Shown here one piece after another: positions 1 through 64,000 of a stretch of 64,000 bases of DNA (position 1 is its first letter; the number at the start of each line of letters is the position of its first letter). The notes below the pieces were generated by a model, which was not told the DNA's origin, did not search any database, and worked only from the letters and a program-made list of their open reading frames with translations. The position numbers and the translations under genes were made by a program. This stretch comes from Cyanophora paradoxa CCMP329 (taxonomy: Eukaryota > Plantae > Glaucophyta), in contig QPMI01000056.1 in the NCBI GenBank assembly GCA_004431415.1, positions 434,001 to 498,000 on the forward strand, written 5' to 3'.

Positions 1-1261
1 CGGCCCTGCGCCCCGCCCCGCTCCGGTCGCTGCAGCTGGAAGACCGCACCATCTTCTCCGCCTTCGTCGCGTCCGCGACGCCGGGGTGCTTTCCGCTCCT
101 CCGCGAGCTGCGCTTCAAAGCCTGCATCTTTGCAGCCGGGAGCGCGGTTCGCTGTCGCCCATCCTTCCGCTCTGGACCTGTCCCGCGTCCGACCCTCCTC
201 TCCCTCCGCAGCAGTCGAGGCTGGTCGAGATCTGGCCCGGCCTGAAGAGGATCGCGTGCACGGTGCAGGACGGGGACGCCCTCCGCGAGCTCGCCAAGCT
301 CCCGCTGGAGGAGCTGCGGGTCCACGTGGACTGGATGGACGGCCTCGAGGAGGCGCTGGAGGCGCTGGACGCGGACTGCGTGCGGGAGCTGCACCTGCCG
401 GGTCGGCTCGCCGTCGGCCCGCGCCTCCTCGCCTCGCTCCTCCGCCTCCGCAACCTCGAGGAGCTCACCGCGTCGGTGCCGCCCTTCCATCTATCAGATC
501 AGATCAGATCTGACCCGTTCGCCCGCAGGTCGACCGGACGTCCGGCGACGCCCTCGCGGGCCTCGGCGCCCTCCAGAAGCTCCGCTCCCTCACTCTCCAC
601 CTGAACGTGCGCGCGCCCTTCTAGATCCAGACCTGTACCCCGGCCCTGACTCGCTTCTCCACAGCTCTTCGACGCCCCCTCCGGGGGCGAGGGCGTGCTG
701 CGGGCCGCGGCGGCGGGCCTCTCGTACGCCCCGCGCCTGGGCTCTCTATCCCTCAAGATCGACTGCGACAGCGTCTCGGCGACGGACCCGGGCTGCCTGG
801 CGTCCCTGCTCCGCGCCGCCCGGCCGTGCCTAAGGGAGCTCGAGGTCCACGACGTACCCGTCGCCGCCGAATTCATGCGGGTCCGCTCCGCTCCGCTCAG
901 ATATGATCTGATCTGATCCGATCCGATCCGATCCGATTCGTGTACCCCCTCCCAGGAGGTCGCGCGGGCGGGCCCCAAGCTCAAGTACGTCTTCCTCTTC
1001 CACGACTTCGCGGGGGGGGAGGCAGGCGCCAGGGAGCTCTCGGCCTTCAAAGAGCTTCTGCTAACTGCGTACCCCGACGTCGACGTGGGCCGCCCCGAAG
1101 ACTTCCGCGTGAACGTGGATCTGGACGTGCCGGACGCCTCCCTGGAGGCCGCCCTCGCGCTCTTCCGGGGCTGGCTCCGGCTCGCGGTCGGCAGGGCCCC
1201 GCGGCCGGGGCGGCCCCCCGTCCACGTCGAGATCAACGGCGTCGGCGTCGCGCTCTCTTGA
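1..1261 (+). CDS. F-box/LRR-like family gene, copy A (3' part; 5' end outside window), spliced
   Basis: Near-identical to 9701-10963. LRR-like blocks LRELAKLPLEELRV and LLRLRNLEEL; short GT-AG introns; TGA at 1259-1261. Confidence 0.8.
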
Positions 1262-1751
1262 AGTGAATCTGAATTGACCGCGAAGCCCAAGAAGCCTATA
1301 GCCGTGAAGCTATAGCTAATTAAAAACTTGATCGAGATTTGAAGCCCGAAGACATGTACACGTATATAGCGGCCGGCCGCGGCGCGCGCCGGCCGCGCGC
1401 GGCGCCGCGGCCGCCGGGCCGCGGCGCGCGCCAGCCTCCGTCCGACGCTCGCGCGCCCTCTCAAACTGAATTAACTTTTAATTGGAAGTGAAACTGGAGC
1501 CTCGGAGGCAATTGCAACTTGGCAATGGACGTCGCCGCTCCGCGCGCGAGCTGGCCGGCGCCGGCGCCAGCGCTAGCGGCTGGCCAGCGCTTTTTTTCGG
1601 CGAATTTTCGCCAAGAACGGGGTAGAGCTCCATCGAAAGCGTGGTCCCCACATCCCATCGCACGGCGGTCGCAAAGCAGATCGCACCATCGGTACAGCCT
1701 AAGAGAGCAATTCGAAGCAGTCGTGGCCGTCGCAGCGCTTGAAAAATTCAA

Positions 1752-3720
1752 ATGGCCGACAGAGGTTTGAAGCGCGCGCGTGAGGATGACGTCTCGCCCG
1801 TGGAGAGCTCGTTTAGCACAACAGGATCTTCGTCGGCAGCTGCAGCGAAGGCGGACGGGAGCGCCGATGGAGTGAATCATTTCGCGCGGCTGCCGGACGA
1901 GCTGGTGCAACGCATTTTCAGCGAGCTCGAGGCGACGGAGGCGTACGAAACGTGCCAGCTCTGGTCGATGGATCGTCGGTTCCGGCAGATCATGCGGGGC
2001 GTGCACTGGAAGGAGCTGCGGCTCCAGCTTCTCGAGGCGGACACTTTCCTGGATTACACGCAGCGGCACACAAAGCAGCTCGCTCGAGCGACAACTCGCG
2101 TTAAGAGTGGATCGCTGGCGGGCTGTCGGCGGCTCGTCGTCGGCGCAGCTTCCGCTTTCCTCGATTCAACGCGCGAGGATTCGCAGGAGGAGGTGGAGGG
2201 AAGATCGAATCCGTCAACGCTATGACTGGTGCGCTCTCAAGCGCAATCTTCGCGCAGCTGGCCGCCCTGATCGCCGGCTGCGCTTCCTCTTCGCAGACGC
2301 GCTGGCGGCGCTGTCGGCGGCGCCCGTGCCGCTTGAGGACGTGTGCCTCTCAGGCGACTGGAGGGGCTGGACCGTCCCGCGCGAGGAGGACGTCACCGTG
2401 GAGCTTCCGCCCCTGGACGACGTCGCGCGCTCGTTCCTGGCGGCCCTGCGCCCCGCCCCGCTCCGGTCGCTGCAGCTGGACGACAGAGGCCTCTTCTCCG
2501 CCTTCGTCGCGTCCGCGGCGCCGGGGTGCTTCCCGCTCCTCCGCGAGCTACGGGTCGAGCGCGCTTTTCCCATCTCTGCACAGATTGTGGTTCGCGTCCG
2601 CCCGCCACAGCCGAGCGCTGCCGAGTTCGCGCGCTGACTTCCGTCGTCTGTCGCAGTCGAGGCTGGCGGAGGTCTGGCCCTCAGCGACGAAGATCTCGTG
2701 CTGCGTGTCGAACGGCGTGGCGCTCCGGCAGCTGTCGCGGCTCCCGCTGGAGGAGCTCCGGGTCGCCGTCGACGCGAACGAGGGCCTGGAGGGGGCGCTC
2801 GGGGCCATCGACGCCGACTGCGTCCGCTCGCTGCGGCTGGGCCGCACGAACATGGCGGGGCCCGGCGTCCTGGCCTCCATCCCCCGCCTCCGCAACCTTG
2901 AGGAGCTCTGGATCTCGGTTCGCCTTCCTCGCTCAGATCTCATCTGATCTGATCTGATCTGATCTGATCTGATCTGATCTGACTCCTTCCCCCGGCCGCC
3001 AGGTCGACCACAGCTCCGGCGAGGCCCTCGCGGGACTCGGCGCCCTCCCGAAGCTCCGCTCCCTTCATCTCTACCTCCAGGTGCGGCCCCTCGCCCCCAG
3101 CCCGGCGCCCCGCCCCGCGCCGGTGCTCGGCCTGACCCGCCCGCCGCGCAGGTCGCTCAGGCCCGAGACCACGGCGCCGGCCTCATGCAGGCGGCTGCGG
3201 CGTGGCTGGCGGCCGCCCGTCCCTCCAGTCCCTGGATCTGCTGGTAGACGGCCAGCGCTGGTTCGAAGAGCCGGCGGCCCGGGTGCACGTCGCCAGCCTG
3301 GTCGCCCTCCTCCGCGCCGGCCGGTCGGCCCTCCAGAACCTCTCTGTCCACGGCCTCCCCCTCTCAGCCGATGTCTCTCGGGTCCGCCTGCTTTTCGCGC
3401 CGCGTCCCGCCGGCCCGCCCTGACGTGCGCGCGTGTCGCTTCGCGCAGGAGGTGGCCCGGGCTTCCCAGAACTCGAAGCTGAGCGCAGTATCCCTGTTCC
3501 ACGCGGGCCTGAAGAAGAAGGAGGGGTAGAGGCACTTCGCGCCTTCGACGAGCTCTTCCGCATGCCGGAGGGGTACCGCGCCGACCTCCGCGTCGAGGTT
3601 TACGTCACCGTACCCCACTCGCTCTTCGAGCGCGCCATGGGGCACGTCTCCGCCCAGCTCGGGAGGAGGCCCAACCTCCCGCTCTACTTCCGCATTAACG
3701 ACGTGAAAGTCCGCCGCTGA
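1752..3720 (+). CDS. F-box/LRR-like family gene, copy B, spliced
   Basis: F-box motif NHFARLPDELVQRIFSELEATEAYETCQLWSMDRRFRQ, then LRR-like LxxLxL repeats; last exon ends NDVKVRR*. Apparent frameshifts fall in G/C runs and are absent from the duplicate at 11454. Confidence 0.85.
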
Positions 3721-3801
3721 TCGTCGACGCTGTGCTGTAATTCATTCGATGCATTCGATTCCAAAATCTAGAACTCAATCCGCAGAAAGCGATAGCGCTG
3801 C

Positions 3802-4693
3802 CTATCGCTTGGGCTTTGAGGCTGCCGCCCCTCCGGATCCCGCGCCGGCGCCGGCGCCGTCCGCCCCCCGCACGTCGATGCCCAGCGCCGCCGCCCGCTG
3901 CGCCCCAGTCAACAAGCGAAGGCATCATGGCATCGAATTAAGGCCCGTGCGCGGCGCGCCTTTGCGACGGCGCGGGCGGAGGCCAGGTCGCCCCTCTGGA
4001 CGTGCACCGCCGCCAGCGCGCGGAAGGCCTCCGGGCCCCGAACTGCCCGCATCGATATCGATCGGGCCGGGCGGGCTCGACTAGGCGGATCGGACGCGAG
4101 CAAGCGGACCTCTGGGTTAGAGGCGACGCCGGCGTTCTCGAGGGCCGGGAGCAACCGCTGCGCCGAACGCGGTGAGCGGCGAGTGGCGGGCCGGGCCCGG
4201 GAGGGGCGGGTGGGGCAGGGGGGACGCGCCTCGAAGGCTGCACGCGCGTCGTCGAGACGCCCAAGGCAGTGGTAGACCCTCCCCAGGCAGAAGACGAACG
4301 GCAGCGACCTGCCCCGCCCGCTCAGCCGCCTGCAAAGCGACGCGGGCGGCGGGCGGCGGAGGGGCGGACTGCGGATGGCCGTCGCCGACAGAGGCGCAGA
4401 GGGCGCGCTCGGCGGCCTCGAGGCAGGCGACGGCGCGCCGGTCGTCGTGCGCCGGCGACGCCGCGTCGGCGTGCAGCGCGCCAAGCTGCCCCAGCAGCAG
4501 CCCCACCGCCGCGCTCTCCCCCGCCCCGTCCCCCAGCGCCCCCAGTAGGCTCTCCAGCGACCCCTGCCGCCCCCTCGGCGCCGCGCCGCCCCGGGAGGGG
4601 GGTACGGCACCTCCAGGGCGGCCACCGCCGCCTTTGGGTCGCCCCGCGCCGCGAGGGCCGTCTGCGCCGCGTCGGGCGGGGGCGGCGAGGGGT
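3802..4693 (-). pseudogene. TPR gene T1, 3' fragment cut by the tandem-duplication junction
   Basis: Matches the 3' part of 13508-16180; switches to unrelated AT-rich sequence at 4694. Confidence 0.75.
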
Positions 4694-5144
4694 CTTGAAT
4701 CACAAATACCTGTGCTCCATGCAGCTTGCTTTGACCGATTTCGAAATCTCTCTCGTCTGATCGATTGAATAGTTTTTTCTGTGTGCGCTTGGTACGTTTT
4801 TACCATTTTAACCAAACATGACCGTCGGACCCCGAGCCCTGAAGGCTCGTGTGAAATTTTACTTGAATACCTAGTCAGCGTTGCAATTACTGCAGCTGCC
4901 TTAGTACCGTAGTACTGCGAGATCGGGCCATGTTAGCCTTAAGGCTTGTACGTACATGTATTTGCAGAAGGCGTACAGTTCGTCGTACACTGCGTTCAAG
5001 TGCGTTGCATGCGTGCTGATTAATATTGGGCCGGGCCTTTTACGAAAACGGTGGGTTTACAGGTCTTATAACAATCGAACGCTACATAGCCTAGTGGCGA
5101 AGGCCGCGAAACATCGGACACTGTGACAGCGACGTGGGTGCGGA

Positions 5145-8100
5145 CTAGCGGAAGCTCTGCAGGACCGTGACGCGGGGGGAGCTGGCCGGGCGCTTGCTGG
5201 AGGGGGTACCGGCGCCGCCCCCCGCGGCCCCTCCGGAGCCGGGCCCCTTGCGCTTGAAGCCCTGGCCGGGCGCGCGGACCGCGGGGGCGGGTGCCCTCCC
5301 CTGCTCCTCCGGATCGCGCTCGCCCCGAGGGCCGGCAGAGGCTGCGGGCGGCGCGGCCGGCCGCGCTTCGTCGCCCTCGCTCATAGCCGGAGCCGAACGG
5401 GGCGCCAGGGTACCGAGATCCAGGCGCTGGAGGGGTACCCGCATGCGCGGGAAGGGGCTCTGCAGGGAGAGGGCGCGCAGGGTGCGGACGAGGCTGGGAG
5501 ACTGGGGGTACTCGAAAGGCGCGGGGGGTAGGGGCGCCGGCGCCGGCGGGGCAGCGGGGCGCCCGGACGGCTGGCAGACCTGCACGGGGCAGAGGCGGGC
5601 AATTTCGTCCTGCATGGAATTCGAGAGCCAGCGGAGCCTATCGGGGTACGGCGGCGTGAGCTTGGGGGTACGGCATGCAGAGGGGAGGGGAACGTACGAG
5701 GTCATGGTGGCCTCGAGCTCTGAAGAGAGATCGGCGGTTCGGTCGAAGACGTGGGGAAGCGGGGGCTCGGGGGGTAGGCTGAGGGGCCGCATGCGGACAG
5801 CTTCCGGGGGCGGATCGTCGGGCGCCGTACCCCCCCGAGGCGACGGCATACCCGTGTCCAGGAGGGGGACCCAGGGCGGGGGGGACGGGGCGGATTCCCC
5901 GGCCGCCTCGGAATTCCCCTCACACTGACCCTCTCCCTCTTCCTCCTCCTCCTCGAAGGCAGGCTTGAGTGGCGGCGAGGCGCCGGCGGCGGGGCCGACA
6001 CCCAGCGGCGCCGGTCGCTCGACGGTATCCGGGGCGAGATGGCCCAGGGGCCGGCGGAGGGGTCCCGGGGCCGGCGCCGGCGTCTGGGCGGAGGAGGAGG
6101 AGGAGGAGGAAGAGTGGAGGCCTGGGGGCGGGGGCCGCGCCTCTGGCTGGGCGAGGAGGGGCTGGGGGTGGGAGGGGGAGGGGGTGGAGATGGAGAGAAC
6201 CGAGAAGCGCTGGGTGAGGGGTACAGGGGGAGAGAGGCCGGCGGGGAACTCCGCCTCGGATTCGAACCCGGGGTCTTCCTCGGCGGCCTCGTGGGGGGGT
6301 AGGGGTGTGGGGACGTGCGGGGGGGATAGGGGAGAGGCCGGGACCGAGCCGGCCGTCTGGGGGGGTAGGGGCCCAGGCTCGGGCGTCCCGCGAAGTGCGG
6401 CGCCCGGAGACTCCGGCCCCTCCCCCTCTCCGTAGCGGGGGTACGAGGGCGTCTCGGGGACGGAGGCCGCCAGGGGGGGTACGGTGAGCGAGAGGTCGTG
6501 GAGGATGCCGTCCAAGGACGGCTCCTCGCTGTGGTCGTACCCCCCCAGGGCGCTCTCGTCCAGCTCGCTGCCGGTGGAGGGGGGTACCTCGATGATATCC
6601 GCCGGAGGCCGCGGGGCGTCGACGGCAGTCGCGGCCCGGCCGAGGGCCGCCCCGGGTACCACGAGAACCGATCCGTAGAAATCGGAGCCCTGCGGGAGGA
6701 CGGGATTGGAATCGGAGAGGGGAGGGTGGAGAAGAAGGAGAGGGGGGTACGCGCACGTCCGAGCTGCTGATGAGGCTCGTGCGCAGCTCGGGCTCCTGTA
6801 CCCCCGTCTCCTCCCCGACGCGCAGCCGGCGCACCCCGTACAGAAGCTCCCACGCCGTCCTAAAGTCTCCGTCCTCCCCCGCCTCCTCCCCCTCCCCCTC
6901 CGGCTCCTGTACCCCTGGGTCCTCGAAAACCTGTACCCGCTGCAGCGCCTCCACGACCGCAGCCTCCGCCGAGGGACCCGCCCCGCCCGCTGCTGTCCCC
7001 TCTGCTTCGCCCTCCGCCGCCGCCGCCGCCGCCGCCGCCGCCTCGCCGTCCCCCATCTGCTCCTCCCCCTCTTCCTCGTCCTCGTCCTCGTCCTCCTCCT
7101 CTTCATCCTCATCTGAGCCGCTCTCGGTCGTTGGGTCGCCGGGGGCCTTCCACATGAGCTTCACGTCGAGCGTGCGGCCGGCGGGGCCGAAGCGGAGCGG
7201 CCCGCGCCACCTCCGCTCCTCCTCCCGCGCCATCTCGAGGCTGACGGACAGACAGACAGACAGACGCGCGGGCGTGAGAAGACGGCCGAGGAGGAGGCGA
7301 GCGGCGAGAGGCGAGATAACGCAGGGGCGCACCCGACCGCGCGGAGGGAGGGCACGCGGCCGGTCGCGCCCACCGGGCTGCACTGCAGCCCTTTCGCCGG
7401 GAACGCCTTCCAGAGGTCCAGGGTCTGAGGAGCGCGGGCTCGGGGGGTACGCGTGCAGGATTTGAAGGGGGTACACGCACGCCGCCGTCGCCCGAGGTTG
7501 CGAGGAGGGATCCGCACGGGGAGAGCCCGATCTGCGGTGGGTTGCTCAGCACCGCGCCGCCGGCGGAGGCCTCCGGGGGTACGAACTTGAAGGACGCGGG
7601 AGGGGTACCCAGGAAGGTGCCCGAGCCGGATCATGCGCTTCGCGTCCTGCAAAAGAGGTACCCCGGTTGGCTAGCGCCCACCAGGAAGAGGGAATAGGAT
7701 GGTTACCCAGACGAGAGTATTGTTGCCGCCGTACCCCTGGGCCGACACGATGCGATCCGCGTCGGGCCAGAGGAGGCACGTGACCTGAGAACGGAGGGCT
7801 CAAGAGAGGGGGGGAAGAAGTCGGGGGCACACTGCGTTCGCACCTGGGCGCAGACGTCGACGCGGCGGACCTGGGTACCCGTCTGAAGGTCCCAGAAGCG
7901 GAGGGTACGGTCGCCGGTACCCCCGCCGGAGCAGAGGAGGGAGGAGCCGGGGCACGGGGAGAAGGCCAGCCCGCGAATGGCCGCGTTGGAAGGCTCGTGG
8001 CGGAGGCGGTAGAGGCAGGACGAGAGGCGGCGCCCGTCGTAGACGAAAATTGATCCCGAGTTCGTCGAGGCGGCGAGGTACGGATCTTCCGGGTGGAATT

Positions 8101-8984
8101 GAAGGCCGCACACGCGCCCGTCTGCCGGGGGCGCGCGGGTCGCGTCGGGCCGGGCCGGGTCGCGGGCTGCGGGGCGGCGCGGGCGGGTGGCGCCCGCACC
8201 GTGACCGCGAACGCAGAAGCTCGAACGCGCTCCGCCCCGCAGATCAAATCCGCGGACCTGCGCGGGCGCGCGAGCGCGGGTCAGGCGGGCGGGCGCTGGC
8301 GGGGCGGGCGTCCCGGGGGCCGGACGCGCCTCGTGCTGCCCCTCGTCGGTGGAAGCGGCGAGGAAGGCGCCGCTGGATTTCCAGCAGAGAGCGTTCACGC
8401 CGCCCTTCGTCACATAGGAAGTCTGCGCCAAGCACGCGCTGGCGCGGGTGTCCCAGACCGCCAGCTCGCCGCGGTACGACCCGAGCGCGAGGAGCTCCCC
8501 GAGCGGGTGGAAGCGGACGCTCATCGCCTCCGTACGGGCGTGCGTCATGTCCACAGCGGAGAACGCGTCCAGCTCCGTGCACAGGCCGCGCGAGGGGCTG
8601 TACAGCTTGACGCGGTCGTCGGCGAGGGCGATGACGTTCGCGCTGCCCCAGTCCCACTGCGGCAAAGGAGCGCGATTCGTGAGCGTGCTGCGGCGGCTGC
8701 GGCGGCCCTGGAGCGGCCAGTGGTCCGTTGTGACCCGCCCTCACCGGCATTTGGTAGAAGTCGTTGCGGAAGGCATGCTGGATGGATATCGACGGCTTCT
8801 TTGGCAATCGAAACAGAGTGCCGAACGGTTGCTGTGGGCCCTCCGCGGCGGATACCGCCGAGCAGCGCACCCCGGCCTTTCCGACGATTTTGAAGGGCCA
8901 GGCGTGCGCCTGATCTTGAAGATTCACGTCGATGGACCGGATGAAGCGGTCCCGGTCCCTCCGCGCTGGGCCGGGCGGCCGCAT
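5145..8984 (-). CDS. Divergent CDC20/Fizzy/CDH1-family WD40 protein with a long acidic and Pro/Ser-rich C-terminal extension, spliced
   Basis: C-box-like DRDRFIR; NDFYQ...DWGSANVIA; VCGLQFHP; AAIRGLAFSP...LLCSGGGTGDRTLRFWD...VDVCAQV; GYPSRVL...LSPCGSLLATSGDG; TLDLWKAF. These match the Cdc20/Cdh1 propeller motifs in order. Ends VLQSFR*. Confidence 0.8.
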
Positions 8985-9038
8985 TGCTTTGAATTCTCTC
9001 CGGACCCGCGGGTTCGAAGCCCAGGGGGGGCATATAAA

Positions 9039-10963
9039 ATGGACGACCCGGCGGGCCCCGCAGGCCTTGCCAGCCCGTCCCGGCCGCGGATGCAGTCCCT
9101 GCGGTAGCAGCAGCTTCATCGAGCCGCGTTAACCACTTCGCGCGGCTGCCGGACGAGCTGTTGCAGCGCATCTTCAGCGAACTGGAGGCGACGGAGGCGT
9201 ACGAGAAGTGCAGGCTGCTGGCGGTAGATCGGAGGTTCCGGCGGGTCGTCCCGGGTGTGCACTGGCAGCAGCTGCGGCTCGAGCCCTTGAGCCTGGAAAG
9301 GGGCGGGTCTCCGGCGTGCCTGAATGAGTTTAGAGAGCGCCTGGATCGAGCCACGGCACGCGTCAGGAGCGGGAAGCTGGCCGGCTGCAGGCGGCTTGTC
9401 GCCGGTCCCGCGTGCTGCGAGTGCGCGGACAAGAGGGAGCGCGTCGAGGCGAGTTTCGACGCCGCCCGCGCCCTCACAGGTTCGCCGTTGACGGTTCCCT
9501 TCACTCAGGCCGCCCTGACTCGGCGTACGCGTCCCTCTTCCTCTTCGCAGACGCGCTGGCGGCCCTGTCGGCGGCACCCGCGCCGCTGGAGGAAGTGTGC
9601 TTCACGCGGCGCTGGCGGCACTGGCCGCGGGAGGCGAAGCAGCGCGAGCTCGGCATCGCAGCGCCGCGGCCCCTGGACGACGTCGCGCGCTCGTTCCTGG
9701 CGGCCCTGCGCCCCGCCCCGCTCCGGTCGCTGCAGCTGGAAGACCGCACCATCTTCTCCGCCTTCGTCGCGTCCGCGACGCCGGGGTGCTTTCCGCTCCT
9801 CCGCGAGCTGCGCTTCAAAGCCTGCATCTTTGCAGCCGGGAGCGCGGTTCGCTGTCGCCCATCCTTCCGCTCTGGACCTGTCCCGCGTCCGACCCTCCTC
9901 TCCCTCCGCAGCAGTCGAGGCTGGTCGAGATCTGGCCCGGCCTGAAGAGGATCGCGTGCACGGTGCAGGACGGGGACGCCCTCCGCGAGCTCGCCAAGCT
10001 CCCGCTGGAGGAGCTGCGGGTCCACGTGGACTGGATGGACGGCCTCGAGGAGGCGCTGGAGGCGCTGGACGCGGACTGCGTGCGGGAGCTGCACCTGCCG
10101 GGTCGGCTCGCCGTCGGCCCGCGCCTCCTCGCCTCGCTCCTCCGCCTCCGCAACCTCGAGGAGCTCACCGCGTCGGTGCCGCCCTTCCATCTATCAGATC
10201 AGATCAGATCTGACCCGTTCGCCCGCAGGTCGACCGGACGTCCGGCGACGCCCTCGCGGGCCTCGGCGCCCTCCAGAAGCTCCGCTCCCTCACTCTCCAC
10301 CTGAACGTGCGCGCGCCCTTCTAGATCCAGACCTGTACCCCGGCCCTGACTCGCTTCTCCACAGCTCTTCGACGCCCCCTCCGGGGGCGAGGGCGTGCTG
10401 CGGGCCGCGGCGGCGGGCCTCTCGTACGCCCCGCGCCTGGGCTCTCTATCCCTCAAGATCGACTGCGACAGCGTCTCGGCGACGGACCCGGGCTGCCTGG
10501 CGTCCCTGCTCCGCGCCGCCGGCCGTGCCTAAGGGAGCTCGAGGTCCACGACGTACCCGTCGCCGCCGAATTCATGCGGGTCCGCTCCGCTCCGCTCAGA
10601 TATGATCTGATCTGATCCGATCCGATCCGATCCGATTCGTGTACCCCCTCCCAGGAGGTCGCGCGGGCGGGCCCCAAGCTCAAGTACGTCTTCCTCTTCC
10701 ACGACTTCGCGGGGGGGGAGGCAGGCGCCAGGGAGCTCTCGGCCTTCAAAGAGCTTCTGCTAACTGCGTACCCCGACGTCGACGTGGGCCGCCCCGAAGA
10801 CTTCCGCGTGAACGTGGATCTGGACGTGCCGGACGCCTCCCTGGAGGCCGCCCTCGCGCTCTTCCGGGGCTGGCTCCGGCTCGCGGTCGGCAGGGGCCCC
10901 GCGGCCGGGGGCGGCCCCCCCGTCCACGTCGAGATCAACGGCGTCGGCGTCGCGCTCTCTTGA
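9039..10963 (+). CDS. F-box/LRR-like family gene, copy A', spliced
   Basis: NHFARLPDELLQRIFSELEATEAYEKC. The ATG at 9039 needs a 1-nt indel to join the F-box frame, so the start is uncertain. TGA at 10961-10963. Confidence 0.75.
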
Positions 10964-11453
10964 AGTGAATCTGAATTGACCGCGAAGCCCAAGAAGCCTA
11001 TAGCCGTGAAGCTATAGCTAATTAAAAACTTGATCGAGATTTGAAGCCCGAAGACATGTACACGTATATAGCGGCCGGCCGCGGCGCGCGCCGGCCGCGC
11101 GCGGCGCCGCGGCCGCCGGGCCGCGGCGCGCGCCAGCCTCCGTCCGACGCTCGCGCGCCCTCTCAAACTGAATTAACTTTTAATTGGAAGTGAAACTGGA
11201 GCCTCGGAGGCAATTGCAACTTGGCAATGGACGTCGCCGCTCCGCGCGCGAGCTGGCCGGCGCCGGCGCCAGCGCTAGCGGCTGGCCAGCGCTTTTTTTC
11301 GGCGAATTTTCGCCAAGAACGGGGTAGAGCTCCATCGAAAGCGTGGTCCCCACATCCCATCGCACGGCGGTCGCAAAGCAGATCGCACCATCGGTACAGC
11401 CTAAGAGAGCAATTCGAAGCAGTCGTGGCCGTCGCAGCGCTTGAAAAATTCAA

Positions 11454-13426
11454 ATGGCCGACAGAGGTTTGAAGCGCGCGCGTGAGGATGACGTCTCGCC
11501 CGTGGAGAGCTCGTTTAGCACAACAGGATCTTCGTCGGCAGCTGCAGCGAAGGCGGACGGGAGCGCCGATGGAGTGAATCATTTCGCGCGGCTGCCGGAC
11601 GAGCTGGTGCAACGCATTTTCAGCGAGCTCGAGGCGACGGAGGCGTACGAAACGTGCCAGCTCTGGTCGATGGATCGTCGGTTCCGGCAGATCATGCGGG
11701 GCGTGCACTGGAAGGAGCTGCGGCTCCAGCTTCTCGAGGCGGACACTTTCCTGGATTACACGCAGCGGCACACAAAGCAGCTCGCTCGAGCGACAACTCG
11801 CGTTAAGAGTGGATCGCTGGCGGGCTGTCGGCGGCTCGTCGTCGGCGCAGCTTCCGCTTTCCTCGATTCAACGCGCGAGGATTCGCAGGAGGAGGTGGAG
11901 GGGAAGATCGAATCCGTCAACGCTATGACTGGTGCGCTCTCAAGCGCAATCTTCGCGCAGCTGGCCGCCCTGATCGCCGGCTGCGCTTCCTCTTCGCAGA
12001 CGCGCTGGCGGCGCTGTCGGCGGCGCCCGTGCCGCTTGAGGACGTGTGCCTCTCAGGCGACTGGAGGGGCTGGACCGTCCCGCGCGAGGAGGACGTCACC
12101 GTGGAGCTTCCGCCCCTGGACGACGTCGCGCGCTCGTTCCTGGCGGCCCTGCGCCCCGCCCCGCTCCGGTCGCTGCAGCTGGACGACAGAGGCCTCTTCT
12201 CCGCCTTCGTCGCGTCCGCGGCGCCGGGGTGCTTCCCGCTCCTCCGCGAGCTACGGGTCGAGCGCGCTTTTCCCATCTCTGCACAGATTGTGGTTCGCGT
12301 CCGCCCGCCACAGCCGAGCGCTGCCGAGTTCGCGCGCTGACTTCCGTCGTCTGTCGCAGTCGAGGCTGGCGGAGGTCTGGCCCTCAGCGACGAAGATCTC
12401 GTGCTGCGTGTCGAACGGCGTGGCGCTCCGGCAGCTGTCGCGGCTCCCGCTGGAGGAGCTCCGGGTCGCCGTCGACGCGAACGAGGGCCTGGAGGGGGCG
12501 CTCGGGGCCATCGACGCCGACTGCGTCCGCTCGCTGCGGCTGGGCCGCACGAACATGGCGGGGCCCGGCGTCCTGGCCTCCATCCCCCGCCTCCGCAACC
12601 TTGAGGAGCTCTGGATCTCGGTTCGCCTTCCTCGCTCAGATCTCATCTGATCTGATCTGATCTGATCTGATCTGATCTGATCTGACTCCTTCCCCCCGGC
12701 CGCCAGGTCGACCACAGCTCCGGCGAGGCCCTCGCGGGACTCGGCGCCCTCCCGAAGCTCCGCTCCCTTCATCTCTACCTCCAGGTGCGGCCCCTCGCCC
12801 CCAGCCCGGCGCCCCGCCCCGCGCCGGTGCTCGGCCTGACCCGCCCGCCGCGCAGGTCGCTCAGGCCCGAGACCACGGCGCCGGCCTCATGCAGGCGGCT
12901 GCGGCGTGGCTGGCGGCCGCCCCGTCCCTCCAGTCCCTGGATCTGCTGGTAGACGGCCAGCGCTGGTTCGAAGAGCCGGCGGCCCGGGTGCACGTCGCCA
13001 GCCTGGTCGCCCTCCTCCGCGCCGGCCGGTCGGCCCTCCAGAACCTCTCTGTCCACGGCCTCCCCCTCTCAGCCGATGTCTCTCGGGTCCGCCTGCTTTT
13101 CGCGCCGCGTCCCGCCGGCCCGCCCTGACGTGCGCGCGTGTCGCTTCGCGCAGGAGGTGGCCCGGGCTTCCCAGAACTCGAAGCTGAGCGCAGTATCCCT
13201 GTTCCACGCGGGCCTGAAGAAGAAGGAGGGGGTAGAGGCACTTCGCGCCTTCGACGAGCTCTTCCGCATGCCGGAGGGGTACCGCGCCGACCTCCGCGTC
13301 GAGGTTTACGTCACCGTACCCCACTCGCTCTTCGAGCGCGCCATGGGGCACGTCTCCGCCCAGCTCGGGAGGAGGCCCAACCTCCCGCTCTACTTCCGCA
13401 TTAACGACGTGAAAGTCCGCCGCTGA
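11454..13426 (+). CDS. F-box/LRR-like family gene, copy B', spliced
   Basis: Duplicate of 1752-3720 with the G/C-run frameshifts absent. Confidence 0.85.
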
Positions 13427-13507
13427 TCGTCGACGCTGTGCTGTAATTCATTCGATGCATTCGATTCCAAAATCTAGAACTCAATCCGCAGAAAGCGATA
13501 GCGCTGC

Positions 13508-16180
13508 CTATCGCTTGGGCTTTGAGGCTGCCGCCCCTCCGGATCCCGCGCCGGCGCCGGCGCCGTCCGCCCCCCGCACGTCGATGCCCAGCGCCGCCGC
13601 CCGCTGCGCCCCAGTCAACAAGCGAAGGCATCATGGCATCGAATTAAGGCCCGTGCGCGGCGCGCCTTTGCGACGGCGCGGGCGGAGGCCAGGTCGCCCC
13701 TCTGGACGTGCACCGCCGCCAGCGCGCGGAAGGCCTCCGGGCCCCCGAACTGCCCGCATCGATATCGATCGGGCCGGGCGGGCTCGACTAGGCGGATCGG
13801 ACGCGAGCAAGCGGACCTCTGGGTTAGAGGCGACGCCGGCGTTCTCGAGGGCCGGGAGCAACCGCTGCGCCGAACGCGGTGAGCGGCGAGTGGCGGGCCG
13901 GGCCCGGGGAGGGGCGGGGTGGGGCAGGGGGGGACGCGCCTCGAAGGCTGCACGCGCGTCGTCGAGACGCCCAAGGCAGTGGTAGACCCTCCCCAGGCAG
14001 AAGACGAACGGCAGCGACCTGCCCCGCCCGCTCAGCCGCCTGCAAAGCGACGCGGGCGGCGGGCGGCGGAGGGGCGGACTGCGGATGGCCGTCGCCGACA
14101 GAGGCGCAGAGGGCGCGCTCGGCGGCCTCGAGGCAGGCGACGGCGCGCCGGTCGTCGTGCGCCGGCGACGCCGCGTCGGCGTGCAGCGCGCCAAGCTGCC
14201 CCAGCAGCAGCCCCACCGCCGCGCTCTCCCCCGCCCCGTCCCCCAGCGCCCCCAGTAGGCTCTCCAGCGACCCCTGCCGCCCCCTCGGCGCCGCGCCGCC
14301 CCGGGAGGGGGGTACGGCACCTCCAGGGCGGCCACCGCCGCCTTTGGGTCGCCCCGCGCCGCGAGGGCCGTCTGCGCCGCGTCGGGCGGGGGCGGCGAGG
14401 GGTCTTGAATCACAAATACCTGTGCTCCATGCAGCTTGCTTTGACCGATTTCGGCACCTCCAGGGCGGCCACCGCCGCCTTTGGGTCGCCCCGCGCCGCG
14501 AGGGCCGTCTGCGCCGCGTCGGGCGGGGGCGGCGAGGGGTACGGGCGGGCCCGGGGGGTACCGCGAGGGCGCGTGTCGCCTCGACGACCTCCTCGCTGTC
14601 CGGCGTCTTCTGCGCCCGCAAGTCCGCCAGCGCCCGCTGTGGGGATGAGGGTCAGGCAGGCGGGGTACGCGCAGGCCCGGCGGGGTAGGCGGGGCGCGCC
14701 TGGAGAAGGGGTACAGTCTTGTCGTGGTTCCCCAGGTCGCTGTGCGCTTCCGCCAGGCTTCGCAAGGGGGTACTGAGGGGTGCCGGGGGCTGGGGGGTAC
14801 GGGAGCGTACGCCTGGCAGAGCTCGGGGATGGTGGTATCCCTCTCGATGTCCTCGCCACCCTCCGAGGCGATGAACAGCGCCCGCTGCTCCCAACACCGG
14901 TTGGCAACCGGGTTTGTGGGGGGTACGGGCTTCAGCGCACCTCGAGCAGGGGTACGGCCTTGGCCGCGAAGCCGTGCCGCCGGAGCGTGCCCGCGATCAA
15001 GGCGAGGGACCTGCGGGGGTACCGTGAGGAGGCGGGCGGGGCCGCGGGAGAGTACGCGGACATCGCGAGCTCGGCGCGGTCGGACGCGTCGAGATCGGAG
15101 GCGTCCGCCGCTTCGAGGAACATCGTCGCCGCCCGCTGCGGCGGGTCAGGCCCCTGAGGGGTACATGAGGCCGGCCGGGCTCGCCTTGAGCATGCGCTCG
15201 CCTTCGGCGCGGCGGCCGCGCTCGAGGTAGATGTCGCCCAGCTCGTGCAAGCACCAGGGCACCGTCTCGTCGTCCGGCGCGTCCTTCCCGCTCGCCACGC
15301 ACGCTGCCAGGCACGCCTGCGCGCGCTCTGTCGGCCGGAGCACCCGCGGCCTGCGCGGGCGCCGGCGCGCGCCTCGAAGATCGGCTGCGCCTTGTCCAGG
15401 TCCCGCCGCTGCATGTACGCGTCGCCCAGCGCGCTCATCGTCGCCAGCGTCTGCGCGCGCCCCGCCGTCGGCCCCGCGCGCGGCGGCGGGCGGCGGGTAG
15501 CGCACGATCTGGTGGCGGGGCCCAAACTCCCGCGTCGCGACGTCCACCGCGAGCTGCCGGGCGCCGGCGCCGGCGCGTCGGGCGGCGCGCGCGGCGGCGG
15601 GCGGCGCGCGGGGGCGCGGGGCCGGACCTTGAGGCGCGCCTCGGCCTCGGGAGAGGCGTCGTCCTCGAGCAGCTCCCGCGCCTGCGTCGTGAGCCGCACC
15701 ACCTTCTCCATGACCGCCGGGTCCGGCCCCCGCTCCCGCTCCCGCTCCCGGCGCTGCGCCTTGTCCGCGCTGCGCCCTTTGATCTTCTGCACCAGCCGCT
15801 TCCCCGTGTACCACCGTCGCTGCGGGAGGGTGCAAGGCCGCGCCGGGCGCTGAGCGGCCGCCTGGATCGGCGGATGGGCGGCCGAGGCAAGCCGTGCTGC
15901 GCGCTGCGACTGGCTCCGGGCGATCGCTGTGGCTATGCAGTCACGCGTAATCGTCGCCGAACCACAGCTGATCGCGCCCGTTGGCCGGGCAAGGGTAGCG
16001 CTGACGTCGATCGCCGCCCCCCGAAGCGCCGTAGCGGCAGCGCGTCCCCAGACGGCGTGTGACACTATGACACCCTGCGGCGCGTGCGCGTACGCGTTGG
16101 AACGGCCGGCGAACAGCTGCGGGCGGCGTAGTTGGGCACGGGAGCGACGCGGCCCGCACCTGCCTCCGGAGCGCCAGCAT
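13508..16180 (-). CDS. TPR protein T2 with putative mitochondrial presequence, spliced
   Basis: MLALRRQ, intron, then an Arg/Ala-rich leader ending RRWYT. TPR helices TLATMSALGDAYMQRRDLDKAQPIFE, WCLHELGDIYLERGRRAEGERML, CLGRVYHCLGRLDDARAAFE. Ends ASKPKR*. Confidence 0.75.
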
Positions 16181-16264
16181 CGCACGATATCCTAAACCAG
16201 CGTACTACGCGTTGGAATGAGCTGTGTGCGCGCGGCTCAACCTCGCTTTTTTTCGAGAAGAACG

Positions 16265-16276
16265 GGGGTAGAGCTC
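16265..16276 (+). promoter_or_regulatory. Conserved GGGGTAGAGCTC motif upstream of F-box genes (also 1619, 11321, 24455, 28436, 32719; variant at 36691)
   Basis: Same orientation relative to each F-box ATG, ~110-140 bp upstream (~220 bp for copy G), next to an A/T tract. Confidence 0.5.
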
Positions 16277-16396
16277 CATCGAACCGCAGTCCCTACAGCG
16301 CGTCGTGCTGCAGTCGTAGTACGGATCGCGCCAGTGTTTCAGCTTAGACGAGTAATCTGAAGCGGTCAAAGCGGTCGCCGAGCGTGAGCTCTTCGA

Positions 16397-18360
16397 ATGT
16401 CTGAACGAACAGCAAAGCGCGCGCGTGCGGAGGAGGCGTCGGTCCCGGCGAGCTCGTCTAGCAGCACTTCGGCAGCGGCAGCGAAGGCGTGCGCGAGCGG
16501 CGAGGGCGTGAATCATTTCGCGCGGCTGCCGGACGAGCTGGTGCGGCGCATCTTCGGCGAGCTCGAGGCGACGGAGGCGTACGAGACGTGCCAGCTCTGG
16601 TCGTTGGATCGTCGATTCCGGCAGATCATGCGGGGCGTGCACTGGCCGCAGCTGCGGGTCGAGCCCTGTCGGGAGCCGACGGCTGAAGATTCTCTGGCAA
16701 TCTGCACGGCGGAGTACAGGAAGCGCGTGGAGCGAGTCACAGCCCGTGTCCAAAGCGGCGCACTGGCGGGCTGTCGGCGGCTCGTCGTCGGCCCAGCGTT
16801 GGCGGGAGGGCACGCAGCCGTGGGCTCGAAGGAGAGCGTGGAGGCGTGCATCCGTTCGACAGTTGCGATGGCAAGTGAGCCTTCAATCGCGCCCTTCTTG
16901 ACCGGAGGCCGCTCTGACGCTCGCTCTCCGTGCCGTCGTCGCAGAAATGCTGGGGGCCTTGTCGGTCGCGCCCGCGCGGCTTGAAGACGTCTGCTTCTCA
17001 GCCCACTGGATGGGCTGGCCGTGGCCTTCGAGACAGAGTAAGCTGGGCATCGACAAGCCACAAGCCCTGGATGACGTCGTGGGCGCCTTCCTGACGGCGC
17101 TGCGCCCCGCCCCACTGCGAGCGCTGCGGCTGGAAGATTTCTCCATCTTCTGGTCCTTCACTAGAGTTGCAGCCATGGGGTGCCTACCGAACCTCCAGGA
17201 GCTCAGTTTCGAGCAGACCTACCTGACGAACGTTACGAAGGAGACTACGGTTCGCATTCTCTCGCCGCATCCCGCTTCTCTAGAAGCCATCCTCCTGACC
17301 GCCCTGCTGCGATGCAGTCGAAGCTCGTGAAGCTCTGGTCGGGCCTGAAGAAAATCGCGTGCAACGTGAAGGACGGGGAGGCGCTGCGGGTGCTCTCTCA
17401 GCTCCCGCTGGAGGAGCTGCGGGCCACCGCCTACTCGTGCGCCGGCGTGGAAGAGGCGCTGGAGGCCTTCAAGACCGACTCCGTCCGGGCGCTGCACCTG
17501 CCCTCGCACGCCGGCGTGAAGCTCCCGGCCGCCCCGCGCCTCCTCGCCTCGCTCCTTCGCCTCCGTAACCTCGAGGAGCTCTCGATCGCGGTTCGCTTTC
17601 CCACCAGATTCCCTTCTTTCGGCCGCTCTGACCCGGGGCCGTTCTCTCGGCAGGTCGACAACGGCTCCGGCGAGGCCCTCGCGGGCCTCGGCGCCCTCCA
17701 GAAGCTGCGCTCCCTGAGGCTTCTCCTGATGGCTCGCCCCGCTCTTCTTTCTATGTGCACTTCATCCTCTCAACCCTCCCTCAGATTTGCGGGGACGCTC
17801 CCGCAGGCGACGTGGGCCTTCTGCGGGCCGCCGCGGCGGGTCTGGAGGCCCTCCCCCGCCTCGATTCGCTCTACCTGCAGATCGCCGGGCTAGACAGCCA
17901 TGTGGGGGCGCCTCCCGGGCCGGAACCGGGAGACCTCGCCTCCCTGATCCGCGCGGGCCGCCCGAGCCTGCGGGAGCTGAAGGTCTGGGCGCGTACCCCG
18001 GCCTCGACAGAGCTCCTCGGGGTCCGACCCGCCCCTGCGCCGCCGCCCCTTTATCTTCCTTTCTGATCCCGCCCGGGCCCGCAGGAGGTCGCGCGGGCCG
18101 GCCCCAAGCTGGAGGAGGTCCGGCTCTGCCAGAGCGCCGACGGCGTCGACGAGCTGGGCGTCTACAGCGAGCTGCTCGGGATGCCCGCGGCCGACGCGCG
18201 CGCCCCCGGTTTCAACGTGCATGTCGTGCTCTTTATCCCGGAGCCGATTCACAGGCAGGTGCTCGCGATTCTCCGCGGCTACTTGAAGGGTAGGAAGCTT
18301 CCCGTTCGCTTCGATATTCGTACCGAAGCTGAAGCCTTAGAAGTACTCGAGCTCCACTAA
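16397..18360 (+). CDS. F-box/LRR-like family gene, copy C, spliced
   Basis: NHFARLPDELVRRIFGELEATEAYETC; same intron positions as the paralogs; ends EVLELH* (TAA 18358-18360). Confidence 0.85.
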
Positions 18361-18642
18361 TCTAGCTATAGCTATCTGCTGACTGACTTCCGGCTAGCTA
18401 GCTCGAGACGGGGAGGTCACCGTGGTCACATATACATTCAATTTAATACGCGGCTCGGCGCCGCGGCGGGGCGGGGCGAGGGGAGGGGAGTCGGGGTGCG
18501 GGGGCTGGGGCGGGGTGGGCATCCTCGGGGCGGTGCCGCATTAGCCGCTCAGGGGTGCGGGGGAAGGGAGCACAGGGGCGCCTGAAGGTGTCACATTCGG
18601 ATCGCGCCGTAACCCTACGCGGTCCGCCGAGCCCGATACCCT

Positions 18643-18841
18643 GGTAGAGCTCTCCGCCAGCTTTCGAACGACCCCCATATTGCGATGGAAGGGGGGGTAC
18701 ACAAACACGAGTTGGCCGAGGGTCAGCTCCTTCCCTCCGCCCCTGCTCCCTGCGCCGGTCTCAGAACCGGATAGAGCTCTCCGCCAGCTTTCGAATGACC
18801 TCCATATTGCGGGGGCCGGGAGGGGGGTACACGCACCAGTT
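18643..18841 (+). repeat. Diverged ~70-bp direct repeat, two copies, period ~127 bp
   Basis: tagagctctccgccagctttcgaa.gacc.ccatattgcg...ggggggtacac at ~18644 and ~18772. Confidence 0.7.
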
Positions 18842-19639
18842 CCGCCGGGTCCGGTCCCTCGTTCGAAAGGTCCGCGCCGGACGCTGAGAAAGGTTCTGCG
18901 CGTTCACAAGTGAGCTCGCCAGTGCACGAGCCGGCGCTGCACGCACGCGCAGCTACAGTCTACAGCTGCAGCGCTCACGTACGCGGCTGGCAGCACCACC
19001 AATTCTGCGCGGCGATCGCGCGAGCGTTCACGTTCGGTCGGCAGCCGCTGAGAAAAAGATGGGGGATCCTGTCGTCGTGGCCTGGACCGTTGAACCGCGT
19101 TCGGTCGAAGCTACGGGCGGTTCGCAAGGAAGGCAGGCGGTCGAATTCAGCACGTGATATTCACCGCGCGAGGCGCAACGAATCAGCCTACGCGAGCCCT
19201 GCAGCGCGGCGCACAGCCCGATCGAGCCCGCATGCATCTCGAGCTCGCGTCCTGTGCCGCGACGGGGTGTGTTAGGCACTGTTAGCCTAGTAGTAAGCGC
19301 AAGAAATGTTCGGCACGCAAAGCTCACGCGGGCTCGATGTGCGATGCGTGGCGCTTGTGCGATACGGTGTTGGAGTGCTCGGCTTAGCAGCGCTGACCAA
19401 CGCATTGCGTAGGAACACGATAAGCTTTAAGAAAGCTGCGTGTTGGGCCGCATGCTCGTCAATATCGTACCCCAGCCTAGCAGCGCTTTCTTGTTCGGCG
19501 GACAGCTGCACCAGCACGATCGGTCTCATAGCGCTCAGAAGACCGGCAATGCTCGCTATACACAGACAGGTGCCGCCGCGCCGCTTCGAATCCCTACCTC
19601 GCCGCCCTGCGCTCCCTGACCGATACGCGCCCGCCGCGG

Positions 19640-22186
19640 ATGCAGGTCATGTCGCCGACGCTGGGGGGACGCGCTCTCGCGGCGGTACGCGAGGCCGCCT
19701 GCGCGGCGGGCCGTGCACGCGCAGCTCCCCTCGGGAGCCCCGCCTGCAGCCGGGACGTCGCTACGCTGAGCTTTTCGACTTCAAGCGAAGCGCGGATTCG
19801 GTTCCCCCAACGGACGCCAGCAGAGGCCGGGGCGCTCGCCCAGCACAGCGCTCTCCCGCCGCCCAGCCGCGTCTTGGGCGCCGGCGCAGCCATCTCGGGG
19901 CAGCGGCAGGCCCTACGGCCGCTAGATCAGCCGCGTAGGCGATACTCTTCGGCCGGCACCGCGTCGCAGGCGATGGGCGTGAGCGCCGAGGACGGCTGGG
20001 CGGAGTCCGGGGCGGTCGAGGACCTCCTGAAGCGGGCGATGACGACAGCGCAGGCCGGCGACCTCGCTGAGGCGGAGGGACACATGCAGGCGCGCTGGCT
20101 TGCGTCCGGCCGCACGCGCGTGCGCGCCCGCTCACCGCCGCTGCCTCCCGCGCAGGCCGCGCTCGACCTGACGAAGCGGACGCTGGGCGCGAGCCACCGA
20201 AACGTGAGGCCGCCCCGCCGCTTTTCTAAGCCGCGGGCTGCCCTTAGCAAGGTTTCCGTACCCCGGCAGACGCTGGCGATCACGTGCAGCCTCGCGAGTC
20301 TGTGGAGGCGGAAAGGGGACGCGGATCGGGCTCGCGCCCTGTTCGAGGCGCGCCCCGCCCCGCCCGCCCGTCCGCCCCCGCGCCTCTGACCAGAGGAGGG
20401 TACAGAGCGCGGTGGAGGCGTGTGGTACCCCCGGCCCCGGGGACGACCTGGGGGGTCGGGCCGCCCTGGAGATCGCTAGCATTCACCTCTTCGGGAACCG
20501 CCGCGAGGACGCCGAGCGCTCGATCGAGGTACCCCCTCCCTCCCATCCACCCCTCCCCAAATCGCCGACGCCGAGGGGGGGTAGCGTGCCGTGGAGCTCT
20601 TCGGGCGTTCCGCGGGCCCAAGCGACGTCCGGCTCGCCGAGTGCGCCCCTACCCCCCCCCCTACCCCGAAGCTTCGTGTATCCCCCGACGCTCTCCTCAG
20701 GGCCCTGCTCGTCTGCGCACAGATGCTGCGGCACTGCGGCGCCCGGGCAAAAGCGGTACCCCTCGTCGAGGCGAGCCCGCCGGCCGCTCCCGCCGCGCCC
20801 CTCCGACGCGCCCGCGCAGAGGGCTCTGGAGGTGTACACCGTTAGTCGCGGGCCCGTCAGCCCGGAGGCGGCCCGCGCTCTCTCCAGGCGAGCGTACCCC
20901 CTTGGCCCCGCCCCGCGTACCCCCGCCCCTCTCAGTCCGCCGCAGCCTGGGTACCGATCTGGCGGAGCTCGGGGAAACCGAGCGCGCCCTACCCATCCTC
21001 GAGGTGCGCTGGCCTGTACCCCGTCTACCCGCTCCGCTTCGCTGACCTGGGGGTAGAGGGCGCTGGGGACCCACGCGGGGGCGCTGGCGGCGGGCGGCGA
21101 GCAGAGGGACTACAGCGTCACCGTCACCGTCCTCGCCGTGCGCGTACCCCCCTTCTCCTCCCCCGCCCCGTCCCTTACGAGCCGCGGGGGGCGCAGGCGC
21201 TTCACATGAAGCGCGGCGACGCCGAGGCTGCCGCCGGGCTCCTGGAGGTCCGTACCCCCCTCTCTCCCCCCCCCCTCCATATTCGGGATCGAATCCTCCC
21301 GCAGCGGTCCCTGGAGGATATTCGAAAGGCGCTGGGCCCAGCGGCGGAGACGAGCGAGCCCCTGGGGGTACTCGTGGGCCAGCTGGGGGTACTGCGCGCC
21401 AGCGTCGACCCCGCCTCGCCCCTCCACGACCCCGCCAGCGCCCTCGCCTGCCTCGAGGTGCCCTGTAGCCCCCTCCCCGCGGCCCTTGGGCTCCTCTTAC
21501 CCCCCGCCCCGCGCAGGCCGCCGACCGCGCGCTGAGCGCCGCCCGCGGGGCCGAGCACCCGGCGTGCGCCCGTACCCCCCGCGCCCCCTCCCCGTCCTCC
21601 AAACCTGCGCAGGCGGCCGCCGGGCGTCCCGTACCGCTTCACGCTGGCGCGCCTGTACCTCTCCCAGGGCCGCCACGACGACGCCCGCGCCGTCCTCCAG
21701 GTCCGCCCGCCCGCCCGCTCCGCCGCTGCCCCCGCGTCGTTTGATCACGTACCCCCGCAGCGCATGGCGCCCGTGCTCGACCACATGCCCGAGGCCCAAA
21801 AGGGGGTACGTGCGCGCATGCACGCCACGCCTCCGCTCCCTCGCGGGCCCCCGGCGGCGTGCCGAGCCGAGCCGATCTCGGGCTGGGCAGGGGCCGCTGG
21901 CGGGCCTGGCGGGCGGGGCGTTCCGGCTGCTGGCGGCCCTGCACCTCCAGCGCGGCGACGAGGCCGCCGCCGCCTCCGCCCTGATGGTCCGCCCGCCCGC
22001 CCCCAGCCGGCGCCCGCCCGCGGCCCGCCGCTCCCCGCTCCCTTCGGGCCTCACGCGGGGCGCCGCTCCCCTCTCCCTTAAGCTTCGGGCCTGACGCGGG
22101 GCGGCCGCGCGCGGGCGCAGCGCGCGAAGGCGCGGGAGGCGGACCCCGGCCCCGACGCGGGCGCTGGCGCCAGCGGGTCGAATTGA
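19640..22186 (+). CDS. TPR protein T3, divergent paralog with putative mitochondrial presequence, spliced
   Basis: Leader ending RRRYSS; TLAITCSLASLWRRKGDADRARALFE; VLVGQLGVLRASVDPASPLHD; FTLARLYLSQGRHDDARAVLQ. Exon layout similar to T2. Ends ASGSN*. Confidence 0.75.
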
Positions 22187-22307
22187 AGGCGCTGGCGGCG
22201 GATCCGGAGCATGTGGCCCAGGGTGCCCTCCCCGCCTCAAGCTACTAGGCTAGTCAGCCGAAATTACATGTTCGAATTCGAAGCAAAGTTCAAGAAAAGA
22301 GGGAGTG

Positions 22308-24315
22308 CTAGCTAGCGCTAGCTAATGATGAGGACCGCAACTTCGTATCGTTTATCTGAATGGTGATTGGAAGCTTCCTAGCGCTGAGCCAACCGCGGAA
22401 AACGGCGAGCGCCTGGTCTAGAAGAGGGTCCGGAACTTTCCAGGCTAGATGGACGTGGAAGCCGGGGGGCCGGTCCTCGGGCACGCTGAGCAGCTCGCTG
22501 CAGGGTCCCAGCTGTCCGATGCCAGCGTCAGGAGGACCGCAATACAGGATGTACACTTTCCCCAGCTTGGGGCCGGCCCGCGCGACCTCCTGCGGGGCGG
22601 GCCGTGGCGGGATCAGACAGGGCAGGGTATCGGACAGGGACAGGGCAAGGCGCAGCGGGTCGCCCAGCGGACCTGTAGGACCTCTGCCGAAGCCAGCGTG
22701 TTAGTGATCCGGAGCTCCCGCAGGCACGGACGGCCGGCGCGAATCAGAGACGCGAGGCCGGCGGGGTCCAGCGTCAATCCTTTGACAACCAGGACGAGCG
22801 ACTCGAGGCGGGGAAGGGCCGCCAGCGCCGCCGCGGCCGCCTGCAGCACGCCGGCGCCCCCGGCGGAAGCGGAGAAGAGCTGCGGAACAGCAGTGAGCTT
22901 TTTGAGTCGGCCCAGCGTGTGGGAAGGGCGGCGGCACAGATCGGAAGCTAGCGGGGCTAGAGGGGATGCACGTCGAGGTGGAAAGTGAGGGAGCGGAGCT
23001 TCTGGAGGGCGCCGAGGCCCGCGAGGGCGTCGCCGGAGCTGTGGTCGATCTGCGGGCGAAAGGGTCAGATCAAATAAAATCAGATCAGATCTGAGCGGAG
23101 GGGCGGCACCGACGCGGTGAGCTCCTCGAGGTTGCGGAGGCGGACGATCAAGGCGAGGAGGCGGGGGCTGACGGTGTGCTGGGGCTGCAGCGAGCCAAGG
23201 GGGGCAGGCAGGTGCAGCGCCCGGACGCAGTCGGTCTTGAAGGCCTCGAGGGCCTCTTCCACGCCCGCGCACGATTCGGCAGTGACCCGCAGCTCCTCCA
23301 GCGGGAGCTGAGAGAGCACACGCAGCACGTCCCCGTCGTTCACGTTGCACGCGATCTTCTTCAGGCCCGACCAGAGCTTCACGAGCTTCGACTGCATCGC
23401 AGCAGGGCGGTCAGGAGGACGGCTTCTAGAGAAGCGGGATGCGGCGAGAGAATGCGAACCGTGATCTCTTTCGTAACGTTCGTCGAGTAGGTCTGCTCGA
23501 AACTGAGCTCCTGGAGGTGCGGTAGGCACCCCATGGCTGCAACTCTGATAAAGTGCCAGAAGACGGAGAGGTCTTCCAGCCGCAGCGCTCGCAGTGGGGC
23601 GGGGCGCAGCGCCGTCAGGAAGGCGCTTACAACGTGCTCCAGAGGCTGTGGGTTGTCGATGCCCAGCTCCTTCTGTCTCGCCAGCCGAGGCCAAACCATC
23701 CAGTCGCCTGAGAAGCAGACGTCTTCAAGCGGAGCGGGCGCGACCGACAAGGCCCCCAGCATTTCTGCGACGACGGCACGGAGAGCGAGCGTCAGAGCGG
23801 CCCGAGGTGCGGAACGAAGCTACTTGAAGCTGACCTGACATCGCACGTGCTGAAACGATGCACGCCTCGACGCTCTCCTTCGAGCCCACGTGCACGGCTG
23901 GGTGTCCGCCCGCAAACGGCGGGCCGACGACGAGCCGCCGGCAGCCCGCAAGCGCTCTACTTCGAATGCGCGCAGTAACTCGTTCTAGACGCTGTCTGTA
24001 CGCCTTCAAGCTTGCCAGCTGATCGCCGTCATCGCTGGGCTCAATCCGCAGAAGCTGCCAGTGCACGCCGCGCATCAGCTGCCGGAACCGCCGATCCAGA
24101 GACCAAAGCTGACAGGTCTCGTACGCCTCCGTCGCTTCCAGCTCGCTGAGGATGCGCCGCACCAGCTCGTCCGGCAGCCGCGCGAAATGGTTCACGCCCT
24201 CGCCGCTCGCGCACGCCTCCGCTGCCGCTGCAGATGAGGCGACTGCTATGCTTGAAAAGTTCGCCGGGGTGGAGGGCTCCGCCGTACGCGCGCGCTTCGC
24301 CGCTCGCTTTGCCAT
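22308..24315 (-). CDS. F-box/LRR-like family gene, copy D, spliced
   Basis: MAKRAAKRART...NHFARLPDELVRRILSELEATEAYETC; last exon ARKLPITIQINDTKL. Confidence 0.85.
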
Positions 24316-24505
24316 TTGAAGAGATTGAGCTCAAGCTCAGCGACCTTGCAACCGGCCTCCGCTCAGGGAGAGTCGCGCTGATGGTACGATCCGTTATGCG
24401 GCGCGGCCGCCGCACGCCACTGCTGGGAGCAACGATGGGAGTGACCGCCGGATTGAGCTCTACCCCCCGCCCACACAAAACAAACGTGTGGGCCACGTCG
24501 CTCTC

Positions 24506-26293
24506 ATGCCCGCCTGCGCCGCCGGCCGTCCCAACGCGTATGCTAGCGCTCGTTTAGGACGTCGTGCGATGGGCACGCCCAGCCGCCGAATTGAACAGCC
24601 CAGCGCCCGGCCGGCGCGGCCTTGCGCTCTCGCGCAGCGGCTGTGGTACACGGGGAAGCGGGCGGCGGGTGCAGAAGGTCAAGGAGCGCAGCGCGGGCGA
24701 GGCGCCGGCGCAGCGGCGGGAGCGGGAGCGGGAGCCGGACCCGGCGGTCCTGGAGAAGGTGGTGCGGCTCACGAAGCAGGCGCGGGAGCTGCTCGAGGAC
24801 GACGCCTCTCCCAAGGCCGTGGCGCGCCTTAAGGTCCGGCCCCCAGACCCCGCGCGCCGCCCGCCGCCGCGCGCCCGACGCGCCGGCGCCGGCGCCCGGC
24901 AGCTCGCGGTGGAAGTCGCGACGCGGGAGTTTGGGCCCCGCCACCAGATCGTGCGCAGCGCTGCGCTGCCCGCCGGCGCCGCCGCATGCGCGCGGGGCCG
25001 ACGGCGGGGCGCGGGCAGACGCTGGCGGCGATGAGCGCGCTGGGCGACGCGTACATGCAGCGGCGGGACCTGGACAAGGCGCAGCCGATCTTCGAGGCGC
25101 GCGCCGGCGCCCGCGCGGGCCGCGGGGGCGGCGGCCGAGCGTCCGCGCGCAGGCGTGCCTGGCGGCGTGCGTGGCGAGCGGGAAGGACGCGCCGGACGAC
25201 GAGACGGTGCCCTGGTGCTTGCACGAGCTGGGCGACATCTACCTCGAGCGCGGCCGCCGCGCCGAAGGCGAGCGCATGCTCCAGGCGAGCCCGGCCGGCA
25301 TCCTGTACCCCTTCGGTCCCTCACCCGCCGCAGCGGGCGGCGACAATGTTCCTCGAGGCGGCGGACGCCTCCGCTCTCGACGCGTCCGACCGCACCGAGC
25401 TCGCGATGTCCGCGTACCCCTCCCACGGCCCCGCCCGCCTCCTCAAGGTACCCCCGCAGGTCCCTCGCTTTGATCGCGGGCACGCTCCGGCGGCACGGCT
25501 TCGCGGCCAAGGCCGTACCCCTGCTCGAGGCGCGCCGGAGCCCGTACCCCCCACAGCCCCACAGCCCCGGTTGCCGACCGGTGTTGAGCGCAGCGGGCGC
25601 TGTTCATCGCCTCGGAGGGTGGCGATGACATCGAGAGGGATACCACCGTCCCCGAGCTCTGCCAGGCGTACGATCCCATACCCCCCAGCCCCCGGCGCCC
25701 CTCAGTGCTCCCTTGCGCAGCCTGGCGTAGGCCCACAGCGACCTAGGGAACCACGACAAGACTGTACCCCTTCTCCAGGCGCGCCCCGCCTACCCCGCCC
25801 GGCCTGCTCGTACCCGCCCGCCTGACGGGCGGGCGCAGAAGGCTCCGGAGCGAGGAGGTCGTCGAGGCGACACGCGCCCTCGCGGTACCCCCCGGGCCCG
25901 CCCGTACCCCGCCGCGCCCCCGCCCGACGCGGCGCAGACGGCCCTCGCGGCGCGGGGCGACCCAAAGGCGGCGGTGGCCGCCCTGGAGGTGCCGTACCCC
26001 CCCCACCCCCCCCTTCCCCCCTTCCTCCCCCCCCCTCGGCGTCCCCCCCTCGGGCCGCCGTACCCCCCTCCCGGGTCGGCGCGGCGCCGAGGGGGCGGCA
26101 GGGGTTGCTGGAGGGCGCTTGGGGGTGAGGCGCGGACGAGCCCCTCCGCCGCCCGCCGCCCGCCGCCCGCCCGCTTAGCTGAACCCCGACCGGGGGGGGC
26201 AGGTCGCTGCCGTTAACGTTTTCTGCCTGGGGAGGGCAGCCTTCGAGGCGCGCCCCCCCCCCCCCCCCGCCCCCCCCCCCCCCCTCCCCCCGC
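24506..26293 (+). pseudogene. TPR pseudogene T4
   Basis: Homologous to T2 but with 5' deletions, a 4-nt insertion near 24660, an in-frame TAG at 25728-25730 (Glu codon in T2/T5) and lost 3' exons. Confidence 0.75.
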
Positions 26294-26346
26294 CGACTCT
26301 CAATTATCCCGAGCTTAATCTGTATAATCTGTACTGTATTCATGCA

Positions 26347-28318
26347 TTAAATTGTGTGGCTGTTGACATGAACTTCGATCAAAGAGCGCTTGAACCAGCC
26401 GCGGAACATAGAGAGCGCTTGCCGCTGAAGCACCTTGGGGAGTCTTAAAATGCGCACGTCGAGCCGGCCGTCGGCGTTGGGCATGCTGAGGAGCTCGCTG
26501 AACGCACGGAGCTCAACAAGGCTGGTGACTCGTGCCGCATAATGAGAAAGAACTGTCTCCAGCTTTGGGTTGGTGCGCGCGACCTCCTGCACGTTCACGA
26601 AGTCAGTCAAAAGTGTGCCGCGGCCGCAGCATGCACATGGCAAGTGGCTGACCCGCAGGAGTTCTGCAGAACCCAACTTGCCGCGCAAATAAAGGCGCTT
26701 CAGGGTCGGCCGCGCAACACGGATCAGGGCAGCCAGATTGGAGAAGTCGGGATCGACTCCTGTCACATTGACATCCAGATCTAGCGACTCCAGCCGCGGG
26801 GCGGCCGCCAGCGCCCCCGCTGCAGCCTGCAGAAGGGCAGCGCCCCCGTTTGGGGCACCTGCGATCTGTGCGGCGAGTCAGCGGCTAGCGGCTGGTTCGA
26901 GAAGACAAAAGAGCGCGGCTGCAAGGCGGGGCTCACGACGATGTGGAGTTCAAGGGAGCGCAGCTTCGGGAGGGCGCCCAGGCCTGCGAGGGCATCGACG
27001 CAGCTGTGGTCGACCTGCCCGCAGAAGAATCAGGTCAGGTCGATCTAATCTGATCTGAGATATGAGCGAGCTCGAGGGGAGGGTACCGCCACATAGAGCT
27101 CCTCGAGGTTGCGGAAGCGGAGGATCGAGGCGAGGGCGCGAGGGCTGATTGGCTGTGATGGCTCGCAGCTGCCGGAGAGCGGCAGCCGGAGCGAGCGGAC
27201 GCTGTCGGCGCTGAGCGCCTCGAGCGCCTCCTCCAGCTCGGCGTGCTCCTCCTCGTCCAGGATCTCAACACTCACGCGCAGCTCCTCCAGCGGGAGCCGC
27301 GAGAGCTCCTTGAGCGCCGCTCCGTACCGCACTGACCACGACACACTCTTCAGGTTCGGCCAGATCTCCACCAGTTCGGACTGCGCATGCGGCCGAGGTC
27401 AACTGTCATCCTCATACGGACCCCCAGGTCCCCCGCACAGCACGCGCGCACCGTTTGCTTGGCTGTGGACACAAACGAGCGGGATGCGATAAGCTCCCGG
27501 AGGTGCGGCAAGCAGCCGGGGGCTAGCGCTGCCGCGTCGAGCAAAGCCGTGAAGAGCGCGCCGTCCTCCACCTCGAGCGATCGTAGAGGAGCGGGCTGCA
27601 GGGCTGACAGAAAAGCGCCTGCGACGTGCGCAAGAGACTGCGGCCTGGCGATGCCCAGCTGACGCTGCTTCGCTTCGGAAGGCCACAACCACCAGAGCAT
27701 CGAGACGAACAGGACATCCTCCAGCGGGAAGGACGCCACAGACAGGGCTGCCAGCAGTTCTGTGGCCATGGCGAGATCATGATCAGTCATATGCATGTTA
27801 ACGTTACGGCGGCACGCGGGTATATATATAGATGAAGCCGCACCTGTGATGGCGCAGGCTGCATCGATGCAAGCCATGTAGTGTTCCATCGAATTCCTGC
27901 CCCATAAGGAGCACGCTGCTCCGACAACGAGCCGCCGACAGCCCGCCAGCGCCCCGCTTCGAATACGAGCTGAAAATCGGTCAAGCCGCCGTCTGTATGC
28001 TTTCAAACAATCCTGTTTATCGCTTATATCGTTGTGCTCAACGCGCAGCTCTTTCCAGTGCACGCCGCGCATGAGCTGCCGGAACCGCCGATCCAACGAC
28101 CACAGCTGGCACGTCTCGTACGCCTCCGTCGCCTCCAGCTCGCTGAGGATGCGCCGCACCAGCTCGTCCGGCAGCCGCGCGAAATGGTTCACACCTTCGC
28201 CGCTCCCGCTTGCCTCGAGCTCGGCTGCCTCTGCCGAAGAGAGGCCCGCTGTGCTAGAAGTGCTCGCCGGGGCTGAGGGATCCGCCGTACGCGCGCGCTT
28301 CGCTGCTCGCTTTGCCAT
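26347..28318 (-). CDS. F-box/LRR-like family gene, copy E, spliced
   Basis: F-box motif in ORF 27350-28318; LRR-like exon in ORF 27045-27371; last exon FRGWFKRSLIEVHVNSHTI*. Confidence 0.85.
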
Positions 28319-28464
28319 TTGAAGAGATTGAGGACAAGCTCAGCGACCATGCAACCGGCCTCCGCTCAGGGAGATTTGCGCTGCGACCGCCGCGCACGCC
28401 GCTGCTGGGAGCGACGATGACGCTGCGTGTCGATTGAGCTCTACCCCCGTCCGCACAAAAAACA

Positions 28465-30625
28465 ATGGGCCGCGTCGCTCTCGCAGAGTCTGGGGATGCG
28501 TACGCGCATGACATTGTCACAAGCCGTCTAGGGACGCGCTGCCGCCATGGCGCTCTCGCCGGGCGTCGACCGGCGCCAGCGCGCCCTTCGCCCACCCGAC
28601 GGGCGCGATCGGCAGTGGTTCGGCGATGCTTCTGCGTCACTGCATAGCCACAGCGATCGCCCCGAGCCAGTCGCAGCGCGCAGCGCGGCCCGCCCCAGCC
28701 GCCCACCCGCCGATCCAGGCGGCCGCTCAGCGCGCGGCGAGGCCTTGCGCTCTCCCGCAGCGGCGGTGGTACACGGGGAAGCGGCGGGTGCAGAAGGTCA
28801 AGGAGCGCAGCGCGGGCGAGGCGCAGCGGCGGGAGCGGGAGCGGGAGCCGGACCCGGCGGTACCGGTCATGGAGAAGGTGGTGCGGCTCACGACGCAGGC
28901 GCGGGAGCTGCTCGAGGACGACGCCTCTCCCGAGGCAGAGGCGCGCCTCAAGGTCCGGCCCCGCGGCCCCGCGCGCCGCCCGCCCCGCCCCGCCCGACGC
29001 GCCGGCGCCCGGCAGCTCGCGGTGGACGTCGCGACGCGGGAGTTTGGGCCCCGCCACCAGATCGTGCGCCGCCCGCCGCCCGCCGCCCGCCGCCGCGCGC
29101 GGGGCCGATGGCGGGGCGCGCGCAGACGCTGGCGACGATGAGCGCCCTGGGCGACGCGTACATGCAGCGGCGGGGCCTGGACAAGGCGCAGCCGATCTTC
29201 GAGGCGCGCGCCCGCGCCCGCGCGGGCCGCGGGGGCGGCGGCCGAGCGTCCGCGCGCAGGCGTGCCTGGCGGCGTGCGTGGCGAGCGGGAAGGACGCGCC
29301 GGACGACGAGACGGTGCCCTGGTGCCTGCACGAGCTGGGCGACATCTACCTCGAGCGCGGCCGCCGCGCCGAGGGCGAGCGCATGCTCCAGGCGAGCCCG
29401 GCCGGCATCCTGTACCCCTTCGGTCCCTCATCCGCCGCAGCGGGCGACGACAATGTTCCTCGAGGCGGCGGACGCCTCCGATCTCGAAGCCTCCGACCGC
29501 GCCGAGCTCGCCATGTCCGCGTACCCTCCTGCGGCCCCGCCGCCGCCTCACGGTACCCCCGCAGGTCCCTCGCTTTGATCGCGGGCACGCTCCGGCGGCA
29601 CGGCTTCCGGCCAATGATGTACCCCTGCTCGAGGCGCGTCGGAGCCAGTACTCCCGCAGTGCCGGTTGCTGACGGGACTTGTGTCCAGGTGCGCTTTTCA
29701 TCGCTTCGTCCCCGAGCTCTGCCAGGCGTACGCCACAGTACCCCCCTATAGCTAGCCCCCTGCGCCCCTCAGTACCCCCCTTGCGCAGCCTAGCGGAGGC
29801 CCACAGCGACCTGGGGAACCACGACAAGACTGTACCCCTCCTCCAGGCGCGCCCCGCCGCCCCGCCTCGCCAGGCCTGCTCGTACCCCGCCTGCCTGACC
29901 CTCGTCCCCGCAGCGGGCGCTGGCGGACTTGCGGGCGCAGAAGGCTCCGGATAGCGAGGAGGTCATCGAGACGATACGCGCCCTCGCAGTACCCCTCGGG
30001 CCCGTCCGTACCCCGTCCCGCCCCCGCCCGACGCAGCGCAGACGGCCCTCGCGGCGCGGGGCAAACAAAAGGCGGCGGAGCCGCCCTGGAGGTGACGTAC
30101 CCCTCCCCCTCTTCTCCCGGCGGGGCGCGGCGCCGAGGGGGCGGCAGGGGTCGATGGAGGGCCTGCTGGGGGCGCTGGGGGATGGGGCGGGGGAGAGCGC
30201 GGCGGTGGGGCTGCTGCTGGGGCAGCTGGGCGCGCTGCACGCCGACGCGGCGTCGCCGGCGCACGACGACCGGCGCGCCGTCGCTTGCCTCTAGGCCGCC
30301 GAGCGCGCCCTCGGCGCCTCCTTCGGCGACGGCCATCCCCAGTCCGCCCCTCCGCCGCCCGCCCGGCGGCCACCCGCCGCCCGCGCTGCTTTGCCGGCCC
30401 CGGACGGGCGGGGCAGGTCGCTTCCGGATCCGTTCGTCTTCTGCCTGGGGAGGGTCTACCACTGCCTCGGGCATCATACCTCCCCCTACCCCCGTGCCCG
30501 CCTCCACGTGCACGCCCCCGGCTCCCCCCCCCCCCCCCCCCCCCGCCTCCCCTCCCCCACCGCCTCCCCCACCCCCTCCCCTCCCCCACCGCCTCCGCCC
30601 CTCCCCCTCCCCCCCCTCCCCTCCG
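28465..30625 (+). pseudogene. TPR pseudogene T5
   Basis: TAG at 28529-28531 (Trp TGG in T2) and TAG at 30292-30294 (GAG in paralogs). Start exon and 3' exons are missing; ends in a poly-C tract. Confidence 0.75.
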
Positions 30626-30651
30626 ACCTCGTTTGTTATAATTAATATTCA

Positions 30652-32607
30652 TCACACAATTTTACCGTTGACACGGACACTGATAAAAGGCGCCCGTACA
30701 TGGAACCAGCCCCACAGCATTGAGAGCGCCTGCTGAAGGAGCACCGCGGGAAGGCCATGGATGTCCAGGACAACTTCGAGGCGGCCGTCGTCGGTGGGCA
30801 TGCTGAGGAGCTCGCTGCAGCTGAACGCGTGGAGCTCGAGGAGGCTGGTGACTTCGGCCGCATTGTGAAAGAGAAGTACAGTCTCCAGCTTCGGGCCGAC
30901 GCGCGCGACCTCCTGCGTCCGAGGGAAGCATCAGTCGTGAGTCAGAAGCATCGGGGCGTGGCAAGTGGCTGACCCGGAGGACTTCAGCAGAACTTAAGTT
31001 GCCGCGAAGGTAAAGGCGCTCCAGGGTCGGCCGCGCAACGCGGATCAGGCCAGCCAGACTGGAGACGTCGGGAACGACTCCTCCAGAAATCACATCCAGG
31101 GTCAGTGTCTCGAGCCGCGGGGCGGCCGCGAGCGCCCCCGCCGCAGCCTGCAGAACGGCAGCGCCCCCGTTCGGGGCGTCGACGACCTGCGTATACGTAA
31201 CGAGTCAGTCACTGTTCCGAACAGATGGTATAGAAGACAGGTCGTACGTCAATCTCGAGCGTGGCAGAGCGCAGCTTCTGCCGGTTCGCTGGACCCACGA
31301 GGGCGTCACTGGACGTGTGGTCTATCTGCAGGAGACCGAGTCAGATCAGATCTAAAAGAAGGAGAAGGGGGGATGGAATGCAGCGGGGGTACCACCAAAG
31401 CGAGCTCCTCGAGGTTGCGGAAGCGGAGGATCGAGGCGAGGGCGCGAGGGCTGATCGGCCGCGTGCGCTCGAATGGTTCGTCTGGATCGGAAAGCGGCAG
31501 CTCGAGCAAGCGGACGCAGTCGGCGCTGAGCGCCTCGAGAGCCTCCTCGAGCGCAAGCTCCGAGGGCCCCTCCACAAGGCTCTCCACATTCACGCGCAGC
31601 TCCTCCAGCGGGAGCCGCGAGAGCTCCTTGAGCGCCTCTCCGTTTTGCACCGAGCACGAGATCTTCGCAAGGTTGGGCCAGGTCTCCACCAGCTTCGACT
31701 GCGGCCGCGGTCAATTGCGATGGCGAGCCTCAGCCCCGCGCAACACGCGTAGAGCGAACCGTGTGCTGAGCCGTCGGTGGGGCGAAGCGGCGCATGCTCA
31801 GCTCCCGGAGGTGCGGCAAGCAGCCGGGGGCTGCCGCGTCGAGTAAAGCCAAGGACAGCGCTCTGTCCTCCACCTCGAGCGACCGGAGAGGGGCGGGCTG
31901 TAGGGCTGCCAGGAAAGCGCTTGCGACGTGTCTCAGGGACTGTGGCGCGGCGATGCCCAGCTGACGCTGTTTCACTTCAGCGGGCCAACCATCCCAAGAG
32001 TCTGTCCAATCGACTGAGAAGAAGTGCACACTCTCCAGCGGGGCGGACACCACAGACAAGGCTGCCAGAAGTTCTGTGGCGAGCGATCAGTCGGAGAAGC
32101 ACTGTCACTCAGCGAGCATACCGACGCACTTGTAATCGCGCAGGCCGCATCGATGCAAGCCTCGACGTGTTCTTTTGACGTGCACGTGCCCGAGAACACG
32201 CGCGCTGCTCCAACAGCAAGCCGCCGACAGCCGGCCAGCGCTCCGCTTCGAGCGCGCGCTGAAAAACGATCGAGCCGCCGCCTGAATGTCTCCAAACGTT
32301 TCTGCCTATCGCAGGCGCCCGCTTTGCTGGGCTCGAGCCGCAGCTGCTGCCAGTGAACGCCGGGCACGAGCCGCCGAAACCTCTGATCTAGCGACCACAG
32401 CTGGCATTTCTCGTAAGCCTCCGTCGCCTCCAGTTCGCTGAAGATGCGCTGCACCAGCTCGTCCGGCAGCCGCGCGAAATGGTTCGCTTCCTCACCGCCC
32501 CCGCTCGCGTCTGTTACCGCTGCAGAATAAGGGCCTGCCGTGCTAGACGAGCTCGCCGAGGCCGACGGCTCCTCCGCACGCGCGCGTTTCGCCGCTCGCT
32601 TCGCCAT
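30652..32607 (-). CDS. F-box/LRR-like family gene, copy F, spliced
   Basis: F-box motif in ORF 31972-32607; last exon reads ...LWGWFHVRAPFISVRVNGKIV*. Confidence 0.85.
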
Positions 32608-32820
32608 TCGAAGAGCTCACACTCAGTGTCCGCTTCGACCGCTTCGGATTGCTCTTCTTCTAGGCGTGATCCGTGCTACGACCGCAGCACGACGCGCTGT
32701 AGGGACTGCAGTTCGATGGAGCTCTACCCCCGTTCTTCTCGAAAAAAAGCGATGCTGGGCCGAGCCCACGTACACGCAGCTGATTCAAAAGCGTAGTACG
32801 CTGGTTTCGGATAGCGAGCC

Positions 32821-34320
32821 ATGCTGGCGCTCCGGAGGCAGGTGCGGGCCGCGTCGCTCCCGTGCCCACCTGCGCCGCCCCCATTTCGCCGGCCGTCCCA
32901 ACGCGTACGCACATGCGCCGCAGGGAGTCATAGTGTCACGCGCCGTCTGAGGACGCGCTGCAGCCATGGCGCTCCGGCGGGCGGCGATCGGCGCCAGCGC
33001 GACGCTTGCCCGCGGCCGCCCGACGGGCGCGATCAGCAGTGGTTCGGCGACGAATACGCGTCGTGCATAGCCGCAGCGATCGCCCCGAGCCAGTCGCAGC
33101 GCGCAGCGCGGCCCGCCCCAGCCGCCCATGGCCACCCGTAGATCCGGATCCAGGCGGCCGCTCAGCGCGCGGCGCGGCCTTGCGCCCTCCCGCAGCGGCG
33201 GTGGTACACGTGGAAGCGGCGGGTGCGCAAGGTCAAGGAGCGCAGCGCGGGCAAGGCGCAGCGCCGGGAGCGGGAGCGGGATCGATATCCGGACCGGGAG
33301 CCGGACCCGGCGGTCGTGGAGAAGGTGGTGCGGCTCACGACGCAGGCGCGGGAGCTGCTCGAGGACGACGCCTCTCCCGAGGCCGACGCGCGCCTCAAGG
33401 TCCGGCCCCGCGCCCCCGCGCCCCGCCCGCCGCCGCCCCGCCCGACGCGCCGGCGCCCGGCAGCTCGCGGTAGACGTCGCGACGCGGGAGTTGGGGCCCC
33501 GCCACCAGATCGTGCGCCGCCCGACGCCCGGCGCCGCGCGCGGGGCCAACGGCGGGGCGCGCGCAGACGCTGGCGGCGATGAGCGCCCTGGGCGACGCGT
33601 ACATGCAGCGGCGGGACCTGGACAACCTGGGCGACGCCCCTCAGTCACCCCCCTTGCGCAGCCTTGACCTGGGGAACCACGACAAGACGGTACCCCTCTA
33701 CCCCGCCAGACCTCCTTGTACCCCGCTTGCCTGACCCTCGTCCCCGCAGCGGGCGCGAGCGGACTTGCGGGCCGGGCGCAGAAGCCGCCGGACAGCGAGG
33801 AGGTTATCAAGGCGACACGCGCCCTCGCAGTACCCCTCGGGCCCGTCCGTACCCCGTCCCGCCCCCGTCCGACGCGGCGCAGACGGCCCTCGCGGCGCGG
33901 GGCGACCCAAAGGCGGCGGTGGCGGCCCTGGAGGTGCCGGTCCCCCCCCTCCCGGGGCGGCGCGGCGCCGAGGGGGCGGCAGGGGTCGCTGGAGGGCCTG
34001 CTGGGGGCGTTGGGGGACGGGGCGGGGGAGGGCGCGGCGGTGGGGCTGCTGCTGGGGCAGCTTGGCGCGCTGCACGCCGACGCGGCGTCGCCGGCGCACG
34101 ACGACCTGCGCGCTGTCGCCTGCCTCGAGGCCGCCGAGCGCGCCCTCGGCGCCTCTTTCGGCGACGGCCATCCGCAGTCCGCCCCTCCGCCGCCCGCATT
34201 CAAAGTCTGTTGCCAGCACACCGCCGCCGGCCCTCGACTGGGCAGGGCAGGTCTCTTCTGTTCCTCCTGCCCCCCTCTGCCCTCCTCCGCGCGCCCCGCC
34301 CCGCCCCACCCCGCCCGACA
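32821..34320 (+). pseudogene. TPR pseudogene T6
   Basis: MLALRRQ start retained, but TGA at 32948-32950 (TGG in T2), TAG at 33139-33141, an internal deletion of roughly 600 bp at ~33625 and a 3' truncation. Confidence 0.8.
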
Positions 34321-34445
34321 CTCAATTCCAGCTGCGTGCTGAGTTGTAGGGCGTTTCCACGTGCCTGTTTCATCATATATAGCTATAGGCCGGATTTGAA
34401 TGACAATCAGATGGTGAGGGGGCGGGAGGATGTGCCTCCGCCTGC

Positions 34446-36473
34446 CTACGAGGAAGTGTTGAATACTTCTTCTGAATTAACGTGGGCAAAGATTGGGGGA
34501 GCCATATCTCCGAACCAGTCAGAGAGAAGAGCGAATGCCTGATTGCTGAAAACCGGGTTGGGGGAGACGACTTTGAGATCGATGCGAAGGTTGGGCAGGT
34601 GGTCATTGGAGATATTCCGTAAAGCGCTCAACTCTTGCAGCTTGTCGATGCTGCTGACGTTGACCCCAGACCTATAGTACAAGTCGACAGATTGCAGTTT
34701 CGGGCCGGCCTGCGCGATCTCCTAAACGAGCGACGTGCACGTGTCAGTCCAGAGTTCGAGTTGCATATATATGCATCGCAATCACGAACCTGCAGGACCT
34801 GTGCCTCGAAAATCATTCCACAGTTGATCTTGAGCTCCTTGAGAATCGGACGAGAAGCACTTATAAGGGATGCCAAAATGGCGGGGTTTGCCCGAGGCTC
34901 AATCCGGATGTCGCTGCTCACAGATAAAGCAAATTCGAGCGATGACGGGGCGGTCGGCAGCGCCGCAGCTGTAGCTTGCATTAAACGTGTATTTTTGTCC
35001 TCGTCTCGATCGATCTGGGCGGCGAGTCATGATTAGGATAATTAAGTCACAAACGATCGATAATATTAATGAGTGGATCAAAAAAACATAGCACACGTAA
35101 AGCTGAAGCCCGAGGTAGCGGAGCTTCTCTAAAGACCGAAGGCCACCAAGCATGTCACAGGACGTCGACAGGGATTCAACCTGACGCAAGCCGGTTCAGA
35201 AAAGTCCATCGCAAGCTTGAGGAAACATGTTAGAACAGAAATCTAAAAGCAGCTGACCGCGATCCAGAGCTCCTCGAGATTGCGAAGGCGGAGGATGGCT
35301 GCGAGAATCCTTGGCGTGACTGGCTCCCTGGGCGATAGAAATAGCACTCGAAGATAATTTGCATTGAACGCCGGCGCCTCCAGCACCCCCTCCAGGCCGT
35401 CGTTCGAGGTGACGCGAAGAACTTGCAGGTTCTCCAGTGGGAGCTTCAAGAGGTGTTGGAGTGCCGCTCCATCGTGCACGGAGCACGACAATGTCTTGAG
35501 GCCCGGAGCCATTTGGACGAGCTTCGACTGTGTTCGAATTCAAAAAGAAACGACGGGAATCAGAATTTATAATTGAAACCAGAATCAGAAATTTGAATTC
35601 TTCGAAGCGGAATCGAACCGTGTGCTCGGCCTTCAGGATGAGGGCCCCGTTTTCCAGTCGCAGCTCTCGCAGATTCTCGAAACAACGCGGAGTCGCAACC
35701 GCGACGAGAGTGGAAGAAAAGCGCCAGTCGTCCAGCTGCAGCGACCGGAGCGGGGCGGGGCACAGGGCCGCCAGGAACGAGCGCGCGACGTCCTCCAGGG
35801 ATCGCGGCGCTGCGATGCCGAGCTCGCGTTGCTTCGCCTCCAGCGGCCAGGGTTGCCAGTTTCCTGTTAAGCAGACTGCCTCCAATGGCACAGGTGCCGT
35901 TGACATGGCTTTCATCAGTGCTGCGCAATCGCAAGCGCGGCAAGAATGTTAATCATTTTGAATTTGCAACTGACATTGCAAAGAGCGCATTGCATAATTA
36001 CCTGAAAGAGAATATGTCGCATATATGCAAGCCTCCAGGCCCTCTTTCGTGCTCAAGGCACGATCGATATCCGATCGACCCGCAGTATAAGCACCACGGT
36101 CGACCCACGCTGGACCGACGACGAGCTGCGAGCTGCCCGCCAGCGCCCCGCTTTGGACGCGAGCAGTGAAGCGGTCCAGCTGCGCTCTGTAGTTGTTCGT
36201 CCGCTCTAGCGAATCGATATCATGTTGATCGAATTGATATCGATTCCGGCTGCAAGGGAGCCACAGCTGCTGCCACTGCACGCCGCGCATGAGCTGGCTG
36301 AACCGACGATCCACCGCCCACAGCCGGCACTCCTCGTACGCCTCCGTCGCCTCCAGTTCGCTGAAGATGCGCCGCACGAGCTCGTCGGGCAGCCGCACGA
36401 AATGGTTCACTCCCTCGCGATCGCGATCGCCGCCCCCGCCCGCGTCGACGTCCGAAGCCGCTCTCGCCTGCAT
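34446..36473 (-). CDS. F-box/LRR-like family gene, copy G (most divergent, AT-richer), spliced
   Basis: NHFVRLPDELVRRIFSELEATEAYEEC; ILRLRNLEELWI; last exon ...LSDWFGDMAPPIFAHVNSEEVFNTSS*. Confidence 0.8.
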
Positions 36474-37189
36474 CCGCTACAGCTGCTCCGCTCCTACGCT
36501 CGCCCAATTGCAAGTTGAGCACGTGCTCGACGATCGCGCGCGAGAGAAATCTTCAGGCTCGAGCTCCGCGCGCTCGCCCCTCACTGCTCCTAGGCCTCGC
36601 GATCGAGGTCGAGACAGCTGCTGGCCATGGCAGCTGTTGCGCATGCGACGTGCTGCGAAGGTCGGTCGGCGTTGCCAAGTTGCTGGAATGAAGCTCTACC
36701 CTCATACGCAGGCCTCTACCCCAAAATAATAAATAAAAAAACGTGGAATTATAAATCTATACGTATATATAGCAGATGGATTCGATTCTCCCCCCCTCCC
36801 CTCGAGCTCCCCCCTCCCCTCCCGCGCCCCCCCCTCTCTAGACGCGGCGTATAACCAGTTAAAGCTCGAGCTCGAACTCGAGCTCACAGCGAGCCCGGCG
36901 GCCCCAACAGTCCCGAGCGGGCCCCGGGCCCCCCCGAACTGCAGGCCCCCCCGGGCTCACCCTACCCCGCCCACCGCCCACCGCCCACCCTACCCCGTAG
37001 GCATGGGCTTCCGTAGGCATTGGCAGCGTCGATAGGCAGCTTGTTAGACTTCATCGAGAGGGAAACACAACAACGACAACGAGTACTGCAGGGCGCCGAT
37101 GGCCGCCCCGTCGTTCGTCCCTCCCGTTGAGTGGGAAGGGAGCCGGCGGGAGGACGGGCGAGCGGACTGGAGGGGGAGGCGGAAAGAAC

Positions 37190-37252
37190 GCGGGCGGGCG
37201 GGCGGGCGGGCGGGCGGGCGGGCGGGCGGGCGGGCGGGCGGGCGGGCGGGCG
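37190..37252 (+). repeat. (GGGC)n microsatellite, ~15 copies
   Basis: Seen directly. Confidence 0.95.
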
Positions 37253-37421
37253 GGGAGCCAAGGGATAAAGTACTTCGGTTCGGACGTGCGCCCCTAGCGG
37301 GCGCCTCCGGACTGCGGGGGCCGTGAGGAAAGGGACGGGGCCGAACGAGGCGCGGCGCAGCAGGAGCCGGTCGCACCCGGGGGACGGGGGGGTCGGAAGG
37401 CCTGCGCATGCGGCCGCGGCC

Positions 37422-39360
37422 TCAGCGCTTGCCCACGGTCGGCTTCGCAGCCGCTGTCCGGGGCTTGATCTCTTGTTCGGTGGTCTGTGGGGGGGAAGGG
37501 GCGGTGAGGAGGACCTGCGGCGGGGGCGGGGGACAGGAGGGCGAGCGCGAGGGGGGTACCGGGTGCAGCATGATGTAGTTCTTGGCCGTCGCCGGGTTGT
37601 GGAACTCGGAGCCCTGCGGAGGGGGGTGCGTGAGCGGCAAAAGAGGGGGCGCGGCGCGGGCGCGAAGGGAGGGTGGGTTAGTACCTTGTACCAGTCGTAC
37701 GAAACAGCGTACGCGTAGATATCGCCCTGCAGAGGGCGCGTCAGGAGAAGTAGGGGGGGGGGAACGGCCGGGGGGTACGCTCACCGTCGCGTTAAAGCAG
37801 GACGCCGAGATGGGCTGGTTGGCGCGCGAGAAGGGCTTCAACCGCTGCTTCGAGTCCTGCGGGGTACAGCATGTCAGTCGGGGAGGGGGGGATCGAAGCC
37901 AGGGGGTACGCGATCTCGCGCGCCTTGTCCCAAAAGTTGAATGAGCCGTCGGAGCCGGCGGTTGCGAAGGTGCCGTACGTCGGGTGGAACACAATCGAGT
38001 TCACCGCGTAGATCTGTTTTAAGAGGGGGTACGGCGTTCGGCGGGGGCAGAGGAAGGGGGAAGGCGTTGAGGGGTACGGCGCGCCTCGTTGCCGTCGCGG
38101 TGGCACTTGAACGCGAAGTTCTTGCTGCGGGGCGGGATCAGGGGGCGAATCGGGGGGTACGCCGCCGGCATCCTCGAGCTCGGGGGGGTACGCACTCGCT
38201 GTTCTTGTCCTCCACGTGGTGCACGGCGACGCGTCCCTGCGGCGAAAGACCGGCCTCAGCAGGGGCGCAGGGAGGGGGTAGGAGAAGAAAGGGGGGTACG
38301 CGGCGCGCCTCGATAGAGCCAAGGGCGAATCCCGAGCGGTCGGGGAAGCACGCGACGCATCGGCTCTGGTACTTGAGAGGCGACGCGATCCGCTGCCGGG
38401 GTACGTCGAATCCGATCCTGGAGGGGGCGGGCAGAAGCGGAGGAGGGGTACCTTGTACTCGCGGGAGGCCTGCCGGACGTCGTAGATCACGATGTGCCGC
38501 TCGGCGGTGGCCACGACGAGGAGTGGCATCGCGAGGTCCATGGCGTAGACGCGCTCCGGGAGCTGGACGTTCAGGCCGGGGTTCGGCGTCCGCGTGTCCC
38601 AGTACCTGCGGGGTACAGGTTAGCAGGGGGGGGGGGCGGGAGGGGAGCGAGGGCGCGATCGCACTTGACTGTCTTGTCCCAGCTGCCCGTCGCGAGCATC
38701 TGCGTCGCTCCCTCCTCCGCCCACGCTATGCACTTGATCGGCGCGTCGTGCTGAGGGCGCGGAATCAGCGCCGCGGCGGCCGCGGCGGGCGGAGCGAGGG
38801 CGAAATGAGTCCCTGCGCCCACCTGCGCGACCTGGACAGGGCCGCTCCCTCCCAGCTGCCACATCTTAGCTGTCTTGTCGCAGGAGCCCGAGAAGACGCG
38901 CTGCCCGTCCTGCGGCGGCGCGGCGGCGGTCAGGAACGCCACCGCGCGCGACAAGAACGCTCTGGCGCGGCCGCCCTCGCGCACCGAGGACCAGCAGACG
39001 CAGAGGACCGGCGCGTCGTGGGAGATCGCAGCCCGCGGCACGCCCTTCATAGGGGCGTTGAAGCTCGCCGGCTGCACCTCCCAGCAGCGGACCTGCGCGA
39101 CGCAGCGCCTCAATAAGTCGCCAAGTGAATGCTGCCATCCTGCAAGACCGCGCGGCCGATCGGCGGGAACGCGCCTGGTTGTCCCACGAGCCGGCGACCA
39201 GAAAGTTCGCCTTCGGGCTGAATGCGAGGCTGGAAACTCCATCGGTCGGCGGCGAGTCGACTTCCGGGTCCTGCGAGGGCGCGAGGCGTTGGGCTCGCGC
39301 GGAAACGCCTGTAGCGCGCTGCAGAAGCACCTTGTTCGGGTTGTGCGTCGGGATGTTCAT
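37422..39360 (-). CDS. RAE1: mRNA export factor Rae1/Gle2 (WD40), 14 exons
   Basis: Spliced product HNPNKD...PPTDGVSSLAFSP...GSWDNQVRCWEV...HDAPVL...GSWDKTVKYWDTR...LPERVYAMD...SPLKYQSRCVACF...GSIEGRVAVHHV...FAFKCHR...IYAVNSIVFHPTYGTFATAGSDG...YAVSYDWYKG. Confidence 0.93.
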
Positions 39361-39450
39361 CAGACGCGCCGCTACTGCCGGTGTCCCGTACCCCGGCGGC
39401 TCTGTGTACCCCAGTTCGTCGGCGCAGCGGTTAGTTAAGAAGAAGGCGCG

Positions 39451-41350
39451 ATGGCCCCGCTGGCCGTGTTCGTCGTGACCGGAGGGTGCGGTTTCCTCGG
39501 CAAGCACATCGTGAACCAGCTGCTCGAGAAGAAGGGCGTGCAGGAGGCGCGCCCTGCCCGGCCCCGCCGCCGCGGGCGCAGTTGACCGGCGCGCGCGGCC
39601 GCAGGTCCGAGTATTCGACCTGGTTACGAACCACAAATGGGACGACGCACGCGTGAAGGTCATCGCCGGCGACCTGCGCGACTCGGCACAGGTGTCCAAG
39701 GTGGTCGCTGGCTCTGACTGCGTCATGCACGTCGCGTCGGCCAACCCACTGTCCAAGAACAAGAAGCTCCTGTGGGATGTTAACGTTCTGGTGCGCTAGC
39801 TCCGGCCGCGCGCCGCCGCTGGGCCGGCCCGGCCCGGCGGTTGGCCGCTCGGGCTGCCGCCGCCGCCGCGCGCCGCGCGCGCGCCGCACCGGCGCTTACG
39901 AGTCGGCCGCAGGGCACCAAGAACGTCATCGACGCGTGCGTGGAGCACGGCGTGACCCGCCTGGTCTTTACCTCCTCCGCGAGCGTTATCTACGACGGCA
40001 AGGACCAGAAGGCCGGCGACGAGACGCTCTCGTACCCCGAGAAGTACCGGTGCGCGACCCTAGAACGCTTCACCGGCGCGCGCCGAGCGCGTCGAGCGGG
40101 CGGGCGCGCGGGCGGGCGGCGGGGGCGCAGCGACGCCTACTGCGAGTCTAAGGCGGAGGCCGAGCGCATCCTTTTGAAGGCCAACGGCTACGCCACGAAG
40201 GCCCGCTACCCGTCCCATCCCGGATCATCAAATCTCGGATCAAATCTCAGCCGCTCGCAGGCCGGCGCGTCGAAGCCGCTGCTGACGGTTTCGCTGCGCC
40301 CGCACGGCATCTTCGGCGAGTACGACCCCCTCCTGGTCCCCAACGTCGTCGAGCAGGTGCGAACGAAGCGAAGTTCCCGGTACCCCGCCGCTCGCCCTCC
40401 CGAGCGGTACCCCAGGCGCGCAAGGGCAAGATCAAGTGGATCATCGGCGACGGCGGCAACGTGCGTCCGGCGCTTTTCCCCCCCTTCCTGCGCCCGGACA
40501 CCTGAGAGGGGGGTACAGGTCGTTGATTTCACGTACGCCGGCAACGTGGCGCACGCTCACATCGTCGCGGCGGACGCCCTCGTGCCGGGGGCCGCCCTCT
40601 GCGGCCAGGCGAGCGCCCCGTACCCCCCCCCCCCCGCTCCTCGCCCCCCGGAAACGACCCGTCCCCCCCCGGCTGAACCCGTACCCCCCCGCAGTGCTAC
40701 TTCATCACGAACGAGGAGCCGGTCCGCTTCTGGGACTTCCTCGGCAGGATCAGGTACCCCCCTGCAGTCGTTTCCCCCCCCCCCCGCCCCCGCTCTTAAA
40801 AGTGCGGAGGCGCGTATCCCTGACCCCATGCTCACAGCGGCGGCCTCGGGTACGAGAAGCCGCGCCTGAAGATCCCGTACTCCGTCATGCTCGTCATCGG
40901 TGCGCGCCGTACCCCTCCCGCCCCGCTCCCTTCCGTTGAGCTCCGTACCCCCTAGGCTGGCTGGTCGACTTCTTCGTCATGATCCTCTCCCCCTGCGTCA
41001 CCCTCCGCCCCGTCCTGACCCTCTCCAAGGTAGTCGTACCCCGGTTCCCTGATCTTCGATTTGCTGCGCCTAATTTTGCTGTACCCCAGGTCCAGCTCGC
41101 CGGCACGCACCACTACTACAGCAGCGCGAAGGCCAAGGTCCGCCCGCCCCCTCCCCGCCCCTCCTTTCCGCCCCTCCCCCCGGCCCTGCTAGGCTATAGT
41201 TCGGACCAGCCCGACCCCCCCTAGCCCCGGGCCCCCTTCCGACTCCGCTGACTTCGTTCGCAGCGGGACTTCGGGTACGTACCCCCCGTGAAGCTCGACG
41301 AGGCGCTGCGGCGTACCCTGGTCTTCTTCTCGGACCTCAAGAAGAAGTGA
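39451..41350 (+). CDS. NSDHL: 3-beta-hydroxysteroid dehydrogenase/C4-decarboxylase (NSDHL/ERG26 type), 12 exons
   Basis: VTGGCGFLG Rossmann motif, VNVLGTKNVIDAC, FTSSASV, catalytic YCESK, LRPHGIFGE, DFTYAGNVAHAH, YFITNEEP, AKAKRDFGY; ends DLKKK*. Confidence 0.88.
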
Positions 41351-42223
41351 TCGTGATCACCGCGCGCCGGCGCGCGGCCGCGGGTAGCGGCCCCGCCTGG
41401 CGCGTTTCTAGCCTAGTACCCGTTCTAGATTAGTATAAGCCTCGCAGCCTGGCAGTCGCCGAGCCCCGTGGCGCCGTCGCACTAGGCGGCTGGCTTATGA
41501 TTAGTGGCTGCCGCGGGCGGGGCGGGCCCCGAACCGGGCCCGCCGGGCCGCCCGCCGCTGCGGGCCGTTGCGGGAACTTGCGGCCCGGCGCCGCGGCGGG
41601 CCGGCGGCGGCGGGCCGAGCCTAGGCCTCGGACTCCGGGAGGCCCGGCGCCCGGCCGGGGCCGGCGCCGTGCGGCCGTATACGTACGCGTGGCGGCCCGC
41701 CGGCCGGCTTTCGCACTCCGGTACCCGGTGAACGATGAACACGAACACACGCATGAACGAAATGCAACCACGTACCCCAGTCTTGATCATGATGCACACC
41801 GGCATGCCGCACGTACTGGCAGCACTGCGATCGCCCGGCCGCCAGGCGCATCGGCCTATAGCTAGCTATACAGACTTTGGGTGCCAGCTGGCAAGCTGTG
41901 AGAGCAGCAGCTACAGCCGCGCTAACGCTGAGCTGTGCACAAGCAGCCGCTGAGCTGCTGGTTTAATTTTGGGAGCTCGGTGCTACTGCGGTACGACGGT
42001 ACGCGCCCTGCGCCGCGCCGCACGCGGCGGCCGCGGCCGCGGCCGCCGGCCGGCCGCGGCCGCGCCGCGGTCGGCACGCGTACGCCGCGCGCGACGTACG
42101 CTCGAACCACGCGCTCGCGGCGCCGGCCGAGCCTAGGCCTTAAGCTTAGCTTCCAGGCCTAGGCCAGCTGCAGCTAGCGCTGCCCTGACCTGTCGGCCGC
42201 GGACGCGGGCCGGGCGCGCAGAC

Positions 42224-44115
42224 ATGAGGCGGACCATGTACATGTCAGACAAGGGCAAAAGCCCCGAGGTTCGCCCGCTTGCACTCCGTCGTGCATCGCA
42301 TTTCTATGCCTTGACCGGTCGACGTGGCGGGCCTGTCGATGTCGATGTCCTCCCTCCAGACGCCGCGCGGGGGAAGTTCGAATTCGCAGCCCTTCGCGCC
42401 GCGCCTGTTCAACCCGTACGGCCCGGCCCCAGAGGTTCGCGATCGAATTCGTTGAAGGTCGCCCGGTCCGCGCCGGCGCCGCGCGCGCATTGAACTTAAG
42501 CTTCGGGCCGGGGGCGCAGGACGGGTCGACGCCGACGTCTGCCCGTGGCCATGGCCACGGCCCGCTCGGCTCGCTCGGGTCCCTCTCCGGCTCCGTGAGC
42601 GCCAGCCGGTCGGACTCGCTCTCGCTCTCCGCGAGCCGCAGCCGCTCCGACTCGTACGGCACGGCACGCAACTCCAAGCCGTCGGGCCCGCCCCTCAAGG
42701 TTCGAATTCGCCCATTCGCATGGCCATGACATGACCGGTCGGGCCCGGCCCGGGGCGGCGCCGCGCCCGGCGACACGCATCGAGCCCTGCCCCGCGAGTA
42801 CAGGCGCCTTAGGGCCTCTGCTAAGCCTATCGAGCCTGACGCCCGTTCGCATGTGCGCAGCTGCCGAATGCCAGCGGCAAGTACCTAGTGTGCCCCCCCC
42901 AGGAGTCCGACCACTTCAGCGGCCCCGCCGGCAAAGTGAACCACGTGCGCGCGGGCCCCGGGCCGAGCCGCTCTCAGATGCCTCCGCGCGCGCTCATGAT
43001 CGGGACCCCTACCCGGCCCGGCCCGCAGCTGTACAGACCGGTCCCGGTGGAGAGCCCTGATGGGCTCAAGAGCGACAAGGTCGTGTGCTGCCCCCTCGAC
43101 TTTGGGTGATCATGTACCCCGGCCCCGTCCCCGCGCGCGAACAAAATATTAATCAAGCCCGGTCCGCTGGCAGGTACCCCGGAGTGGCGATTCAGAAGCT
43201 GCACTGGCACCTGAACGAGTGCCGGGACGTGATGGGGTACCCCTTCGACGCGGACGGGCACCTGATCGGGACGCCCATCGCTCCCGAAGAAAGGGACGCG
43301 GTGCGCAGACCCGGCCTGCGCCCGAGCCGAGACTATTTTAAACTTTCTCTCTCCCGCCCGCGGTTCTCTCCTTATGCGCAACCGCAGCCGCCGACCGACC
43401 CGCACGCGTCGTTTGTCGGCCCAAACGGCATCGTCAAGGAGCCTGCGCCCGCCCGGGACCCCTCCGTGCGCGCCCTTGGAACTCAGCTTTTCGGCTCTCT
43501 GGTACCCCCTAGGCCTGACCGGTACCCGACCGGCCCAGGACCCAAAGGTGGGGTACCTGTGGGGCCCGCCCCCCGACAGGGGCGAGGTCAAGTACCATTA
43601 CCCCACCGAGTCCGCCGTACCCCCCCCCCCTCCCCGCCTCTATCCCCCCTCGAAGTTGACTAGGCGACGCTGCGATCAGGTACGGGTACATGTATAACCC
43701 TAAGACGGACGGGCCGCACATCTCGGCGCCCGAGTGCGTCCCCCCCCCCACCCCCCCCCCCCGCCTCCCGCCCCCCCGCCCCCTCCCTCGGTTCAGCTGA
43801 GGGCCGGGCCGACAGGCAAGCCCGGTCGGGGTACCCCATCAATTCTATCCTCAAGGAGAGTGCAAACGCCAACAAAATCGCAGACGATGTGCGTCGTACC
43901 CCCCTCTCGCCCCCCCACCCCCACCCCCACCCCACCCCACCCCCACACGGGCCCCTCCCCCCTCTTCCCCCCCAAATTCGAGCCCCGCGTTCGCATCGCA
44001 GAAGCGGCTTGCCTTGGCCCAGAACACTTCGAATTACAACTGGAACCCCGCTTACTTGGTTCGAGCACCCCGACCCAATATTAATGCGCTGAACATGCCG
44101 TACATAGAGAGATAG
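42224..44115 (+). CDS. Hypothetical multi-exon protein (Ser-rich N-terminus, Pro/Gly/Tyr-rich body)
   Basis: About ten exons join in frame across GT-AG introns: MRRTMYMSDKGKSPE...YPGVAIQKLHWHLNECRDVMGYPFD...YLWGPPPDRGEVKYHYP...NALNMPYIER*. No family recognised. Confidence 0.65.
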
Positions 44116-46512
44116 CCTCGTACCTTTGATAAAGACTCTGAGAGTTGATAAAGGACACCGTTAGAGTGATAAAGGACACCCAGTGCAGGCAAAGTCTTGC
44201 CCGACACGTACAGGGCAGAGTCTTCACTCTACGGCCACACCTAAGCCACCTTAGGCTATCTCTCTTGCCGTACACTGATCACCACGGACGGACGCCTCAT
44301 GCAGCTCTTCAAGGACACTCTGTTCGCTCCGAACCTGCACCTGGGTGCGCGTGTGCGTGGGACGCGTGACGCGTGCACGTGCACGTGAGTCTAGATCTAG
44401 ATCTAGACTCTGAGAGCGCCTCCGGGGCTATGAGCTTCGAGCTTCGTGGGCGTCGGTAGCCTGACGATGAACTTGGGGGGGTACAGCGATGCGGGGCCTG
44501 GGAGGGGACCAAGCCATCGCTCGGGCGGTGGAGGAGCGTCCGGGGAAGGTGCGCCCTCGAGCTCTAGATCTAGGTGCAGATCTGGGCCCAAGCTTCTGCA
44601 GCTGCAGCTGGCTATAATTCTAGATCTGACGGAGATCTTTCGCGCTCCGGCCCCGCGTTTAAAGGCCTTCCCTATAATTTTAAAGGCCTTCCTATAATTC
44701 TGGTTATGTGTCCGCGCTCCGGCCTCGCGTTTAGTTTCTGACGTCCGGGCGCTCCGGATCCGGATCCGGTCCGCGGCCGGCCCTTCTATGAAGCTGCAGG
44801 ACCTCAGGGCCGGCAGAGTGAGGCTGGACGACCCCAAGGCGAAGGTCGCCGCCAAGCTCGCGGACCCGAACGCGCCGGCGCCAGCGAACGCGAACGCCGG
44901 CGGCGGGGGCGGGGGCGGCCGGGTCGCCCGGGCCGCCCGGGCCCTCAAATTCTGGAAGGCGCTCGACAGCGACGACCACTGCGCCGGCACCTCGGACGAC
45001 GTCAACTTCGACGGCGCGGTCCGGATCCGCCGCTCATGATCACCTGAGACGCCCCCATCCCCCGCCCCCGCTCATGAGTACCCGCGCACGCTCAGGTGAC
45101 GCCCTACACGGCGGGGGACGATGCCGACGCCGACGCCGGGGGGTGGGGCGAGGGAGAGGCCGGCGCGGGCGCGGATGGGCTCCTCGACGGGGCGGCGTGG
45201 CTCGAGGGCGCAGGCGCGGATCCGGAGGGCCCCGCGGGGCCCTTCGCGGCGCTCGAGCGCTCGCCCCTCCTCTGAGGCCCGGGCCCCGGGCCCGGGCTGG
45301 GCCGGGGGTGGCTTATATTTATTTAGTTCGCCCTAAACTTCGCTTCGGGCTCCGCTTCAGCTTCCCGCCCGCATGCGCGGCGCAGCTGCAGCAGGCCCGA
45401 GATCGCTGGCTGATCATGACAGTCATGACAGTACTAGTCATGTACATGTGGTCAATCACTCAATTCAATCTTCCAAGAAAGGGCAAGCCTGAAGCGCGCG
45501 CGGAGGGCTCGGCAGTATCAAGAGGGGGCCGTCGCCCGGCCGGGTGATCATGATCATATGCATATATATGCATGCGCTGGCTTCGGGGCTGTCGACGTCG
45601 ATCGCGATGCGTACCCCTTTTTTTGCAAAAGTGGACGTCGCATTGATACACCACGGAACACATGTATCGATGTTCTACGTGACGTGCCCTTCCGACCGGT
45701 CAACTATCTAGCCGAAGGTGCTAGCTAGGTGCCGGCCATGGGTCGCTCAATATGGGAGGTTCGCCTGAGTGGGGGATCCGGAGCCATGGTTTTCGGTGAT
45801 AGCCGTAACCAGACCCGCGCGCCCACCCCTTGATCAACTCCTCCATCCCTCATGAGCCCTGGAAGTGAAATGTCTCGCAGTCCGCCGCCCTCCCTTGCCG
45901 CCGCTCCGCCACCCCTCCTCCTCCTCACTCTGCCTCCTCCCTCCTCCTCACCTGCGCATGCGCCCCAGGACCCCGATTAATCGGTGTCCGATCGCGATGC
46001 GTACCCCGCGCCCCTTCTAAATCTCTGTACCCCCGGGGCTCACTATTAATATTGCTGCGTACCCATGGCCAGCGCGGGCCCCTGTGCCATGGCCTGCACA
46101 TTCATATGCATCGCGATCGATATCGCGATCGGCGATACCTAGGCCTGTTGCGCCCTTAATTATTAGGCCTTCGATTCTCTAATCTGTACCCCTAGCTATA
46201 GTGCTAGCGCTGCAGCGCTAGCTCAGCGGCTGGCGCGCATGTACTGTTGCTGCGCCGGGCGCCGTGCACGTGCGCGTGCAGATGCAGATCTAGATCTAGA
46301 GCGTCGGGCCCGGGCCCCTACCCCCCGGGCCCCCGCTTGCAATTGGCCCCCCGTTCTGCGTGACACAGTGTACCCCCGCCTTCCGAAGTTCTTTTCCCGA
46401 TCGATATCGCGAGCTCTGACGTCGACGCCCCCGGCCCGCTCGGGCCCGCCGTCACGTGCACCCTGGCCCGGCCCCCGGCCCGGCAGCCTACCGGTACTCC
46501 CGCGCTACCAAC

Positions 46513-46677
46513 TTGATTCTGTATTTTGTGCTACTTTACTGTATCTTTGATTTGTGTGAGACTACGGTGGAACGTTAACGTGGGGCGAACCCCCCGTAGG
46601 TAGTGATATTAAGGACAACAAAGCAATCACAAACCAAAGATACAGTAAAGTAGCTATAGCACAAAATACAGAATCAA
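46513..46677. repeat. Inverted repeat, ~45-50-bp AT-rich arms around a ~70-nt structured spacer
   Basis: 46513-46556 is the reverse complement of 46628-46677, with one indel and one mismatch. Confidence 0.85.
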
Positions 46678-48369
46678 TTGCAAGAGGGATCACGAGAAGG
46701 GACACGATCAGATCTAGAAGAACGCAAAAGATAAGGAGAACGAGCACGAGGAGAAGGAGTAGAAGAGCTCAAGGACGTCACACTAGTAGACGCAGAAGTA
46801 CTAGTCACAGTAGAACGACGAGGAGCACGGGGACGCAGCGAATAAGGAGAACGAGCACGAGGAACTACAGTCGAAGACGAAGATCTAGATGAAGACGACG
46901 AAGATCTAGACGATTCAATGATTCCAGCGCTACCGCAGCAGCGGGCTAATTATAAGCAGCCGCTGAGCCCTGAGCCCTGAAGCCTGAAGTATTCGTGAAC
47001 TCAGCCGTCTGCGTGCAGTTGCGTGGGATTTGGGGTACATCGGTTCTGGGAAGGAAAGAGCCTTCAAGCAGAAGCAGTGCGAACGTAGGTACCGGGCGAT
47101 AATTTAGAATTAGAAATTAAGGCTGGAGTCGGGAAACCGCCGACCGTCAAAAACCGGTTCGGTGCTTCGTCCACGTCCCGGGCCCCCGGCGGCGCCGGCG
47201 CCGGCCCGCCCGCGCGGCGCCCCGGGCCCATGCAGGCATGCGCATGCGCAGCAGCGCAGGCCGGGCGCCCGGCCGGCGCGGCGGCGCCCGGCCCCCGGGC
47301 CCGGGCCCCGGCCCCCGGCCGGGGCCGGCCCCCGGGCCCCGGCCGCGGCCCCGGGCCCGGGCCCGGCCGGGCCCGGCCCGGGCCCACGGCCGCGGCCGCG
47401 GCCCGGCCGGTCCGGTCTGGCCGGCCAAGCCTGGCCGCAAGCCAAGCCGGGCCCCAGAAGCCCGGGCCGGGCCGGTGCCGGCTGGCCGGCTTGGCGCTAC
47501 CACCCGTACCCGGGGAGCATGCCAGGAAGATCGACCTGGGAGAAATGAATCGCTTTCTTGTTCTTCAAGCGAGAGGGGGGGGGGAAGAGAGCACCGGGGG
47601 GTGCCGCGATTCGAAACCTGTGCCTGGAGCTCGGCTCCAAGGGCGCGCGTGGGCTCGGCGCTAGCAGCACTCGCTTTGAATCGGCGCGCATGCTCTCCAG
47701 TTCCAGTCTCGACGAAGCCCTCCGTCCTTTTCGCCCCGCGGTCGGCTCGCCTTGTCACGGCGTTTGGCACGCAGACGACAGGCACGGGGCCGTGCGCACG
47801 ATCCCCGAACTTCATGTACGCTATAGATGCGTAGTTGCGCGTCCGGAGCGGCCGCGCCTTGCCTTTTTCCCGGGCCCAGAAGCCGCGCACGAGCCAGCGA
47901 TCACCGCTACGTGCGCCCCGGTCGCTCATGACCTCAGCCGCTTGCCAACGCACTCTCCGCAGAGAGCTCTTTGCGTGGCGAGCTCCGTTCTCCATGGCGC
48001 GCTCCCCCCTTGCCCTGCGCACAATCTGTGCGTTTGTTGACAGCCGGGCCTCCTCATTCACCGCTACAGCCTGGGTCTGGAGCACGCGCACTCGACATAT
48101 GCAATGTACGTTCTCTGCGGAGCGTCGTCCTGCGCCGCCCTCGCAGCTCCGTGTGCCGCGCGCCGCTGACGTCCCAAAGCAGGTCCATTCGTGCTCCTGG
48201 CTCACGGATACGCGCACGTGGACTGACTGGGCCAGCGCGACCTTCTAACAGCATGCTAAATCTCGTTCGGGGGTCTTCCCAGCCCTCGCCGCCGCCTGCG
48301 CCGAGCGCCGCTGACGGCCTCCTACATGCTGCAGATCGAATCGTGCTGCGAAGGCTGCACGAGGCCTAG

Positions 48370-51300
48370 CTTCACCTGCACAGCACGCCGGTGCCATTAA
48401 GCCCGCGCCGGGGGCGCCGCCCCATCGGCCGATGCGCAGGCCGCGCTGGGTCGCAGGGCGAGCGCAGGCCGCTCGATCTCGCGCCAACGCTCTCGCCTCG
48501 CCTACGGCCTCACGGCGGGGCGCGCCAGATCCCTTCAGGGGGGTACAGAGGTGCGCCCCGAGCCCCTAGAGGGGGACGGCGGGGGGGTAGGGGGGGAGGG
48601 GGCGGGGGGGGGGGGGGGCGAGAGAGGAGAGGCGGGGAGGGGGCGGAGACGGGAGCCTTGCCGTGCTGATGCGTCCCGATTTGCGCTGCAGCTCTCGGGC
48701 CCTGTATCGGCGCGGCGAGCGGCAAGAGGCTTCCCCTGCACAGCACGCCGGTGCGCCTGGGCCCGCGCCGGGGGCGCCGCCCCATCGGCCGATGCGAAGA
48801 CTGCGCTGGGTCGCAGGGCGAGCGCAGGCCGCGCGATCTCGCGCCGACGCTCTCGCCTCGCCTACGGCCTCACGGCGGGCGCGCCAGATCCCTTCAGGGG
48901 GTACAGAGGTGCGCCCCGAGCCCCTAGAGGGGGACGGCGGGCGGGTAGGGGGGAGGGGGCGGGGAGGGGGAGGGGGCGAGAGAGGAGAGGCTGGGGAGGG
49001 GCGGAGACGGGAGCCTTGCCGTGCTGATGCGTCCCGATTTGCGCTGCAGCTCTCGGGCCCTGTATCGGCGCGGCGAGCGGCAAGAGGCTTCCCCTGCACA
49101 GCACGCCGGTGCGCCTGGGCCCGCGCCGGGGCGCCGCCCCATCGGCCGATGCGAAGGCTGCGCTGGGTCGCAGGGCGAGCGCAGGCCGCTCGATCTCGCG
49201 CTGATGCTCTCGCCTCGCCTACGGCCTCACGGCGGGGCGCGCCAGATCCCTTCAGGGGGGTACAGAGGTGCGCCCCGAGCCCCTAGAGGGGACGGCGGGG
49301 GGTGGGGGGGGGGGGGGGGGGCGGGGAGGGGGAGGGGGCGAGAGAGGAGAGGCGGGGAGGGGCGGAGACGGGAGCCTTGCCGTGCTGATGCGTCCCGATT
49401 TGCGCTGCAGCTCTCGGGCCTGTATCGGCGCGGCGAGCGGCAAGAGGCTTCCCCTGCACAGCACGCCGGTGCGCCTGGGCCCGCGCCGGGGGCGCCGCCC
49501 CATCGGCCGATGCGAAGGCTGCGCTGGGTCGCAGGGCGAGCGCAGGCCGCGCGATCTTGCGCCGACGCTCTCGCCTCGCCTACGGCCTCACGGCGGGGCG
49601 CGCCAGATCCCTTCAGGGGGGTACAGAGGTGCGCCCCGAGCCCCTAGAGGGGGACGGCGGGCGGGTAAGGGGGGGAGGGGGCGGGGAGGGGGAAGGGGGG
49701 CGAGAGAGGAGAGGCGGGGGAGGGGGCGGAGACGGGAGCCTTGCCGTGCTGATGCGTCCCGATTTGCGCTGCAGCTCTCGGGCCCTGTATCGGCGCGGCG
49801 AGCGGCAAGAGGCTTCCCCTGCACAGCACGCCGGTGCGCCTGGGCCCGCGCCGGGGGCGCCGCCCATCGGCCGATGCGAAGGCTGCGCTGGGTCGCAGGG
49901 CGAGCGCAGGCCGCTCGATCTCGCGCCGACGCTCTCGCCTCGCCTACGGCCTCACGGCGGGGCGCGCCAGATCCCTTCAGGGGGTACAGAGGTGCGCCCG
50001 AGCCCCTAGAGGGGGACGGCGGGCGGGGAAGGGGGGAGGGGCGGGGAGGGGGAGGGGGCGAGAGAGGAGAGGCGGGGGACGGGGCGGAGACGGGAGCCTT
50101 GCCGTGCTGATGCGTCCCGATTTGCGCTGCAGCTCTCGGGCCCTGTATCGGCGCGGCGAGCGGCAAGAGGCTTCCCCTGCACAGCACGCCGGTGCGCCTG
50201 GGCCCGCGCCGGGGGCGCCGCCCCATCGGCCGATGCGAAGACTGCGCTGGGTCGCAGGGCGAGCGCAGGCCGCGCGATCTCGCGCCGACGCTCTCGCCTC
50301 GCCTACGGCCTCACGGCGGGGCGCGCCAGATCCCTTCAGGGGGTACAGAGGTGCGCCCCGAGCCCCTAGAGGGGACGGCGGGGGGTGTTGGGGGGGGGGG
50401 GAGGGGGAGGGGGGCGAGAGAGGAGAGGCGGGGAGGGGGCGGAGACGGGAGCCTTGCCGTGCTGATGCGTCCCGATTTGCGCTGCAGCTCTCGGGCCCTG
50501 TATCGGCGCGGCGAGCGGCAAGAGGCTTCCCCTGCACAGCACGCCGGTGCGCCTGGGCCCGCGCCGGGGGCGCCGCCCCATCGGCCGATGCGAAGGCTGC
50601 GCTGGGTCGCAGGGCGAGCGCAGGCCGCTCGATCTCGCGCCGACGCTCTCGCCTCGCCTACGGCCTCACGGCGGGGCGCGCCAGATCCCTTCAGGGGGGT
50701 ACAGAGGTGCGCCCCGAGCCCCTAGAGGGGGACGGCGGGCGGGGAAGGGGGGAGGGGGCGGGGAGGGGGGAGGGGGGCGAGAGAGGAGAGGCGGGGGAGG
50801 GGGCGGAGACGGGAGCCTTGCCGTGCTGATGCGTCCCGATTTGCGCTGCAGCTCTCGGGCCCTGTATCGGCGCGGCGAGCGGCAAGAGGCTTCCCCTGCA
50901 CAGCACGCCGGTGCGCCTGGGCCCGCGCCGGGGCGCCGCCCCATCGGCCGATGCGAAGACTGCGCTGGGTCGCAGGGCGAGCGCAGGCCGCGCGATCTCG
51001 CGCCGACGCTCTCGCCTCGCCTACGGCCTCACGGCGGGGCGCGCCAGATCCCTTCAGGGGGTACAGAGGTGCGCCCGAGCCCCTAGAGGGGGACGGCGGG
51101 GGGTGGGAGGGGGGGGGGGAGGGGGAGGGGGCGAGAGAGGAGAGGCGGGGAGGGGGCGGAGACGGGAGCCTTGCCGTGCTGATGCGTCCCGATTTGCGCT
51201 GCAGCTCTCGGGCCTTGTATCGGCGCGGCGAGCGGCAAGAGGCTTCCCCTGCACAGCACGCCGGTGCGCCTGGGCCCGCGCCGGGGCGCCGCCCATCGGC

Positions 51301-52486
51301 CGATGCGAAGGCTGCGCTGGGTCGCAGGGCGAGCGCAGGCCGCGCGATCTCGCGCCGACGCTCTCGCCTCGCCTACGGCCTCACGGCGGGGCGCGCCAGA
51401 TCCCTTCAGGGGGTACAGAGGTGCGCCCCGAGCCCTAGAGGGGACGGCGGGCGGGAAGGGGGGGGGGCGGGGAGGGGGAGGGGGCGAGAGAGGAGAGGCG
51501 GGGGAGGGGGCGGAGACGGGAGCCTTGCCGTGCTGATGCGTCCCGATTTGCGCTGCAGCTCTCGGGCCCTGTATCGGCGCGGCGAGCGGCAAGAGGCTTC
51601 CCCTGCACAGCACGCGGTGCGCCTGGGCCCGCGCCGGGGGCGCCGCCCCATCGGCCGATGCGAAGACTGCGCTGGGTCGCAGGGCGAGCGCAGGCCGCGC
51701 GATCTCGCGCCGACGCTCTCGCCTCGCCTACGGCCTCACGGCGGGGCGCGCCAGATCCCTTCAGGGGGTACAGAGGTGCGCCCCGAGCCCCTAGAGGGGA
51801 CGGCGGGGGGGGGGGGGGGGGGGGGGGCGGGAGGGGAGGGGGCGAGAGAGGAGAGGCGGGGGAGGGGGCGGAGACGGGAGCCTTGCCGTGCTGATGCGTC
51901 CCGATTTGTGCTGCAGCTCTCGGGCCCTGTATCGGCGTGGCGAGTGGCAAGAGGCTTCCCCTGCACAGCACGCCGGTGCGCCTGGGCCCGCGCCGGGGGC
52001 GCCGCCCCATCGGCCGATGCGAAGGCTGCGCTGGGTCGCAGGGCGAGCGCAGGCCGCTCGATCTCGCACCGACGCTCTCGCCTCGCCTACGGCCTCACGG
52101 CGGGGCGCGCCAGATCCCTTCAGGGGTTACAGAGGTGCGCCCCGAGCCCTAGAGGGGACGGCGGGCGGGTAGGAGGAGGGGCGGGGAGGGGAGGGGCGAG
52201 AGAGGAGAGGCGGGGAGGGGGCGGAGACGGGAGCCTTGCCGTGCTGATGCGTCCCTATTTGCGCTGCAGCTCTCGGGCCCTGTATCGGCGCGGCGAGCGG
52301 CAAGAGGCTTCCCCTGCACAGCACGCCGGTGCGCCTGGGCCCGCGCCGGGGCGCCGCCCCATCGGCCGATGCGAAGGCTGCGCTGGGTCGCAGGGCGAGC
52401 GCAGGCCGCTCGATCTCGCGCTGACGCTCTCGCCTCGCCTACGCCTCACGGCGGGGCGCGCCAGACCCTTCAGGGGGTACAGAGGG
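48370..52486 (+). repeat. Tandem satellite, ~358-bp unit, 11 full copies plus a partial, with a G-rich tract in each unit
   Basis: Unit starts at 48370, 48730, 49088, 49448, 49813, 50171, 50526, 50890, 51243, 51597, 51955, 52308. Confidence 0.97.
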
Positions 52487-54205
52487 GTTAGCCGGGGGCA
52501 AGCTGCCCCCGCGCCCCTCGAACCGCGTACCCCCGGTACGCGGCCCGGGCCCGACCCCCACCCACTGACGCCCTGCGAGGGCACTACCAGGCACGTCGGC
52601 GGTAGATGATCTAGATCTAAATTAAAGACATCGCGGTCCTTACTGATGTATTCGCTGGGTCCCACCTCGCTGCCCCGGCCCCGCCGCGCGCCCCTAGGCC
52701 TCGAACCTCGAACCACGAGCAGAAAGGGCGATCGGGCCTCATTATCCAGAGCTGCGGACCTGAAGCGCTTTAAAACGCATATAGGTTTCTGTTTCAAAGC
52801 GTTTGCACGTGTACCGTATACGTATGCGAATGATGCCTATGACTAGAACTGTCCTTTTTTTCCCCGTGATGCGTCGTATATTCAGGAACACCGCAGTACA
52901 GACTCCTACCTACTCCTTAGGTGGCCAAATATACGTATACTAGCCTGCCCAGGGCTCCTGCCGTCACTGGCCCCGACTCCCAGGGCTTCAGACCCAGCAG
53001 ACAGAGAGGTGGAAGGGCGCTGAGAGCACCCGCGCAGTGATCATGAGTAGCCGACGGAGGACGCCCCCACAGGTGATAATCTACGATGAGATTGGGCGAG
53101 GCCAAGGTTTCGAATTCGTCGGGTGGGCAGCCGGGTTCGGCATACGGAAGGAGTGAGAGGGTGGCGCATTGGGGGTGGACGCATGGGGACGGAGCTCGAG
53201 ACACCATGGGCGCCGGCAAAGGGCTGGAGGCCTAGGGGCGGGCGCGGGGCTGGGGCAACTAGGCGAGCGAGAGAGGGTGAAGGGGGCCTGGTTCGGCATT
53301 CGCTGACGTCGACGCTGATGGTGGGGAGGCGGGGTTCAGGATCGATATCTGGCCATGGGGCTGCGATGGAGGGCGAGGTACGGTGGCCCGGCGACGGCGT
53401 GAGGGCGGAGTTGGGCGGGAGGTGGCGAGCTGGAGGGGCAATTAATTGCAAGGGAGTTCTCGGGCGGGGCAGCGGCTAAGGGCGCAGGCTGGGTTCGGGA
53501 ACGCGTGCGCACGGTTTAGGCATGCGCAAATGGCCCTTAAGCTTCTTGTAGTCGACGCAGATCTAGAGGAGCTATCGTTGCCTGCTGTGTGTCGGTGCTA
53601 TCGAGCTGCAGCTTAACCTGCAGCACACGTGCAGCGTCGATATCTTGAACGCTAGTGCTGCAGTCCGGCCGCGGATCCGGATCCTCTGGTCAGAATATTA
53701 ATGTCGTACCAAAACATGCTAGCACAACGTTATGTAGCCTTTTCAACGACTGTTAATGATATGTCTAGATAGTATAGCTGTTGTTCGTCCAGGAGCCTGC
53801 ATGTGCAAGATGTTGTCTTGCATCGCACCTGTGCAGCTGCTGAGCCTTCCTTCAACTTTGAATTTCTGTTGACGAGGTGTAGTTCTATGACAGCTAAATA
53901 TATCGTTTGAACGCCCTTTAAAAGAGCTTTCAGAATATGTAAAGATGTCGGGGTTCAAAATTGCTCTTTTTCGAAGAAGAGCCAACGAGATGTTCCGATG
54001 CGACAAAATCCTCAACATGTCGAATCACTCAGTGATCATGACCAGCTGACTCATCAAACCCGAGCCATGGCGACCAGTCTAGAAAAGCATAAAAGATGAA
54101 TATAAAGCTTAAAAGAAGCCTGATATCATAGTATATCACTCATTGATTGAAATTCACGTGCGCCTGGGACATGGGGGTGCATGATCATGATGAAGAGGCG
54201 AGAAG

Positions 54206-54680
54206 AGCTCTTCAAAGATGGGCGTCGGGGCCTGGAAGCTGCGGAGACTGGCGAGCCGCTGTCCAAACACCATGGGGCCTCTACGGACGCAATTGCTAGG
54301 GGGCCGGGTGCTTTGCATATTGCTCGAGGGGTACGATGGCGCCTGAGAGACGGGGAGCATGGAGGGCGGGAGGGGCTCTTTGGAGATGGGCGTCGGGGCC
54401 TGGACGCTGCGGAGACTGGCGGGCCGCTGTCCAAACACCATGGGGCCTCTACGGACGCAATTGCTAGGGGGCCGGGTGCTTTGCATATTGCTCGAGGGGT
54501 ACGATGGCGCCTGAGAGACGGGGGAGCATGGAGGGGCGGGAGGGGCTCTTTGGAGATGGGCGTCGGGGCCTGGACGCTGCGGAGACTGGCGAGCCGCTGT
54601 GCAGACGGCACAGGGTCTCTACGGACGCAATTGCTAGGGGGCCGGGTGCTTAGCATATTGCTCGAGGGGTACGATGGCGC
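54206..54680 (+). repeat. Tandem repeat, 168-170-bp unit, ~2.8 copies
   Basis: gatgggcgtcggggcctgga at 54217, 54385, 54555. Confidence 0.93.
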
Positions 54681-54793
54681 TTGACACTGGGAGATCATGT
54701 GCTGGTACGCCGACTGAGTAATAGTGCTTCGCCGACCTTTAGTACACCGACGAGGTCGGTGTTTTCCCACGGGCGATTACTCCGAGCATGTCA

Positions 54794-54862
54794 GTGTAAT
54801 AGGGGTCGGTGTAATAGGGGTCGGTGTAATAGGGGTCGGTGTAATAGAGGTCGGTGTAATAG
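54794..54862 (+). repeat. 15-bp minisatellite GTGTAATAGGGGTCG, ~4.5 copies
   Basis: Seen directly. Confidence 0.95.
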
Positions 54863-55192
54863 CGAATGTTGCAAACTGGCCCGCTCGTTCTTTTCATTCC
54901 AGCAGCGTGTCGCTATTATAGAGCTTTGTTTTAATGTTTAAATTCAATCACACATATAGCTGAATAAGTTTGGCTAGAATAAGCTGTCACACAGAATACC
55001 TCCTGCGTAGATCTAGCTAAAGTGCATATATATATCTGGGAGAGGGTAACGCAGGTCCGAAGAAGAGACGAATGTGTCCCGCAGCTCGAACCTTGAGCTG
55101 GTTGGCACTGGCTGGAACTGCGGACTTTGTTGAACGGATTGGCGCACTCTCCAGAAGTTGACGGATTGGTGCAATCATTCTGCGAAGGAGAA

Positions 55193-56177
55193 GCTGCGCA
55201 TTTAATCGAATTTCCAGCTTGATATTGATTAGTAGATACGGATAAACGCACCCGGCGGGCCAGGGTCGCCCTCTAAGGCATCCCGAACGAGCCTCGCGCC
55301 CTCGCCCCCCTCAGTGACTTGGACGGAGGGCCCTCGGCGACCTGCAGCGGGCTGCACATTTAATCGAATTTCCAGCTTGATATTGATTAGCAGATACGGA
55401 TAAACGCACCCGGCGGGCCAGGGTCGCCCTCTAAGGCATCCCGAACGAGCCTCGCGCCCTCGCCCCCCTCAGTGACTTGGACGGAGGGCCCTCGGCGACC
55501 TGCAGCGGGCTGCACATTTAATCGAATTTCCAGCTTGATATTGATTAGCAGATACGGATAAACGCACCCGGCGGGCCAGGGTCGCCCTCTAAGGCATCCC
55601 GAACGAGCCTCGCGCCCTCGCCCCCCTCAGTGACTTGGACGGAGGGCCCTCGGCGACCTGCAGCGGGCTGCACATTTAATCGAATTTCCAGCTTGATATT
55701 GATTAGTAGGTACGGATAAACGCACCCGGCGGGCCAGGGTCGCCCTCTAAGGCATCCCGAACGAGCCTCGTGCCCTCACCCCCCTCAGTGACTTGGACGG
55801 AGGGCCCTCGGCGACCTGCAGCGGGCTGCACATTTAATCGAATTTCCAGCTTGATATTGATTAGTAGATACGGATGAACGCACCCGGCGGGCCAGGGTCG
55901 CCCTCGAAGGCATCCCGAACGAGCCTCGCGCCCTCCCCCCCCTCAGTGACTTGGACGGAGGGCCCTCGGCGACCTGCAGCGGGCTGCACATTTAATCGAC
56001 TTTTCAGCTTGATATTGATTAGTAGATACGGATAAACGCACCCGGCGGGCCAGGGTCGCCCTCGAAGGCATCCCGAACGAGCCTCGCGCCCTCGCCCCCC
56101 TCAGTGACTTGGATGGATCCGAAGGGCCCTCGGCGACCTGCAGCGGGCTGCGCATTTAAACGACTTTTCAGCTTGAT
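55193..56177 (+). repeat. Tandem satellite, 158-bp unit, 6 copies plus a partial
   Basis: tttaatcga at 55201, 55359, 55517, 55675, 55833, 55991; variant at 56155. Confidence 0.97.
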
Positions 56178-56486
56178 AGTGATTCGGGCGAGATTGGGCA
56201 AGCTGTCGCGTGCGATATTAGTGTGTCTAATCGGGCGCGCGGGAAGCCCGTGCGGAGTGCAAGCTCGGCAGGGCGGGGAATGGCGAGTGTCACTGCTGTC
56301 GTCGCTAAGATCCAACTCACTGGGTGTACCCGTCCAGATACGGCGTACCCCGACACAAATACAAGTGACCGCGGCGCTCTAACTAGCCTAGGCGCCGTCG
56401 GTCCAGCAGCTCGAAGGCTGACGTGATCTAGAGCCCTAGCGGCTCACATGTAAATGAGCATCCGCTATAATGTCGGATGCGACACA

Positions 56487-57053
56487 AGCCACACCTGGCG
56501 GAGAGTGCCTCACGCAGGCCGGACTCCGGAGGACCTGCACGCTTACAATCAATCCGAGAGATTTGAATCGGGCGAGGGCCTGGCGCCCCCACGACGCGCT
56601 CTCGTGCTTGAGTGTACATGTGTTTGGGGAATATTAATACTCGGTCAAGATCGGGCGAGCCGCACCTGGCATTGCCAAGTTGAGGACCTCAGGCGGGGGA
56701 CCTGCAAGTTCACAATCAATCCCGAGAGAATAATCGAGCGAGGGCCTGGCTCCCCCACGACGCGCTTTCGCGCTCGATTTAGTTTGAGAACACAATTCAA
56801 TAATTGGGTGAGATCGGGCGAGCCACACCGGGCGGAGAGTGCCTCACGCAGGCCGGACTCCGGAGGACCTGCACGCTTACAATCAATCCGAGAGATTTGA
56901 ATCGGGCGAGGGCCTGGCGCCCCCACGACGCGCCCTCGTGCTTGAGTGTACATGTGTTTGGGGAATATTAATACTCGGTCAAGATCGGGCGAGCCGCACC
57001 TGGCATTGCCAAGTTGAGGACCTCAGGCGGGGGACCTGCAAGTTCACAATCAA
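56487..57053 (+). repeat. 334-bp repeat (~1.7 copies) built from two diverged monomers of ~171 and ~163 bp
   Basis: agccacacc at 56487 and 56821; related agccgcacc at 56658. Both monomers share aatcaatcc-gagaga and gcgagggcctggc-cccccacgacgcgc. Confidence 0.9.
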
Positions 57054-60000
57054 TTTCGAGTGCTCTTTTCCCCCCCCCTCTCGCTTGAAGAACAAGAAAG
57101 CGATTCATTTCTCCCAGGTCGATCTTCCTGGCATGCTCCCCGGGTACGGGTGGTAGCGCCAAGCCGGCCAGCCGGCACCGGCCCGGCCCGGGCTTCTGGG
57201 GCCCGGCTTGGCTTGCGGCCAGGCTTGGCCGGCCAGACCGGACCGGCCGGGCCGCGGCCGCGGCCGTGGGCCCGGGCCGGGCCCGGCCGGGCCCGGGGCC
57301 CGGGCCCCGGGGCCCGGGGGCCGGGGCGCCGCCGCGCCGGCCGGGCGCCCGGCCTGCGCTGCTGCGCATGCGCATGCGCATGACTGCATGGGCCCGGGGC
57401 GCCGCGCGGGCGGGCCGGCGCCGGCGCCGCCGGGACGTGGACGAAGCACCGAACCGGTTTTTGACGGTCGGCGGTTTCCCGACTCCAGCCTTAATTTCTA
57501 ATTCTAAATTATCGCCCGGTACCTACGTTCGCACTGCTTCTGCCTGAAGGCTCTTTCCTTCCCAGATCCGATGTACCCCGAATCCCACGCAACTGCATTT
57601 TTCCAGCTAAGTATGCGAACCCGACCCAGTCGCTCAGCCCCCCTGACTGTGACTGAATCAGTCAACCCGAGGTTCGCTACGAGTTATGGGCCTTAGGCGC
57701 AGTTTCCGCCATACAAACTTTTTCCGAGTCAAGTCTATTGACCAAACTCGGCCGAGTTTTTAGACTGGGAACACCTTCCAAGTCAAATTAGTACCGGAAT
57801 TATCAGATTTGTTGCATTGGCTAAAAGATTTGGCAATGTTTGTGATATATAGCTAGCACGTAATAGTATACTTTAACTCAGCGTTTTTTGCTTTTCAGCA
57901 TGGAAATGTATATCCATTCGCAAATCCCATTGGCGTGAGTCAAGTCTCCCAGGCCAGGATCTTGCCAAATCTCTGCCAAATCTCTGCCACTCCCCGAGTT
58001 CGCCCCACAGGGCCAGGAAACTTTGCTCCTAGCGCCCAACTCGTAACGGTTCAGTCAGGCTACCGTGCAAAAACTGAGGAAAATGACCCGGAAATGACCC
58101 AGATGCGATCCATCGATATCTAAGTTGCCAAGCACAGTGCGCGGGCAGTAGGGACTCTAGGGAGTGATTAGGCGAGCAAAGCTTAAGAACACTTGTGAAA
58201 GGAATTCGGCCCCCGTTAGCCTCGTTGGCGCGGGCGGTTTTGTTCAGATTTCGTTGTTTTTCTGGAGGTAAGACGACAGAAGATCCTTTTTAGGTCGATC
58301 CACGTCGAGCTTCAGATGGAAAAAGCCCACAGGGGGGCACGCTCCCAGCAGGGTTTTGTATGGGACTGAGAGAACCTCAGTCGGCCAATTTGTTGACTCA
58401 GTCGGGTCAGTCAGACCCTCTGACTTTGACTGACAGTGACTGAACCCAGCCCTACTAGACCGGCCCAGGCTGGGAATTTGAAACTCGGTACCGGTCACCG
58501 GAGGCTGCCACTGGCACAGCACGCCGGCCCGAGTCAGCTCCTGCCGGTGGCTGCATATATTTAACAAATATATGCAGTTAACCGTATATAACCAAATATA
58601 TAATTCTTTTAATCAAGACTTGCGTGACCTCACGGTCTTTGTCATTGGCCAGGCGCACGTGTGCCTCACGTGTGTCGCCTATCAGCACTACCCCCCGCCT
58701 ACGTTCGCCCAAACTTTCCGCCCGGCTAGCTCGCTCCGCTCGCTCCAGCGCTCGGCCTGCGCGCGCTCCGCGTGCTCGGGAAGCATGTTCGACGCTCTCG
58801 CTCGCTTGCCGCCGCCCGCCGCAGACAAACGCTCCTCGAAGGCGATCCTGCGGCGCGCGTCTTCCGTCAACGCTCTTCCCGTGCTTTAGATGCGTGTACC
58901 AAGCTCTAGACGGGCCGGGGCGCCAGGCCTGCCGCTGGATCGGTCCCGGTCGTTCGAATCGCGGTTTCCGCCCATCCGGCGCGGTTTCGCCGCCCCGGTG
59001 CCGCTCGTGCTCCTGGGTGCGATTCTCCATCCTTGTGCATGCATTAGAACACCGCTGCATGCCCAGAAAGAGTGCCGCCCACGCGAAAGAAAGGTCGAGG
59101 TGCCTTGGACACGGGCCACACGGGCGGGCGCTACATACAAGGGGGGGCTGGGCGAGCGGTGCCAGAAGCTAGTAAACATGCCTACGAACGCCTCGGAATG
59201 GCGCTGCGTGCGATTCCGGCCCGGGGCCGCCGCCGAGGTGAAGGACCGCGCCTGGGTGGTGGTGGTGGTCCATCAGGCGGCGGCGAAATGGTCGCAGAAG
59301 AGAACGGAAAGGAAGTATAGCACCTGTACATCAAGAAACGACGATGCGCAGCCGGCGAGCGAGCCCCCCGTCGTCAGGCGGCCGAGGAGCAGGGAAGTAC
59401 TGCAGGCGCGGTTAGCAACAGCAACAGATTCACACGAGCGATTTGCCTACCATGCAAGGGAGAGCTTCAAAACCTTGATGCGCATAGGGAAGAACGCTTG
59501 CTGTGCATGGGAATTGCACACTTGCGGCGGGTCAGGAACTGTTCAAAAACCTCGGTCAATGGCACAAGTCGCCCCAGGGCGGGTAGCGCGGGCGCTCCAA
59601 GGCGCACCCGCATGATCGCATATACTTTCTTATGTCAGCGCACCATGTCCCGAGGCCGCAGTGAGGCGCTCCTCGCATCGGATGTTGCTGCTCTGTCTCG
59701 CGCGGGTCAACTACGGAATCGCGGGCATGGCGAATGTGGTTTCTGATATCGATAGCGTACCTGTAACCGAGCTGGGCTCGTCCGGCGCAAATCGCTCGTG
59801 TAGCCGTGGTAACTGCCGACTAACTGCCGTAACCGCCCAGGTCTAGGGGACGCTCGGCCCGCCAAGGCATCCTTCTGGGTGCGCTAACAGTGATGCTGGT
59901 GCGCTTCGCCGCTCAGGCTGCTCAGGCCGCTCGCTGCCACGCACAAGGTCGCCGGGGTACGAGCGCGAACGAGAACTCGCCGTACCCACAAAGTTGAGTT

Positions 60001-60641
60001 GGAATTTGCATACTACGGCGAGTCGAGTCAAAAAGTCCGAGTCAAAAACTCGAGCGATTTGCCTGATTGGTCAAAAAGGACTCGGAATTACTCAATCCAC
60101 CGGCGCAGGTCCTGTTGGACCGGCGTGCTGTGTGGTAAGTTTTGAACATATTAGGGACAGTCCGAAGTACGGCTGGTGCGAGTCTAAAGGGAAAGAAAAA
60201 AGCAAAATTCTGCCAGCAATTTGGCTGACCAGTGCTGTAATTCAGTCATAAAAAAATGCACTTTGCCAGCCCGCATAGTACCGGGCCTCCATGTACCCGT
60301 GCATGGTCCGAACACAGCCAAAACATCGCTGGGGTACGTCAAAACATTTGAGTTGAAATCGCTTACTACGGCGAGTCGAGTCCAAACGCCCAGCCTAAAA
60401 CTCGGGTGACTTGGTGATTGGTTATTTAAACCTATAGCTAGGCCACGAATACCTGCGCTCGCAATTCCGATTGGCCAGCTAGCAGGGGGGGGGGGTGCGG
60501 GGGGGGCGGAGCCCCCCCTGCTTGTGCAAAGGATGCCGGCCAGGCGGCGCGGCAATAACCCCATCGCTAGCGCTAGCGCTGGTGCACCGGCACCGTACAC
60601 GTAGCTATACTACCCCGAGCCGCCCTCGTATCATACCCCCC

Positions 60642-62548
60642 ATGGCGTTCGGTCCGTCGCTTTCGTGGGGCCCGCTGACGCTTCTGACAGCTTTCGTGCG
60701 CAGTTGTCGCCCTCGCCGGTGCAGCGCCGACCCGCCGCGGCGTCGCACGTGCAGGCCCGAGCGGGCGGGCCTGCGTCGATCCGGCCTCGGCCCAGCGGCA
60801 TGCGCCGGTCCAGAGCCGCTCTTTCATGGGCACCAGAGTGGTGGTTCGGTCGGCGGCGCGGCGGGCGGCGAGGGCGGCGGTGTTCGAGGGCGCGGCGTGC
60901 TCGGCGCGCGCGCTGGCCCCGCCCAAGAACCCCGAGCTCGTCTCCCGCATCGTCGACCTTCTCAAGGTCCCGCCTCGCGCCGCCGCGCTGCTCTCCGCCT
61001 ATCTAACGCGGCGCCGCCGCTCGCCCGCAGCACGAGCTGCCGTCCATGTTCGAGGCGAGCGCCCCAGGCTCGCCGCCCGCACGGCGCCGGGGCGCAGCTG
61101 ACGCGCGCTGCAGCCGGGCAACAGCGTGGACTACTCCATCTACGCGCAGGACGTCTTCTTCCAGGCGCGCGCCGCCCCGGCCTGCGCGCCCGCGCACCGG
61201 GGCGCGGCCCGACGGGGCGGGCGGGGCGCCGGCGCAGGACCCGCTCAACAAATTCAACGGGATCGGGAAGTACCGTCAGAACATCTCCTTCCTCCAGACC
61301 TTCTTCAAGGACAGCAAGCTCGACCTGCACGACATCTACGTGCGCGCGCCGCGCCCGGCGGCCCGGGGCGCGGAGCGGGCGCCGAGGCGGGGCGGGGCGG
61401 GGCAGACGGACGTGACGGCGGGGGGCGAGGACGTGGTGGTGACGCGGTGGACCCTCTCCATGACCGCCCCTTCCCCTGGCGGCCCCGCCTCGCCTTCACG
61501 GGGTCCGGCCCCGTCGCCCACCCTCCCCCGGCCCCCGTCTAGGGGGGATTGAACGGCTCGCAGGACGTCGGAGTACGTGCTCGGCCCGGAGGGCACCGTC
61601 GTCCGCCACATCGACAAGTGCGCCCCGCCGCCCCCCTGCCTCGAGCTCGCTGGGAGCCGGTGCGACGGGGGCGGGGCGGGGGGCAGGTGGGACAGCCTGC
61701 CGGGCCCGACGGAGGGCGGCCTGCAGGACCTGCTCTCCGAGATGTTCGGGGCGGGCAGCGGGGCGCCCCTCGAGGGCTCCGCCCCTGGCGCCGGCGCCGT
61801 CGCCCAGGCCCCCTACACCCTCCTCCGCCGCTACCCCGGCTTCGAGGTCAGCCTAGCCTAGAAGCCTAGCCCCCGAGCCTAGAAGAGGGACGGGGGGATG
61901 GGGAGGAGGGGGCCCGCGCCCCGGCCTGGCGCCTCGGGCCTGGAGGGCTGAGGGGCGGGGCAGGTGCGGAGTACGGGGCGTTCGAGGTGGTGCGGACGGC
62001 GTACACGGCGCGCCCGGCCGGCTTCTCGGCGCTGGACGCCTACCTGCACGGCAACTCGATGTCGGGGGAGGGCCTGCCCCGCTCCGCCCCCGTCATCTAC
62101 GCCGTCCCCTCCGACCCCGCCTCCCCCGCCCCCAAGCGCATGGCGTACCCCGTCCCGGCGGGGGCCTCCGAGCCCCTCGACGACGACCTCGAGGTCGTAC
62201 CCGTCGACTGTGCGGCCCCCGCGCCCGCCCCCTCGCGCCCGCACCCCCTCACAGTCCCCCGCGCGCCCGCGCCGCAGTCTCGCGAATCGCGGCCATCCGC
62301 TTCTCGGGCTCGGCGACCCCCGAGGCGCGCGCGCCGCGCCGCCCCCTCCGCCCCCCTCTTCTCCGCAAACCGCCTCCTCCGCCGTGCAGATCGTGGCGGC
62401 GCGGCGGCGGCAGCTGGAGCGGATGGTGAAGGCGGCGGGCCTGCGGGCGGTGGAGGAGCCGGTGCTGCGCTTCGCCCAGTACGACGCCGTGTACAGCCTC
62501 CCCTGGACCCGCCGCAACGAGGTCTGGCTCCGCCTCGAGGCCGACTAG
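60642..62548 (+). CDS. Plastid-targeted DUF2358 (NTF2/SnoaL-like) + SOUL heme-binding protein, 11 exons
   Basis: Spliced N-terminus MAFVVALAG...SRSFMG; DYSIYAQDVFFQDPLNKFNGIGKY, TRWTLSM...PWRPRLAFTGTSEY...HIDKWD; SOUL part PYTLLRRYPGFEVREY...AAIRFSG...AQYD...RRNEVWL. One 1-nt indel in a C run near 61467. Confidence 0.85.
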
Positions 62549-62746
62549 CCCGAGGGGGCGCCGGCCAGGGCCAGGGCCCCGGCCTCCGACCGCGAGCGAC
62601 GCTCGGCGCTTTTTGATCGCGTAGCTGAGAGCAATCTGCTCACAAAAGCGCGGGGAGGGAGAGTTGCTCGCGAGCTCGGGCCGGGGGGTCAGAGCGCGTG
62701 GCCGTGGGGGGCCTCGGCGCGGCACGCCTCCGTGCGTGGCCAGCGG

Positions 62747-63898
62747 CTAGCGGACGCGGACGAGCTCGACGTCGAAGACGATCGTCGCGTCGCGGTTCGT
62801 GTAGAGCACCGACCGCAGCCGCTGCCGCGCCGCGAACTGCCGGCGGCGTGGGCGGGGCGGAGGGTTGGGGCGGGAGGGGCGCGCGTCCTGCGGCCGCGGC
62901 TCGTCGTTCTCGGAGCGGTAGCCGAGGGCGGGGGGCACAACGATGCGGCGGACGCCCCCGGCCTTCATCCCCTCCAGGCCCTCCTCCAGGCCCGGCACGA
63001 CCTGAGCGGGCGTTGGCTCGCGTTGCTCAGCGAGCGGCGGCTCGGGCCCGGGGCCGCCGTGGCGGGCCTCGCCGCTGCCGTAGGTGAAGGTGAAGGGGTC
63101 GGCCACTCCGTCCTGTCTCGAGGGCCGTCAGGCACGCGCCTGTGCTCTGCGGCGCCCTCCAGGGGCGGCGCGCCTTGGCGTGGTCCCCGGTGGAGTCCAG
63201 CTTGATCCCGTTGAAGCCTGAGGCCGTTTGGCGGCGGGTGGAGGGCGGCGGCGCGGCGGGGCGCGCCCTGCAGCCGGGAGAGGAACTGGATGGAGACGCG
63301 CGTGCCCGCCGCGGGAGCCTCCCCGCTCCCGACCTGTCGCGCGCGGCGCCGTCGGCCGCCGCGCAGGCCCGCGGCGCAGGCCGCGGCGCGTGCCGGCGCT
63401 GGCGGTGCGACGATAGGCGCGGCGCACGTCGATGTCGAAGTACTTGAGGCCGCTCTCCTTCCGCACGACCTTGCTCGGGTCGAAGCGCAGGCCCTGCGCG
63501 CCGCGCGCGCCGCGCCGCGCAGCAGATCGGCACGCGCCGCTGCATGCGGCACGGCACGCGCTGACCGCTAACCTTCAGCTTCTCCTCGAGGCGAGCTTCG
63601 AACTCCGTCGACAGCGCCAGGGCCGGCGCCGGCAGAGCGGCGACCAGGGCGAGGAACGCCCGGCGGGGGACGCTGGGCGCGGCCTCCCGCGCGGTATCCG
63701 CTTCGAATCGCCTCTACACTCGGGAACGGTCTCTGCTCGGCGTATGCGCGTAGCGCAAGGCGTGTGGGCTCACCTCGCAGCGGACGGACGGAAACGCTGG
63801 GCCACTCAACTTCCGATCTCGGCGACATGCTGCGGGCTTGAAGACGATCCCGGCGAGCTGCTTACGCGCCCCAGCGCCGAGCCGCCCACGAAGGCCAT
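62747..63898 (-). CDS. Thylakoid-lumen FKBP-type peptidyl-prolyl isomerase, 8 exons
   Basis: MAFVGGSAL transit peptide (needs +1 G in a G run); twin-arginine signal PRRAFLALVAALPAPALA; SGLKYFDIDVGSG, PFTFTYGSGEVVPGLEEGLEGMKAGGVRRIVVPPALGY, TIVFDVELVRVR*. Confidence 0.88.
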
Positions 63899-64000
63899 TT
63901 TTTTGCGCGGCCGGGGGTATACGTTCCTAAGCCGCCTGGCCGCGGCGCGCCAGGCCGCCCCGTCCTGCCGAGGACCGTTGGCCGCACGCTATGTCAACCA

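Follow-up and report, generated by a model that had tools for sequence, protein, structure and literature searches.

The window analysed here, a 64,000-nucleotide stretch of the genome of the glaucophyte alga Cyanophora paradoxa, carries seven distinct F-box/LRR genes (X2, B, C, D, E, F and G), two further F-box/LRR copies that are products of a duplication (X1 and A), and several copies of a gene for a TPR_12 protein (Table 1). Gene order was derived from EukProt models and exon mapping, and copies were located by self-blastn; the models tig00000215_g18639 to g18653 (EP00741 Cyanophora paradoxa) fall on this window. Four F-box genes (C, D, E and F) lie head-to-head with a TPR_12-type copy, and the distance from ATG to ATG is 216 bp for T2/C, 190 bp for D/T4 and about 213 bp for both E/T5 and F/T6. 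The tandem units of approximately 3.7-4.3 kb proposed in a preliminary description of this DNA agree with the spacing of 3.8-4.3 kb returned by a repeat finder (families D1-D5). X1, A, T1 and X2 are further copies; these were made by, or flank, a duplication in which positions 1-4743 correspond to positions 9701-14453 at 99.75% identity (self-blastn). The right edge of this duplication falls within T2, where it adjoins an odd duplicated exon of 17 aa (14508-14458 and 14371-14321) accompanied by filler sequence.

Table 1. Features of the F-box/LRR and TPR array, with positions in the window
Feature	Positions	Strand	EukProt model	Description
X1	1..1180	+		F-box/LRR copy running off the window edge; 99.7% duplicate of X2
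A	1752..3526	+	g18639 (P0002)	F-box/LRR gene; 99.7% duplicate of B
T1	3805..4661	-		Fragment from the 3′ end of the TPR gene (exons 11/12-17); matches the 3′ part of T2 exactly
X2	9143..10957	+		F-box/LRR copy; six exons, all open; no in-frame ATG seen in exon 1
B	11454..13423	+	g18644 (P0001, 537 aa)	Intact F-box/LRR gene, tail-to-tail with T2; upstream TPR absent
T2	13511..16180	-	g18645 (P0014, 533 aa)	Sole full-length copy of its TPR_12 gene; 17 exons
T2/C spacer	16181..16396	.		Type I spacer between divergent start codons
C	16397..18360	+	g18646 (P0003, 548 aa)	Intact F-box/LRR gene; six exons
T3	about 19549..22186	+	g18647 (P0022, 493 aa)	Intact, diverged TPR paralogue
D	22308..24315	-	g18648 (P0004)	Intact F-box/LRR gene, nearest to C (dS 0.41)
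T4	24506..26004	+	g18649 (P0016)	TPR pseudogene
E	26347..28318	-	g18650 (P0012)	Intact F-box/LRR gene, nearest to F (dS 0.47)
T5	28557..30475	+	g18651 (P0015)	TPR pseudogene
F	30652..32607	-		Intact F-box/LRR gene; ATG (MAKRAAKRA...), every exon open
T6	32821..34210	+	g18653 (P0017)	TPR pseudogene
G	34446..36473	-		Most diverged F-box/LRR copy; exons open, exon 4 weakly detectable; upstream TPR remnant absent

The assignment of the larger family to F-box/LRR proteins holds, in the form of a divergent F-box followed by an LRR solenoid. Pfam searches with the raw open reading frames of the window gave no matches, because the high G+C content creates spurious frames and the true genes are interrupted by many short introns. 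Among 12 paralogues, however, nine match PF12937 (F-box-like) at E ≤ 0.1, with a best value of 2e-4, and five match PF00646, in every case below the gathering score; the highest PF12937 score seen is 19 bits against a cut-off of 24.3. The family profile also matches the F-box region of FBXO2 (E = 0.02), and the motif RLPDELVxRIFxELE...DRRF is invariant in all 12 paralogues. An AF2 model of C, with a pLDDT of 81.7, places short helices at residues 40-78 ahead of alternating strand-helix LRR units and so resembles solved FBXL receptors (an F-box helical bundle and then a substrate-binding solenoid); confidence values for the F-box helices themselves are only 41-68. The top matches of this model in the PDB (Foldseek, E from 1e-9 to 1e-6) are COI1-ASK1, D3-ASK1, TIR1-ASK1, MAX2 and FBXL2-SKP1. 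The products of these genes are probably substrate receptors of SCF ubiquitin ligases.

The F-box copies had been thought to keep their reading frames, and no in-frame stop occurs in the homologous exons of any copy (exon 4 of G being weakly detectable); the last exons terminate at homologous stops. Intron 4 of C has a GC donor at 17732, and the frame of D remains open past the end of its database model. For rate estimates, dN/dS was computed per exon and then pooled, and searches used database protein identifiers or single-exon references. Pairwise dN/dS (omega) lies between 0.36 and 0.75 in all 21 pairs, and dS ranges from 0.4 to 1.2, with the lowest values quoted in Table 1 for C-D and E-F. 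Intron divergence (K) is 0.45 for C-D, 0.69 for E-F and about 0.9 for cross pairs. The reported concentration of divergence in the C-terminal half is borne out by dN (0.22-0.75, compared with 0.16-0.43 in exon 1), but dS rises there too and omega differs little between the parts. Strong positive selection was considered as the cause of the F-box halves of the repeat units out-diverging the TPR halves, and was rejected: the F-box introns and synonymous sites have diverged just as much, and omega stays below 1. Judged by its sequence, every F-box copy is a working gene under relaxed purifying selection.

Intact TPR copies in the window are limited to T2 and T3. The two proteins are 41% identical, and T3 sits downstream of C, head-to-head with no F-box gene. 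Several TPR units are recognised above the PF13424 cut-off of 30.1, with scores of 88 bits for T2, 112 bits for T3 and 142 bits for g11320, the only other family member. The earlier identification of a mitochondrial-type TPR protein is matched by a TPR_12 protein with a presequence-like N-terminus, and the Arg-rich, acid-poor character of this N-terminus suggests that T2 may be targeted to mitochondria. A HMMER scan of 1.84 billion representatives recovered no collinear T2 orthologue outside Cyanophora, and for this reason T2 was rejected as a conserved mitochondrial housekeeping gene. The only collinear relatives were T3 and g11320 of Cyanophora itself; among the other matches, the 13 that were checked by name come from a sea anemone, a bacterium and metagenomes and are generic multi-TPR proteins.

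The remaining TPR copies that adjoin F-box genes, T4, T5 and T6, are broken by stops, frameshifts and internal deletions, much as first reported, and all three lack 3′ exons. T4 carries a 4-bp insertion in exon 2 and a stop in exon 9 (25722-25778), and has lost half of exon 10 and all of exons 13-17. T5 has lost its ATG and most of exon 8, carries a stop in exon 13 (30148-30345) and lacks exons 15-17. In T6, exon 2 contains stops or a frameshift, exons 5-8 are deleted and exons 14-17 are absent. Exon identity among the TPR copies is about equal to intron identity, and a hand count on one TPR alignment (A3) gave about 10 non-synonymous and 4 synonymous changes, corresponding to an omega near 1. 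With their introns kept, their disabling lesions and their neutral evolution, T4-T6 are duplicative (non-processed) pseudogenes. Models g18649, g18651 and g18653 should be flagged accordingly in the annotation, and those of D and E should be corrected.

The preliminary description envisaged one spacer shared by four divergent pairs. The pairs are real, but there are two types of spacer, and only a short core, GATGGAGCTCTACCCCC with an A-run in the T2/C spacer, is present in all four. Outside this core the two types are 51-70% identical. The T2/C spacer resembles that of F/T6 (86% identity) and the D/T4 spacer resembles that of E/T5, giving a grouping of (C,F)(D,E) as opposed to (C,D)(E,F) for the F-box genes. 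Every pair of TPR segments shares about 82-97% identity, in introns as in exons, with a K of 0.09-0.2 where they are homologous (in pairs undistorted by the truncation of T4). Divergence among the decayed TPR copies is 3-8 times lower than among the F-box genes that adjoin them. Duplication of both genes together followed by one-sided decay, as originally proposed, does not account for a TPR K of 0.09-0.2 against an F-box intron K of 0.45-0.9 and a dS of 0.4-1.2; the two halves of the supposed module thus do not have one shared history. Furthermore, the nearest relative of T2 changes along the alignment in 200-column windows (T5, then T4/T6, then T4, then T6), and each of the three possible 2:2 site patterns is found within a 500-bp stretch. 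These windowed identities, with few informative sites, point to gene conversion, or to a late copying event, affecting the TPR and spacer segment.

Linkage between the two families is also incomplete. As had been recognized, B and G are without a TPR partner, and no TPR remnant lies upstream of either of them or of X2 (n = 3 in the window). Eight F-box paralogues reside on other contigs or far off on this one (g6577, g18574, g21300, g15612, g15645, g17529, g2472 and g652), and none has a T2-like protein with a neighbouring gene number in the predicted proteome, a measure of adjacency that would miss unannotated TPR fragments. The contig that carries g11320 has no detected F-box paralogue. Moreover, D, E, F and G have been under purifying selection over a dS of 0.4-1.2 without a live partner, which indicates that they function independently of the neighbouring gene. 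The F-box genes and the TPR gene appear to be functionally uncoupled.

The most probable explanation, to which we assign a probability of roughly 0.7, is the ordinary growth of a Cyanophora-specific F-box/LRR family accompanied by homogenised dead TPR passengers. The cluster would have grown by local duplication and inversion, with the birth-and-death pattern typical of F-box families, and the ancestor of C would have been a family member positioned head-to-head with a TPR_12 gene. The spacer, together with the first two-thirds (5′ side) of that TPR gene, is now present upstream of D, E and F too, in the form of 3′-truncated dead copies. Because the TPR segments are far more alike than the adjoining F-box genes and have mosaic relationships, gene conversion has probably overwritten them repeatedly, or else they arrived later through repair that was anchored in the conserved F-box exon 1 and the spacer. 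This corresponds to the simpler alternative offered in the preliminary description, a TPR gene carried along with the promoter, which fits better than a linked module.

The alternative that survives best, although it is unlikely, is that the TPR segment and spacer have been kept as regulatory DNA for the F-box genes, serving as a bidirectional promoter, an enhancer or a source of divergent transcripts. The segment would have been selected or homogenised as DNA while its protein-coding capacity was lost. Such a role could explain why a core motif and A-run are common to all four spacers, why TPR segments remain so similar despite their pseudogene state beside three F-box genes, and why T4-T6 still carry gene models, which may reflect transcript support. 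However, B, X2 and G manage without a TPR segment, T4-T6 tolerate large and differing deletions, and the spacers diverge between types beyond their core. The conservation also spans 1.5 kb and is uniform over former exons and introns, and therefore resembles recent copying rather than constraint on individual elements.

A toxin-antidote or 'presuppression' module of the kss/fars-3 kind, in which an F-box receptor binds the product of its divergent TPR neighbour for degradation, is very unlikely. The preliminary description had favoured a target/degrader arrangement of this type with a decaying target. In such a scenario the module was duplicated, the toxin or target of the older units died while the F-box antidote survived, and T2/C is the one live pair. 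T2 and C are indeed both intact and, being divergent and only 216 bp apart, probably share a promoter. Like the nematode KSL F-box proteins, this F-box family evolves fast and is species-specific, and a duplicated F-box and target module is a known route to such elements in Caenorhabditis tropicalis (PMC12680543). Conserved housekeeping orthology of T2 and T3 had been named as a finding that would speak against the module, and no such orthology emerged from the HMMER scan. However, the discordant ages and trees of the two families imply that the two did not multiply and persist as a single module, whereas a kss/klmt-type element is expected to show congruent histories and an intact linked toxin and antidote in each copy, and here only T2/C has two intact genes. 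All three dead TPR copies have lost their 3′ exons, several F-box genes persist under purifying selection with a dead partner or none, and a partner is absent for B, X2, G and the eight detected paralogues elsewhere. In addition, the presequence-like N-terminus of T2 suggests that the mature protein may be organellar and beyond the reach of an SCF ligase. A drive-type toxin-antidote element also requires a sexual cycle, and none is known in glaucophytes. The more specific proposal that T2/C is a live presuppression module, with C binding and removing the product of its TPR neighbour, is slightly less credible still; the repeated copying of the TPR gene and spacer would then record recurrent attempts at such modules. 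If T2 and C do interact, the locus would be an F-box/target module outside animals and plants, and a live presuppression module here would extend F-box-based toxin-antidote or guard systems far beyond those two groups.

Comparison with characterized systems of this type reveals both parallels and differences. The kss/klmt (fars-3-derived) elements of C. tropicalis likewise combine a fast-evolving F-box gene with another, tightly linked gene, and both halves occur in several local copies. In these nematodes, the duplicated target stays intact and becomes the toxin, and binding and SCF-dependent degradation have been shown (PMC12680543). Unlike those elements of a sexual nematode, the Cyanophora array has truncated pseudogenes as three of its four partner copies and has discordant halves. 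In the S-locus F-box (SLF)/S-RNase clusters of Solanaceae and Rosaceae, diverged F-box paralogues similarly lie beside a potential target gene, whereas the Cyanophora partner is a TPR protein without any sign of cytotoxicity, and the locus gives no evidence of haplotype polymorphism or of a mating system. In SLF/S-RNase clusters, several such paralogues adjoin a gene whose product they could detoxify. The S-locus parallel for F-box toxin-antidote elements has also been drawn elsewhere (PMC12680543).

Least probable of all is an assembly artefact, in which parts of the array, especially the 99.75% duplicate with its right edge beside the odd exon and filler of T2, and perhaps the TPR segments, are collapsed or duplicated haplotypes or mis-assemblies. 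Indels, truncation points and flanks differ from one to the next of T4, T5 and T6, and each adjoins a clearly different F-box gene, which mis-assembly would not produce; the contig name 'tig' also suggests a long-read assembly. The 99.75% duplication could itself still be such an artefact.

Ordinary family growth with homogenised TPR passengers has closer counterparts. Like the tandem F-box clusters of plants and nematodes, the Cyanophora array encodes proteins with an N-terminal F-box-like motif and a C-terminal LRR solenoid, and it is species-specific, tandemly arranged and subject to fast protein change, with divergence greatest C-terminally. It differs in that the F-box motif falls below Pfam thresholds, the cluster belongs to a glaucophyte alga and includes truncated copies of a gene next to it, and overall omega is below 1 (as a whole-gene average, which is not site-specific). 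The TPR segments resemble arrays that undergo concerted evolution by gene conversion, both in their uniformly high identity whatever the age of the unit and in their mosaic nearest neighbours and three site patterns within 500 bp. Unlike such arrays, only one half of each unit is homogenised here, and the copies keep their own deletions. If this reading is right, tandem expansion and rapid divergence of F-box/LRR receptor families extend from plants and nematodes to glaucophytes, and the locus shows particularly cleanly how half of a repeat unit can be homogenised as its other half goes on diverging.

The four head-to-head pairs recognised in the preliminary description (T2|C, D|T4, E|T5 and F|T6, each comprising an F-box/LRR gene and a TPR_12-type gene with a spacer between their start codons) were recovered, with their unit sizes, by a repeat finder, self-blastn and exon mapping. 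The repeated unit recurs at start-to-start distances of 3.8-4.3 kb, together with one inverted copy. Gene order was determined by mapping database proteins and exon peptides back onto the DNA, and database protein ids or single-exon references served as search queries. Proteins of the window, which is ~70% G+C, match EukProt models tig00000215_g18639 to g18653 (EP00741 Cyanophora paradoxa). The F-box genes B and G lack a TPR partner, as had been proposed, and X2 does likewise: tblastn found no TPR remnant upstream of any of the three.

F-box/LRR (X1, X2, A-G) and TPR (T1-T6) gene copies, all placed by exon mapping
Feature	Coordinates	Strand
X1, partial F-box/LRR	1-1180	+
A, F-box/LRR	1752-3526	+
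T1, TPR fragment	4661-3805	-
X2, F-box/LRR	9143-10957	+
B, F-box/LRR	11454-13423	+
T2, TPR	16180-13511	-
C, F-box/LRR	16397-18357	+
T3, TPR	about 19549-22186	+
D, F-box/LRR	24315-22311	-
T4, TPR	24506-26004	+
E, F-box/LRR	28318-26350	-
T5, TPR	28557-30475	+
F, F-box/LRR	32607-30655	-
T6, TPR	32821-34210	+
G, F-box/LRR	36473-34449	-

Short introns are numerous in these genes, and some have GC donors. Database models include GC-AG introns in gene C (intron 4; 17732), T5 (29392) and T4 (25285), with donors GCTCGC and GCGAGC; GC donors may be common across the Cyanophora paradoxa genome. On the downstream side of the array lie an ORF of the 3-beta-hydroxysteroid dehydrogenase / NAD-dependent epimerase family (39841-40869, +; Pfam E=3e-27) and, on the strand opposite to it, a weak WD40 match (38866-39762). 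Long tandem arrays with periods of about 360, 168 and 158 bp (48369-52485, 54190-54684 and 55193-56184; 92-97% identity) are flanked by inverted repeats of ~580 bp that are 90% identical (47014-47594 / 57597-57060), as in a long-TIR element.

The N-terminal motif NHFxRLPDELVxRIFxELEAxEAYE...DRRF is invariant in the F-box family, and the Pfam F-box-like model matches nine of 12 paralogues, every score being below threshold. An AlphaFold2 model of C, computed with the paralogue alignment as input (mean pLDDT 81.7), has short helices between residues 40 and 78 and, after them, a solenoid of strand-helix units, and its closest solved structures are COI1, D3/MAX2, TIR1 and FBXL2 complexed with SKP1/ASK1 (E 1e-9 to 1e-6). 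We accept the predicted fold as that of a divergent F-box/LRR family in which SKP1 binding is putative.

All seven distinct F-box genes keep their homologous exons open and end at a homologous stop, with exon 4 of G weakly detectable, which upholds the earlier view that these copies retain their frames. No in-frame ATG was seen in exon 1 of X2, and its start may therefore lie further upstream, in another exon. Nei-Gojobori estimates for gene pairs, calculated per exon and then pooled, gave dS values of 0.41 for C-D, 0.47 for E-F and 0.55-1.24 for the remaining pairs, and dN/dS was 0.36-0.75 in all pairs. The suggestion that these genes diverge mostly in their C-terminal half holds in that dN peaks in the last two exons, but dS rises there as well. 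The seven are working genes under relaxed purifying selection. The EukProt models of D and E look imperfect: P0004 (D) stops early although the frame is open on to the homologous stop (22311-22455), and P0012 (E) removes an open, homologous part of exon 1 as an intron (27848-28085). A word search returned no EukProt models for F, G or X2.

T2 is a TPR_12/TPR_10 protein (Pfam, 88 bits) with an N-terminus that is rich in Arg, poor in acidic residues and possibly akin to an organellar presequence. An exhaustive HMMER scan yielded two collinear relatives, T3 (g18647, 41% identity) and g11320 on tig00020563; the remaining matches, where checked by name, are generic TPR proteins of a sea anemone, a bacterium and metagenomes. 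Because both collinear relatives are in Cyanophora, neither T2 nor T3 is a conserved housekeeping orthologue, a status that would have counted against a functional pairing. T2 is the one full-length member of the head-to-head TPR copies. The 3'-terminal exons are missing from T4, T5 and T6, and among the lesions of these three are stops, a frameshifting 4-bp insertion, loss of the ATG and exon deletions that differ between copies. As a description, 'one-sided decay' is apt.

When the four units are aligned, the F-box half shows 63-78% identity in exons and 47-66% in introns, with intron divergence (K) of 0.45 for C-D, 0.69 for E-F and about 0.9 between the two groups, in agreement with dS. The TPR half is 82-97% identical in every pair wherever homologous, and its former exons are as similar as its introns (K about 0.09-0.2). 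Within a 500-bp TPR alignment, all three two-by-two site patterns are present, and the former exons carry about 10 non-synonymous to 4 synonymous changes, as expected under neutrality. Along the alignment of the units, the copy closest to T2 shifts between successive 200-column windows, and the TPR half has no stable grouping. Joint duplication of both genes followed by decay of one predicts TPR divergence at least equal to that of the F-box introns, whereas the TPR copies are 3-8 times less diverged; the two halves therefore have different histories. On the simplest explanations, TPR and spacer segments, which are very G+C-rich, may have undergone repeated gene conversion, or later one-sided copying may have been anchored in conserved F-box exon 1; such anchoring would also account for the shared start of the TPR copies and for their varying 3' ends.

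The spacers (16181-16396, 24316-24505, 28319-28560 and 32608-32820) were thought to be shared by all four pairs. This is true of a short core, GAT(G/T)GAGCTCTACCCCC, and of the A-run after it, but the rest falls into two types, T2/C with F/T6 (86%) and D/T4 with E/T5. The resulting grouping, (C,F)(D,E), conflicts with the (C,D)(E,F) grouping of the F-box genes. Together, core and A-run are a candidate for a bidirectional promoter element; upstream of G the element was not evident. That the retained TPR and spacer DNA has a regulatory function is conceivable, and we regard it as unlikely.

A genuine precedent exists for the proposal that the pairs form a toxin-antidote module: in C. tropicalis, an F-box gene and its linked target fars-3 were duplicated together, repeatedly yielding toxin-antidote elements (PMC12680543). 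Here the proposal would apply to the T2/C pair only, and we consider it very improbable even there. Of the four partner copies, three are truncated pseudogenes, the two halves have conflicting histories, several F-box copies are entirely partnerless, selection on the F-box genes persists without live partners, and the destination of T2 may be an organelle. Linkage elsewhere gives no encouragement: a EukProt word search located eight more F-box family members outside the array (tig00001041_g6577, tig00000215_g18574, tig00021434_g21300, tig00000042_g15612 and g15645, tig00021038_g17529, tig00000605_g2472 and tig00000430_g652), and none has a TPR match numbered next to it, gene-number adjacency being an indirect test. 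The only T2-like protein outside the window, g11320, is on a contig where no F-box paralogue was detected.

Self-blastn also revealed a duplication (1-4743 = 9701-14453; 99.75% identity over 4,754 aligned bases, offset 9.7 kb) that covers F-box genes of the X/B type together with the 3' part of the TPR gene. Its left copy comprises X1, A and T1 and probably continues leftward beyond the window start. Between the two copies is a CDC20/Fizzy-type WD40-repeat ORF (7703-8665, -; Pfam E=3e-30). The right edge falls inside T2, where a 17-aa exon, TALAARGDPKAAVAALE, is present twice (14321-14508), separated by ~48 bp of filler with a higher A+T content (14404-14451); T5 and T6 are uninterrupted at this point. 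The duplicated exon and filler are a further sign of ongoing recombination in the locus. The duplication could be a very recent tandem event or an assembly artefact, and artefact, which mainly concerns this near-identical copy, is an account to which we give scant credence.

The reading we prefer, with a probability of about 0.7, is that the locus is a tandem cluster of F-box/LRR genes, ordinary in kind and specific to this species, within which a truncated part of a divergently transcribed neighbour has been carried along and homogenised.
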